DNA of 63,819 nucleotides, counting the filler, from Hyphochytrium catenoides (Eukaryota > Protista > Hyphochytriomycota): NCBI GenBank assembly GCA_900088475.1. It is 12 parts of 12 records of this genome, joined end to end, with 100 filler letters (N's around TTAATTAATTAA, not from the genome) between each part and the next. Parts side by side here need not be neighbours in the genome. Positions count along the whole stretch, not along the records: positions 1 to 19,164 come from FLMG01000092.1; positions 19,265 to 27,001 come from FLMG01001999.1; positions 27,102 to 28,687 come from FLMG01002558.1; positions 28,788 to 31,683 come from FLMG01003397.1; positions 31,784 to 33,029 come from FLMG01004057.1; positions 33,130 to 46,124 come from FLMG01002616.1; positions 46,225 to 48,410 come from FLMG01001839.1; positions 48,511 to 52,167 come from FLMG01002357.1; 4 more parts are not named here. The stretch is one strand, 5' to 3'. Below the pieces are notes generated by a model. The model did not search any database. It saw only the letters and a program-made list of their open reading frames with translations, and was not told the origin of the DNA. The translations under genes were made by a program, and so were the position numbers. Shown in pieces: positions 1 through 63,819 of this stretch (its first letter is position 1; every line of letters begins with the position of its first letter).

Positions 1-54
1 CCCTAACCCGCTCCCTAACCCGCTCCCTAACCCGCTCCCTAACCCTAACCCGCT
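1..54 (-). repeat. Left telomere, distal near-perfect 12-nt repeat (CCCTAACCCGCT)n
   Basis: Window begins with three perfect CCCTAACCCGCT units (1-36), a lone CCCTAA (37-42), then another unit. C-rich strand is at the 5' end, as expected for a left chromosome end. Confidence 0.9.
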
Positions 55-1295
55 TCCCTAACCCGCTGCCCTAACCCGCTGCCCCTAACACTCTGCCTAA
101 CCCGCTGCCCTAACACCCTGCCCCTAACACCCTGCCCTAACCCGCTGCCCTAACACCCTGCGTAATATGCTGCCCTAAACCGCTACCCTAAACCGCTGCC
201 CTAACCCGCTGCCCTAAACCGCTGCCCTTAACCGTTGCCCCTAACCTTTGCCCTACCGCTGCCCTAATCCGCTGCCCTAAACCGCTGCCCTAAACCCCTG
301 CTCTACCCTGCTGCCACTGCTTCCCTTATCCGCTGCCCTTACCCTCTGCCCTAACCCACTGCCCTACCCACTGCCCTAAACCGCTGCACTAACCCACTGC
401 CCTAAACCGCTACCGCCACTGCCCTCATCCGCTACCCTTACCCGCTGCCCTAAACCGCTGCTTTAACCTGCTGCCACCGCTGCCCTCATCCGCTGCCCTT
501 ACCCTCTGCTCACCCGCTACCCTAATCTGCTGCCCTAGCCTGCTGACCAAATCCGCTGCCCTAACGCGATGCCTTAACCCAATGCCCTAACCCATTGCCC
601 TAACCGTAACCCTCTGCAGTTTATCTCATCCCCGCTTTCTTACTACCGTTAAGCTGTTTTCGCTGCCCTAGCCCTAACCCTGCCCTACCCGCTGTCCTAA
701 CCCCCTGCCCTATCCCGCTGCCCTAACCCGCTGCCTAACCGGCTGCCTAACGCGCTGCCCTAACCCGCTGCCCCTAACACCTGCCCTAACACCCTGCGCT
801 AATCCGCTGCCCTAAACTGCTACCCTAAACCGCTGCACTAACCCACTGCCCTAAACCGCTGCCCTAACCCGCTGCCCCTAACCTCTGCCCTAATCCGCTG
901 CCCTAAACCGCTGCCCTAAACCGCTGTTCTAACCTGCTGCCACCGCTTGCTTCCCTTATCCGCTGCCCTTACCCTCTGCCCTAACCCACTGCCCTACTCA
1001 CTGCCCTAAACCCCTGCACTAACCCACTGTCCTAAACCCCTACCGCCACTGCCCTCATCCGCTACCCTTACCCGCTGCCCTAAACCGCTGCTCTAACCTG
1101 CTGCCACCGCTGCCCTCATCCGCTGCCCTTACCCTCTGCTCTAACCCGCTGCCCTAATCTGCTGCCCTAACCTGCTGACCAAATCCGCTGCCCTAACGCG
1201 ATGCCTTAACCCAATGCCCTAACCCATTGCCCTAACCGTAACCCTCTGCCGTTTATCTCATCGCTGCTTTCTTTCTACGGTTAAGCTGTTTTCCT
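55..1295 (-). repeat. Degenerate telomere-variant repeats (consensus 13-mer CCCTAACCCGCTG) with a ~632-bp higher-order duplication
   Basis: Tandem variants CCCTAAACCGCTG, CCCTAACCCACTG and CCCTTACCCTCTG. The diagnostic block ...CTAACGCGATGCCTTAACCCAATG...GTTAAGCTGTTTT occurs twice, 632 bp apart. Confidence 0.9.
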
Positions 1296-2219
1296 ATTCC
1301 ACAGCGGTTGCCGTTTAGCTAACCGGCATCGCTTTTATAAGCCCACGCTATACCAAAGCCCTCCTCCCCCGGCTGTAACCTTCGACCATATCCCCGCTGC
1401 CATAGTCCGCTCCCGTGACCAACATCCATAACCTCCTGTCATAACCCTAATGCCCTCTATATCATACCCTTGGTCACTTAACTCGTTTGCTCTTGTTCTA
1501 CATGCTTCTTACTCCTAATCCAGTACTCACAATTTTCGGTCTCCTCGCTCCTACTTCCGCGCTTTGCTTCAGTATGCTTAATCTCGCGAACTGCGTGTTC
1601 TGTATGAATCCTTGCTGGTGCTCTCTCTTCCTTGCTCTTCCTGTTTCTTACTCGCCTGGTTAGCCATTGCTCACCCATTCTCTTTCCTAGCCTTGAATGC
1701 TCTTCAGATCGCCGCTACATACCTACTACCCCTACTCGAAGATCTCCCTTCGTCACTTCTGTATCCCTTCCCCCGAGCTCTGTCCTCTGTACAATTCTTC
1801 TTGGTGCTCTTTGCCTCGTTCGCTAATAATCTTCATCACCTTCTTGTATCCCTGTAATCAAATGCATTTCCATTATCTTCCTTCTCTAACATATTACTCT
1901 TTGTTGATTACTCCTACTTACCCGCCTAACCCTCTAAACTGCTCCCTTTCGGGACAAGTTCTCGTCCGCGTGAATTTTTTGCTCCTGCCTAGATGCTTAT
2001 CACTCCTTTTCTAGCATTTTACACTTGTCACTTATTGCTACTTCCCTTCCCCTGCTTCGCTCTGCTTATTCTCACCAATTTCGTCCTTTGTACCACCCCT
2101 TTTCTGATATGCTCCCTCTCCCTTGCTCTTCTTCTATTTCTCTTTTTCTTCCACATCGGAACTGCACTTCTCATTCCCTTTCTTAATCCTTTTAGTCATT
2201 AACGTCCGTCGGGTTGACT

Positions 2220-3230
2220 CTTTTGCTCATATATATAGGCTTCTCACTCTTTCTCCGATATCTCACCTTCTTGTCGTTCACCCCACTTCCCGGTGCCTGC
2301 TTCACTCTGCACGTTCTCGCAAAATCCATCATGTGCGCCATTCTTTCTAATATTCTTGTTAGGGCTAGTCCCTTGATGTTCGTCTTTATCTCTCTTTCCT
2401 ATAGCTAGCATCTTCTGCTCTCAGACTCGGTTTCCTAACCTCTAAAATTCACCTTTGGTTATTTTCCGTCCGTTTGACTCATTTGCTCCTGTCGTAGACG
2501 CTTAATTTTCAGATTTTACTTTGTTTTTTCCTCTCATTGACTGTTTTGCTCTGCTTTACATGCCTTTCACTACCCGTACTTGTGTCACCTTGTTGTCCCT
2601 CACTCCTACTTGTATCTATGCCGCAGGCAAAGAAAAAGGCGGCAGTAGAGGAATATCAGCGAGGCCGACGCATATAACATGTTCCGGGCTTTGGTTTAGT
2701 AAGGGAGAAAGATGACAGACCCCTTTCTTTCGTTGTTCCTTCTTCTACTCTGGGAAAAAAATGTATACTCATGCATCCCCTGCCTCTCTTCGCTTTCTGT
2801 GTAACGTCCTTCCCAAGGGACAAGCGTCACGCACCTGGGCCGAAGATGACTGGAGGAAGAAGAGAGGGCAGATGGAGTGTCGCCCTACAGAAAGAAATAT
2901 ACGAATTTGGAGGGAGAAAAAAAGGAAAAAGAGAGGAGGGGGCTGCATCGTCAATTGGTTCTCTCTCTCTACTAACGCGATTTTCTTTATTTGCTAGAAC
3001 TAGAACTCGTGATTCTCTGCACCCTCACACAATTTTATAAGCGATAGAGAGACAAGAGAGGAAAGACGTCAAGGAGCAGCACCCGAAAGAGCTAGAAAAT
3101 AGAGAAATAGAAAGGAAGAGAGAGGACATCCCAGCAATTCCTGAGGGTATCGTTAGAATCAAGTCACTACCGATTAGGGTTACTCATCCCTTACGCGTCT
3201 GTTTTTCTGCCTGCAGAAGGTTCGTATATG
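2220..3230 (+). repeat. Subtelomeric element, left copy (homologous to the reverse complement of 61140-62050)
   Basis: Colinear anchors shared with the right end, e.g. CAGGCAAAGAAAA, CTCTCTTCGCTTTCT, GATAGAGAGACAAGAGAG(G)AAAGAC, GGTATC(G/C)TTAGAA and a TATATA...GATATCTC segment. Confidence 0.7.
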
Positions 3231-3856
3231 CAAGAGCGTCCTTCTCTGTGTTGGCTCTCCCCTAATCTAGTCTCTAAATCTGTCCATCAGATTCTTTCTC
3301 GAACCTCTTCATTGTCAAAAAAAAAACATAGTCGGAAGAAGAACATGACTATATACGATGGAGATTGTAAAATGAGCTAAAGAGTTGTGCCAATTCAGAA
3401 GTGAAGGGGACTGAGGGATGCTAGAACTTTAGCACTAAGATACATTACACAGAACAAAGAAAGGGTGATGTAGGAAAGCCGCTGCAAGAGACAAAGTGAG
3501 ATAAGGGGGCATGTGGAGGTTGAGTATCACTTTGGGAGGTGGGAGCGATAGAAAAGGAGCCAGATTAGATAAGAATGCCAGACTATATGAGAAGGATGCT
3601 ACTGCAGATCGCGCTAACAGACACACAAGGGGAGCCATGCAGAGAGAGGAGCGGGTACGTAAACTGAAGATCTCCCAAACAAATGTAAGAAGAAAATAGA
3701 GTGATTGTCCACGAGGACAAAACAAAAAAAGGTAGAGAATGAGAGACTGAAGGAATGGAGGGACGGGCTGGAGACGCTTGAGCAGGAATAGGAAAATGAA
3801 CAGCGGTCAAGAAGGTGAGGCAGTCCCCTAATCATTGAGAATATATATAGGGGGAG

Positions 3857-4050
3857 CGAGTGAAAGAGGAAAAAGAGAAAGCAGCAAGAGTGATGCAGGG
3901 GAGAGGCCAGATAAAGCGACAGAAAGGAAACGGTGACAAATAGAAGTTAGTGAAGCGACGAGTGAAAGAGGAAAAAGAGAAAACAGAAAGAGTGATGGAG
4001 AGAGAGGCCAAATAAAGCTACAGAAAGGAAGCGGCGACAGAAGTTAGTGA
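3857..4050 (+). repeat. ~100-bp tandem duplication
   Basis: CGAGTGAAAGAGGAAAAAGAGAAA...AGAAGTTAGTGAA occurs twice in tandem with scattered substitutions. Confidence 0.85.
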
Positions 4051-4335
4051 ACCTATCTAAACGGTGATCGTAGCTACAAGGAAAGAAGGAAGGGATAGAA
4101 TAGGCTAAGTAAGGGCAGAAAGCCTGCCCGGAAAGAAAGGGAGAGGTAGGGTTGTTTTAGCCCCTAAGAGAAGAGAGGACACAAACAGAAGGTTATTAGG
4201 AGACCAGGATCGGGCACTCTCCAGTCCGATCGCATCCTATAGCTAAGTACTTTCCAGAATTAGTACCAGCGACGACTACTTGCAAGGTAGAATTCTTCGC
4301 TGGACTCAAAATTGAGGAACTCTTTCCAGGCCAGG

Positions 4336-4529
4336 TGGTTGAATATCTTGGGGGGATATTAGGTTTTCCTGGAGCGGTTAGAGGATGGGGCTGACCTCGG
4401 GCCTCAGTCTCAGATTTGCTCGGTCAGCCACCATCAGCCTCTGCCGCCTGCCCAGACTTTGACACAGCGGCAACGGAGAGGGGAGGCACAGCTGACTGCA
4501 CCTATTCGGCGCAGCAGGAACAGTCAACG
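4336..4529 (-). mobile_element. Short (~190 bp) LTR-like repeat, copy 1, preceded by a polypurine tract
   Basis: Closely matches 15049-15246. On the minus strand it reads GGAAAGGGAGGGGGGG-CGTTGACTG...ATTCAACCA, i.e. a PPT plus decayed TGTTGA...TCAACA termini. Confidence 0.6.
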
Positions 4530-7500
4530 CCCCCCCTCCCTTTCCTCGCTGCGCCCCACGTACATTAGAAGAGAGAGTACGAAACTATTTTGTAGTCGTG
4601 GCGGTAAGGAGTACCCAGTTCTTGTTAGTAAGCTTAGTCTTTGTGATTTAGTCGTAGAGTTATGACAGGTCGGCGATTAGTAACGGGCCAAGAGCCTCCT
4701 TCCGCTTGACCCAGCTAGGCGGCAAGGAGAGCTCCCAGGCTAGAAGAAAGGTGTTATATATGTGTATCTCACTGGACGCTCGACTATAGTATGCTGAGTT
4801 ACGAGGAGCTGGCACATCTATCTCTTGGCACGCGCCCTACTACAAGCAGCTGAACAGGAGAAGAAGGAGCTCAAGCAGGAAGGCATCCTATCTCTGCCTC
4901 CTTGTCCCTTCTGGTTTTCCCTTTTCCTCGCCAAAGTTGCATTTTCCTTCTCCCCTTTTCTTTATAGAATCCGCTCCACGGACGGCGGTCGGTCCAGTAA
5001 ACATGACTTCTTGGCGATAAGCTTTGTTGAAAAATAAATGTCCTTGTCATCACCTCCACTTATTTTCAACCGCGAAGCGTTTTGTCTGGGCCGGGGCCGG
5101 CACACTGAAATGGCGACATAGCTAAACCTGCTTACTCTCTTCTTACATGTGATATGGACCTTTGCTTTCCTCGATTAAGATAGCATCTGTGTTTTATTTT
5201 CGAACCAAAACTGCACTAGTATCTGCGACTACGTCTCCTCTCTATGGTGCAAACTTTCATTGTCTCCCGCCTATCGACCTCCATGTTCCCGTCACGTTCT
5301 CACTATGTCTTCTATCCCTTCACCTCCTTCTTCCTCCCTTCCTCCTCTCTCTTTTCCTGCTTGTCGGCCTCTTCCCTTTCTTCATTCCTCAATTCATTCA
5401 CTCTGCCAGGAAGCATGATGTATGCGCCTTGCTTGGGTAACAATGGAGACACAGGGCCTTTACCTCGTCTGTTCTTCCTTATACCGTTGCACTCTCTCTC
5501 TCGCTTCGACTTCTTTCTCCGTCCCTCCGAAAAAGTCAACGTGCCAAGCGGCAATGGACGGGGATTAAGATGACGAGAGAATGAAGGGGAGAAAGGTCCG
5601 GTACTTCTTTATCAAAAGAAAACGAACAGAAAGGGAGAGAGAGAGTCCATCATCAAGTTCTTTCCTCTTTTTGAATTGTTCTTTCGCTTTGCGGTTTCTG
5701 CAGCCAACGAATATCAATGTTTCGGCATTGCCTTTCATTATCTTATAGGGGACAAGTAGCTAAAGACCCCCTTAGTTGGGGAACAGACGCTAACCGATTC
5801 CTGATAAGCTGCTGCCCAGTGGAACGTGGGGAGAAAGACCCCCAAAGCAGCAGTGAAGAGCAACGCAGGTTGGCGACGAGAACAACGTTAAAGGAACCAT
5901 TGCGTCGGGATAAGGAAGAGCAAAATAAACGGGACCAAACCCACTTCTTCTTTGGCTTGAGCCCTCAGCGTCGTCAGCGCTACTCCTGCAGAGTTCATAT
6001 GAAGCGTGACAGCCAAGGATTGCCGTGTCTTGTCAAAAACAGACGCAATCTCAGTTTCCATAACCGGTCTCGGTTGCGTCTCAGCATAATCAACAGTCAG
6101 GAGTGTCAAAGATGTAACAGCGTCCTGCCTGTGGTCATGAGAATTGCCAAGAATCGCCAACCAGCTCTGAATGCACTCTTCGACGACGCCCTGTGACGCT
6201 ACTAACACCTCGTCCTCCGTGTAGCACAGTGTGTGTACCATCCTCGTATAGCTGCTCACCAACTCGTCGTGCAGATCCTGCCCATTCTCTGCTTCAAAGG
6301 GAGAAAGCTCAGGGGTGCTCAGATCACTGCCAATAGTTGTCTCTCGGCAGAGTAGGCCAAACAACCCTCCCAGCAACCATCTTTTAGAACCTGTGAGTGC
6401 GTGTGGGTCCCTTGGTCATTCTTTTTGCAGGCCTCACAGATGTCAGCGCCTCGCACTCAAGGCAACAAGAGTATTCTCTTCCGGGGATGGATGTCATGCC
6501 GCAGCCCTGCAAGCCACAGAGTGTATTCCACGCTGGCTGATCAGGTCCTTTATATAAGCTCGTCGGCTCCAGTTGTACTGAAGACTTAGTTCTAAATATG
6601 CCACAGCTGCCGCGTTGCAGATGATGGACCCACAGGCGGATTACGGGGAGGCTTACGCCTTGTCATTTTAACGTTGACTACCTCTGGAGGAGAGGGCGTA
6701 GCAGCATCACTGAAGGGTTCCCCCTCCGAACTTTTTGGCTCCTCGCCAACCGCCTCAGGGTTAGGGTTAGGGACCGGCATAAGTTTCCTCATCCCCAAGT
6801 CAGGAGACCAAGGACACAGACCCCTTACCCTATTAGAGACAATAATAAAATAACTAACCGCCAACCTGTGGACACCCGGGATCTTCCGATGGCATTAAAG
6901 CGTTCTCGGAAGTAACCTAGTGTGTGCAATGAACGACGGAATCTGCAGACTGATTTCTGAACATCCCGCAGAGTCCTCCCGATATCGGCCGACAGTAGTA
7001 GCACCTGTTCGCAAAGTAGAAGCCGCAGTAGGATTCAATGCGGAGTCCATTTTAGGGCCCAGGACAGCAGTTGGCCTTGGGAAAGCCTCCGACACAGCTA
7101 GGAATGGGGCCACAGAAATATCTAATACTCTACTACTGATACGGGTAGCTGCTGCCCAGGACCGAGGGCATTCTGCCCTTGCTTCGAAGGAGATTCATTC
7201 CCCGAAAGCCCCTCGTGGGATGCGGTTGTTAGTGGCGCTGCAATGCTGACTTCAATCGGATGGTTCGATGGTGCTAATTCTGTTCTCTGGTGGGAATCGG
7301 GTACGAGATAGGTGATGATCGAATATACGGCGCAAGGGGCTACACACTCGGTTTACCTTGGCGGTGAATTGAAAGGCGCGGTCGCATCTGCCGTTAAAAG
7401 AAGATACGTGTCACTTGAAGCCTTGTAAACAGCGTGATGAACAGCGTCTATGCAATCCCCGACACTCAAGCCCCGTCTCAAGGAGCTGCTCAGCCCGTTA

Positions 7501-8806
7501 GCAGCAGCACTGCAGAAATCCACGCATTGGTTTCTTGAGCCAGGTTTCCGCGTTCAGAGATTGGCGACAAATGAAATCCTCTGCTACCAAACTCAAGTTT
7601 GGACTTTCTTAATGTGAAAGTTGACGAGTGAAAGACGATGGAGATTCTCTGACGGCGGCGGGGTCTATTTAGGTCTTCTTTGCCTAGGGGATGGTTATGA
7701 TGCTTGTGGCTCTTTTCCATTACTTCCGCTTTCTGAAGCTCTTCCCAAGACTGGACCGAAGAAGAAGTCAAACAGCAAGTCCGATACGGTGAAATGATGA
7801 CTGAAAGCGGAAGTCTGGGGCTAAATGGCACTCATTTCGCCGCACCACACCCAAACTGATGGACGGACCGAATGAAGCAGTCGCACTTTGGAGCGTGGAG
7901 CACATGCTCGGGGTCATGTCAATAATAACATGGACATTGGGATGAACGATGAACAACAACAGCTGTTTTGTCATTAACAAAGCTAACTCACAGCTCGACA
8001 GAACCCTTCTTCTCTAAAAACTTGACACAGAACAGTAGCACGACGAGTACCACTGGAAGTCTATTGCACCCCAACGGACGGCGCTGACAGCCTTTAGAAA
8101 GTTTCACACGCGACTTTTCGGATGTACCCTAAAACGTCCGTGCGCGGGACAACTTACTACGTAGCTCAACAGGACCAGGCTACTCACTCACCAACAACAA
8201 GCGCCGCAGAATAGAGAGGTCTCCCCACCAGCCACCGACTTGGTATTGCTGAAAACCACGGCACTACTGACGTCCCATTAGAAATGGCCAGGGTCCAAAA
8301 TAGATAAAGAGGACCTTCTGTCCGTAGGCCTGTCACAGTGATAAATTGTGTTATCTCCTCTACGGCATATCGGGTCTCCTTCTCCCAAATCTACCGGCGC
8401 TCGCTTTCAGCCTTCTTCCATGTCTCTCTAAAATAGTCCCTCTCACCACCCAAGGACCATCAACAAGACCCTCCGACCACGCCGCCACTAACTGAGTGAA
8501 ATGAGGGTCATGATGAAGGGAGTATGAAGCTGAAAGCATCCTACCAGATATCGTATGATGATCAGAGGCCATCGACACATCTAGTATTGTTTTGTCTTGG
8601 GAGCCAAAGGGCATGCAACCACATGCTGATAATGTGTTAGTTGTAGGTGGCTTTTAGGCACAGCCTTGCAACCTGCTGCACCTCAGGACAGAAGGAGGAG
8701 GAGTCTGGGTACATAGCAAGGGAAACAGTTTAAGCAAACACTCCCTTTTTGAGTACTTTAATGCGTTACTACTAGTAGCTGGTTCAGTTTATCATGCTTT
8801 AATCAA

Positions 8807-10339
8807 TTATGCGTCAAAAGATCTGCTGGAAGATTGTCGAGACAATGCCGAATTACTCAAAAGGAGTGCAGTCCAGTCCTCTGGGTCTCTAATATTACTC
8901 GTTGGTATGACGTCTTCTATGCCGGCGGGACGTTGGACTGCTGCTGATTGGGGTGGAGATGGCGGCCTTAGTTGACTTCTTTGTGCTGCCCTGGCGTTCC
9001 AGACTTCTGCATTCCATGAGCCAATGGAGACAGGAAGAACGTCGCGGACTGGCCAAGTGTCTGGCAAGCTATCTTGGAGCGCTGCTGGCAAAGAATGTGA
9101 GAAGAAGGAAGATCGTAGAGGAAGCGCGCGTTCTAGTCCTGCACCCGCAGCAGATCTGAGTACAGAGCCACCACGAAGTAGCGGAGAAGAGGACAAAAGA
9201 GGCTGCGTAGAAGTAGCGAGAACAGGAGCTGAGAGTTCGTGAGTAGGAAGAGCGTCTTCGGGCAAGACTCCAGAACCCCAAGAGTCAAGCGGGACACCAG
9301 GCGCTCTATCACCAGCACCAATAAGAGCAGAGGCAACAGAGGACGAGGGAGAGGAGAGGAAGGAAGGCCATTGCTGCTCCCTATTATATACACCATTTGC
9401 AAAGGGCGACTGCATCCGAGAAAGGCGTGAGCTCGCACCAATGACAGCAGGAGGACGAGCTGCATGTGCTGCATGGGGTTCAGCGTGCTGGGTAAGTTGC
9501 GCTGCAAGTAATTGAGCGTAACTCCGACCATTGAGCGACGACACCTGTTGGGAGTCCGATTGCTCCAAAGACTGGACGGGAACATCATCGGAAACCGATG
9601 AAAAAGAAGATGAGCCTTCATTTGGAGTAGCAGAGGTCAAAGAAGACGAAGAAAGAGGCCGCCGACGCCGTCCAGCACTGCGACGGCGGTTCGCGCCTCC
9701 TGTTCTGGCCAAAGGTAGTGTAGATCCTCTATGAGAGTTGTTGTGGTCGTTGTTCCCTCCCAAAGGTCTGTTCGGTCTTGCTCCACTGTCATGTCCATGA
9801 TGGCGGGTTACTAAGGCACTTTTCCCGCTCGAAGAAAAGGGAAGTCTCCGTCGATGGTGATGGTGTTCTCTGGCAGTATACTTTGGAAGCGGCTCACGGG
9901 CAGTAGTATAATGCGAGGAAAGGTCCTCCTCTGCTCCTTGGGAGGTTCGTCCTTCCTCCACCAGTAGTAGTAGTGCTTTCTCATTGACCTTGGTATCGAA
10001 AGATGGTAATTGCCCACTGTCGTCGGTTTGGTGGTGGCCTTTGGGACCAAGGAGCAGCAGGTGAGAAGACCATGATGGCCCGGAGTCACTCTTACCCCCA
10101 GGACGAGGAGAAGACAAGGGGAAGGGATTAGCATCTTCGAGAGGCGCCGCCAGTAAAGAGGAAGGAGGAGACTGAGGAGAAGGCGAGCTAGACCTAGCAA
10201 CCACCATTACAGTGAAGACGAGATTGGAGCTGCTCAAAATGAGCAGCCAGCATAGTAGATTAGAGATGAAGCGTCTTGATCTCTGGCTGAACGAAATCAA
10301 GGAGGAGGACGAAATCTGTCCTTCATTTCTTGTCAGCAT
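8807..10339 (-). CDS. Hypothetical intronless Ser/Pro/His-rich, probably disordered protein (510 aa)
   Basis: Long stop-free ORF from ATG to TAA with non-microsatellite composition. One hydrophobic stretch near the N-terminus; no recognisable domain. Confidence 0.5.
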   Translation of the reverse strand: MLTRNEGQISSSSLISFSQRSRRFISNLLCWLLILSSSNLVFTVMVVARSSSPSPQSPPSSLLAAPLEDANPFPLSSPRPGGKSDSGPSWSSHLLLLGPKGHHQTDDSGQLPSFDTKVNEKALLLLVEEGRTSQGAEEDLSSHYTTAREPLPKYTAREHHHHRRRLPFSSSGKSALVTRHHGHDSGARPNRPLGGNNDHNNSHRGSTLPLARTGGANRRRSAGRRRRPLSSSSLTSATPNEGSSSFSSVSDDVPVQSLEQSDSQQVSSLNGRSYAQLLAAQLTQHAEPHAAHAARPPAVIGASSRLSRMQSPFANGVYNREQQWPSFLSSPSSSVASALIGAGDRAPGVPLDSWGSGVLPEDALPTHELSAPVLATSTQPLLSSSPLLRGGSVLRSAAGAGLERALPLRSSFFSHSLPAALQDSLPDTWPVRDVLPVSIGSWNAEVWNARAAQRSQLRPPSPPQSAAVQRPAGIEDVIPTSNIRDPEDWTALLLSNSALSRQSSSRSFDA

Positions 10340-10914
10340 GACTTAACGCTAGGGTTAGTCTTTTTGGCCTAACCGAATACAAACAACCAATCTTGTTGGG
10401 GTTCAGATGTCCCGTGATGAGGGCAGCAGAAAATGAGTTCTGATGGTGCCTGTGAGCCTTGAAAGAACGTTTGTGTGATTGAGCAAGTTACTTCGTACTT
10501 GCTAGTCGAATGTGTTGTCCACCTTCATATCCTGTTAGCCGTCGCATCGTCACTTACTAAGTTAGGGTTAATATGGCAAGGAGATGCAAAAGGGAGGAGG
10601 AAAGGGAAGGAAGAAAGAAAAGGAAAGAAGGAAGCAGGAGGGAAGGAAGCAGATCGGGAAATAGTAGAAGAGATTCTTAGTAGAGGAGGTAAACACCATG
10701 CAACATCATCATCACAGGCCTTGTACCACCACTACTATGATACAAGACTGCATTCCCTCCTATTGACCGCCACCCCAAAGTGAGAATCTTTGTAAAAGCA
10801 GAAAAGAAAACCAGCGAGGGCCAGACGAAGAAGGCGGTGGAAGAGATCAAGATGCAACGCAACCGAAAGAGAAGACCGAACGTGTGGTTGTCATAAACAA
10901 AGCAACAAAGGATA

Positions 10915-10977
10915 GGGGAAAAAAGAGAGAGAAAAGGAGAGAGAAAGGAAGAGAGAGAGAGAGAGAGAAAGAGAGAA

Positions 10978-11030
<53 letters not shown>

Positions 11031-11085
11031 AAAGATGGAGGAGACAAAGGCAGAGAGAGGGGGCGAGGACAAGAGAGAGAGAAGA
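10915..11085. repeat. (GA)n microsatellite
   Basis: Long imperfect GA dinucleotide run. It generates the spurious SLSL/RERE ORFs in the track. Confidence 0.9.
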
Positions 11086-11881
11086 TAGGGAAAATTTGAA
11101 AATGTACAGAGAAAAAAGGGCAGCGTAGTAAGCCTTCTCCTCCTTCGTAGAGATTATTAGCGCAATCAATAGAACTAAATCCAGTTGACCAGACAACAGT
11201 CCATCCTTTTGAAGGTTCAACTGTATATAAAAGAATATCTAGCAGAAGTAATAACAAGGGAGAGTTGGAGGACGTTCTGGTAAAGACGGGTTTTTCGGCT
11301 GTTCTATGTTTTTCCCTGTGGAATGACCGAACGAGACGGTGAACGAAGTTCATAGAATTATTTGTAACTTAGGCTCCGTACTTATCACTAGAACTAGTCG
11401 ACGGTGGAAAATTCTTCTTCCTTTCTCGCATCTGTGGAAAGGAAGATAGACAAATTTCCCGCTTTCTCCATGACCCTGCAGCCGCTTCCTGTCATTTATC
11501 GCGGGTCATAGGTCTCTCTGCTGCTTCCTTTCTCTTCTTTTTTTTTCCGTCTGGCATACAGTAGTTCTACTACCGTTGTAGTTGTTTGTCTTGTTCTCGC
11601 TCTTCTTTTCGGGGTGCAAGTTACTACTGTTCATCTCTTATGAAGGAAAATAAAAAAATCTTCATCCTGGCTTGTTTTATAAAGTTCTCTTGACCAAATC
11701 TGCTCTAAGAAGAACAAGAGGAGGACGAAGGAGGAGGTGAAGAGGAAGAGAAGAATTTTTTTGTTCTTCAACAGTAGTCTACTAGTCACCAACTCGTGAT
11801 AATAGTAGAGGCTACTGCAATTTCTCATACAATTTCAGGGAAACCACAAACAAAAAAAAAACCTCCCTAATATCCTGGCGA

Positions 11882-14676
11882 ATGTTCCAGCAGAGTCCCA
11901 AGCAAGCTGGCCGAAGAAGGCTTGTTTCGAAAGCTATCGCGGCCCTGGTGTCTGATGGTATCGCTACTCCCTCGGAGGAAACTCTCTCTATCATCATTAT
12001 TAGAGCCAAGCACCCCGATGGTGCCGCCCTTGATCTCTCTCCCTCGCCGATTTCTTCCTTTGGTTCTCAAGAAGATGGTGGTTTCTCTCCTTCCTTCTCT
12101 GCCCCTTCTTTCACCGCAAACCCTTCTTCTTTCCCTCCTGGCTCAGCTGCTGGCGCCTCTCAGTTGCGGCCCCAGCACCTGCAAGACCCCTGTCGCTTGA
12201 CTCCTTCTCCGTCTGTCATTCCCTGGCTGAGTTGACTTCTCTCTTGGCCCAGGGCCTTGCACCCCCTAATCTCTCTCCGTTTCTCGCTGGTGCGCCTCTG
12301 TTCGGCTTGACCAAGAAAGATGATGGTGACCTTCGTCCCATCGCCGTGGGCGGGACCCTTCGTCGATTGGTTTCGAAATGCTGCTGCGACTTGGTCAAGA
12401 TTCATGCCCAGTGTCTCTTCTCTCCCCTCCAGCTGGGCGTGTAGCGGTTCCTGCTGGGGCCGAAGTTGTCGTTCACGCTGTCCGAAAGGTCGTCGATGAA
12501 TTTAATGACAATGACGATAAAATTTTGCTGAAGCTTGTCTCATTAATAACGCCTTCAACTCTATCAATCGCTCAGCCATTCTGGATGCCGTTCGCGATCA
12601 CTTTCCCGCCCTTCTCCCTTGGATATCCTATTGTTACTCCTCCCCTTCCCACCTTTTGCATGGGCCTGCTCTCCTGGCTAGTTCTTGCGGAGTCCAGCAA
12701 GGCGATCCCCTTGGTCCGCTGTTGTTTGCCTTAGCACTCCACCCGATCGTGTCTGAAATTGTCTCATCTTTACCTTCCTTGGACCTCCACTTGTGGTACC
12801 TTGATGATGGTCACCCTGATTGGTTCAATGGAGGATGTCGCTAAGGCCTTCCATATATTTCAAAAGCGCAGCCCCCACGTCCGCTTAGAGCTCAACCTGG
12901 GCAAATGCAAATTGTGGTGGCCAAAAATGGACCTTGCGCGTCTTCGTTCCAGCCTTCCCTGCGGCAGTCTCTAGATTAGTGGCTATGGATGGTGTGGAAC
13001 TGTTTGGTATCCCCAATGGTTCTGCTCCTTTCGTCTCTTCCTATGCTTCTTCCGTCCTCTCTCGTCTTGATGAAGTAGATGCGAGGCTCGGTCTTGTCTC
13101 CTCTCCCCAGACTCAGGTTTTCCCTCTTCCGCGCTTGTCCCGAGTTTGCCAAGATCGACCATCATCTGCTTCGCGGCTGTCGTCCTTCCCAGCTAGCCTC
13201 GCTCTGCTCTAGGTTTGACCTTCGCTTACATGATTTTCTGGCTCGGCTATTGGGTCTGCCTTCTGTCTCGGATCTGGTCTGGAAACAAGCTACCCTATCT
13301 ATCCGCCTGGCTACCATTGATCTCGCTTCTGCTTCTTCCCTCGCCATCCCTCCTTATCTTGGCTCTCTTGGTGCTTCTGCCACTCTAGTTACTCAGCTCC
13401 TCCGTCTGCCCGACGTCGAGACTTACTCGCCTCCACTGACCGCCGAACTTCTCGATGCCTTCTGAGATGCCAAAGACGTGCACGATGTGAAGCTGCGTCG
13501 TCAGTCCTTCCCTAATCTTTTGCCCAGGAACATCTGCAACGTGTCCCGATTTCTGTGGGTGACGGCTTTCAATGTTTTCCTGTCTTCTGCTGGCCTTGGC
13601 TTGCGCTCACAAGCTCGCTTGCGGGCTACTTCCCTCACGCACTCAGGGGCTTTCCTTTGGGCTGCCTCTATTCCCTGGTTGCAATTGAAGGTCTCTTCTC
13701 CGTTGGTCTTCCGGGTGATGCTGTGGCGATTTCTAGGTATCATTCATGTGCGCATTCCAGCCTCTTGCCTGTCTTGTGCCCGTCTAATGGATGCCTTTCG
13801 CGATCATGGCACAGTCTGTCGTCGCGTGGCGGTGGCGCTCATCAACGTCACCGCCGCGTACAAGACCTTCTCTTTCATGCCTTTCGGAACTCTGGTCTCA
13901 AAGTCTCCCGCGCATTTCGCCACCTCCTTTCGAGCTCCAATCAGAAGCCTGGAGATTCGATTGTTCCTGGATTTTCACCTTCCTAACAGTACTTGGTCTT
14001 TGATGTGTCCGTCACGATTTCGCTGCAATCCAGAACCCTTCCCTATGCAGCAGTCCATGATGGCTATCAAGGTCGTTTGTCTGAGAAAGCGAAGCAGAGG
14101 ACGGTTGAGGGTCCCTGCCAGGCTGTGGGGCTACAATTCGTGCCGCGAGTCTGGGAATCTTTTGGTGGTGCTATGCCCCATGTCTTGGACTCTGTGCAAC
14201 AGCTGGTTAAGCTTCAGTGTGATCGTGCCGCTCTTGAGGCTTCCCGTCCTCCTGGTCATTGGTCTCGGTTGGCAAAGGTTCTGACTCTCCATACCAGAAT
14301 CTCTTTCGCCCCATCCTTGAAGACAATGCAATTCAGATTCTGAAGCGTATTCCTGTTCAGCTTGGACCCCGCCCTACCGCGCATAGTAGAGCGCGATGAT
14401 AATGATGGTCTTGGCGCCACGCCCCTTTCTTCTTCTCCTCCTCATCCGTCTTCTATTATTTTGCGGAAGAGTTCAACTATGATTCTTCTTCCTTTTTTTC
14501 TGACATTGACGGTGACGGTGGTGGTGGAGAATGTGTTGAAGAGTCCAGGGCTTTGTAGCTCTTTATCATCTTTCTTCTTCTTCTCGTTCTTCTCCCTCTT
14601 CTTCTCCTCTCCCTTCTTCTTCTTCTTCTACCTCTTCTTTTTACTTCTTCTTCTTAGTTATAGTTGTAGTAGTAGC
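11882..14676 (+). mobile_element. Degenerate CRE/SLACS-like non-LTR retrotransposon (RT + zinc knuckle + restriction-like endonuclease)
   Basis: Frameshifted fragments give RT motifs LRPIAVGGTLRRLVSK, QLGV, NAFNSINRS, GVQQGDPLGPLLF and WYLDDG. These are followed by CLSC...H...C and RLE motifs KPGD, FDVSVT, EKAK and FVPRVWESFGG. Ends in a (TTC)n/(TAG)n tail. Confidence 0.88.
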
Positions 14677-15048
14677 TGTCATCCCAACTGATTACAAACA
14701 TCTGATAAAGTTTCAAAGTGACCCCTTTGCTCTTGATGCTTCTCGGCATCTTGGTCAATGGTCCCGTTTGGCCGTGGTTTTACGGCTTCACACGAGAATC
14801 TCTTTGGCGATTCATGAAGAAAATGCGCTGTAGCTTCTGAAGCGTATTCCTTTTGAGCACTTGGTCCCTTCGCGTGTTGCTTGCCTCGCGGCGTTTCCTT
14901 CTGCTCACCCGGATGATGTAAGAGAGCATGCAATGTATGGCAAGCCTCTGACTGGGGGTATCAAAGTGGCGCTTGACATTACTAGCCTGGGAGCTCTCCT
15001 TACCGCCTAGCTGGAACAAGCGGGAGAAGGCTCTTTGCCCGTTAGTAA

Positions 15049-15246
15049 GGTTCAATATTGGGGGTATATTAGGTTTTCCTGGCGCGGTTTGTTAGAGTAT
15101 GGGGCTGACCTTCGCGCCTCAGTCTCAGATTTGCTCGGTCAGCCAGCCTCAGCCTCTGCCGCCTGCCCAGACCTAGACACCACAGCGGCAACGGATAGGG
15201 GAGGCACAGCTGACTGCACCTATTCGGCGCAGCAGGAACAGTCACA
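15049..15246 (-). mobile_element. Short LTR-like repeat, copy 2
   Basis: Aligns along its length with 4336-4529 (e.g. CCTCAGTCTCAGATTTGCTCGGTCAGCC and CTATTCGGCGCAGCAGGAACAGTCA). Confidence 0.6.
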
Positions 15247-15299
15247 GAAGGAAATAGCGATGAGTATGTAAATCCTTACCGACCCGCCTAACTAATCGC

Positions 15300-15610
15300 C
15301 TTTGCCAATCGAGACCAACGACCATCCTAATACCGGGAAACATCAAGTGAAGAACGATCACATTGAAGCTTCAACAGCTGCTGCCTACGGTCCAGCACAC
15401 GAGGCATAATAGCCCTTCCCAAAGACTCGACAACGAGTGGGGACAAACTGCCGCCCTACAGCCCTTACAACGAGCCTTGTCATATTTAACTTGGACTTTC
15501 TAGACAGACAACCTAGATAGCCAGCATGGACTGCTGCATAGGGAAAAGAACTAGATTGCAGCGAATCCGTGACGGGCACATCAAACGCCGGGTGCTGAAA
15601 AGTAAAGGAG
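15300..15610 (-). mobile_element. Second, inverted 3' fragment of the CRE-like element (endonuclease region)
   Basis: AFDVPVTDSLQSSSFPYAAVHAGYLGCLSRKSK...AVGRQFVP aligns with VFDVSVTISLQSRTLPYAAVHDGYQGRLSEKAK...AVGLQFVP in the ORF starting at 13993. Confidence 0.8.
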
Positions 15611-16574
15611 AAAGCTTGTCGACTTATTATCCATTGAAATGACAGCAAGGACGACAAGATTAGCAAGGGAAAGGATGCATACTATGTCCTAACCGCCACC
15701 GTTGCTTGGTAGTATGCCAGTATCTGAGCAAACGCTTGATGAAACTGTCTAACCCTAAGTAGGGAGACAGAGAGAGACAGCGACAGACAGAGAGACAGAC
15801 AATGAGACAGAGGAAGGGGGAGAGACAGAGAGAGAGAGGGGGCGAGAGGCAGAGAGACAGACAGAGAGAGGCACGCAGGTATGGGGGCGAGCGAAACGCA
15901 CGTAGCTTTCTATTCACAGCTACTGCTGCCATAATCTAGGGGTGGGAGGACGAAGAAGAACGAAGATACAACCGACAATATGAGAGAAGCTACCGATCGA
16001 AGAGGCAAAGCCTTATATAAACAAAGGAATGTTCCAGTCATTGAGCCTCCGGCAAAGACGACATATCTCTCCATCATCGTCAAAAGGTCCGTCCCGACCG
16101 TGGCTGATGTTGGTGGCTGTTGGGAGTCCTAATAATTAAGGTACGTAGCGCAGGTCCTAGCACTTATCGCGGTAAATGTTCGATGACCCATCATACTAGT
16201 AGCTAGTAGCTCAGATAGATGCAGCATTAGTAGTAGTACAATCTACTGAGAGACAGAGGCTTTGTGCTTTGAAGATTCATCTGGTGCGCTGCTGCTAGTG
16301 CACTGCGTTATCTTCAGAATCATCCATCTTCTCACCTTCTTTATAGATGTATTATATTAGAAGTGCGCGACCGCATTCTCCATCGTTAGATTAACGTTCT
16401 TTATCATTTATCATGGTTCTCTTCTTCCAGTGTGCCCAAACCATCCTAGTGGTCGCCCCCAGAATTGAAAATTTGTGGCAGGCTCTCTCAAAAGGCTAGG
16501 ATGGTCGGTACTACTGAGGAGGAGGAAGAAGTGAATGCATCATCAGTGACAGAATCGATAGAGCAAGAGGAAGT

Positions 16575-17049
16575 TGTTGAGCGAGAACCGTTTCCTTTCT
16601 TTTAGGGTCTCTACTATGGCAAGGAATACTCTTCTTCTTGATTCCTTGTCTTACTTTCTTTCTTCATTAGTTTCTCTACTAGCCATTTGTTCTTACTTCA
16701 TGGACCTTCTTCTCTTTCCGACTTTACTTCTTCGCTTCCTTCTGAACCACCCATCAATTTATTGCTGATTCTCTTCCCTGAGACGACGGTTCCATTCAAT
16801 GACTACTTCTAACCCTCTTCGTCCTCTCTTTCGTCGCGTCTTAGAGTGTTTCTCTCTCTCTGCTTTCTCTCTTGCATCATATCAACTTCATAGCTTTGCG
16901 TTCAGGCTTTATTATAATAGTAATTCAGGACCATGAGTCTATCAGCTCTCCTCGAGCTCATAATCTTCATTAATCTCATTCTATCTGCTATTAATTATTT
17001 GCACAACAACAAAGAAGAGCCTCCAACCAGCTCAGCCATTTTCTCATCA
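16575..17049 (+). mobile_element. Copia-family LTR (solo-like)
   Basis: Starts TGTTGA and ends CTCATCA. Homologous in inverted orientation to 17153-17583; no target-site duplication visible. Confidence 0.7.
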
Positions 17050-17152
17050 TTCACAACAACCTCGCCCCTCTTACGACACGACGACGGTAGTAAGAGGAGA
17101 CAACAGGAAAGAACGTCTAACTCATGAACAAGACCATCCCAGCCCAGCGTCC

Positions 17153-18516
17153 TGATGAGATGGCAGGGTTGGTTGGAAGCTCTTCTTCGTTGTTTTGCAA
17201 ATAGCAGAATGAGATTAATAAAGATTATGAGCTCGAGCAAAGCTCAATGAACTAATGATCCCTAAGTCCTATAAAGCCTAAGTATGCAAAGCTAAAAGAA
17301 TACATTCAAGAGGGAAAGCAGAGAGGAATGCTCTTAGCAGTGGGAGAGAAAGAGAGTGTTAGAAAGTGATTGAATGGTCACCAAGGGATCCACCGTCTCA
17401 GACAAGAGAATCGGCAATAAATTGGTGGATAGAAGGAAGGGAAGAAGTAAAGTCGGAAAGAGAAAAATGTCCACGAAGTAGGAACATATTTCTAGAGAAA
17501 TTAGAAGAAAGAAAGTAGGACAAGGAATCAAGAACAAGAATAGTCCTTGCTATAGAGAACCCAGAAGAAAAGGGTTCTCAACACCCCTTCTCAAGGAATA
17601 CTAGAGACTTGGTTAGTAGGTCGGCCAACATATATCTCGTAGGGACATAGATTGGCAGCAGATCTCCTTCCTGATAGCGCTCTCGGATAAAGTGAAACTT
17701 TATATCAATGTGCTTAGACCTTTTGCGGCGGAAGATAGGGTTTTTGACCAATTCCATTGCACCTTGATTGTCTTGGTGACATTTGGTAGCACCATCAAAT
17801 GAAGGTATAAAGTCCTTTAGTAGTTGCCGAAGCCATACCAGTTCCTGCGCAGCCATAGCAGCTGCAATGTACTCTGCTTCAGTAGAAGACAGAGCAATTG
17901 TGTTGTTGCTTGCTTGCGGCTAAGCCAAGCAATTGGGGAGCCATTTAAGAGGAAGACAGCGCCAGAAGTAGACTTTCTATCCGCATCATTCGCCCAGTCA
18001 GAGTCCACATAGGCCGTCAGATCAAATCTCCTCAGTAGAACCTCCGAAGATAATACCATAGTCGCTTGTGCCCTTCAGGTACCTCAGAACATGTTTTACT
18101 GCGTTCCAGAGTTCAGTAGACGGTTTCGCTAGATAGCGACTAAGGACGCCAACTGCATAAGCCAAGTCAGGTCGCGCACCGTTCACCAAGTAGAGAAGAC
18201 AACCCACTAAACTCCTGTATGGTTCAGTAGTGCAATCTCGGCTAGAAGCAGTCGGTGAGAATCCCGGAGCTAATGGAGTGGTAGCAGGCTTGCACAGTTC
18301 CATCTTGTACCGCTGTAGAAGATCTAGGGTAAATCTCCTTTGGCAAACCATTAAGTATCCCTTGCTTCCGATCGCGGAGAATCTCTAGACCCAAGTAGAA
18401 TCGAACATTTCCTAGGCAAGTAATGTCAAAACGACTAGGTTGGAGGCAGCCAGTAGGATGTCATCCACATAGATGACCAAGTAGATTACTTGTCCATCTT
18501 GAGAGCGCCGAGTGTA
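17153..18516 (-). mobile_element. Ty1/copia retrotransposon 3' part (RT, RNase H, PPT, 3' LTR 17153-17583), pseudogenised
   Basis: Motifs [59 protein letters not shown] and LADLLTK, with a stop and frameshifts. PPT/LTR junction is GAGAAGGGG-TGTTGAG. Confidence 0.92.
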
Positions 18517-18586
18517 NNNNNNNNNNNNNNNNNNNNNNNNNNNNNNNNNNNNNNNNNNNNNNNNNNNNNNNNNNNNNNNNNNNNNN

Positions 18587-19164
18587 CAGGAGTGGTAGTC
18601 CACACTTGGTACTCTTGATAACATCCTTTTGCATGTTTCAAGCTGATAGTAGTAGTCTAAATCGCGATGGGAAGCGTACCTTTTTACCTCGTCGCCTTGG
18701 TCCTTTTCCAGTTCTCCAGAGGATTGGTAACGATGCCTACAAGCTGACATTGCCCAAAATGTATCAGCTTCACCCAGTTTTTCATGTCTCGTTGCTGGAA
18801 CCTTATCGCCCTTCTCCGGAACACTTACAAGGGCGTAAACAACCTCCTCCAGCTCCGTTTGTCGGCCCCCTTGGTGACGATCTTCACTATCATGTCGAGA
18901 AGATTTTGAAGACTCGCGAATACCGTCGCCAGCGACAATATCTCGTCAAGTGGCTTGGGTATCCACTCTCTGATACCACTTGGGAACCTGAAGCGAATCT
19001 GATTCCCTATGGTGAAGAAGCGCTTCGGATTTTTCATGATCGTCAACGCTTCACTCTCTAGCTTGCCAACCATTCAACCTGATTCTGATGGCTTGACTAG
19101 TAGTTTTCGCTCTACTTTCCTTGCCGAGGACGGCAAGCGCTTAAGGAGGGGAGCATGTAACATT
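18587..19164 (+). mobile_element. Ty3/gypsy chromovirus 3' end (integrase C-terminal GPF/SH3 + chromodomain, PPT, start of LTR)
   Basis: LGPFPVL...AYKLTLP...HPVFHVSLLEPY, then YHVEKIL...QYLVKWLGYP...TWEPEANL. PPT/LTR junction TTAAGGAGGGGAGCA-TGTAAC lies just before the gap. Confidence 0.92.
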
Positions 19165-19208
19165 NNNNNNNNNNNNNNNNNNNNNNNNNNNNNNNNNNNN
19201 NNNNNNNN

Positions 19209-19220
19209 TTAATTAATTAA
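19209..19220. other. Artificial scaffold linker TTAATTAATTAA within N44/N44 (one of 11)
   Basis: Identical 100-bp spacer with stops in all six frames. The motif starts at 19209, 27046, 28732, 31728, 33074, 46169, 48455, 52212, 53843, 56964 and 58360. Confidence 0.97.
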
Positions 19221-19707
19221 NNNNNNNNNNNNNNNNNNNNNNNNNNNNNNNNNNNNNNNNNNNNAACTTAAAAAAGATTTGCCTTAATAAGCTTATTAAC
19301 ACTGACCTTGAACCGCCAACCGCCACCTTCACTTTCACTGCCACGTCTTCATGAATTACAAAACTCGAGAGAGAACTATGAATAAATAAAGGACTGGAAA
19401 AGGCCCTGCGTTTATTTTCGTATTTCAATTACGTTCATGGTTGGGCTTCTCATTGGCTTTTCAGTTTGAGAATTGTCTAGCATCGTGGAACAGAGCTCTA
19501 TGGGCTCAATCTCTGAATTACAGATTATCCGCTATAAGCAGATTTTTGCTGCAATGAAGCGTAAGGTGCTCTAAAAGAGTTCGGACATGCTGATAATAGA
19601 AAGGACCTGGAAGGCCAGATTGAAGATAGATACTTTGAACTGATTTACGCAATCTTTCCCTTGTCCATAGCCCCAAGAAGAGCTGTCGGGGACTGTTGAT
19701 CCTTGAA

Positions 19708-21161
19708 ATGACGTCACCGGGAGCCATGTTTCGGCATCGTTGCAACGCGTGCTGGGAACTACTCGCCGCCAATGACTGCGCAGTAACCTGTTATCGTACC
19801 ATTTGCGGCCACCTATTTTGCGTAAGTGGACTAGGCGCAAATGTCATACACAGGGCTTGTTGAAAGGGTGCTGGTGTTTCATCGACAGTGATCAATCAAG
19901 ATTCCTTTGTACCAAAGGCGAAACTCCACTCAACCCTTCTGGACGGTCTAATGTGTCTTCTTGCAGGAAAATGACGCCTATAAGAATTTTGGGAGTGGGA
20001 GGTTAGTCTGTCCGGCTTGCAACGAGGACTTAAGCGATAGGTACCACTAAAATCAGGATGTAAAGAAGTTTCGGGAAGGAAAGGCTCACACACTGTTAGG
20101 TCTGATGCTATCACAGAGATGACAATTGCCCCCTTTGGGGAAGAGAAGAATCTGGAAGTGGTTTGGCAGGAAGTGTTTGCCAACCCTTCGTCAGTGATCC
20201 GTCGCTACGCCGACGCTATCGAGTTCTATCTGGTAGAGCCTCTTTGACCGTCCGAGAGTGTTCTCGAGGGGGTACAAGCATGAGATTTCTTTTTTGGTGT
20301 CCCAGTTCCAAGCCGTCCAAGAGGCGTCAAGACAGGAGTATTTACGGACCCAAGAGACGAAGGCTAACAAGGACCAGCAAGTCAAATTTGGTCCGTTGCT
20401 GTAACCTATTCGCCCCTCGTGTAAACCATGTGGTCTTTCGGCGCCTGACAACTATCCCACTGTATGGCACGCTACGATCCTCCTCCATCGACAGGGGAAC
20501 GCTACATGCAACTCAAGACCCACTGTGACAAGCTTGAAGCGGAGATACAAGCATTGACCAAAAAGCTCAACTCTGTTACGACGGCGAATCATGAGCTGCA
20601 GGAAGTACGAATGATTCCTTACCCTTTACGACCACCTCACAGCCATCGATACCTCTTCGGACTAACACTTCCAGCCTTCAGGCATATAAGGAGAAGGCAC
20701 GCAAGTGCAAGAACTGGGAGAAACTGTACAGTTCCATGAAAGCTCAGCAGCGAGGACGACCTGCGAGCTTCGCAGGAGACTTCTCAAACCTAGACGTCTC
20801 CTCCTCGTCCCTCAACCAGCTCGCCAGACCCTCTCCCTTATCTTCTAAGTTTGACCGTTCTCCTGCATTTCACTTTAACTTGCAGCAGCAAGTCCCATCT
20901 CTGCCGCCACAGCTTCGAGCCACAACCTCCACTTCTATATTCCACTCGTCGCATGTCGAGCGGAGCCCTTCGCAGCAATTCCAGCCTCTGATGAAAAGCA
21001 TTGGCCCACTCCACCATAGTAATGGTCAGCAGCGAGGCGGATTAGTACCGAACACCGGCGCTACGACAACTAAAGACGGTGATAGAGGGCAGAAGGCTAA
21101 GAACTTCTTCGTCGAGACTATGAGTAGCCGTGGCCGGGCTAAGGTCACCGCCTATGGGTGA
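19708..21161 (+). CDS. HEI10: HEI10/CCNB1IP1-like meiotic RING E3 ligase (6 exons)
   Basis: GT-AG splicing of 19708-19821, 19967-20040, 20100-20232, 20306-20390, 20495-20604 and 20682-21161 gives an open frame. It contains RCNACW...CGHLFCENDA...CPAC (HEI10-type RING with D at a Cys position), AIEFYL, the coiled coil ELQEAYKEKARKCKNWEKLY and a disordered tail. Confidence 0.82.
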
Positions 21162-21492
21162 CTTGCACAGCAGACGCACAAGACAGTGACAGTCGTTTCC
21201 CTGGGCCAGCTCTATTCTCTTCCTCCTTTTCGCACAAACAGCCCTAGCTAATCCCAAAAAGACTCATAGACCTGACCATACCACGGCAACATTTGAGCCC
21301 TTTCAGACGGTCTGGGTGGCAACAACAGCACAAAGAGAAAGATCTTGAGGTGTGAATAGATGCGAAGAACTTCGTAGCAGTTCTACGCCATAAATTAGTG
21401 AGTGGTATCTCAAGCGATAACAGGAACCTTTTTAAAGATGCCTTCCTACTTTACATACTGATACAGCGCTCGTGGGAACCGATGTCAAAAGG

Positions 21493-24400
21493 CTAGAAGC
21501 CAGCGATGGTAGGCCTTCCAACTCTTCGGGGACTCTGACCGTGGACCGCGGCATGTACTATGCTTTGATAGCCTTGCTCCTCCAAACTGGTGACACCGCT
21601 GCTATGACAGCGAACACAGGTCATCTCATCCTTGTAAGAGGTCAGTGTCCGTGCAATACATTTTCTGCATAGCGTGTCACCACACTAGAGAGACGAGAAA
21701 ATAAGTTAGCATCACAACGGCAAACGTGGAACTAGAGGGCGGAGACCAATTGGTTGTTGGAGAGAGAGAGAGAGAGAGAGAAAGAACGTGGATGCGTGAA
21801 ACTTACTGTTCTGCAAATGTACTTCCGCCGGAAGAGCTTGAACTTCTTCCCGCAGTTGTCACAGTCCTGATTCTTGGGGCTCTTTCTGTCAGTCAGAGCT
21901 GCAATTGGCTGGCCCTCCCCATCTATAGCCCAAGCTGACATTGTGGATGGGGAACTAGCAGTTCGCTGCGGACTGCGATACTCACGTTCAGGAGATGGCC
22001 CTTCCACGTCTGAGAATGAACCCACCGAAATGGGCCCATTGTGGAAGTCTTGGTTTGGCACACTATAGACATCAGCGTATTGGGAGATGGTTATTGCCTG
22101 CTCTATGGCTTGAGGAGGCACTTTTGTCAGGTTTCGGTGGCGTCTAATGCTGGTATGACCTCGGTCATGAAAGCTGAAGATGCTTCTGGGAATAGTGGAG
22201 AGACTTGAGAGAGAGTCCACAGAGGTTTTACTCGACGTGGAGAACGCGCTGGACACACTTGCTCTGCTTTTACTTGAAGAAGTGCTTGGGCTTCGAAAAG
22301 GGTCATGCAGTTCAGCCACTGACTTTTTCGGTAGAGATGTTACCCTGTAATCGGCCTGCAAAGACGGATCTGGCCCATCTAGCTGGAAGTTTCTGAGGTC
22401 GTCAGGAATGGGAGTCACCATCTGAATCTTTGGCGTTATGATAGGGATATCCTCCATCCGCGGAACTAGCGAGGACTCGGTTTCAGAGGCAAGGACATCA
22501 AGAAGCTCCTCAGCTGCCCCAGACCCGGCATAGCTAGAATACCGTAGTTTCTCTAGCTCGTCATAAACCATGATCTCACTATCTGTGACAGGCGGGACGC
22601 AAAACGAAGCTTGACCCAACGAGCTAGGGAACGAGTCGCTGTCTTCTGCTATCACTGTGGAGAGCGCGCTATCTCTAGCGTCATTGGATGCCTCCTTGTG
22701 CAGCTTGCTCATCATCTGCACAGTCTTCACCGCTTGCCAACGACGGTAGAGGCTCTAAACAAGGACGATGACGACAAATTAGAACAGGAGGAAAGATGAG
22801 GTAAACAGACCAATAGCTGCAACAAGATGGCAACCAACCTGCATGGACACGACCGCCCTCACTCCGACCCGGAGATTCTGAAATGCCTTTTGGGCTTGCA
22901 CTCTCCGCATAAAGCTCTGTATCCGGATTATGCATCTTCTATGCCTTCGGAGCCTTCTCTGGCAGAGAAAGGCCCGGATCATAGCCTGAATCCTAATAGC
23001 TGATTGTACTTCTCGTCTAAGATGGTGATAGCGTTGACGACTTCTGTACATCCGCCACAGCGCCTGGATGCGCACAGCACTCTTTCTCTGTCGCCTCAAT
23101 CGCCACCTAGTTATCCATCCGGTAATAACAGCTTTGAGAGGAAGGAGCAACGCTTCTGTTTCAAGGTTCGCTGCCCTCTCCATGATCTCATAGCTTCTCT
23201 GCCTAAAAAACACCTTGCTAACGCCAAGCTGGACGTTATCGAGGCTTGATAAGCCCAGCGCTACCAGTTGATTCCGCGGATGAAACAAGAGCCGAGGGAT
23301 CTCAGCCTTTGAGAGACTCTGCAATTCGCTAACAAGAAATCGACTGCGGCTCGCAGCATCGCCTTTAGGCCGTCGGAAGAGCTGTCTGTATCTGCTGAAG
23401 AATTGTTCGTAGGTCATACGCACGGAATAACCCGCTCGAGCCACTTTGACCGCCTCCAATACACCTCCACAGCTAAGCTGACAGCAAACTCTAGACCTGT
23501 CAAACTCGTTGGGTTGATTTGTATCTGACGGCTTGATGCAGCGGACATAGTGCGGCTCCGTAGCGTCAATGATGCCAATTAAATCTGCTAGCTGCTCCTT
23601 GAATTGTGTCCCCAGCGTCGTCAAGCAAATGGCTGATCTTCGTTTCACACAACCGCGGGCACGATTTGTTAACGCACCGCGTGCAGGCTTGAGCTTCTCA
23701 GCCAAATCTTCTCCTGCATGTGCTAGTGTGCCCTCATAGAAGGCTGCCTTCAATATCTTGCACTTGCTATTCTCAGCAAGGTCCACTCCAGCTTGGAACA
23801 GCATGTCCTTGTTCTTTTCCAGAAAGCCTGCTGAATCATAGCAGACCTCTCCGGCGTAGTGTTTGACAGCGAACAGCTTCCTAGGCCTCTGACTATTCGA
23901 CACTCTGAACCTCCGATGGTCCTTGAATCTATCATAGGCCTTGTTCGCGAAGGAAGCGTCGCTGCCCTTAGGAAAGAGACATTCCTCATCCAGTATCGAC
24001 AGAATCCCGATGACGTTCCTTCCTGAACCGGCTATAAGCTCTATACAGTCCTTGTTATCTGGGAAGTCGATGAAGCTCCACTTGATCCGTTCTCGTTCAT
24101 ACTCTTCTTGCTCTAGACGAAACACACTGCGATTAAACTGCTGTTGCAGTGACTCATTCGCATAGTTGATGCACAGCTGTTCGAAGCTATTGGTCTTGAA
24201 CGATTCAAAGCCAAATATATCTAAGACTCCAATAAACTTTCCACCGCTAGACCCAACGCCAGAAGCAAAGGATTGGTTGATCCGCCAGTTGATATATGAG
24301 AAGAGCTTTGAATAGACAGCCTTCGCCAGCGCATTACACGCATTCTGTGCCTCTGCAAGCGTCAGAGCCTTCAGAATCTTCTCATTGCCCACCATGATGT

Positions 24401-26371
24401 GTCTGCTGCATAGTGCACGCTCTAGCGCATTAGAGGAGAAACCCAGAAGAGAGGATGCCCGAACGAGGTAGTCCATTGAGCTATTGTCTACAGCGACATG
24501 CTCCTCTTGCCCATGAGGAGTCTGGGTAGTCGCAAAAGTCAGATTACCAAGTTGCAGGATGCCAGACAGAATCGAGAAGATCTCATCTCTCTCGCACTCA
24601 TCAAACCCCACAGTCCCAAGGGCGGAGCAAGTCTTCCTAAAACACTCGGCATCGTCTACGCCGTCCTTCCTCCTCAAACACGTCCCTTTGTTGAGGTAAT
24701 TGAAGGCTTGAGCAGGTTGAAGATGCCAACGCGAATACTCGTCTGCGCTAGCGCCAGCAATCATCTCATAGAAAATGTGATAGTTCCTCTCCTCCGCTCC
24801 TTGCTGGACCACCCTCACCTTCTCCAGAAGATACGTGAAAATCTTACCGCCCACCAGGCGGTTCTTGTCATTGAACCGCAGTTGAATGAACTTTCCAAAA
24901 CGACTGCTGTTATCATTCCGCGTGGTCCGTGCATTGCCGAAGGACTCAAGTACGGGGTTAGACCCGAGTACCCTTTCCTCTATTGTGGACGTAGAGGAAG
25001 ATGCTCCGTCAATCTTACTGCTGCGCTCCTGGACACGCTGGTAACAGCTGTCTCGAGCGCCAGCAAGTGTTAAATATTGCATCACGAACTTGGTGGTCTG
25101 CGGAACGGTGACATGAGTTCGGCAGAAGTCAGAGAAGCAGAAGCATAGACGACAGACTTTGTAGGTGAGACTCAGAATAGCTATGCTATGACTATGACTC
25201 TCATTCTGCCCAGGAGACAGAATGGAAGAAATCGAGAAGGGAGAGGCCAAGCCTTAGGTAGCGTCCTCAAAATGCCGATAAGCCTATCCACAGTTGAGAA
25301 AGATAGAGAAGCAATATAAAGAAACGAGCCCAACTAAGAATAGTGGAGGAAGGTCCTCGACATCACTTGAACAGAGCGAGAGAGACAAATAGGAGAAGAG
25401 ACAGCAAGTGGGAAAGAACGGCCACGCACCATAGTCTTGCCAGCACCACTTTCCCCACTGATTAAGATGGACTGATCCACCTTCCTTCCTGGGTGTTGTG
25501 ACGGAAAGGCCATAGCTCTAAATACCTGATCTGCAAGCTTGAAGACATGTGGCTCGAGTGCCTCAGTCCGATCCTCTGCCTGTAATGAAGATGGAGACGA
25601 GCACCCAGACGACGTGAAGCCAAGTGCAACTCTGCTCCCATGTCTGAGGTACTGGTCTGCATGTGCTAAAGAATAAATAGAGAGATTTTTAAAAGGGTTG
25701 ACGGCGATGAGGATGGCGCCAGTGTTGGTATAGATAATGTCTTGCGAGAATCGCTGCTGTAGAGTGTGAAGGATGGACGGCTCGTTGAGATGCGGCAACA
25801 CTGTGAGGTCATCAATCGACTCAGAAGCTGGACAGTCCGCTGTGGAGCGCTGTTGCAGGGAATGTGACTCCTAAAGAGACATATGAGGGTCAGTGCCATA
25901 TCAACATAGCTGTGGTCCCGTCGAACTGTTGGTATGAAGCAACTAAAGCGATCGTTGGGGACCTGGCGGCGCGAAGAAGCATCTAGAGAAGATATGAAGA
26001 GACTAACCCAGGTAAAGAGAGAGGCAGAAGACTGACGAGGAACAGATTAGAGAGGAATGTGGAGCAGAGGTAGGAAAGAAGACTGAACTGATAGAGGCTC
26101 AAATGAAGATGCTTCTCCTTACCAGCAGGCGCTGATCGATGTTCGCCAGCTTCACGAGCTCCGGCTCACCAGTCTGCTCATCCACTTCCGTCTCAAGAAC
26201 CACCTTCCCCTCTTGGCCCGACTTTCCTTTTCCCTTCTCTCTCTCTCTTCCCGCATGCAGCTCAAGCGTGAACTTCGTCAGCACTGAGCGGGCGTGTGGC
26301 TCTCTCTTGGAGACCGTCGCTAGGCGCCAGTCTCCATTCCACCGGGCCCAGACGACGGCCCCTCGCTCCAT
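21493..26371 (-). CDS. Unconventional myosin: N-terminal SH3-like region, motor, IQ motifs, Ser-rich linker, C-terminal FYVE-like zinc finger (5 exons)
   Basis: Motor motifs LPHLNEPSIL, GESGAGKT, NPVLESFGNA, NDNSSRFGKF, DIFGFE, EQLCINYANE, PHYVRCIKP and GGVLEAV; IQ repeats such as IQALWRMY and IQAMIRAF. Spliced tail CDNC...RRKYICRT|CGDTLCRKC...CVRC, with TAG at 21493-21495. Confidence 0.93.
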
Positions 26372-27479
26372 CGGAGCTCAACTATGCTGCCGCTCCTGGC
26401 AGCCCGACCCCTCTTAGCCAGGCAAGGATGCAGAGACACCCATTCAGCTCAGAGGTGCAGCGTTAAATACTGTTTTGGGCCCTCTACACTCTCTCTCTCT
26501 CTCTTGGTTAGCAGGGACCAAGGAGATATTCCCAGCATGAAGTTTCTGCTCCTCGATGAGCTGCTTTGTAGAGTCAGGAGCAAGGGCGAATCTCTGCCGC
26601 TGTCTCCTTTCCCTCTCTCTCTCTCTTTTTGCCTCTCCAACACTGCTCCAGTGTTATAAGTGTTTGGCGCAGTCTTGATGCTCTTACACTGCTCCTGTTC
26701 CTTTGTTCCCTACTTGCTCCAACTGCTCGTTCTTTCTATGTCATGCCGTTATATGGTCAGCGCTCGATAGCCGGTGCTCACGATGCAGTCAGTCAGACGG
26801 GCGGTAAGCTGTAGGTCTCTGCCTCAGAGCAATAGCTTCACGTTTCCCCAGCTTTTTATCGTCTCTCACACACTCTCTCTCACTCTCTCTTTCTCCTTAC
26901 TGTCGTACCCGTTCTCGCTCTCTCTTTCTCCCTCTCTCATCACTTACACTCCTGCTCTCTCGCTCTCTGTCTCTCAGTCTCAATGTAGACTCAGGAGCGG
27001 TNNNNNNNNNNNNNNNNNNNNNNNNNNNNNNNNNNNNNNNNNNNNTTAATTAATTAANNNNNNNNNNNNNNNNNNNNNNNNNNNNNNNNNNNNNNNNNNN
27101 NTAATCCGTACGATGAGCAAGAATATCTAGGAGAAAAGGAGGGCCCTGTCTGAAATGACAGAGAGACATGAGACAGAGAGAATGCAGGGCGAAGGCTTGG
27201 CGCCTCCAGCATCGTTAGCAAACCTCTCTTCTTCTTTATATACATAAGATTATATTCATGCACGCCTCCAATGACAGGAACTTAAATGCCTTCCTCTACA
27301 ATCTCCTTTTCTTCAGGTCTTTCTCTCCTCCTTATTAGTCTTCTGGTCCTCCTCTATTGATCCTCTTTGCGATTCTTCTTCTCTTTCTAGTCTTTCTTTC
27401 GCGGTCTTCTCCTCTCTTACGCCGTCTATTGGCCAATAGCTCGACGGCCCTTGGTAAACCCCTCTCACGATAGCTGATG

Positions 27480-28440
27480 GAGCTTTGAAAGTTTGTTCAT
27501 CCCATCGGCGCGATCTCCATTTGCTATTCCTCAAGCATGACGCTGCGTGCTCTCTTATCAGAGCTACAGTGTTACATATGCCGCCATCTGCAGTACGGCC
27601 GGTAACAAGCTGTGTCGGTGTGACGCAATCGTTTGTGAAGGCGATGCTCATCAGACCTGAAGCAAGACCTACCGCGGAGTTGGCAGCTGACGTCCAAAGT
27701 GCCAATGCCTGGTGCTGTCAAAAACCGTTGCTTTTTTCAATTCTTCTCGGCTCCGGGGTACGCCCACGGTATACAGATAGCGGGATTATGCACACAAAGA
27801 CCCAGAATGGCAGCTCTGTCCGTCCAGAATGCACACTTCGCAAGAGCCAACAAATGGAATTGTGAATGGCCGTCAACGAAACAACGGCACCATTCACACC
27901 CACACAGCTGGTTACAGGCCTTATTGCAGATGGAGGCATGCCTAACGGTGTTGCTGTGCTAATAAAGCACGGCCGCGCCAAGCTTGAGGAATTACAAGTG
28001 GAGATCGCGCCGATGGAGAGGGCGATAAAAGAAGCTCCTTTCGCGCTTCAATCACAGACTATTTAACTAAAAACATAAGCGTGGCTGAGGGTCGAGCGCA
28101 ACACTGACAAAGGGCGAAGGCAAACGCAATGGATGACCTTACGTTCGCAGACTTTCCGGAGTTGGAGAAGGTGATGCTCATCAGACTGAAGCAAGACTTG
28201 CCGCAAAGTCCCCTGGCTGACGTGCAAAGTGACAGTCCCCTGCTGACATGCCGAGTGACAATGCCTGCTGCTATCAAAAACGTTACTCCTTTCACTTCTG
28301 CCCTGGGGTACGCCCCATGGTATACAGACAGCGCGATTCATGCACACAGAGACCCAGATTGGCAGCTCTGTCCGTCCTGCAGGATGCACACCTTGCAAGG
28401 GCCAACAGATAGACTTGTGAAGAATGGCCTGCAAGGGTAA
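27480..28440. repeat. Rearranged duplicated coding-like fragments (A-inverted, B, A, B')
   Basis: 27500-27625 is the reverse complement of 27895-28016, and 27636-27870 is repeated directly at 28147-28430. Both pairs are diverged. Confidence 0.8.
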
Positions 28441-28793
28441 CAACTCCGTCTTTCACACACTCAACACGCAGAGTCCCTCAACGGGCAGGGCAGCGACAGC
28501 GCGATGTCGCCGGCGCTCGCTCACTGATTAAGAAAGATCAATACAACTAGTTATCTGTAAAATAAACTGGATGTTTGATCTAAAAGGAAAGTGCGTTACA
28601 AAGTGTAGATGAAATGGAAAGGCATCATTTTCAAGACAAAGGATCACAACCAAAGAACAAGAGAGAGAAAGAGAGAGAGAGAGAGAGNNNNNNNNNNNNN
28701 NNNNNNNNNNNNNNNNNNNNNNNNNNNNNNNTTAATTAATTAANNNNNNNNNNNNNNNNNNNNNNNNNNNNNNNNNNNNNNNNNNNNGTCCTG

Positions 28794-29768
28794 GTGAGAG
28801 TGAAGCCCAAATCCTTTCTCCTAGCCAAGTCACCCTCAGCTGCAAAGCAAAACGGAAAGGTCGTGGAGAGCACCAATACTGCTGGTCCGCTTAAACCTCT
28901 TCCAGCAGAGGGCAACAGCGTTGCTAAGAACAGGAATCAATACCGAGAGAAGAAGCGTCGAATCATTGTGGCAGTGCGCCCGTACGTAGAGCTGCGCGAA
29001 GTTGACAATGTTCTTACGGTGATGGAATGGCTCTTTGGAGGCCGTTTTGCCACGTGGTATTGGAGGAAGAAGCGAGTGGTTGGGCCGCTAACTTGGGGAA
29101 TGTGGATATGCTCATGGACGTGCTCTCTGATTGCTTTGGTACTTCCTGGCTTGCCCGGGGAGATCGCTGCTGGTTCGTCCCTGTTCGGGAACTCTATTCT
29201 GTTGCTAATGGCCCTCGCTGTGGTCAATAGGAAACTCCTCCTGACATCTCTAAAGACATTTGAGGCACAACTTTTCATCGTAGAGACTTCATTGCTGGCT
29301 CTCACTGTGATGGGCACGTTTTGCTTCACTCTGTCCGGCTGTGCGTTGGGATTGTCGACATTCGTCGCCCTCTCGACGGCGCTACTGAACTACGATTCTC
29401 TTCCTTCATCCTCACGACAGCGAACGTTCAAGTGGAATCTGCTGGGCTGGTGTCTAGCATGGCCTGCAGCGATGGCTATTATCTACTTCCGCCTTCCAGA
29501 GCACATGTGCACATATCGGTGGGATATGGAACACGGCCTACTTGATGAGAACGACCTAAGGAGGTCAAAATGGGGCTTCTCTTTTCGAGAGTTTTTCCTT
29601 AACCGAGGGACAACCGTCCTTGTCCTGATTGTCCGGGCAACTTATCTAGCCTTTAGATATCCTCAGGATTGCATCTTTATCAGAAGTCGAATGCGTGTTA
29701 TTGAGGTGCAGATGCAGAACACGACGAGGGCAGACACCGATGATCAGGAACAACCTCCTAACTCATAA
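28794..29768 (+). CDS. Multi-pass membrane protein of unknown function (5' end lost in gap), intronless
   Basis: 324-codon open frame from the gap to TAA, with about 6 hydrophobic helices. A paralogue lies at 32097-34125. Confidence 0.8.
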   Translation: MRVKPKSFLLAKSPSAAKQNGKVVESTNTAGPLKPLPAEGNSVAKNRNQYREKKRRIIVAVRPYVELREVDNVLTVMEWLFGGRFATWYWRKKRVVGPLTWGMWICSWTCSLIALVLPGLPGEIAAGSSLFGNSILLLMALAVVNRKLLLTSLKTFEAQLFIVETSLLALTVMGTFCFTLSGCALGLSTFVALSTALLNYDSLPSSSRQRTFKWNLLGWCLAWPAAMAIIYFRLPEHMCTYRWDMEHGLLDENDLRRSKWGFSFREFFLNRGTTVLVLIVRATYLAFRYPQDCIFIRSRMRVIEVQMQNTTRADTDDQEQPPNS

Positions 29769-32096
29769 AGGATGGATGCCAATGACAGGGTATGCCAGGA
29801 AGACATTCTCTGTTCTTCATTGTTAGGTCCTCCCCACCTCGCTCTAGGGGTTATTTCCATTGGTAGTAGAAGGTTATTAGGCATGTTAGGCTGTTAGCAG
29901 TAGTAGATGACACGTCTCCTTCTTTCTATTCGGCATGCTCCTTCATTTATTTGGGTCATAGTCAGTGGCGCAGCACCTCCCACGATGCTGATGACTCCCC
30001 TTTTTTGCCGCGGTCCTGCCATTCTTCGGCATCGTGAGGTTGGGCCATCTTACCTATCAGTCTCCCTACTGCTTAACTGAAAATCTGGTGCTGCTGCTGT
30101 GTCGCACTGAGCCCGGAAGCTAGCGCTATTGCTACTGCGGTATGCGGCTCAGTGAACATGCCACTGCCGCTATTGTACCACGGCCACTGCCATCCAATGA
30201 GGCGGTTACTCGTCCTTTTTTTCAGCTCTTCCAGATAAGATATACTGATCCATGAGGTTGATGGGGCAGCAAGCTAAGTCTAGTAAAAGAATAGAGCTCA
30301 ATACGTGCTGAATGGGTCAGATAAGGAAAGATGACGGACACAGAGTTAACTTGATAACAAAGGTTACATTCTCACATTTGCGAGTTGCTAGAGAAAGATG
30401 ATGATGTCTTCTTCAAACGCCGCGAATGAGTGCTGAGTGCTGACTGGATGACGGATAACCCCCAGGGATCGAAGCAATCAGGCCTACAGAGATAAAGAGC
30501 GAGAGCTGGTAAATGCCAGAAGTCTAGACGGAAGACGACGAACGTGGAAATTAGGCTATACACTACCAAAGCCAGATACCAGTAGAAGGCACAGAAGGAA
30601 AGTGACAGGTTAGAAGGGCAGAGGAGAGTCAACGCATGGAGGAAGATCACGGTGGTCGTGCCGCTCCCCGCAGCAAGTGGCTTCTCTTGACGTCAATAAA
30701 CGATAAACCATCACGCCAACAACATGTTACTACTTCGGACGAAGACTATTTACTGAGAGAGACCCTTAGACGTCCGCTCCAGGACTCCGGCTCTTCTTCA
30801 TCTTATCCTAACAAAAAGCAGTTCTCTCTCCGCCACACTATTCCTCCTCGGAGCAGTAGGACTCTCACACTCCATGTGGTGCTACAAGGAACAAGGCTGA
30901 GCGAGGTGGGTTACTAGGTCACATGCTGTCCAGATTGCCCGCAGCATGTAGATAGTGACTTAGGCACCTGCAGAGCCACGCAAATCAGATCCACATTCCC
31001 ATCATTTTAGCTTCTAATCTCCTCCTTCCTTCCCTTATATCTAAAGTATGCTAGCTCCAACCAGTAGGTCTCATGAAGTCGATCCTCTCGTCGTTCGTTG
31101 GCATCATTCATCCTACTGTTAGACATCCGCCAAGTCTGAGCATTAGTAGCTTCACTAAGACATTCCCTACCACTGCTACGGTTCCAGCCCTACAGGCCAC
31201 GCGCAGCCTCAATATTCCTATCATACAACTAAATTAACACCACCAAGTGCTTCCTCAGTCAGTATCAGTTTTCTCCCATGCTCTTCGGGGTGAAGGACGA
31301 ACAACGAAGACAAGAACGTAAGTGCTTTCCTTGACTTCTTTCCTGAGTGAGAGATATGGCTCAAACTTTGAAAGAAATTGCAGCTTACGTCCAACCTCTT
31401 TGCAAGCACTACGGCTCCTCGATAAATTGGAGACCACCAGGTATTAGTCAAGACGGTGAACATGATGAAGGGGCCAAGGATGACTCCGGGCGAAATCAAG
31501 CTCTAATAGAATAGCAATGCAATGGTGGTGGGGCAGTACTGCAACACCTTATAGTGGACTTAATCTCAAGGAATGCTGGCAGCACCCTCCTTCACGAGCT
31601 TCATCGCTATCTCTGTCTGGCATAAGAGTCAGCACAAACTCTATCGCGGCATAAGCATACTTCTAAGAGGCAATTCCTTCCAGNNNNNNNNNNNNNNNNN
31701 NNNNNNNNNNNNNNNNNNNNNNNNNNNTTAATTAATTAANNNNNNNNNNNNNNNNNNNNNNNNNNNNNNNNNNNNNNNNNNNNCTGATAAGTCAGAGAGA
31801 GAAGAGAAAGAGAGAGAAAGAGAAGAAAAAGAGAGGGAGAGAGAGAGCGAAGGAGAGAGAGACAGAGTAGACCAGGACAGGAGAGGAGAGGAACTCATAA
31901 GAGGCGAAGGATAGAACAGGAGAGAGGTGAGGGACCAAAGCGGGAAGAGAAAGAGAGCGGCCAGAAGGAGACTTCGGGAGAGAGAGAGAGAGAGAGAAGA
32001 AAGAGAAAAAGGGAGAGAGAGACACATACAAGAGAGATGACAACTGTCATAGAAGAGAGAGACGGCCACTTCTCTCTCTCTCCCTCGCCATCTGCT

Positions 32097-32513
32097 ATGT
32101 CTTCCCAGGTTGAGGAGATAGAGGAAATAATAATGGAAACAGAAGAGAAAACAGAGAGAGAAGAAGACCCAGTCGGTCCTCTCTTTCTCTTAGAAGACAC
32201 GGGAAAACTTGTCTCTGTTCTTCCTTCTCGCTCTCTCTCCTCTCTCCGCGCGGAAGCCATAGAATATCTTAGGCTTTTTGACTCTGAGAACCCTCGAGCG
32301 GTGGAGATGGCGGTCTGGCAACTTCTCTCTTTCTCGAATTATGTCCAAGAGAAGAACCAGAAGGGCAGTCCTGCGACCTATCTAACGGTAAGAAGGATGG
32401 ATAAAAGACGGAGAGAGGAGAGAGATAAGTGAGGGAGAGATGAGAGAACAGGATAGCGAGAGAGAGAGAGAAGACGGAAGAGAGAGAAAGAGAAGAGAGA
32501 ACAAGAGAAAATT

Positions 32514-32550
<37 letters not shown>

Positions 32551-34125
32551 CGAGAGAGAGACAGAAAGGGGAAAAAAGGACGCAAAAGGTAGAATGAGGA
32601 GGCATGTTGGTGAGACCAGAGAGAAAGAGAGAGAAAGAGCAGAGAAAAGGGAATAGAGAGAGAGAGAGAGTAAGACCGATATATAAAGGAGGGAGGGAAG
32701 GAAAGACGGTGACAAGGAAGAGAGTAAGAGAGTGGAGGGAAGACCGAGAGAGACAGGCTCAGATTTTCTTCATGGCCTGCATCCTCCTTCTCTTCTTCTG
32801 ATCTGTCGCTAGGTCAATCACGTCACTCACCCTAGGTTCTCTCTCTCTCTCTTTCCCCCTTTTCCTTTCCCTCTCCTCTCTCTCTCTGTGTCTCTCTCTC
32901 TTCTCTCTCTGTCGCCTTCTCTTCTTCCTACCTCTCTATATCTCTTATCTTTCCATGGCTTCTTTCTACTTCTAAGCGCCCGCTGGACTATCTCGGCCTC
33001 CGCCTTCTTCTCTCGCTTGGTTCTCTCTCNNNNNNNNNNNNNNNNNNNNNNNNNNNNNNNNNNNNNNNNNNNNTTAATTAATTAANNNNNNNNNNNNNNN
33101 NNNNNNNNNNNNNNNNNNNNNNNNNNNNNAAGAGAGAGAGAGAGAGAGAGAGAGGAAGAGAGAGAGAAAGAGAGAAAGAGAGAGAGAGAGAGAAACAGGG
33201 GCAGAGAGAGAAAAGAAGAGCGAGAACAGTAGAAGAAAGAGAGAGACAGACAGAGAGAGAGAGAGAGAGAAAAATCTAAGAATGCAGAGTCGGAGACAGA
33301 GAAAAAGGGAGCGGCGGCAAGGTGAAGGAAGAGGGGGGAAAAGGAAAGAGCGAGAATGGAAAGTGGTGGGGAGGAGGAGGACGAGGAAGCAGCGGATGGG
33401 CAGAGTGTGTGGGATAATGTAGGGCAAGAGGAGAGGAGAGAGAGAGAGAGAGAACAAGAGAGTGTGAATGTCTCCACTCCTTATAAAGGCCGAACGTTGC
33501 CTGTCTCTCCTCTCTCTCTTTTCTCTAAACTCTAACTCCATATCTTCTGCCGCGTCTCTTTCTCTCTCTCTTTCTCATGATCTTTGCTCTTCTCTTTTCT
33601 CCGCCCCTCTCTCTCTCTCTCTCTCTCCCTCTTCCTTCCTGGTCGCTCTCCTTCTTCATTCTCAGGCGTCTTCCTCGTGGGATGTGCTTCTATCGTGTAG
33701 ACTTCTCCTCCGGCTTAATAGAAGATCCGTGGGCGAGAGAGAGACCGCCTCTCTCTCTCTCTCTCTTCGATTTCTTCCTCGCGCGAGGCTTCACTCTTCT
33801 CATTCTGACAGGGAAGATTATCTATGCGGCGTACAGACATCCCTCGGACTTTGTCATCCTCAAGAGCAGGCTCAGGCTGATGGAGATGCACCGAATGGGA
33901 GAGAGAGAGAAAGAGGATGGTGAAGGAGACAAGGGAGGAGGAGGAAAGGAGAGAGTTGCTCCCTCTTCTCCTCTTGTGGCAACATCTCCCGCTTCTTCCT
34001 CTGCCTCTCCGTCAAGACTTCCCGGAAGACTAAGTCTCTCTTCCTCTCTTCCTTCTTCTGTTGCTACGATGCTGCCAGCCTCCGGAGCGTCGTCAGCTGC
34101 GGTCTCCCCGTGGTCATCGTCGTAG
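32097..34125 (+). pseudogene. Intron-containing paralogue of the 28794-29768 membrane protein, with in-frame TGA
   Basis: Last exon RRLPRGMCFYRVDFSSGL...FDFFLARGFTLLILTGKIIYAAYRHPSDFVILKSRLRLMEM aligns with RLPEHMCTYRWDMEHGL...REFFLNRGTTVLVLIVRATYLAFRYPQDCIFIRSRMRVIEV. Exon AQIFF... (cf. AQLFI) is interrupted by TGA at 32799. Confidence 0.62.
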
Positions 34126-34725
34126 CAAGAGGAGAGAGAGAGAAGAGAAAAGAGAAGGGGGAAGAGAGAGAGAGAAAAGAGAGTCATGACGGACAGGCAA
34201 AACGGGTAGGGTAGGTAAAGACTGCAGAATTCTCATCATCAGGAAAGAGACAGATCTGTTGAATGATAGAATATCAGCGCAGGGAGTAGGGGGAAAGACG
34301 AGAGAGAGGAGACCTTCAAGCCCCTGTAAAGTGAGAAGAACAACTCGTAAGGAATATACAGAGAGGAGAGGGAGAGAGAGAGAGAGAGAGAAAACGAGAG
34401 AGAGAGAGGAAAAGTTTGCCAAACGGACATAATGGTGACGTCTCATTTATCTCTTTACGGAGTTAGCTCTAGGGCAAGGAAAGAGGTACGAACAGCGTCA
34501 TAACGAAGACTGAACAGCTGCTTTGGAATATTGCGCAGAAGAGAAGAGAGAGAGAGAGAGAGAGAAGGAGACGGCTAATCTGTTCTTTCTTCTTCTCTTC
34601 GCAAAGAAAAGTCTCTCTTGAGCACAATCACTGAAGGAAATAGAGTGAGAAGGACCGTGACAACACTGAAACAAAGAGAGAAAGAGAGAGAGAATAACAA
34701 TCAGACTCTCTCTTTCTTCTTACAC

Positions 34726-36969
34726 CTAGGCTCTATAGCCCTCGACTGCGGGAGAAGAAGAGAGAGAGGTTGGCATAGGACACGCCTCCAGGTTCGGCCG
34801 CTTGACTCTTCCTGAGTGTAGATCCTCACAGATGCCGATCCTCTTTCTCATATTCTTTCCCTGCTCTGTCTCTTTCCCATCCTTGTCATACATATACACT
34901 GTGTACTGGTCATAGTCCTCGTAGAGCGCGTTCTCTCTCTCCCAGGAGAGACCCGCGATCATCCAGTACATCCAATACTCTTTGTTCTTGCAGACGTGGT
35001 AAGAGAAACAGTCATAATAGTCCTCTCTCTCTCTTGATACCTTTCTCTCCGAAGGAAAGCCCTTTGGCACCGTCAGGCCAAACTCTTCAAAGACAACGGG
35101 CTTTCCGACGTCTCTCCCAATCTGCAGATGGTCATAGATCCAGTTCACGATCCACTGCACGGTCCTGTCCCAGTTGTTAGCATAAGCGTGGACCGTGCCA
35201 AAGTCAATATGCTTGAGCTTCATCAGCGCCTCAAAGTCTCCATGTTTGCCGTCATAGCCAAAGTTATCGCCTGCATTCTTGGGCATCATGGGAATGTACC
35301 GGAGATTATGGAACTTTGACCGTGAGTTAGCGGCGTTGAGAAAGCCTTCGTCGCCCACGGCGATCATTTGCTTGGCCTTGAGATCTACGCGGAGATACGT
35401 GGACATCTCATCGGCCCAATTCACTAGTGTTTGCGCCGAACAGCGGCTGCTTTTTCTCGTGCAGCTGGGGCACGCAGGGCAAGTGTCGGAATCAGCGCAG
35501 CCTTCACAGCGGATCTCATTGATGAGTTCCCAGGCGAAGATGGCTGGCTCTTCTCTATATCTGACACCTGTCAAGGCATTCTTCCTCTCCAACAGATACT
35601 TCGCCCACTTCTTATACTCTTTCTTCGCGGCAGGCTCCGTGAAGTACATGTCTCTATTTTCATGTCCCAGCCACGCGTTGACCTGCTCTAGCCCGCCAAA
35701 GTCTGCCCAATTGTTCGTGAGCACCATGAGAAGAAAGAGACCGTTCTCTTTCGCCTTGGCCACGGCGTAGTCCAAGAGCTGCATGCCGTTTGCTCCTTCG
35801 TTCACATGGCTTGTCTTCTTCTCATAGTCGAAGTATTGGAAGTAGAACTGCCCGGCTCTGGGGTCTTTGGGGTTGATTCCTCCTTCGGAGAAGTTTGTCC
35901 TCAGGTCAGGCTTGGCGCCAACCTGGCCGAAGGCCCAGGTCCGGATGACCTTGGCGCCCATGGCTTTGGCATTCTCTATCACCGAGTCGATCATCTTCTT
36001 CTCACGTTGACCAAGATAATAGTTGTTTGTCCCTGAGAAGAGGAATTTCTCTCCCTGATAGACAAAGCCACCCTGGCGGTCTGCTTGGACAAAGTCGGAG
36101 GGAGAGAAAGAGGAAGGAGAGGCTAGGGGAGAAGGAGAGAGAGAAGGAGTCGTGTCTTCTTCTTCTTCTTCTTCTTCTTTTTTCTGCTTTCCTTTCTTAT
36201 CGTCCTTAGAAAGTGAGGGAGAAGGAGGAGGTGTCTCTTCTTCTTCATAGTCACTCTTTGTTGTTCCCTTCTTCTTCTTATCATCCACCGTAGGAGAAGA
36301 TCCTGGCGTCTCTTCATCTTCTCTCTTCTCTGTTCCCTTGTTGTCCTTCTTCGTAGTGGAAGGAGCAGGGGCCGACGGCAAGGGAGAGACATTTGGAGAT
36401 GAAGAGCTAACCTTCGGAGCCGGAGGGAGAGAGACTGGACGAGAGACGTGAGGCGGTGGTGAAGGAGAAGGGTAAGAGACACCAGGAACCGGAACCTTCG
36501 CATCCTGTGGCTTTTCTTCCTCATCTGGGCAATCTGACTCGTCTTTCTTCCCCTTGGGAGCCGAAGAGGAAGGTTTCTGTGTCTTATGCTCTCGGTCGTT
36601 TGGAGGAGGAGACGGGAGCGGAGAGAAAGAAGAGGAAGAGAGAGGTCTGCACTGGCTGTACCATGGATTCACGGCCTGGCACTTGAGACCGTCCGCACAG
36701 CACTGCTTTCCGAAGAAGAGACGGCCGCCACACTGCTGCCAGAGCTTCCCACAGGCACCTGGATCCTGGGCCAAGCAATGAGAGAAAGACTTGCTGGTCT
36801 TTACGCAGAAGAGGCCATCTTCGCATGGTTTGGAGCCCGTCTGTCTCTCTCCATGGCCACACTGTCCTCCGATGGGGACCTTACTCGTGGTCTCTCCCTG
36901 TTGAGCACAGGAGAGTAGAGCTCCAAGAGTTAAGAGAAAAGAGAGACGAGAGATTGGGATGAGCTGCAT
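34726..36969 (-). CDS. Secreted GH5 (subfamily 7-like) endo-1,4-beta-mannanase with two N-terminal CBM1-like modules
   Basis: Signal peptide; CBM1 motif WQQCGG...CCADGLKC...NPWYSQC plus a divergent copy; P/S/K/E linker. Catalytic-domain motifs GTNNYYL, IRTWAF, LTNNWADFGG, WELINE (acid/base), GDEGF and VFEEFG (nucleophile). Intronless, 747 aa. Confidence 0.93.
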   Translation of the reverse strand: MQLIPISRLSFLLTLGALLSCAQQGETTSKVPIGGQCGHGERQTGSKPCEDGLFCVKTSKSFSHCLAQDPGACGKLWQQCGGRLFFGKQCCADGLKCQAVNPWYSQCRPLSSSSFSPLPSPPPNDREHKTQKPSSSAPKGKKDESDCPDEEEKPQDAKVPVPGVSYPSPSPPPHVSRPVSLPPAPKVSSSSPNVSPLPSAPAPSTTKKDNKGTEKREDEETPGSSPTVDDKKKKGTTKSDYEEEETPPPSPSLSKDDKKGKQKKEEEEEEEDTTPSLSPSPLASPSSFSPSDFVQADRQGGFVYQGEKFLFSGTNNYYLGQREKKMIDSVIENAKAMGAKVIRTWAFGQVGAKPDLRTNFSEGGINPKDPRAGQFYFQYFDYEKKTSHVNEGANGMQLLDYAVAKAKENGLFLLMVLTNNWADFGGLEQVNAWLGHENRDMYFTEPAAKKEYKKWAKYLLERKNALTGVRYREEPAIFAWELINEIRCEGCADSDTCPACPSCTRKSSRCSAQTLVNWADEMSTYLRVDLKAKQMIAVGDEGFLNAANSRSKFHNLRYIPMMPKNAGDNFGYDGKHGDFEALMKLKHIDFGTVHAYANNWDRTVQWIVNWIYDHLQIGRDVGKPVVFEEFGLTVPKGFPSERKVSREREDYYDCFSYHVCKNKEYWMYWMIAGLSWERENALYEDYDQYTVYMYDKDGKETEQGKNMRKRIGICEDLHSGRVKRPNLEACPMPTSLSSSPAVEGYRA

Positions 36970-37145
36970 GGTTCAGTGATAGAAGAGGAGAAGAGAGAGA
37001 GGAGAGAGTGACAGAGAGAAAGAGAGGAAAATGATGGGGAAAAGATTGAAGTGGAAGTTGATAAAGGCAGAGACAGTTGGCCTATGGCTCGAGAAGATGA
37101 GAAGAGAAAAGTGAAGAGAAGAGACAGAAGTCTAACGTTTCCTTC

Positions 37146-37152
37146 TTTTATA
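37146..37152 (-). promoter_or_regulatory. Candidate TATA box of the mannanase gene
   Basis: Minus strand reads CTATAAAAGAAGG about 180 bp upstream of the ATG at 36969. Confidence 0.45.
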
Positions 37153-37318
37153 GAGAAGAGCTTCACGGTTTCCCTCTCTCTTTCAGAGCAACATTGGCCT
37201 CGACCTCTACCCTGCTCGGGACCGCGCGGCGGGTCTTCTCCCTTCTTCTAAAGAAAAATCAGAATGCCGGGCAGGGAATCCTAGAGCCTTTAGAGCAGAC
37301 GAAGCAGATGCGATAATG

Positions 37319-37356
<38 letters not shown>

Positions 37357-37602
37357 CCAGAAAAGCAATGACTACTAGGGACTAAGAGCAAAGCAGTCGT
37401 GAGATTATAAGAGAGGGAGAGAGAGGGAGAGAGAGAAAGGGAAGAAAGCTAGCTATATCTTGTTCTCGGGAGACGATGATGCACGTTGAAAGAGATGCGG
37501 ACGCACCAGGTAGTCTCTGAAGTCGAGAGGTAGCCATTCCGTGTATCTACTCTCTCTGCCAAGGCCCCTCTTCATAATGTCGTGCCGTAGTCTCTTTCCT
37601 CT

Positions 37603-37648
<46 letters not shown>

Positions 37649-38439
37649 CTCTCTCTGCATGTGCTATGCTCAGGGGAACAGGGATGATTCCTGGATCTCT
37701 CTGGCTCTCCCCTGACAAGCAGGAGAGAGTCGGAAGCCTATTTCCCCGGAAACACAGAACTTGAAGCCGTAACAGGAAAGGCGAACAGGGAAGAAGGACA
37801 AACCAAGGGGAGAGAGAGAGAGAGAGAGAGAGAGAAAGAAAGAAGGGAGAAAGAGAGAGAAAGGGAGGGAGAGAGAGGGAGACAGAGAAAGAATAATAGG
37901 TCATCTTCGGTTTTTGAGGCCCTGTCTCTTTCTTGTGGCTCCTGATCACCGGCTTTCGACAAGGGAGAGACGTACACCATGCGGACTCAGACATTTCTAG
38001 TACAACTTCTCTCTCCTCTCTCCTCTCTCTCTCTCTTTCTTACTCTCTCTCTCACCCTCTTAGGACTACTCTTGTTGCTCGTTTGCTAGCATTCAGTTCG
38101 ACTCTGTCCATCTTATTCCTTCCTTTAGTCTCTCTCTCTCTCTCGCTCTTAATGATTTCTTCTCTCCTGCTCTCACTCTCAGTTCTTCACTCGCACTTCT
38201 GCTGTCATTTCTTGATCATCTCTCCCTCTTTCTCTTTCTCTTTCTTTCTCTCTTTCTTCTCTCTCTTTTTCCTCGCTCTTTCTCTTTCTCTCTCTCTTTC
38301 TCTCTCTCTTTTTCTCTCTCTTTTTCTCTCTCTTTTTCTTACTCTTTCTCTCTTTCTCTCTCTGTCTGTCCGTTCTCTCTGTCCTCTCTCTCTCTGTGAT
38401 GTGTGTTTGTGAGATCGATTGACGGGGCCAACCGTCTTA

Positions 38440-38905
38440 GCACAATTTATTAACTTTTAATACGGTTTTATGAAAGGTCAGCCATCTTAAAAAATCCAAA
38501 ATATGAGAGAATTCCTTGCCCTTTATTTGTAAAGATAGCGATCGTATCCAGAAGTTGACGAAAGAAATGTTGAGAAAGACTTATAATATGCTCAAAACTA
38601 TGTGTGTGACAAGTACAGCAAAACGGTATCGTAAAACCTTATTTTAGCTAAAGAGTCCTATTGAGGCATTGTCGCATAAGAACTAAAGTTATCTATGCGT
38701 GTAACTATAATACAAATAAATAAATCTAAAACTTTATTATAATACTTAAACCAAGTAAATTCCTAAAAGTTCTAATAAAAGTAAGCCTTGTTATTATACG
38801 CATGTTTTCTTATATAATCTTCGGACACTAGTTGTTTTTCTCTAAATACTATAGAATAATGACAAAGACTTATCTTTTATAATTCTATTGAGAAAAAAAA
38901 AAAGC
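38440..38905. other. AT-rich island (candidate centromere or organellar insert)
   Basis: Hand count gives 123 G+C in 420 nt for 38461-38880 (~29%) and 15% in 38701-38760, against roughly 50% elsewhere. No ORF of 60 aa or more. Confidence 0.5.
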
Positions 38906-38964
38906 GTTGTTCGACGGCTTTGTCAGTCATCATCGAGACCTAAGAAATAAAAGGAAAAGAGACG

Positions 38965-39016
38965 GGTTAAGAGAGAGAGAGAGAGAGAGAAAAAGAGAGA
39001 GAGAGAAAGAGAGAGA

Positions 39017-39099
<83 letters not shown>

Positions 39100-39100
39100 A
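38965..39100. repeat. Compound (GA)n(GT)n(GA)n microsatellite
   Basis: Directly visible dinucleotide runs. Confidence 0.9.
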
Positions 39101-39964
39101 ACGCATGAAGAGAAAGAGTACCATACGGTTCTAATGGTACGAGCGGAGAGAAGAGAAGGACATGGAGAGACAATAGAGAGCCTCAAGAAGAAAGAGACTG
39201 ATAAGACACGTGGACAGGAAGGAGGAGAGACAACAAGAGAGCAGAGAAGGCGAGAGTAGAAAAGCCATTGTTAGGATAACAAGCAAGTAGACAGTTTGAC
39301 ACTCGGAGAATTAGGCTCTCCGAATAGTACTCCTGTCACCTACACCAATGGTAATGATCACCTTTCTATCCGCTATTGGAGACAATCAGCTAGACGTTCA
39401 CCTCTATTTAGGAAGGTAACTCTACTGCTACTCTCAGTCTCGCGGAATCGTTAACTCACTGTCTGCGTCATGTAGGGTCATCGCGCCATAGAACTAACTA
39501 AAGAGAAAGCCTGCTAAAGTCAGCAATGCAAGAGAGCTACGGTCAAGTGCCCTCTTAGACTCTGAGATCAACTCTACAGCTCTGCAGTCAGCTGTTCCAG
39601 CGGTCTTAGCCCTGCCTGCAGCAGTGCCAAACCGTAGTTCTTTACACAGATGTATCAGCTATGAGCTATCAGCATTAGGATGTATAATACTAGGGCATCC
39701 ACCCAAATAACGAGGAGATACGAAGCTGAACATGGAGTTGCCGGAAATAGCCAATTTTGACCAGAAGTAAGGATACTTTTATCCGACTTTAACTAACATA
39801 TCCAAGAGGTTTCGTTGCTCTTATACAACAAGAAATACCTCTGTCGAAAGGAAGAAAAGAACCCTTTATGTCGACGTTGACCAGACGTATTCGAATATGA
39901 TGGGGTTCTCCTAAAACAGTACACTAGAATACTATCTTCTGTCTCTTTGCGCTCGCTTCGCTCT

Positions 39965-40014
<50 letters not shown>

Positions 40015-40028
40015 TCTTTCCTTTTCTT

Positions 40029-40066
<38 letters not shown>

Positions 40067-41227
40067 CCTCTTTCCTTTTCTTTGTCTCTCTCCTCTTTCT
40101 CTCTCTGTCTTTTCCTTCTCTTCTTCTCGCTCTCTCTGGCTGCGTCTACATCTTCGTGAGTTCCCTGGCACCTGTCTCTTCCTCGTGTTTCTCCGTCTTC
40201 TCGCTTTTGTTAGACCCCACCGGTCCCGTTCTCAATTCTTGCTCTGATCTTTCATGTTCCCTCTATCTCTGTCTCTCTTGTCCTTCAACTGTATCTCCGT
40301 CTCTCACTTCTCTGTCTCTCAAACTGGATTTGCTATTCATTGAGCCCTTCTTTCCTGCTTATTAACAGTAGGAAGGAAAGGGAGACAAGCACCTCTTCAG
40401 TGTTCTCTCTCGTCTTTCTTTCGCATTATCCCCACGCTCCTGCCCTGGTATTATTTAGCATTTACTTACTTCACTCACGCTTCCTTCCTCTTTCTCTCTC
40501 TTTCTCCTCTCTCTTTTTTATTTTTGTCGGCTTCTCTCCTTCTAGTAGCACTTACGGGGCTGCTTCTTCCTCTCCATTGATCCTGTGTCCACTCTCTCTT
40601 CTCTCTTTGGCAGCCCTCGCAGACCGTGGATCCCGGGCCGTGTCTGCTTCTTCCCTCTTTCTTCCTGGACTAGTACTCCTCGGCCGGCGCAGCTTTCTCT
40701 CTTTCTCCTTCGCTTCAACTGGGCGTCTCTTTCCCTTTTTTTCCCAATGCTGTTGGTTTAGCCAGTGGAGAGAGAGTACTTGTCTCCTTTCATAAATTTC
40801 CATGTCTCCAACTAAATGGGAGAAAGAGAGAAAAAGAGCAAAGAGGAGAAGAGACAAAAAGAGAGAAGCTCGCCTATTTTTTCTAAGACAACGTGGCCAG
40901 TCTCTGCAGTTTGTTTTCTTTCTTAGCGCTACGAGTACTATCAAAAGGGAACGCAGAGGAAGAGAAAATGGAGCAAGAGGAGAATAAAGAGAGAGAGAGA
41001 GAAAGGACAGCTAGACGAAAAGGAGGAGAGAGAGAGAGGCATTAAGATAGAGTTCTATGTGTAGCCTGACTGGATCTATTCTTGATTTCCTATAGTTTCT
41101 TCAATACCGTCTCTCTCTCGCACACACTCTCTCTCCCCACCTCTCTCTCTCTCTTTTTCTCTCTCTCTCGTGCTATCTCTCTCGGTATTCTTTCTACTCA
41201 CTGTCTATCCTACTACTCTCTTCCGGT

Positions 41228-44200
41228 TCACTTCTGCTTCTTCGTTAGAACGGTTCTTGGTCCTCTAGGTGTCGACCAAGCTTGATAGAGAAGAGAGAAG
41301 AGAAGGAGAAAGTGGCAGCCTTGGAGGAGAGAAGAGGAGAGAGGTGTCGCGGGATAGACGTTGTACGCGTACTCTATTCCTCCCATGAGTCCGAGCTTTA
41401 TGAGAAAGGGAAGAGAGGTTTGCCAGAGAAGAAAGGGGAGAGAGTGATAGTACCAACCTGGAAAACACACCCGCAGAGAGAGAGAGAGAGAGAGAATGGG
41501 AGAGACAGAGAGGGAAAGGAGAGAGAGAGGGAGGGAGAGACAGAGCGAGAAAGGAGAGAGAAAGAGCGAGAGAGGGAGAGAGAGGAGACAGGGTTATTCA
41601 TAGCCTACAATGGAGACAGAGAGAAAGACATGTGGAGTAGCAGAAGGGAGCTAATCTGAACAGGAGAAAGAGAGCTTTTTCTGCAAATAGTGAAGAGGAA
41701 CTGAGCCAGATATAGAGAGAACAGCGAAGAGACAGAGAGAGAAGTATGAAAAAAAGAACCGAAGAGACAGGAGAGAGGGAGAGAGAGAGAGGGGCACAAG
41801 AAAGAGCTTCGGAGAGACACAGACGGGAGAGAGAGGCACGAAGAGAGACAGAAAGTAGCACTTACAATAAAACTGATAATGGATCGTCCTGGCAAAGCAG
41901 ATGCCAATGAAGTTACTAATGAAGAGAATCGCTGTCACAACGGAGGGAGAGACTCGCCGTGTCCCTTTCTTCCCTTTCTCCTTTCCTCCTCTTCGAGGAG
42001 CTTCTCCTCTCAAGGCTTTGGTCCAACGAAGGAGGAAGAATGCGAGGAAGAGAAGATGAAGACAAAGCAACGTCAAGGCGAAACTTTTGCTGAGGAAAAC
42101 CTGTCCGGAAAATGTGAGAGGGAGAGAGAAGGAGAGAAGGGATAACGGGAGGATTAAGAGAGAGAGAGTGTGATGGTTAAGGCTATACGGGATGAGGAGC
42201 TCTTAAGTGGTTCTTGACAATTTCTCTCTCTTTCTCTGACTCACACGAGAAGGTTCATGTTCTCTCGCATTCCCTTATGCCTTGCTGCGCAATTTCCGAA
42301 GATTCTCCACTAGTGTGATGTCTTCTAAGAAGCATCTTAGCAAGCAATCTCCCTATCTCTCCGTTTGTGTCTCTTTATTCTTTTCTTCCACATTCTCTTC
42401 CCAAGTCGCTGATTTGAGTCGTTTCCTCTTCTTTTTCTTCCTCAGTCTCTCTTCGTCCATTCAACTCCTCCTTTCTTCTAGCCTGCTGACCGTCAAAAGC
42501 TCCTCCGTCATCGCAATCTGATCACCTCATCTTAAGGGTTTGTTTCCCTCTCTCTCTCTCTCTCTCTCGCTTTATTTCTCACACTCTCTCCCCTTCCCCA
42601 CTTGTTCTCTCTCTCTCTGTATCCTCTTTCCCTGTCTTTTACCCCTCACTCGGCCTCACCTCTTCAGGGAGAAACTTCCAGTTGACGGTCCATTTGAACA
42701 TAAAAACACGGCTGAGCTCAAACGCTTTGGCGAGGTAGCTCAACCAGTTCTCCCAAAGGAAAGGAACAGCTAGGACGACCTAACAAAAAGGGATGCAGAG
42801 AGAGAGAGAGAGAGCAGAAGAGAGAGTATCGCGGGTTATCAGTGAGAGAGAGAGGGAAAGAGAGAGCTGACAGGAGGAAAAACCGAGGGAGCGAGAGGGA
42901 AGAAGAGCCAGCGAAAGATGCAAAGAGAAAGAAGAGAGAGAGAGAAAAAAAGAGAGTAGATAGGTAGGAGAGGAGAGAAAAAGAGAGAGAACAGGTATAC
43001 TAGGCTTTAGCTTAGAAGCAATAAGTGTTTTACATCGTTCGATATCAGTCCCAGTTGGCTCAAAAAGATGGAAGAGTGGCAGAGAAAGAGAAGGGAAGAC
43101 ATGAAGGAGTGAGACGCATCTTTAAAAAAAGTTTTCTAAAGAAAGCCCCGAAGCGAGGCAAAAGATTAGGACTAAGGGCACAGATGAAGGAAAGATGGAG
43201 TGAGAAGCAATGACGAACAGAGAGCCAAGATAATCAAAAACAGAGAAGAGGGAGAGAGGGAAGAGAAGAGAGAGGAGATAAAGTTAGAGAGAGAAAGAGA
43301 GACAAAAGAGTGCGTCAGACCTGTACGCTGGCACAGATCATGAGCTTTGGAATCGTCCTCAGAGGCCCCAAGGCCCAGAGCAGGAGGAGGAGCAGGCCAG
43401 GAGCAAAGAGAAGAACGTTCATCTTTATGGACACAGCCAGGGAATATATGAAACATCCTAAGCTCCACTAGGGGCGCGCGCGCGCGCGAGAGAGAGAGAG
43501 AAAGAGAGAGAGACAGCAAGCGAGAGAGAGAGAGAGACAGCAAGTGAGAGAGAGAGAGAGAGAGAGATGATTTCAGAAGTGAAGAAAGCATAAAAATAGG
43601 AATGAGGAGGTTCGAAAGAGGGAAGTGGAGAGGAAGGAAGGAAAGGAAGAGAAGAGTGTGAGGAAATAAGGAAACAGGAGACGGATGTCAGAGTTACGCA
43701 GCCAACACCTAGAATGAGGAGAGAGAGGCACAGGGAAGGGGTAGAAGAGTGTGACAGTTCACTAAGGGGAGAAAGTGCCTAGTGAAGGAGAGAAAGAGTG
43801 ATAGAGATAGAGCCGACATACAGACAGAAAGAGAGAGAGAGATTGTGTGAAGAGAGAGATAAAGGAAGGAGAAGAGAGTTATGGAAAGGAGAGACTTGGA
43901 AGAAGAGGGGGACGGAAACAAGAAGACGTCACCTTACCCTGTTCCTTGTAAAAAAGAATATTGAAAGGTAAGCCAAGAACATCGCAACGCAGTCGTTGAA
44001 GAGACGGAGCAGAAAGAGAGAGTGAACTCGTTTAGAGAGAGAGAGAAGAAAGAGAACGTAAGGAGGTGTAGCTCCACTCTCTCTATAGATCTTGAAGACC
44101 GTGAAGGTGGTCAAGAGATAGAGGCAGAACCATATCTGCTGCGCTAAAGCAAGGAGACAGTGCCACAGAAGTCAGAACACGTGGGTTAGATTGGCAAGAA

Positions 44201-45333
44201 TGGAGATGAACAGCTCTCAAAAGTTAGGAAAAGTTAGACAGCAGAGAGAGAGAGAAAGAGAGAAATAGAAAGAAAGGAAGTCAAAGAGAGAGAGAGAGAG
44301 AGAGCGCAAAGAGCGAGCAGCGAAAAGGAGGGAGAAGGGAAGGGGGTGAACAAGGGAGAGAGAGAGAAAGAGGTGAGAGGGAATAGAGATCAGCCAAGGA
44401 AGGGCTCAGGAGAGGACCAAATAGAGAGAGAAAGGACCAACCTGCAAGAGCAAAGCAGGGGAGAGAGAACGAGAGAGAACGTGAGAAATATGTGTTTTGG
44501 TGTGAGAGAGAGAGCGAGAGAGAGAGAGAGAGAGACAATAAATTCCTACCCTTAAATATATTTGTCCCCTGATCTGTGAAGGCTCTGAAGAGCATGAAGA
44601 GATAGACGAAGCCGGCAGGATAGACCAGAGGACCGGTGTCTCCCCTCAGCTTTTGATAGTCCCATTCTCCTCCCAGCACGCCCTCCACCTCCTGCATGTA
44701 AGCACGCCAGTCAATCTCCGTGTCTGGGTAGCAGAAGAGAGAGAAGGTCAGCTACGAAAGAAAGAGAGAGAGAGAGAGGACATGTGACAGACATTGCCGG
44801 GAATGAGGAGAGGAAATAGATAGAGGGATAGAGACAACTGTAGACTCACACGAGACAGAGAGAGAGAGAGAAAGAGAGAGACGGGAGAGAGAGAGAGGGA
44901 GACATGTAGGGCGAGAGAGAGAAATATACAGAGAGAAGGAACCAAAGAAAGATTGAGAGAAAGAAGGAAACGAGAGTGGGAGTTCGCGAGAGTCACACAA
45001 AAGGGACAAATGAAGGACGACCAAGCCCTAAAACGCGTAGTCTAAGTGAAAGAGAGACTAAGAGAAAGAAGAAAGAGAGAGAGAGAGGGAGAAAGAGAGA
45101 AAGAAAGAGTTTCAGGCTAAAGAGAGAAATTTCAAATAGCAGACCAGAGTGAGAGCTTCAACTGAAGGTTACCTATTGCTTCTCTCTAAGAGAGGAGACT
45201 GAGGCTAGTGGTACGTACATGGGACGCGCTGAATAATCATCTGGCCGAGGAAAGCCTCAGCGGCAAGCAGGAGGCCCGCCATCAAAGGGAAGTACTTCCA
45301 TTGAAGGAGAACATTCCGGAAAAGCGTGTACAT
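41228..45333 (-). CDS. ALG3: Dol-P-Man:Man5GlcNAc2-PP-Dol alpha-1,3-mannosyltransferase (7 exons)
   Basis: GT-AG exons give VP|[77 protein letters not shown] and NVYPAT. The C-terminal KKQK is a dilysine ER-retrieval signal. Confidence 0.95.
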
Positions 45334-45809
45334 TCTCCTCTCTCTCTCTCTCAGCTCTACCTCCTAGCTTGCCTCTTTCTAATGAATCGCCGCTTCACTC
45401 TCGTGATCGTGTGGCAGTGTACGGCACTGAGTTCTATGGATGAGCTCTTCCTTCTTAGACGACCGTGCGCCTCGTCATGCTCTGCATCAGCCACAGATAA
45501 TGGAAGATCGGAGCTGTAGGTGCCTGCCGCGTCCGGGTTCCCGATGACAAAGCTTCAGAAATCAAAATCTTATCTTAACCTGGGCAGATAGCGACAATAT
45601 TAGGTCTACCACAATTTTTCGTGTGTGAGTGAATGAATGAAGACTATTCTTACCAGGCGTCAGTATGATTATATGCTTGTTGGAGACTTACAAGCAAAAG
45701 GACTTATATGTAATACGAGTAAATAAGGCATATTGGGGAGAGCTGAGAACCAAAGTTGTCCTTATGTTTGTACCAAGTTTCTCAATGACGACGACTTCAT
45801 GGCTACTGC

Positions 45810-46124
45810 CTCTTCTCCTTCTTGTTTTCATCTTCTGTTCATCTTCTCTTCATCCTCTTCATCTCCTCTTCATCTTCTGTTCATCTTCATCTTCTGTTCG
45901 TCTTCATCTTCTCTTCATCTTCTGTTCATCTCCATCTTCTTCTTCATCTTCTCTTCATCTTCTGTTCATCTTCTGTTCGTCTCCATCTTCTGTTCATCTT
46001 CTGTTCGTCTCCATCTTCTTCTTCATCTTCTGTTCATCTTCATCTTCTCTTCATCTTCTGTTCGTCTCCATCTTCTTCTTCATCTTCTCTTCATCTTCTG
46101 TTCATCTCCATCTTCTGTTCATCT
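45810..46124. repeat. Minisatellite built on CATCTTCT(G/C)TT 11-mers, running into a gap
   Basis: Tandem CATCTTCTGTT, CATCTTCTCTT and CGTCTCCATCTTCTT variants. Confidence 0.9.
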
Positions 46125-46741
46125 NNNNNNNNNNNNNNNNNNNNNNNNNNNNNNNNNNNNNNNNNNNNTTAATTAATTAANNNNNNNNNNNNNNNNNNNN
46201 NNNNNNNNNNNNNNNNNNNNNNNNGTCTCAGGGCCATGAATTTGGTAGCGCGTCATCGAAGCGCTCAATCTCTGCAGATCACGCATTATTTCAACACCGA
46301 GCTGCTGGAGGATTCTCGGATTCTGGCCTTAGTCCTGGCATAGTATCAAAGAGGGCGATGTCTGTTAGCGGCCCTACCCCAACACAGGTCCTTACTCGCA
46401 CATTCTGCGCCTTCCCTCGCTCTCTCTCGGTGTCGCACATCTTTTCCCTGTCCTTGCATTCCGTTGAGTTTATTCTCATTCACGCCTGCGTGGGACAAGT
46501 GCCAGAACATTTGCACAGGCATGATAGCCTATACCATCTCACTCGCAAGATACGGCACCCATACACGCAGTGACTAGCTTTCGTGTGATTCAGCGTTGTA
46601 CCTATTCATCGGTGTGGTGATGGCGACCTTGCTCCCACACTTAGGTTTTGACGTGCTAGAGCCATTCTCCAACCCTTTCTACTGTGTATTATCTGCCTCT
46701 GACACCTCCACCATCTGCACCTTTGGTTCCTTTACTCTCAG

Positions 46742-48255
46742 GTACCTTTGGAAGTATCCATTGATCGAGCGTACAAGAAAGTGGATCACTCTGAGTCCTA
46801 CGTGGTCTTTGAGATCCTGGTGCGAGCAGGGCATCGGGCTTGGAGGATCCTCAGACGATACAGCCAATTCCTCGCACTGCATCACGTTCTCACCAGGGAG
46901 TTTCCACAGGTAGGGATTTTCAGTGGTGCAGCTGCTCCATTACTTTGCCTTCTCATTTCATACTGTCGAGGTGGACTGGCAACTACTATGCGATGTCTCC
47001 GCAATTTCGCGCTTGCTCACCTTGTCTCCCATTGAGCAGGTCAAACTCCCTAGACTCCCATCAAAGGTTTCCTCAAGCACGCTAAATGATCGCTTGGTAA
47101 GGCTATGGACACACACCGAAGCGACCTCAACACTACTTAGTCTTAGCTTTCGTTGATTCTCTGCTTTTGACACTTCTCCCATCCCTCATTCTATCCGATC
47201 GATGTGTGCTATAGGGTTTGGAGACCAGGCGTCAAGAATTGCAGGCATACTTAAGGGCTTTAGTTCAGATTCGTCCCATTTGGGTCTCCAGTGACTTGGT
47301 CTCATTTCTGGACGATGCTAACGCGTCGCTGGGGATTCACCTTCAATTTGGAAGGGTTGTGGATCATGTGGCAGAGCTAGAGCAGGTAAGTTACGTTCCT
47401 CGCTCTCTCCTGCTGTCCTTTTTGGCATTGCTCCTTCAAGATACTTTAGGGCCTCAAGTTCTTCAATGACGCTTGCGACGTTACCTCCTTCACTTCGTCT
47501 ATCTTATTGTTTTGACGAGATCATTTACCTACTCGTCTGTGCGGCTGGCCATCACGATTCAGGTTTGCAAGGAAACTCAGCAACAGCTAAAACAGAGCCA
47601 GGATCTGGTCCAACGACAGAGCGCAATGCTGAACGCCTTACTAAGCCGCATGGACCCCCAGCAAATAGAGGAATTGTCAAAGTCAATGCAAGGGACCCTC
47701 CTGGGCGACCCAGGGGGAGTTGCGCAATGTAAACTTTCCTACACCCTCCCGTCTAAACTCCTTGCGGTTGGCTATTGGAAATACGCTATTCATAGTCACC
47801 AACTATGGCCCTTAACCATTCTTTCAGGGAGTGTGATGACGCCTTGCATGATGGGCACTCTATCTTGATTGGTCTCTTCTTGTTGTCGTTTTGTCAGTTC
47901 CCTCTATCACCTGGACATCAGGATGGCAAACTGAACGTTTCCCTCTGCTTGGTTGTGCCCACAGCCCTCTCGCAGCCTCCGAACTCCTACCAGGCCAAGC
48001 TCACGGGGCCACTTTCGTCGACGTCCTTCGTGGATCCTCCACCGGGGTTCAATGGAGGTGGTGGTGGAAGAAGGAACTTCTCATCTTCGTCCCCTGGCTA
48101 TTTATGGGAGACCGGGGGCAGTGGCATCCGCAGCGATGATGAGGCTCTTTCGGACTCTAATGACGACAATAAAGATGATGACGTTGGATATCCGCCGTTC
48201 ATCAGCCCAAGTACGGCAACAGATAATCCTTACACGGATGAGAGCCAGCATAAAT
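46742..48255 (+). CDS. PX-domain + coiled-coil protein (partial; start unresolved, 3' part probably lost in gap)
   Basis: Spliced exons YVVFEILV...WRILRRYSQFLALHHVLTREFPQ|VKLPRLPSK...|LETRRQELQAYLRALV...LVSFLD match the PX consensus, followed by a Q-rich helix. Confidence 0.85.
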
Positions 48256-48959
48256 GTAAGTCGTTCCCGCTGCTCCGGTCGGTTGCTCATTTTGTGCCGT
48301 TCGACAAACTTTGAAAGACCACCCTCCCCCCATGGCTTAGCTTCATAATCCCTTATCCTCATCGTGTTACCTTTGACTTTGTGCTACCGCACCGGCAAGC
48401 TTGCTTCCTGNNNNNNNNNNNNNNNNNNNNNNNNNNNNNNNNNNNNNNNNNNNNTTAATTAATTAANNNNNNNNNNNNNNNNNNNNNNNNNNNNNNNNNN
48501 NNNNNNNNNNACGGATCCAGTCAATGTAGGTTGTCAGTATGGCCGAGTGCAACTCCACCTATAGCACGCGAAGTTCCCTTGAATCACTTGCAGAGAACGA
48601 ATATCCCGCCAGGCGTGGAGTGGAGGGAAGTGAGCACGAGTAGCTCCAGATTGCGGAATTAATTAACCAACGCGAGAGTAACGCGCGGCGCCGGCAGAGA
48701 ACTGTCCTGTCTCAATCTTCTAGAGAGATGACTGCTGGTTACGTTTCAGAGGCCCAGAGACTGAGTGCTCTTGGGACCAACCTGTCCGGATCAATGAAGC
48801 TGCAGCTTCAGCCTCCTAGTTCTACATCCGGCGCCGCGGAGGCTCATCTCTAGGAGGCTGAGAACCTGCCGCAGCAACCAAAACGCAAACATTTCGCGCC
48901 AAAGGGAAGGGACGCTAACGGTTAGTGAGGCCAGGGGCAAGTGATGGAGGAGAGTCTCG

Positions 48960-48987
48960 AGCGGAACTGCTGCTTGCTGCTGCCGCC

Positions 48988-49024
<37 letters not shown>

Positions 49025-49090
49025 ATGGTGATGCTGGGGCGGCTGCTGCTGCTGCTGATGCTTGGGCTGCTGCCGATGCTGCTGTTGCTG
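48960..49090. repeat. (CTG)n/(ATG)n trinucleotide tract
   Basis: Imperfect CTG/TTG/ATG run; reads as poly-Q/poly-H on the minus strand. Confidence 0.8.
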
Positions 49091-49475
49091 AAGAAGAGAG
49101 AGGAAGATACCGCGACGGGGGCGCTGTAATGACTCTGAGACTCTGAGGCTGGCATCACAAGCACCTGGCGAGCGGTGCCATCTGTCCGTTGTCCTGCTAC
49201 TCTTTCGTTTCTACCCAGCACGGTGTCGGCCGCCGGTCCATCTTCGGCAGAAGTGCCTGTCTGCGACGTATTATCTGCGCCACCGATCTAGTTGGCGTGC
49301 TCCGGGGAGGAAAGTAGTGCCATAATCAACCACTCTATTGCTTCAGAAGGATCTTCAAGGCAAAAGAAAGCCAAACTGCTTCTCATGCCCCACCAGCCCC
49401 TTTCGTCACGATCAGCTGGTCGCACTCGCTGGAATCGCTTCTTCTAACCCGATACGGGCTTGTCGTGTCTCCACA

Positions 49476-51577
49476 ATGTTCGTGGCGGCTTTGGTCCGCG
49501 ATGCGATCAAGGTGCAGCCTGTGGACTTCGATAAAGATAGAATAGAGGCCCTGACGGATGAAATTGACCGCAAGTACGCTAACAAGGTCTGTGGGACACC
49601 GTGCGTCGAATTCCTGGGACGATAGAGCTCCTAGACGCTCAGCTGTGCCTTTGTCGAGTACCTCGTGTCCCCAGATATCTTCCTGGCTTATTCGTAGCCT
49701 AACTTTCTAAGGCATTTGCTAAGGTTACTCGGCCTTCCTTTGTTTCGCAGGTAATAGACGATGTCGGTCTGTGCCTAGGGACCTACGACATCCAGGACGT
49801 CGGAGACGCTTATCTTTATCCTTCAGAGGGCGCCGCGCATACTGTCGGTGAGTCACCTTATAAGTCTAAGGAGAGCTTGGAGACAGGGTGAAGATGATAA
49901 GTCGGGAACGGAAGACCTGCGAGAAATATAAAAGAAGCGAATCGGAGAAGCTGTGGCAAGAGAGACCCATAGCTTGTTGCCAGCTCTAAACCCTGCAATA
50001 ACCGTCATTTCCGTGGCTGCAGCAACCTTCCGACTAGTCGTCTTCCGGCCGATCGAGGGCGAAGTCCTCGTAGGCAGGCTCCACAGCTGCAATGAAGAGG
50101 GCATCAGAGGTGAGGTGCCAAGTAGAGGTGATACCTGATTAGGGACCTTGAGTCAGTGGCTTCGAGCTCCATCATTGCGGTGCGGCTATCAGAAGGAAAC
50201 CACCAAGGGCAATCGACGGCTAGACCGGAGTTACTCTTTGACTTCTGCTTGCTTTCCCTTCTCTATCTCCTGCACTGCTTTCGTCGTCACTTATAATCTT
50301 GCACTTCCCTTCCGTAGTGTCCATGGAGTTCTTTCAGGACGTCTTCATCCCTTCATACTCTCTACAAGTCCCTTCGCAATTGTAAGTGTTGGGCCTCGTT
50401 GTGCTTGTCCGGAGACAGCAGGAAGCGACCAGGAACTGTCAGTTTAGGAGGATCGCCTGCCGTCACGTTGTACCTTATAACTATCCTGTGGTGCTGTTGT
50501 CTGCAATTCTTAGTCCACTCCCTGTCTACTGCCGTCTGGACTCCATGTCTATCATCTAGATCTGAGCTTGGCACGGTTCTGATCTCGTTAATTGCCTCTC
50601 CCACTGTTTGTTGTCATGCTTAGTGATAAAAAAGAGCGGCTGTGGGTCTGGAAGTATGCCCAGGAAGATGGCGCAGGTAGGAAGTTCTCCAAAACATGAT
50701 AAGGTTGTCTCCAAGTTCTCTCTCTGGAGGTGCTGCCGAGGTCTTCACTGGCTCTCTGTTGTTCCGCTTGTAGAACCTCGCCTTCTCTCCTGGTGCCACG
50801 CAGTGTGATGGCTGAGCTCTTCCTCTTCTTCATGGCTTCAGCCTCGCAGAGCAATCTTTAGTCCCTCCATGCAGTTATTCACGCTCTCTCACTGTCGATA
50901 CAGAACCAGAGGAGTTCACCATGGACATTGGTGAGGAGATCCGCTTCAGGGTGACTCAGGTTATCTACACGCGAGTCAAGACCACAGCCAAAGGCAAGAA
51001 TGATTGAGAAGGAGTCAATTCTGCCCTGGGCCAAAATGTGCCACCCTTCTCCAGACTGACATCGCATCGTCCGCACATAAAAACCAACAGAGGGCCTTCT
51101 CGATCTCTCCATCCACTTTTCGGCTTCCTAACTGCGTTTCGTCCCGATAGGCGCTCAGGCGACCTCCGTTTCTGGCACTATCCAACACAACGGCGGGGAG
51201 ACTCCAGACCTACCTCGGCCTCTGGCTCGCCGTTCTTCATCCTTTGACCTAACCGAGAATGATCCTACTCCCTCAGCTTTCCAAGTACTGGTGAGAAGCA
51301 ACTATTCGGGGCAAGGCCTGAATTGTTTCTCTGTCTATTGCGCTGGTCAAGATAGGAGGCTGGTAGCCTTTGCATCCCTACCATGTTCTAGTGCTCTACT
51401 CTATCATCATCTCTCCTGCCCCGTGCTATCGCTGACTGTTCCAGTGACAATGTGTACTGTCCCTTTGCTCCATCTTTGTCTCTTATCGGCGCTTATTTGG
51501 ACTCTTCCGCCTTTGAATGACCGCAGGGCTCCATAGACGGAGAGGGCTTGGGGCTAGTTCCCTGGTGGAGATCGTGA
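49476..51577 (+). CDS. RPC25: RNA polymerase III subunit RPC25/RPC8 (8 exons)
   Basis: Spliced protein MFVAALVRDAIKVQP...KYANK|VIDDVGLC...FRLVVFRPIEGEVLVG...EFFQDVFIP...LWVWKY...GEEIRFRV...GSIDGEGLGLVPWW, ending in TGA at 51575-51577. Confidence 0.95.
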
Positions 51578-52289
51578 AGCTGGAAAGGCGCCTATAGACA
51601 GTCTCTCCCAAGGCTCTACTCTACCTTCTGCTTACGTCTATCTGAGCAGTAGCTACAGCATACTAAGTGAAGACTTTGAAGGAAGACTGACTCTCACAGC
51701 GCATACATCATAACCTTCATTATCTAAGTGTTGACAACGTTTTTAAGTTCTGTTGCTTAGCTTTGTCTTCTTTTTTGCAGATATCACATACTTCCTCTTC
51801 GTCTCTCTCTAGCTCTCTTCTTCTTTCTGTCAATAATCAAATCCCTCGTGAACTATGTAGCTGCCTGACTGGCGGCTGCAATGGCGGACGCCATCATCAT
51901 GAAGGAGTTTTGATAGTGGTTCCTGTGACGAAGAGGGATGGCGGAGGTATAGGAACAGCGGCGAGCAGGGGTCAATCTTCAATAGACAGCGAAGGAAGGA
52001 GAAGCGGTGAGATGCAAGGCTCTCATGGAGCTGACACAGCATTCGCAGAGGATAGGGACAGAAGCGAAAAAATACAAGGAACATACCATTTTTCTCTCAC
52101 GTGTTCCGCTACGTCGGCCTCTGCGCACGCTGCTCCTCCCTTTTGAAGCAGTACCTGCAACACTGTTNNNNNNNNNNNNNNNNNNNNNNNNNNNNNNNNN
52201 NNNNNNNNNNNTTAATTAATTAANNNNNNNNNNNNNNNNNNNNNNNNNNNNNNNNNNNNNNNNNNNNTCTTGGCTTCCCCTTTGAACGC

Positions 52290-53202
52290 TCGCCTTAGCA
52301 GCTTCCGAACCTTCGCAGCAGTAGAGAGAGAGAGAGTGAGTGAGAGAGAGAGAGAGTGAGTGAGAGAGAGAGAGAGAGAGAGAGAGTTGTTTCACGTCAG
52401 TCCAAGAGACAGTGCTGTGTACTGAGGTCCTGGGCAGGTGGGCAGAGGAGGGTTGGTGCAGCAGCCAGAGAGAAAGGAAGCAGAGGAGGAGAGAAAGAGA
52501 GAGACAGACGACTGAGAGAGAGAGACGAAAAGAGAGAGAGAGAGAATAGGTGAGATAAGACAAATGAAGGAGGAGCAGGCATACCTCTCGTCGTGAGTGC
52601 TCTGCGGCATCGCCGTCTATTTCTTCCTCTTGCAGCGCAGCTTCAGCCTCATCATCCCACACATCCACATCCTGAGGGATAGAAGAGAGAGAAGTGCCTG
52701 TGCTCTCTAACTCTCTCTTCTCATGGCTTTCCTGCCCCTTGTCTTTCTCTGCTACTTTCTCCTCCTCTGCTCCTGCCGTCTTATGAAGAACCTTAGGGCG
52801 TGTCTTTCTCCGAACGAACGGGTTCGCGTCCTCTGCAAGTTCGGGCTTCTCACTAGGGCGGCTGGAGATAAGAGAGAGAGAGGGGTCAGAGGGCAGTCGA
52901 TGTCGTAGGAGAGAGCTTGACGATGAAGAGGAGGAAGGCAAGAAAAAAATAAGCGGACAAGGAGAGAGGTGTCCACCGAAAAGAGGTGCGCGAAAGAAGC
53001 CAGCCACCGGGAGATAGCAAGCTGGGAAGAGTCTGAGGGGAGTCCCCTTTATGTCTCTCTCTCTCTCTCTCTCTCTTTTCTCTCTCTCTCTCTCTTTTCT
53101 CTCTCTCTCCCTCTATCTCTTCTTTCTTTCCTTTCTCTCTCTCCCCCTCTCTCCCCCTCCCCCTCTCTCTTTCATTTCTCTCCCTCCCTCTTTCTCTTCT
53201 TT

Positions 53203-53237
<35 letters not shown>

Positions 53238-53520
53238 CTCATAATTTCTTTCTCTTTCCCTATCTCTCTGCTCGCTTCAGTTCGTCATTAACCACCAGAC
53301 TTCTCCTCTGACCTCGCGGCAGAAGCTGATCCTGACGATGCCACTGGCCGCGACTTAGGAATCGGCTTTTTTAAGGTGGAAAGAGAGGAAGTGGCCGCTC
53401 CTAAGTTGAGCAAGGCGAGCGGATCCGACTCGGCCAGTGTCCTCTCGTGAGCCTTGGAAGCCTCCAAGAGCTCCTTCAGCTCAGTTACGGCCTCTTCCTG
53501 AAGCTGAGGGATAAGCGACA
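52290..53520 (-). CDS. Exon fragments of a charged protein, possibly the RTF1 (Paf1 complex) C-terminal region
   Basis: Exon-like segments lie between GA microsatellites. ANPFVRRKTRPKVL resembles the (D/N)PFxRR motif of RTF1. No Plus3 domain is visible and both sides are bounded by gaps. Confidence 0.35.
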
Positions 53521-53989
53521 TGAGTACAAGAGAACAAAGAGAGAGAGAGGCAGAGAGAGAGAGAGAAGAAGAGAGCGAAAGGGAGAGAGAGCAACAGAAA
53601 GGGAGAGAAAGAGAGGGAGAGAAAGAAAGGGAGAGAGAGAGGGAGAGAAAGAAAGGGAGAGAGAGAGGGAGAGAAAGAAAGGGAGAGAGAGCAACAGAAA
53701 GGGAGAGAGAGAGGGAGAGAAAGAAAGGGAGAGAGAGAGGGAGAGAAACAAAGGGAGAGAGAGAGAGAGAGAAAGAGAAAAGAGAGAAAAAAAAGAAANN
53801 NNNNNNNNNNNNNNNNNNNNNNNNNNNNNNNNNNNNNNNNNNTTAATTAATTAANNNNNNNNNNNNNNNNNNNNNNNNNNNNNNNNNNNNNNNNNNNNGA
53901 GAGAGAGAAAGAAAGAAAGAAAGAAAAGAGAGACAAGTAAGCAAGAGAAAAGCGCCGAGATAGAGAGGAGAGGAAATCGCGTGTAAGGT

Positions 53990-54521
53990 CAACGAAGAGA
54001 AGTGTCACAAGAGAGAGGCCCACTTGACGTCATAGCTCGAGAAAGGAAAGAGAGAAAGAGAAGCGCCCCGCGGGAGAGAGAAGGGAGAGCGACGAAAAAC
54101 AGGAGACAGAAAGAGAGAGAGAGTGAAAGAGAGAGAGAGAGAGAAGAGTGATAATGGGGGCACCTCGTCTCGCTTATGACTTTCTCCTGCAACTGTTCCA
54201 ACGCCTTCAGATCGCTCCTTCTCGCGTGGCAGCGGGCGAGAAGAGAGAGAAAGGCGGGAGAAGGATGAAATGATTTGAACTGAAGAGAGAAACAGGTTAG
54301 AAAGAGGGAAAGAGAAAGAAACAAGGAATATAGAGAGAAAAGAGCACAAAGGAAGAGAGAAAGGTCAGCGCGGGAGAGGAAAAGGAGAGACGGGGAGAGT
54401 GAACGAAGGAAAGCGAGTCACTACGTGTAAGTATGCTAAGAAATACCAGGAACCAAGACAGAGGGAAGAGAGAGAGAAAGACAGAATATGAGAAGAGAGG
54501 ACAGAAGGGACAAGAGAGAGA

Positions 54522-54574
<53 letters not shown>

Positions 54575-55233
54575 AGAGAGAGAGAGAGAGGAGAACAAGA
54601 AGCGGGTAGTCAAACAGACTAGACCTAAAGAGAGAGAAGAGAAAATACTACCAGAGCCACAAACCGTGGGGAGACGTGCGGAGAGAGAGGAGCGGTGAGA
54701 ACGAATAGTAACGCCGCAGAGAAAGGGACTTATTCTTCTCCCCCCCCTTTCTCTCTCTCTCTCTTTCCATCTTTCTCTGTTTCTCACCTGGGATGCGAGA
54801 GAGAAGAGCTCAATGACAGCTTCAGGGCTGACAGCAGGGCTCTCCACTCCCAGTTCCATCACTTCCAACAGCGTCTCCTCCCTCACGGGAAGATCTTCGT
54901 CTTCTCTTTCCTGCCTCTCTTTTTCTCTCTCTGTTCTCTTTCCTTCTCTCTTTCCTTCTCTCTCGGTTTCCTTATCTGTCTCTCTGGCANNNNNNNNNNN
55001 NNNNNNNNNNNNNNNNNNNNNNNNNNNNNNNNNNNNNNNNNNNNNNNNNNNNNNNNNGAGAAAGAGAGAGAGAGAGAGAGAGAGAGAACGAGAGAGACTA
55101 TAAAGGTACAGGATCCTTGCCCTTTCATAGATAACTAATGCACAGGACGGACATCCGTGAAGGAAGAGAACAAAGAAGGGCGTCTCCTACGGAGCAAAAG
55201 AGCGAACAAGGGAACCAAAGAAGAGGAGAGAGG

Positions 55234-55271
<38 letters not shown>

Positions 55272-55665
55272 AGTTCACCGATGTTCTCTCTTGAGCATCT
55301 GCAGAACTTGCTCCAGTCCGTCCGCGTTGAGCCTGGCACCTGAGGGAAGATCGAGCACAAGAGCGAGGAGCTGATGGAGGAGAAGCTGATCTCCTTTCTC
55401 TCTCCCCGCCCGCAGCATCAGAGAGAGAAGAGTGCCCTCGTGATGCTGCACTGTCAATGATAACAGAGGGTCCGCCCTGAAGAGAGAAAAGAGAGAGAGA
55501 AAGAGAAGGAGAGAGAGAGGCGAGACAGAGGAGCGAGAGATGGTCAGAGAGGGAGAGAATGAAAAGAAAGGGAACAGAGGGAGAAGTTGACGAGAGAGAG
55601 AGGAAGGAGAGGAGAAGAGAGCGAGCAGAAGAGAAGAGAGCGAGGAGAAGAAAGAAAGAAAAAGA

Positions 55666-55700
<35 letters not shown>

Positions 55701-56501
55701 TGAATTAGCTCATGTGAAGGCAGGTAAATGAAAGGAAGGAAGGGAAAGCGAAGGGGCAAGGGAGACCACGAACTGGAAGAGATACAACGAGAGACAGGAC
55801 AAATCTGAGAGAAAAGAAAGAGAAAGAGAGAGAGAGAGAAGGGCAACTGAGGGAGAAAGAAAATCTAGGCACGAAAGCTAAAAGGACCAGAAACGAAAGG
55901 CCGCACTTTTCCATTACCTGCGCGTCTCTCTCTCTCTCTTTCCTTTCTCTTCTCTCTTCTTCCGTGAAGAGCGAGACTGGCCCGTCGTCTCTCTCTGAAG
56001 GAAGGGGAGAAGCGCCTTTGTCAGCCTCTCTCCCTCTCTCACAGCTCCGGCCCCCAGGCACTCCTCCAGCAGCCTTTCACACCGAGAGAGGAAGAAGACT
56101 GGCGGTGTAGGGAGAGAAGAAGAGGGAGAGAGAGCAGAAGAAGAAGAGAGAGAAGAAGAGAAAGAGAGAGGAGAGGAATATCCCTGAAGCTGCTGGAGAA
56201 GGACGTCCACTTCTTTTCTAAGGTGCGAGTGATCGACGTCATCCTGAAGAAAGAAAGGCTCTTCGGTGGCCAGCTCCTTTCTCTCTCTCTCTTCTTCTCT
56301 CTCTCTCTTGCCAGGGGCTTCAGAGAAAGAGGGAGAGGAGGAGAAGAGAACAGGAGAGAAAGAAGAAAAGGAAGAGAACTGCTCCCATCGTCCTCTAGGA
56401 GGGGAGGGAGAGGAGAGGCGAGAGAGGGAGAAAGGAAGAGAAGTCCGCCGGCCAACGGCGAGTCTGGGCCGAGTGAGAATTGTTCTGCTTAACCGCCTCA
56501 T
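53990..56501 (-). CDS. Multi-exon helical-repeat protein with a mitochondrial-presequence-like N-terminus (PPR-like?)
   Basis: MRRLSRTILTRPRLAVGRRTSL... is R/S/L-rich with no acidic residues. Downstream helical exons near 55280-55480, 54790-54885 and 54180-54280 are bounded by GT-AG. Confidence 0.45.
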
Positions 56502-58500
56502 CCTTTGCTCTTTGCTCTATGACAGAGAGAAAGGAAGAGAGAGAGAGAGAGAGCGAGAGAGAGAGGGGAAGAGAGAGAGAAGTGAGAGAGAGACGGCAGG
56601 ATAGTGGGAGGAGAGGAGATGGTGGAGAGTGTGGGCCTGTTGTGCTAGACTTCAGCAGGTTAATCAAATATCCGCCGGCGGCGAGCGAGAGAAAGAGACG
56701 AGGGGTAGAGAGAGAGAGAGAGAGAGAGAGAGGATGAGCAAGAGAGAGAGGCTGCGAAGATGCCTATTGTGAGGCCATTTCCTAGACAAAGGGGCAGCTC
56801 CAGCTCGTCAGACGATGCTTTGTCTCTCTCCCTCTCTCTCACCTTCTCCCCTCCGCTGTTTTACTCTTCTCTCTCTCTCTTTCTCTCTCCTTTTCTCTCT
56901 CTCTCTCTCTCCCTCCCTCNNNNNNNNNNNNNNNNNNNNNNNNNNNNNNNNNNNNNNNNNNNNTTAATTAATTAANNNNNNNNNNNNNNNNNNNNNNNNN
57001 NNNNNNNNNNNNNNNNNNNAGATCCGCTTAGTCTCAGGAGAGGGAGATGGACGGAAAGAGGGGAGTTAGAGGGAGAAAGAGTGCAGGCGAAGAAGAGAAA
57101 GAGGGAGAATAAAGTGAAAGAGAGAAAGAGAGGTTGTAACTTGAAGAGAGGTTGAGACAAAAGAAGAGAGAGTGAAGCCTGGGATAGCAGCCGAAGGCGA
57201 GAACAGGAGGATCGCCTTATAGACCTAAGTAGAAGTCAGAGGAAAGGGTGAGGCAACAGCCGTCCGGGAAGAGAGAAGAGAATGCGGAGAGAGAGGTAAA
57301 GAGGTAAGAGGGAGAGAGAGATAAAGAGGAGAGAGAGGGGAGCGAGAGAGAGAGAAAAGAGAGAGAGGCAACGAAGGGGCAATGAAGAAGGAGGTGAGAC
57401 ATAGGGAGAGAGAATAGGGAGAGATAAGAGAAAGAGAAAGACCAAAGTATGACGATGTTCGCAAGCAGCATCTTTGTCCCTCGCCTGTCTCTTACCCGGT
57501 CTCCGTGTGCCGTAGAGACGAGCTGTCCACGTGATCGGGCAGGAGGTTCGCCAGATCTCTGGCGGAGAACATCGACATGACGCCTGTTCTTCCCTCAACG
57601 GTCCTCTGTGGGCCTCTCTCTCTCGCTCCCGCTCTCTCTCTCTCTTAAGACTGGGGTACTTCTACACTTTCGCTCTCCGTTTCCCCGTCCTCCTCAAAAG
57701 ACTGTCTCTGGTCTGTCTGGAGCTAGTAGTTTGCCTTGATCCTCTGCGTCTCTGACCGTCAGAGCTGATACTGAACGTAAGCCAGCTGTGAGAGTCACTG
57801 ATGAGTGTCTTGAATGGGAGAAGAAGGTCTTGAGGCTGTCGGGTAGTTAGCCGCTGGGCCCTGGCATTGCAAGGAGTCCTATGTCCTATGGCTGCTGTCC
57901 TTCTCTCTCTCTCTCTCTCTCTTTGACCCGCTGCTCTCTCTCTTACGCGCTGCTCTCCTCTCTCGTGCGCGTTCTCTCTCTCTCACTCGCTCGCTCTCGC
58001 TCTCGCTCTCTCTCGCACTCTCTCGCGCTCTCTCGCTCTCTCTCGCTCTCTCCCCAATCCATCCCCTCTCTTGACCTTTCTTTTTCATAGTTCTTTCCTA
58101 TCTCTTCCCTTGCCAGAGATAGATCGCTGATCTCTCTTCTCCACTCTGTCTCACCGGTCAGTAGCAATATCACCTGCTTTGACAGTGAACTTCTTTACCC
58201 TTGGGCCCCAATCTAAAACCACTCTGTCTAGTGTCTGGAAGGAAGAAAGGAGGGGCTAACGGTCATATTGTCCGCATTCCACTTCCTCTTCGTTCATCTC
58301 TTTTCTCTCTCTCTCNNNNNNNNNNNNNNNNNNNNNNNNNNNNNNNNNNNNNNNNNNNNTTAATTAATTAANNNNNNNNNNNNNNNNNNNNNNNNNNNNN
58401 NNNNNNNNNNNNNNNATCCTATTTCTCGTACTCAGGAAGAACCTACTAGGAGAGGAAATTAAGAGGCTTATAGTTGACTGAACTGTGCACCAAAGTCCTG

Positions 58501-58532
58501 CTAGCCCTAACCCCCTGCTAACCCTAACCTAG
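58501..58532 (-). repeat. Short interstitial telomere-like tract
   Basis: CTAGCCCTAACCCCCTGCTAACCCTAACCTAG resembles the variant repeats near 665-710. Confidence 0.5.
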
Positions 58533-58567
58533 AAGGAAGAATTAGCTAACCAATATGACCTTCTTCT

Positions 58568-58611
<44 letters not shown>

Positions 58612-58837
58612 CTCCCTTCTCTCTCCGTCGCTCTTTCCACCTCTCATTTTTGCTCTTTCGGTCTCTGTCTCTCGCTTTCCTTCTGTCTCTTCTTCTTTCC
58701 CATTTCTCCTCTCTCTCCTATTTCTCTTCCGGAGGATTTGCTTGAGGATGGAGTTCGAGGATATGTATCTTCCCTTCACTGTCTCACAATCATGATCAGA
58801 ATCATTGTGAGAAGACGGCATTGTAATGGGAGGACGT

Positions 58838-59700
58838 CCATACCCGGCTACCCGCGTCGGCCCCCTCCTTGAGCGAGCCGGGCACGTGGCTTGCCGTACA
58901 TTAAACGCCATGGGTAATCTCGAGAAATGAAAGCAGACGAAGAATGACTTGGGCAGATGGGTTGTGGGATGCGCGACGCCGGTTCCACGCAATTGCCTAC
59001 ACTTTGTCGATAAAGAAGCGCAGGTGTAGGTACCGCTCACCTGGCAACTGGTGCCAGGAAGGTCCCCATGCCAGAAGGGCACAAGCCGCGCAAGAGAGCT
59101 CCCGAATGTTGATCCCAAAGTCCGAGCTACCCGCCGCAATATAATACCAGAGCGCTCCTCCGAGAGGTGAACCGAATCTGCAAGAACTCCTTGCGGTGAG
59201 GATTGAGCGCGGCCAGTCCTTCATTGCTGGCATCCATGAACTTTACCACGTCTGGGCCTGGGCCGGGTGAATGTGGCGAAGCTCACTGTATCCAGGTACC
59301 ACGGGAAAGGATTTGCTCGAACCATTCCGGATCGCGCACGGCCTCCAGAGGAAGAAGGGCTCCGGACCTGTAAAAGAGGCCATTGTGCTAGAAAGACCCT
59401 GCACAAACGCTCGACCCGCCGGGGAGCACGTCATCACACGGTGAAGGCTACTCAGCAACTGCTGTATATCGCGCTGGCGTACTCGATGGGGAGGCTTGGC
59501 GAGAAGCAGACGGTTCAACCCTTTAGTTCAAACTCTATGACTTTATCTCTTGACTCCTACCCCTTTAGCGCCAAAAGGGCAGCCATCAAAGGTAAGTTTA
59601 GGGTTGCCTCTTGCAGCTCCTCACATAGCATTAGGAAGAAGGCTAATTAGCTCTAGCAAGGTAGCATCCTTAGGAGGCTTTAGCTATAATCCATGAGCTC
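58838..59700 (-). mobile_element. Degenerate DIRS/Ngaro (tyrosine-recombinase retrotransposon) RT-RNase H fragment
   Basis: Across frameshifts: QQLLSSLHRVMTC...RAFVQ, FMDASNEGL, INIRELSCAACALLAWGPSW, LRFFID..AIAW, NPSAQVILRLL and HVPG...ADAGSRVW. These are the DAS / INxxE / IDN / HxPG-ADxxSR motifs of DIRS-type RNase H. Confidence 0.8.
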
Positions 59701-61139
59701 AAGAAGCACTTCACCACATCAGAAATGATTTGTGCAGAGGACGGAGTTCGTTGAGAATAATGAGAGTAGAACAGGAGCTAGCGGGGAAGTAGGAGTAAGG
59801 GACCACTGAAGTCCATCAATGGTTTAGAGCCAGTGAACTCCCTCTAGTAGTAGAGACGACGACCTTCTTTGGCACGTGTTTGGTCTTGATCTGAAACATA
59901 AAAGGTTTGCAGGTGAGTGCATTGTCAATCTCCGTCCGGATGACCCCAAGGACATGGAAGAAGACATTACCTAAAAAGGATGTTGAGGAGAATTGACAGT
60001 AGCAGATATGGCAAGTAGGGTAGCGCAAGGAGAACATAAGCTGGGAGGCACAGTGATGAACAGAGTAGATATGGTGCTTAGTAGAGAACCTAAGAACTAA
60101 TTCAGTCAATTGAGAAGTTCCAGAACAAGACTAAGAACTCACGCAATCATTCCTCAAAGGACTTAGCGCCGCTCGCCAGCAGGCACCCGAGGCGTTTAAT
60201 TAACGACCAAGGCGAAATGTTAAAGGCTAATGCTGAGATGCATGTACGACAGGAACGAAAGAGTCCTGCGGATGGAAATAACACAGGCGGTAATTTTCAA
60301 ATTAGGAAAGATAGTGGGCAGGCAGTTGCCGGAACACAGAAAGACAGAAAGACAGATAAAGACGACGATAAAGGGAGAGGAAGAGCATCCAGATTGGTAG
60401 GATTAGGGTCCTGTGCATGCAGATGTCTGACACTTGTCGTTCACTGCTTTTCATGCCAAGCCTCTGGACTGCGTTCTCCATGCTATTATCTTTCGCAGGA
60501 AAAGGATGGAGTCGAACATAAAAGAATCAGTGGAAGAGAACAAGGTATGATGTGGATCTGTGCCGGAAGCCGCAGTCTGGTGGCCTTGTGTTCTGACAAG
60601 AGCTGCAAAGGGAGAACGTCTTTCTCTAGCGTCTTCGGACAGAGCCATAGCATCAGAGGGAGGTGAGGGACGAGAGGAAAAGCAGGAACATAGACAGCTT
60701 AGGCAGGAATCCTGCCAGCAGTTAATCGGGAAGGCGGATAGGGATCTCTCTTTCCCAGAGGACTTCGGGCACCGGAGGTCGAACTGGGACCCAGTCTACC
60801 ATCTGCGATATCTTCAGTTGCTTTTGGATTGAACCCCACCATCTCACCCTCCTCTGCAATGGAAGAATAAGCGTAAAGAATGACAACAATAGCCAAAAGA
60901 GCAAGGGAGAAGATAAGAAATGAGAGAGACATCAAGAGAAAGGGAGAACCAGTGCATTGATGCAGGACCCAGAGTGAGAAAAAAACGAAGAGAAAATATA
61001 AAAGGATAAATATGTGCTAGGGTTAGGACCAGCCAAAGGAAAAGAGCCACAGAAGAGCTGTGAGGGGGGAAGAAGAAAAGGGAGAAGGGAGAACATAGAA
61101 GCTCTTCTCGCCTATGAAGACAAGGCCGTGTAGTGTTTC

Positions 61140-62050
61140 TCTTCTGTCGTCAAACTGCTTAAGAGATACGAGCTCTTGTTATTTCATGTCTTGCTGATGA
61201 TGCAGATTCTTCTCTTCTAAGGATACCAATCAGAAGACNNNNNNNNNNNNNNNNNNNNNNNNNNNNNNNNNNNNNNNNNNNNNNNNNNNNNNNNNCTCTA
61301 TGTCTCTCTCTATGTCTCTCTCTATGTCTCTCTCTGTTTCTCCTCTGTTTCTCTATTGTTCTGGCTTTATCAGGTGCGTCCTCTGTGATGTCTTTCTCTC
61401 TTGTCTCTCTATCATCCACTACATTAAGAGGTAATGCAGATGATCGCGATATTTATGCGAGGTAGACACAGGAATTGGACAAAACCAGTGGAGGAAGAGA
61501 GAGACAATGGATGATGGATACCCAAAACTCTCTCCCTCGCTTCTTTCTGTACTCCTTTATTTCTATGTCCCATTATCTGGTCTTTTCAACAGCGGCACTT
61601 CATCTGTCTTCCTTCACTTAGGTTTTTCATCCGTCGTCCCACTTCCTTGACTTTGGGCACCGCGGAGGACCCGCCAAAGAAAGCGAAGAGAGAGAATACG
61701 AGAGTAGTAGATGAGAAACAAAGAGATGCAAAGGTAGATGGAAGAACAAAAGAGATAATGATCTGCCACCTCCCCTCCCTTATCCGATCAAGCAGAGGGC
61801 AAGCTTTATTACTCTACTCACGCTTCTGCTCCCATACCTCTTTTCTTTGCCTGACGGGGAAATAGAAGTGGGATGGTAGAACTACAGGAACTAAGAGAGA
61901 ACACGAAGGAGAGAAAGAGGTAGGGAGAAAGTGAAAGCAGACAGTAAGGGTGAGAAGGGGAAGACACCTGGAGGGATAGAGACAAGAGACAGGGAGAGAT
62001 ATCAGAAAGAATTAGAGAGGGTTGATGAAAGGCATATATAGTGCATTGAA
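61140..62050 (-). repeat. Subtelomeric element, right copy
   Basis: Reverse complement is colinear with 2220-3230 and has the same polarity relative to its telomere. Confidence 0.7.
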
Positions 62051-63324
62051 GGGAAGTGTTTTCCATGTTAAAGCAAGCACACAAGCTACTCAAGATCCAT
62101 AAAAAGAAAGTGAGCGACATTATCTAGGTCTTAACTTCGGGTGGCCGGGTTATGAGGGTGAAGTGATCCAAAGGACGTTCTCTTTTTGAAGACTATAGTC
62201 TCAAAGTTCTTACTAGCCAGCACAGGCCGTTTTAGAGAAGCAGATTATAAGGAAGAAGAGAGGTAAAGAACTATATTCTATCATCGAGGATAGGAGAGAG
62301 ACAGAAGAGTCAAGTGGATAGAAATAGTGACCCTTAGCACCATCTATTTGGACGAAGAATATACCCATCTGAAGAGCGTAGGAGGTTTAGAGGTAGAGGA
62401 TAATGCAAGGATTAAAGTAGAGATGTGGAAAAAGTATGAACGATAAAGACCATGCAAGCACTGGGTTACAAAAGAGTTGGAAGAAGCAGGCTTAAGAGCA
62501 ACGATTGAAAAAGAAACCGGCACAGGATGGGAATACGAGAAGCCCCCAGAAAGGATCAAGATAAAAGAGGCAGAAAATACTGGACAGAACTTCATAAGAG
62601 TTTGATGCCGAAGAGATACTTCTTGATCAACAAGGTAGGTGGATATATTGGCAGGATCAAGCAAAGGCCAGATGTTGTATGGCCTGGAAAAAGCACACCG
62701 AGAGACTTGTAGCTTTGGTTGCAAAGAGGGAACAAATTAGAGAAATTACTACACAAAGATAAAAGAAGAGGGTACGCAGGGAATTTCATAAACGAGAGGA
62801 AAGGGCAAGCATAAGGACAGGCATTGATAGGGGCATTTAAGAGGAAGTGAGTTAATCTAAGAGGCAAAAGGGCATAGGGAGTTTTGATAGAATACAAGTA
62901 AGAGAGAGGAAACGTAAAACAGAGGGAGGGGATGCAGATTAGTTGATTCGAGAGAGAGCAGTTAGTAATCGAGAAAGCAATAAAACTAAACTTGATAATG
63001 GTGAATTAAATGTTAGAAGAGATGTTGGGTAGGGCAGCTAGTTAGGAAAAAGGCAGCCGGCGAGGGGCAGCGGGGAAAGAAAAGGAGCAGCAGGGTAGTG
63101 GAAAGGGAGTGGGAAAGGGAATGCTTTAGTGAGCGAGTTCGAGAGAGGGTAAGTGAATGGGTTGATGGGAGGCTCAAGGCAGCAGCAGATGATGAAAAGG
63201 ACACCGCGAAAAGATAAAGAGCAGCGGGTAATAAAGGGCAGCAGGCTGGGGAGCGAGATAGGCTACGGTAAAGTGAGCCGGTTTTTGAGTGGCATCGTCA
63301 GTGGCATAGTGACCGGCATAGCGA

Positions 63325-63737
63325 GGGGGTAGGGAAGGGCAGCGGTTAAGGAAGGGCAGCGGTTTAGGACAGCGGTTTAGGACAGCGGGTTAGGGCAGGG
63401 GGCAAGGGCCGGGGGCTAGGGCAGCGGGTTAGGGCTACGGTTAAGGAAGGGCAGCTTAGGGTTAGGACAGTGGTTGAGGACAGTGGGTTAGGGCAGCGGG
63501 TAAGGGCAGCGGGTTAGCGCAGCGGGTAAGGAAGCGCGGCGTTTTAGGACGTTTAAGCAGAGCGGGTTAGGGTTAGGTTTTTGGGCAGTGGTTTGTGGCA
63601 GCGGTTTAAGGTAATGCAGTAATTTAGGGCAGTGTGTTAGTGCAGCGTGTTAGCGCAGGTGTTAGTGCAACAGGTTAGTGCAGTATGCTATTGCAGCATA
63701 TTAGGGAGCGGGTTCGGCAGCATGTTAGTGCAGCAGG
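63325..63737 (+). repeat. Degenerate telomere-variant repeats (consensus TTAGGGCAGCGGG)
   Basis: Variants TTAGGGCAGCGGG, TTAGGACAGCGG and TTAGTGCAGC. Confidence 0.85.
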
Positions 63738-63819
63738 TTAGGGAGCGGGTTAGGGAGCGGGTTAGGGAGCGGGTTAGGGAGCGGGTTAGGGAGCGGATTA
63801 GGGTTAGGGTGCGGGTTAG
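63738..63819 (+). repeat. Right telomere, distal (TTAGGGAGCGGG)n
   Basis: Four perfect units (63738-63785), then TTAGGGAGCGGA, TTAGGG, TTAGGGTGCGGG and TTAG at the very end. G-rich strand is at the 3' end. Confidence 0.9.

What the first reader, a model, noticed from the sequence alone, without database searches (positions are those of the whole stretch)
1..63819. Whole window looks like a complete ~64-kb linear chromosome carrying core genes
Seen: the same telomeric repeat caps both ends in the correct polarity, each with degenerate repeats and a shared subtelomeric element. Between them lie about 10 genes, introns and transposon relics. Known: RPC25 is an essential Pol III subunit and ALG3 is a core N-glycan gene. 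Ciliate macronuclear nanochromosomes are largely TE-free, and nucleomorph chromosomes are AT-rich, gene-dense and have terminal rDNA; neither fits. Inference: this is a stably inherited nuclear mini-chromosome, which would imply a karyotype fragmented into very many tiny chromosomes in a probable stramenopile. Caveat: there are 11 artificial joins. However, the 32097-34125 gene continues in the correct order and strand across one of them, so ordering is not random.
Basis: partly seen in the sequence, partly recalled or inferred. Interest (0 to 1): 0.9.

Follow-up and report, generated by a model that had tools for sequence, protein, structure and literature searches.

The report
Tiny telomere-capped protist chromosome
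This draft-assembly scaffold from an unidentified microbial eukaryote carries the same outward-facing 12-letter telomere-like repeat at both ends, with eight to ten genes between them, so it is likely one unusually small whole chromosome, although several of its assembly joins are unverified and one scaffold cannot show that the whole genome is built this way.

Summary
Observation confirmed. Both ends carry perfect CCCTAACCCGCT units that grade inward into degenerate 13-mers, in correct telomere polarity (33 copies left, 12 right, 1 internal; 0.14 expected). I did not find this repeat in print. Between the ends lie a TE-relic zone, 8-10 genes (myosin, GH5-CBM1, ALG3, PX protein, RPC25, unknowns) and a single 30%-GC trough, a candidate centromere. 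The scaffold has 15 contigs, joined by 11 unsized linkers and 3 sized gaps. Hand-built gene models cross 4 linkers well and 2 weakly; 5 are unbridged, including the two that attach the telomeric arms. No genome, raw reads or long reads were available to test them. Best reading (0.5): a real chromosome somewhat over 63 kb, at the small end of a many-chromosome karyotype; Galdieria's shortest complete chromosome is 84.8 kb. A mis-join or hidden large gap remains possible (0.3). The step to 'very many tiny chromosomes' is unsupported: crude contig depth suggests tens to a few hundred ends in about 68 Mb, not about 2,000. 'Stramenopile' is unresolved: the myosin is at most 49% identical to anything found and falls outside the sampled stramenopile clades. 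Interest 0.55.

The parts
1..1237 (+). Left telomere: perfect 12-mer CCCTAACCCGCT at 1-36, grading into degenerate 13-mers, C-rich strand 5' on +
1263..19164 (.). Left subtelomeric zone without a recognisable host gene: repeats and retroelement relics; 1263-5200 has many 85-99% alike variants in the organism's contigs
3043..3129 (+). Short element shared, inverted, with 61324-61413 (81% over 91 nt)
12034..14343 (+). Broken non-LTR-type reverse transcriptase relic (RVT_1 at 12521-12841, E 2e-6, below cut-off)
17578..18516 (-). Broken copia-like RT/RNase H relic (read from recalled motifs; no Pfam hit at E 0.01)
18588..19164 (+). 3' end of a chromodomain-bearing Ty3/gypsy element (SH3_Tf2-1 + Chromo); ends at a purine tract and TG, the likely LTR start, right at linker 1
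21735..26377 (-). Myosin gene with introns: motor domain, IQ, and a partial FYVE match below cut-off; 5' end approximate
28129..29768 (+). Putative membrane-protein gene; the ORF at 28788 lacks a start and a donor-ended exon lies left of linker 28688 (weak bridge)
32097..34125 (+). Five-exon unknown gene whose last intron contains linker 33030
34726..36969 (-). Intronless CBM1 + GH5 (mannanase-like) gene with a hydrophobic N-terminus
38451..38950 (.). Single low-GC trough (30% GC, -4.7 SD), intergenic and inside one contig; candidate centromere (inferred)
41228..45333 (-). ALG3 alpha-1,3-mannosyltransferase gene, multi-exon, apparently complete
46618..48314 (+). PX-domain gene; a canonical donor near 48256 may splice across linker 48411 (weak bridge)
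49476..51250 (+). RNA polymerase III subunit RPC25 gene, multi-exon; 3' end approximate
51853..57578 (-). Multi-exon unknown gene (or two tandem genes) crossing linkers 56920, 53799 and 52168 and, in frame, the sized gap 54990
58416..63332 (.). Right subtelomeric zone without a recognisable gene; starts with a short C-rich telomere-like relic at 58497-58529
63333..63819 (-). Right telomere: degenerate 13-mers, then perfect 12-mers at 63744-63791; G-rich strand runs 3' to the end on +
19165..58415 (.). Eleven 100-bp unsized assembly linkers starting at 19165, 27002, 28688, 31684, 33030, 46125, 48411, 52168, 53799, 56920, 58316 (artefacts, not DNA); sized gaps at 18517, 54990, 61239

Best explanation
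The scaffold is likely one complete, ordinary linear nuclear chromosome of somewhat over 63 kb, from a microbial eukaryote with no close relative found in the protein collections searched. Shown: both ends carry the same outward-facing 12-nt repeat, inside which lie gene-poor repeat zones and a core of intron-containing genes including RPC25 and ALG3. Inferred: telomerase with a 12-nt template unit maintains the ends, which would explain the perfect distal units, the decayed proximal ones and the bare CCCTAA slips. The single 30%-GC trough at 38.5-39.0 kb would serve as a short regional centromere, as in diatoms, Cyanidioschyzon and Plasmodium. Carrying core genes would keep the chromosome from being lost. 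It would be one of the smallest members of a karyotype of tens to about a hundred chromosomes, produced by fission and telomere healing or by loss of an arm, and not a typical member of a genome cut into about 1,000 such pieces.
For: Polarity and the distal-perfect to proximal-degenerate gradient at both ends. Symmetric layout: telomere, repeat zone, genes, repeat zone, telomere, with a shared inverted element 2.4-3.1 kb from each end. The left 5.2 kb is multi-copy in the organism's own contigs, as subtelomeres are (871 contigs laid in X1). Four of 11 linkers lie inside hand-built genes with consistent strand and exon order, the reading frame is kept across the 68-N gap, and 2 more linkers are weakly bridged. 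Seven of 11 linkers abut bottom-decile-complexity sequence, about 2 expected, so the linkers look like routine contig breaks rather than arbitrary concatenation. Exactly one deep GC trough; 500-bp low-GC pieces can maintain diatom episomes (10.1101/096016, passages). Size precedent: Galdieria, shortest telomere-to-telomere contig 84.8 kb (10.1101/2022.10.04.510839, passages).
Against: Five linkers (19165, 27002, 31684, 46125, 58316) have no bridging gene. The two that attach the arms sit at a likely LTR start and at a (TC)n run, typical mis-join sites. Linkers are unsized, so a large gap could hide in any of them. No contig ends overlap (at most 1 nt). The bridging gene models are hand-fitted, use some weak donors, and have no Pfam hit above cut-off and no RNA support. 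The window may have drawn notice precisely because it is an outlier. AG-microsatellite density alternates sharply between blocks (0-8 versus 91-128 bp/kb), which a chimera could also produce. No centromere test was possible.
Confidence: 0.5

Rival explanations
1. Assembly artefact: both telomeres are real chromosome ends, but the scaffold joins ends of different or much larger chromosomes through an LTR or microsatellite, or an unsized linker hides a large stretch.
For: Eleven unsized linkers. A similar six-frame-stop spacer is used for concatenating scaffolds into pseudogenomes (PMC7907477, one passage). Linker 19165 lies at a likely LTR start and 58316 at a (TC)n run beside a telomere-like relic. 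The left arm is repetitive. Compositional blocks alternate.
Against: At least 4 linkers fall inside genes in the right order and strand. A mis-join would also have to pick a telomeric contig in the right orientation. The layout is symmetric and there is one GC trough, not none or several.
Confidence: 0.3
2. One reading: the germline genome as a whole is split into several hundred to about 1,000 chromosomes of about 50-100 kb, each with its own telomeres and a short centromere.
For: Core genes on a 64-kb molecule. Distinct 31-mer content of about 68 Mb in two runs, so gene density is ordinary and such a karyotype would need about 1,000 molecules. Telomere-like sequence is clearly abundant.
Against: Summed contig depth over the terminal 174 nt is only about 140-260 times (X1) and 50-90 times (X2) the depth of near-unique contigs, where about 2,000 ends would give 2,000 times or more. 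The tool warns that this depth is no copy number and that a filter drops some contigs, so this is a weak argument. One scaffold cannot show a karyotype.
Confidence: 0.12
3. The molecule is real but is not a standard chromosome: a dispensable accessory or B chromosome carrying duplicate gene copies, or a somatically fragmented chromosome as in ciliate macronuclei.
For: About 40% of it is repeat or relic sequence. Its size matches the upper limit of Oxytricha nanochromosomes (66 kb; PMC3558436, passages).
Against: ALG3 and RPC25 look intact. Long degenerate subtelomeres and retroelement relics imply old, stable ends rather than freshly added telomeres. TAA, TAG and TGA all end genes and an 824-codon myosin frame is open under the standard code. 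T. brucei minichromosomes lack housekeeping genes (PMC3866873, passages). Copy number of the genes elsewhere in the genome could not be tested.
Confidence: 0.08

Closest known systems
Galdieria sulphuraria nuclear chromosomes (72-73 in 13-16 Mb; shortest telomere-to-telomere 84.8 kb; 10.1101/2022.10.04.510839 and PMC9812998, passages)
   Same: Small linear nuclear chromosome of a non-ciliate with ordinary genes and repeated subtelomeres.
   Different: Smaller if real; far lower gene density, long microsatellite-rich introns, LTR and non-LTR relics, a genome of roughly 68 Mb, a myosin gene and a different telomere repeat.
Ciliate macronuclear nanochromosomes (Oxytricha, 469 bp to 66 kb, mostly one gene; PMC3558436, passages)
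   Same: Size near the top of that range, telomeres at both ends, core genes.
   Different: 8-10 genes, 0.5-1.2 kb of degenerate subtelomeric repeat, retroelement relics, 49% GC, standard genetic code.
Trypanosoma brucei minichromosomes (about 100; 177-bp repeat palindrome, no housekeeping genes; PMC3866873, passages)
   Same: Small linear telomere-capped nuclear molecule.
   Different: Unique gene core with RPC25 and ALG3; no central palindromic array.
Cryptophyte and chlorarachniophyte nucleomorph chromosomes (recalled)
   Same: Size class and core genes.
   Different: No terminal rDNA, not AT-rich, gene-sparse, has transposon relics and long introns.
Short low-GC regional centromeres of diatoms, Cyanidioschyzon and Plasmodium (10.1101/096016, passages)
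   Same: One low-GC intergenic interval per molecule; about 30% GC over 500 bp.
   Different: Only composition was tested; no CENP-A or episome data.
Long telomeric repeats of budding yeasts (recalled) and the TTAGGG telomeres of many protists (AACCCT in 10.64898/2026.07.16.738196, TAACCCT in 10.64898/2026.06.25.734631, passages)
   Same: G-rich 3' strand containing a TTAGGG core.
   Different: 12-nt unit TTAGGGAGCGGG in a non-yeast; not found in the paper searches.

Membership tests
Complete linear nuclear chromosome | Telomeric repeat at both ends with the G-rich strand running 5'-3' to each end | tested here: met
   33 copies on + at the left, 12 on - at the right, 1 internal
Complete linear nuclear chromosome | Physical continuity from one telomere to the other | tested here: inconclusive
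   4 of 11 linkers bridged by hand-built genes, 2 weakly, 5 not; no genome or long reads held
Complete linear nuclear chromosome | The repeat is the true terminal, telomerase-made sequence (Bal31-sensitive, matching telomerase RNA template) | not testable with these tools
   Only the distal-perfect gradient and slips were seen
Complete linear nuclear chromosome | A functional centromere | not testable with these tools
   Candidate only: single GC trough
Complete linear nuclear chromosome | Read depth equal to the genome mean; core genes single-copy | not testable with these tools
   Runs are held as contigs only and only the left 5.2 kb was laid; no whole genome
Ciliate-type macronuclear nanochromosome | Mostly single-gene molecule with telomeres added close to unique sequence, without long degenerate subtelomere or transposons | tested here: not met
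   8-10 genes, 1.2 kb and 0.5 kb degenerate repeats, RT and chromo-integrase relics
Nucleomorph chromosome | Subtelomeric rDNA, AT-rich, gene-dense | tested here: not met
   No Rfam match; GC 0.49; 8-10 genes in 62.5 kb
Trypanosome-type minichromosome | Repeat palindrome core, no housekeeping genes | tested here: not met
   RPC25 and ALG3 present; no long central inverted array in the self-comparison
Stramenopile origin | Genes nest within stramenopile clades | tested here: inconclusive
   Myosin best hits are mostly stramenopile at 36-49% identity, but it sits on a long branch outside the 111-row mainly stramenopile group with no starred set holding it and has no supported neighbour among 155 rows; the ALG3 exon is uninformative

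The most novel reading that the evidence does not exclude
A non-ciliate microbial eukaryote keeps a genome of roughly 68 Mb, rich in introns and transposons, on several hundred to about 1,000 telomere-capped chromosomes under 100 kb, each with an undescribed 12-nt telomere and a 500-bp low-GC centromere: the most fragmented germline karyotype known, and a natural minimal chromosome.
Probability: 0.12. Interest if true: 0.92.

Novelty: new variant of a known kind. Interest (0 to 1): 0.55.

Why it matters
If the scaffold is one molecule, it is smaller than the shortest complete Galdieria chromosome (84.8 kb) yet has core genes, introns, transposon relics and a candidate centromere, so it would mark a lower size limit for an ordinary mitotic chromosome and offer a compact natural model for telomere and centromere function in a poorly sampled lineage. 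The 12-nt repeat is of interest whatever the joins turn out to be: long telomere units are mainly known from yeasts (recalled), and this one gives a direct handle for finding the organism's telomerase RNA and counting its chromosome ends. The dramatic claim, a genome of about 1,000 tiny chromosomes, is not excluded but is unlikely on the crude depth figures; a census of two-telomere scaffolds would settle it quickly.

Tried and rejected
No whole genome is held, so two-telomere scaffolds and gene copy number could not be counted. Sequencing runs: 3 of 6 listed hold the stretch, all DNA contigs of one study and possibly the assembly's own source, so not independent; no RNA holder listed. No join could be tested with reads: only 1-5200 was laid; X4 laid nothing. 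Depth arithmetic is a weak hint only: summed contig depth is not a copy number, the single-copy level was read from contigs inside a repeated region, ends are under-represented in libraries, and a filter drops some contigs. Metagenome scan for three tandem units found 1 contig, L001, where the repeat is internal among other CCCTAA-type runs in a GC-rich gene, so not a relative's telomere; viral contigs gave 0. Atlas: the membrane ORF gave no hit above 0.81 and myosin gave only generic clusters. Cluster look-ups named no close relative and the GH5 protein is not in the collection. Pfam on 91 further ORFs gave 1 sub-threshold hit; 13 exons of the bridging genes gave 3 sub-threshold hits. Trees: one search kept 119 of 120 hits and one search kept 154 of 157 (rows aligning over 430 aa or less were dropped); one search covered only proteins of 1326-3785 aa. 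No paper explaining this exact linker was found (27 papers, 20 listed, 1 passage read). Searches for protists with very many small chromosomes gave no match to this case. Earlier findings: 4 look-ups, all empty. Rejected: linear virus or plasmid (spliceosomal host genes, no viral genes seen in Pfam); nucleomorph; ciliate nanochromosome; a reassigned stop codon (an apparent in-frame TGA near 32790 vanished once a 17-nt exon was included). Supplements were not read; those of bioRxiv preprints are closed and telomere-motif tables often sit in supplements, so the 'not in print' result covers main texts only.
Full report
Scope. I checked the ends, the joins, the genes, the taxonomy and the literature. 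No whole genome is held for this window, and the three public runs that hold the sequence are DNA contigs of one study, so nothing here tests physical linkage directly.

The ends. Position 1 begins with three perfect CCCTAACCCGCT units and a bare CCCTAA, then about 95 degenerate 13-mer units to about 1237. The right end is the mirror image: degenerate 13-mers from about 63333, four perfect 12-mers at 63744-63791, a one-mismatch unit and a bare hexamer near the end. With up to 1 mismatch the unit occurs 33 times on + in 1-1176, 12 times on - in 63384-63803 and once internally, against 0.14 expected. Homogeneous distal units grading into decayed proximal ones is the usual pattern of telomerase-maintained ends (established knowledge), and the bare hexamers fit template slippage at the internal CCC (inference). 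The two proximal arrays are only about 65-77% alike, so they are not one repeat assembled twice. A short element at 3043-3129 recurs inverted at 61413-61324 (81% over 91 nt). The repeat was not found in print: 0 papers; 18 papers matched a phase or part of it, none on telomeres by title or abstract start; 1 unrelated paper. These searches cover main texts of open papers only.

The joins. There are 11 linkers of 100 bp with a six-frame-stop core and 3 sized gaps of 70, 68 and 57 N, giving 15 contigs and 62,524 called bases. A related spacer is used to concatenate scaffolds (PMC7907477, one passage), so the linker alone does not prove adjacency. Three things suggest ordinary scaffolding. First, 7 of 11 linkers and 2 of 3 sized gaps abut bottom-decile-complexity sequence (about 2 of 11 expected, more in the AG-rich blocks). 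Second, the 32097-34125 gene splices in frame across 33030. Third, a minus-strand gene starts at 57578, lacks a start or stop on each intermediate contig, keeps its frame across the 68-N gap (ORF 54365-55186), crosses 56920, 53799 and 52168, and ends at 51853. Exon phases there fit in part and need weak donors or hidden exons in part, and none of 13 exons tested has a Pfam hit above cut-off, so these are hand-fitted models. Linkers 28688 and 48411 have a dangling donor on the left and a plausible exon on the right, which is weak. Linkers 19165, 27002, 31684, 46125 and 58316 are intergenic and untested. The first lies at the likely start of an LTR and the last at a (TC)n run 80 nt from a small telomere-like relic. 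These two decide whether the telomeres belong to the core. Contig ends do not overlap, so the true length exceeds 62.5 kb by an unknown amount.

The genes. Pfam supports myosin head+IQ (partial FYVE below cut-off), CBM1+GH5, ALG3 in three exons, PX, Rpc25, a chromodomain with Tf2-type SH3, and a sub-threshold RVT_1; the first RPC25 exon weakly hits three Pol III subunit sequences in PDB. With three unknown genes this makes 8, plus 2 doubtful ORFs (8807-10342, 20595-21161). No host gene was recognised in 1.3-19 kb or 58.4-63.3 kb. There is no rRNA or tRNA. All three standard stops are used. The layout is telomere, relic zone, gene core, relic zone, telomere. One 500-bp window at 38451-38950 has 30% GC, 4.7 SD below the mean; the next separate trough is at 2.5 SD. 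It is intergenic and inside a 13-kb contig. Diatom, Cyanidioschyzon and Plasmodium centromeres are single low-GC intervals, and 500-bp low-GC pieces maintain diatom episomes (10.1101/096016, passages). I take it as a candidate centromere and no more.

The organism. The myosin motor is 36-46% identical to its best 120 long hits, mostly oomycete, labyrinthulid, ochrophyte and Cafeteria proteins among those named, and at most 49% to the best 150 of 1.84 billion representatives. In a quick IQ-TREE run it lies on a long branch beside, not inside, a 111-row mainly stramenopile group, with no well-supported set holding it; a FastTree of 155 rows gave no supported neighbour. The ALG3 exon is 65-78% identical to animal, fungal and diatom proteins alike. 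The GH5 domain is at best 39% identical to an unnamed protein, then to chytrid and myxobacterial ones. FYVE-bearing myosins are described (class XXXIV; PMC2375034, passages), but those also carry ankyrin repeats, which were not found here. A stramenopile or related lineage is plausible; it is not shown.

How many such chromosomes. Laying contigs on 1-5200 shows that this end is repeated in the genome: 871, 397 and 144 contigs in X1, X2 and X3, many at 85-99% identity. Run sizes imply about 68 million distinct 31-mers in both X1 and X2. If all chromosomes were like this one there would be about 1,000 molecules and 2,000 ends. Summed depth over the terminal 174 nt is about 140-260 times (X1) and 50-90 times (X2) that of near-unique contigs. 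The tool states that this is not a copy number and that a filter removes some contigs, so it is a weak hint. It fits tens to a few hundred ends better than 2,000, which would make this molecule a small outlier.

Comparison. Galdieria has 72-73 chromosomes in 13-16 Mb, the shortest complete one 84.8 kb (10.1101/2022.10.04.510839, passages; mean 190.9 kb in PMC9812998, passages). Oxytricha nanochromosomes reach 66 kb but are mostly single-gene (PMC3558436, passages). T. brucei minichromosomes are repeat palindromes without housekeeping genes (PMC3866873, passages). Nucleomorph features are recalled and were not met. The window works like an ordinary small chromosome of the Galdieria kind and fails the membership tests for the three specialised kinds.

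Verdict. Observation confirmed; interpretation partly supported. Real small chromosome in a moderately numerous karyotype 0.5; mis-join or hidden gap 0.3; genome-wide fragmentation 0.12; accessory or somatic molecule 0.08. The apparently undescribed 12-nt telomere repeat stands under all four. Novelty: new variant of a known kind. Interest 0.55.

Noticed in passing
window 31784-45300 and 52268-58315 versus 19265-31683 and 46225-52167: Blocks rich in AG/TC microsatellites (91-128 bp/kb, even inside exons, lower CpG and TpA ratios) alternate with blocks almost free of them (0-7 bp/kb); resembles the repeat-rich and repeat-poor segmentation recalled for Eimeria.
   Followed up: partly
window 34726-36969 (-): Intronless CBM1+GH5 mannanase-like gene amid intron-rich genes; nearest named hits are a chytrid and myxobacteria at 32-38%, so possibly acquired laterally and a hint at cell-wall degradation.
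   Followed up: partly
window 58497-58529 (+) and 6761-6772 (+): Short interstitial telomere-like relics, each facing opposite to the nearer telomere; could be scars of old fusions or healing, or chance.
   Followed up: no
window 27500-28460: Local partial duplications, one direct (27686-27899 with 28242-28458, 78%) and one inverted (27502-27623 with 28016-27894, 81%).
   Followed up: no
window 45827-46124: Tandem array of about 17 copies of a 17-nt TTCATC-rich unit running into linker 46125; a second, weaker low-GC spot.
   Followed up: no
window 16596-17570 and 13999-15585: Large degenerate inverted repeats among the retroelement relics (73% over 467 nt; 72% over 292 nt).
   Followed up: no
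L001 1204-1270: A metagenome contig from a GC-rich eukaryote carries about five perfect copies of the same 12-mer internally, among other CCCTAA-type runs, apparently in an intron.
   Followed up: partly
window 32593-32609: A 17-nt micro-exon is needed to keep the 32097-34125 gene in frame; several donors in this region are weak (GTCAAT, GTTCTC).
   Followed up: partly
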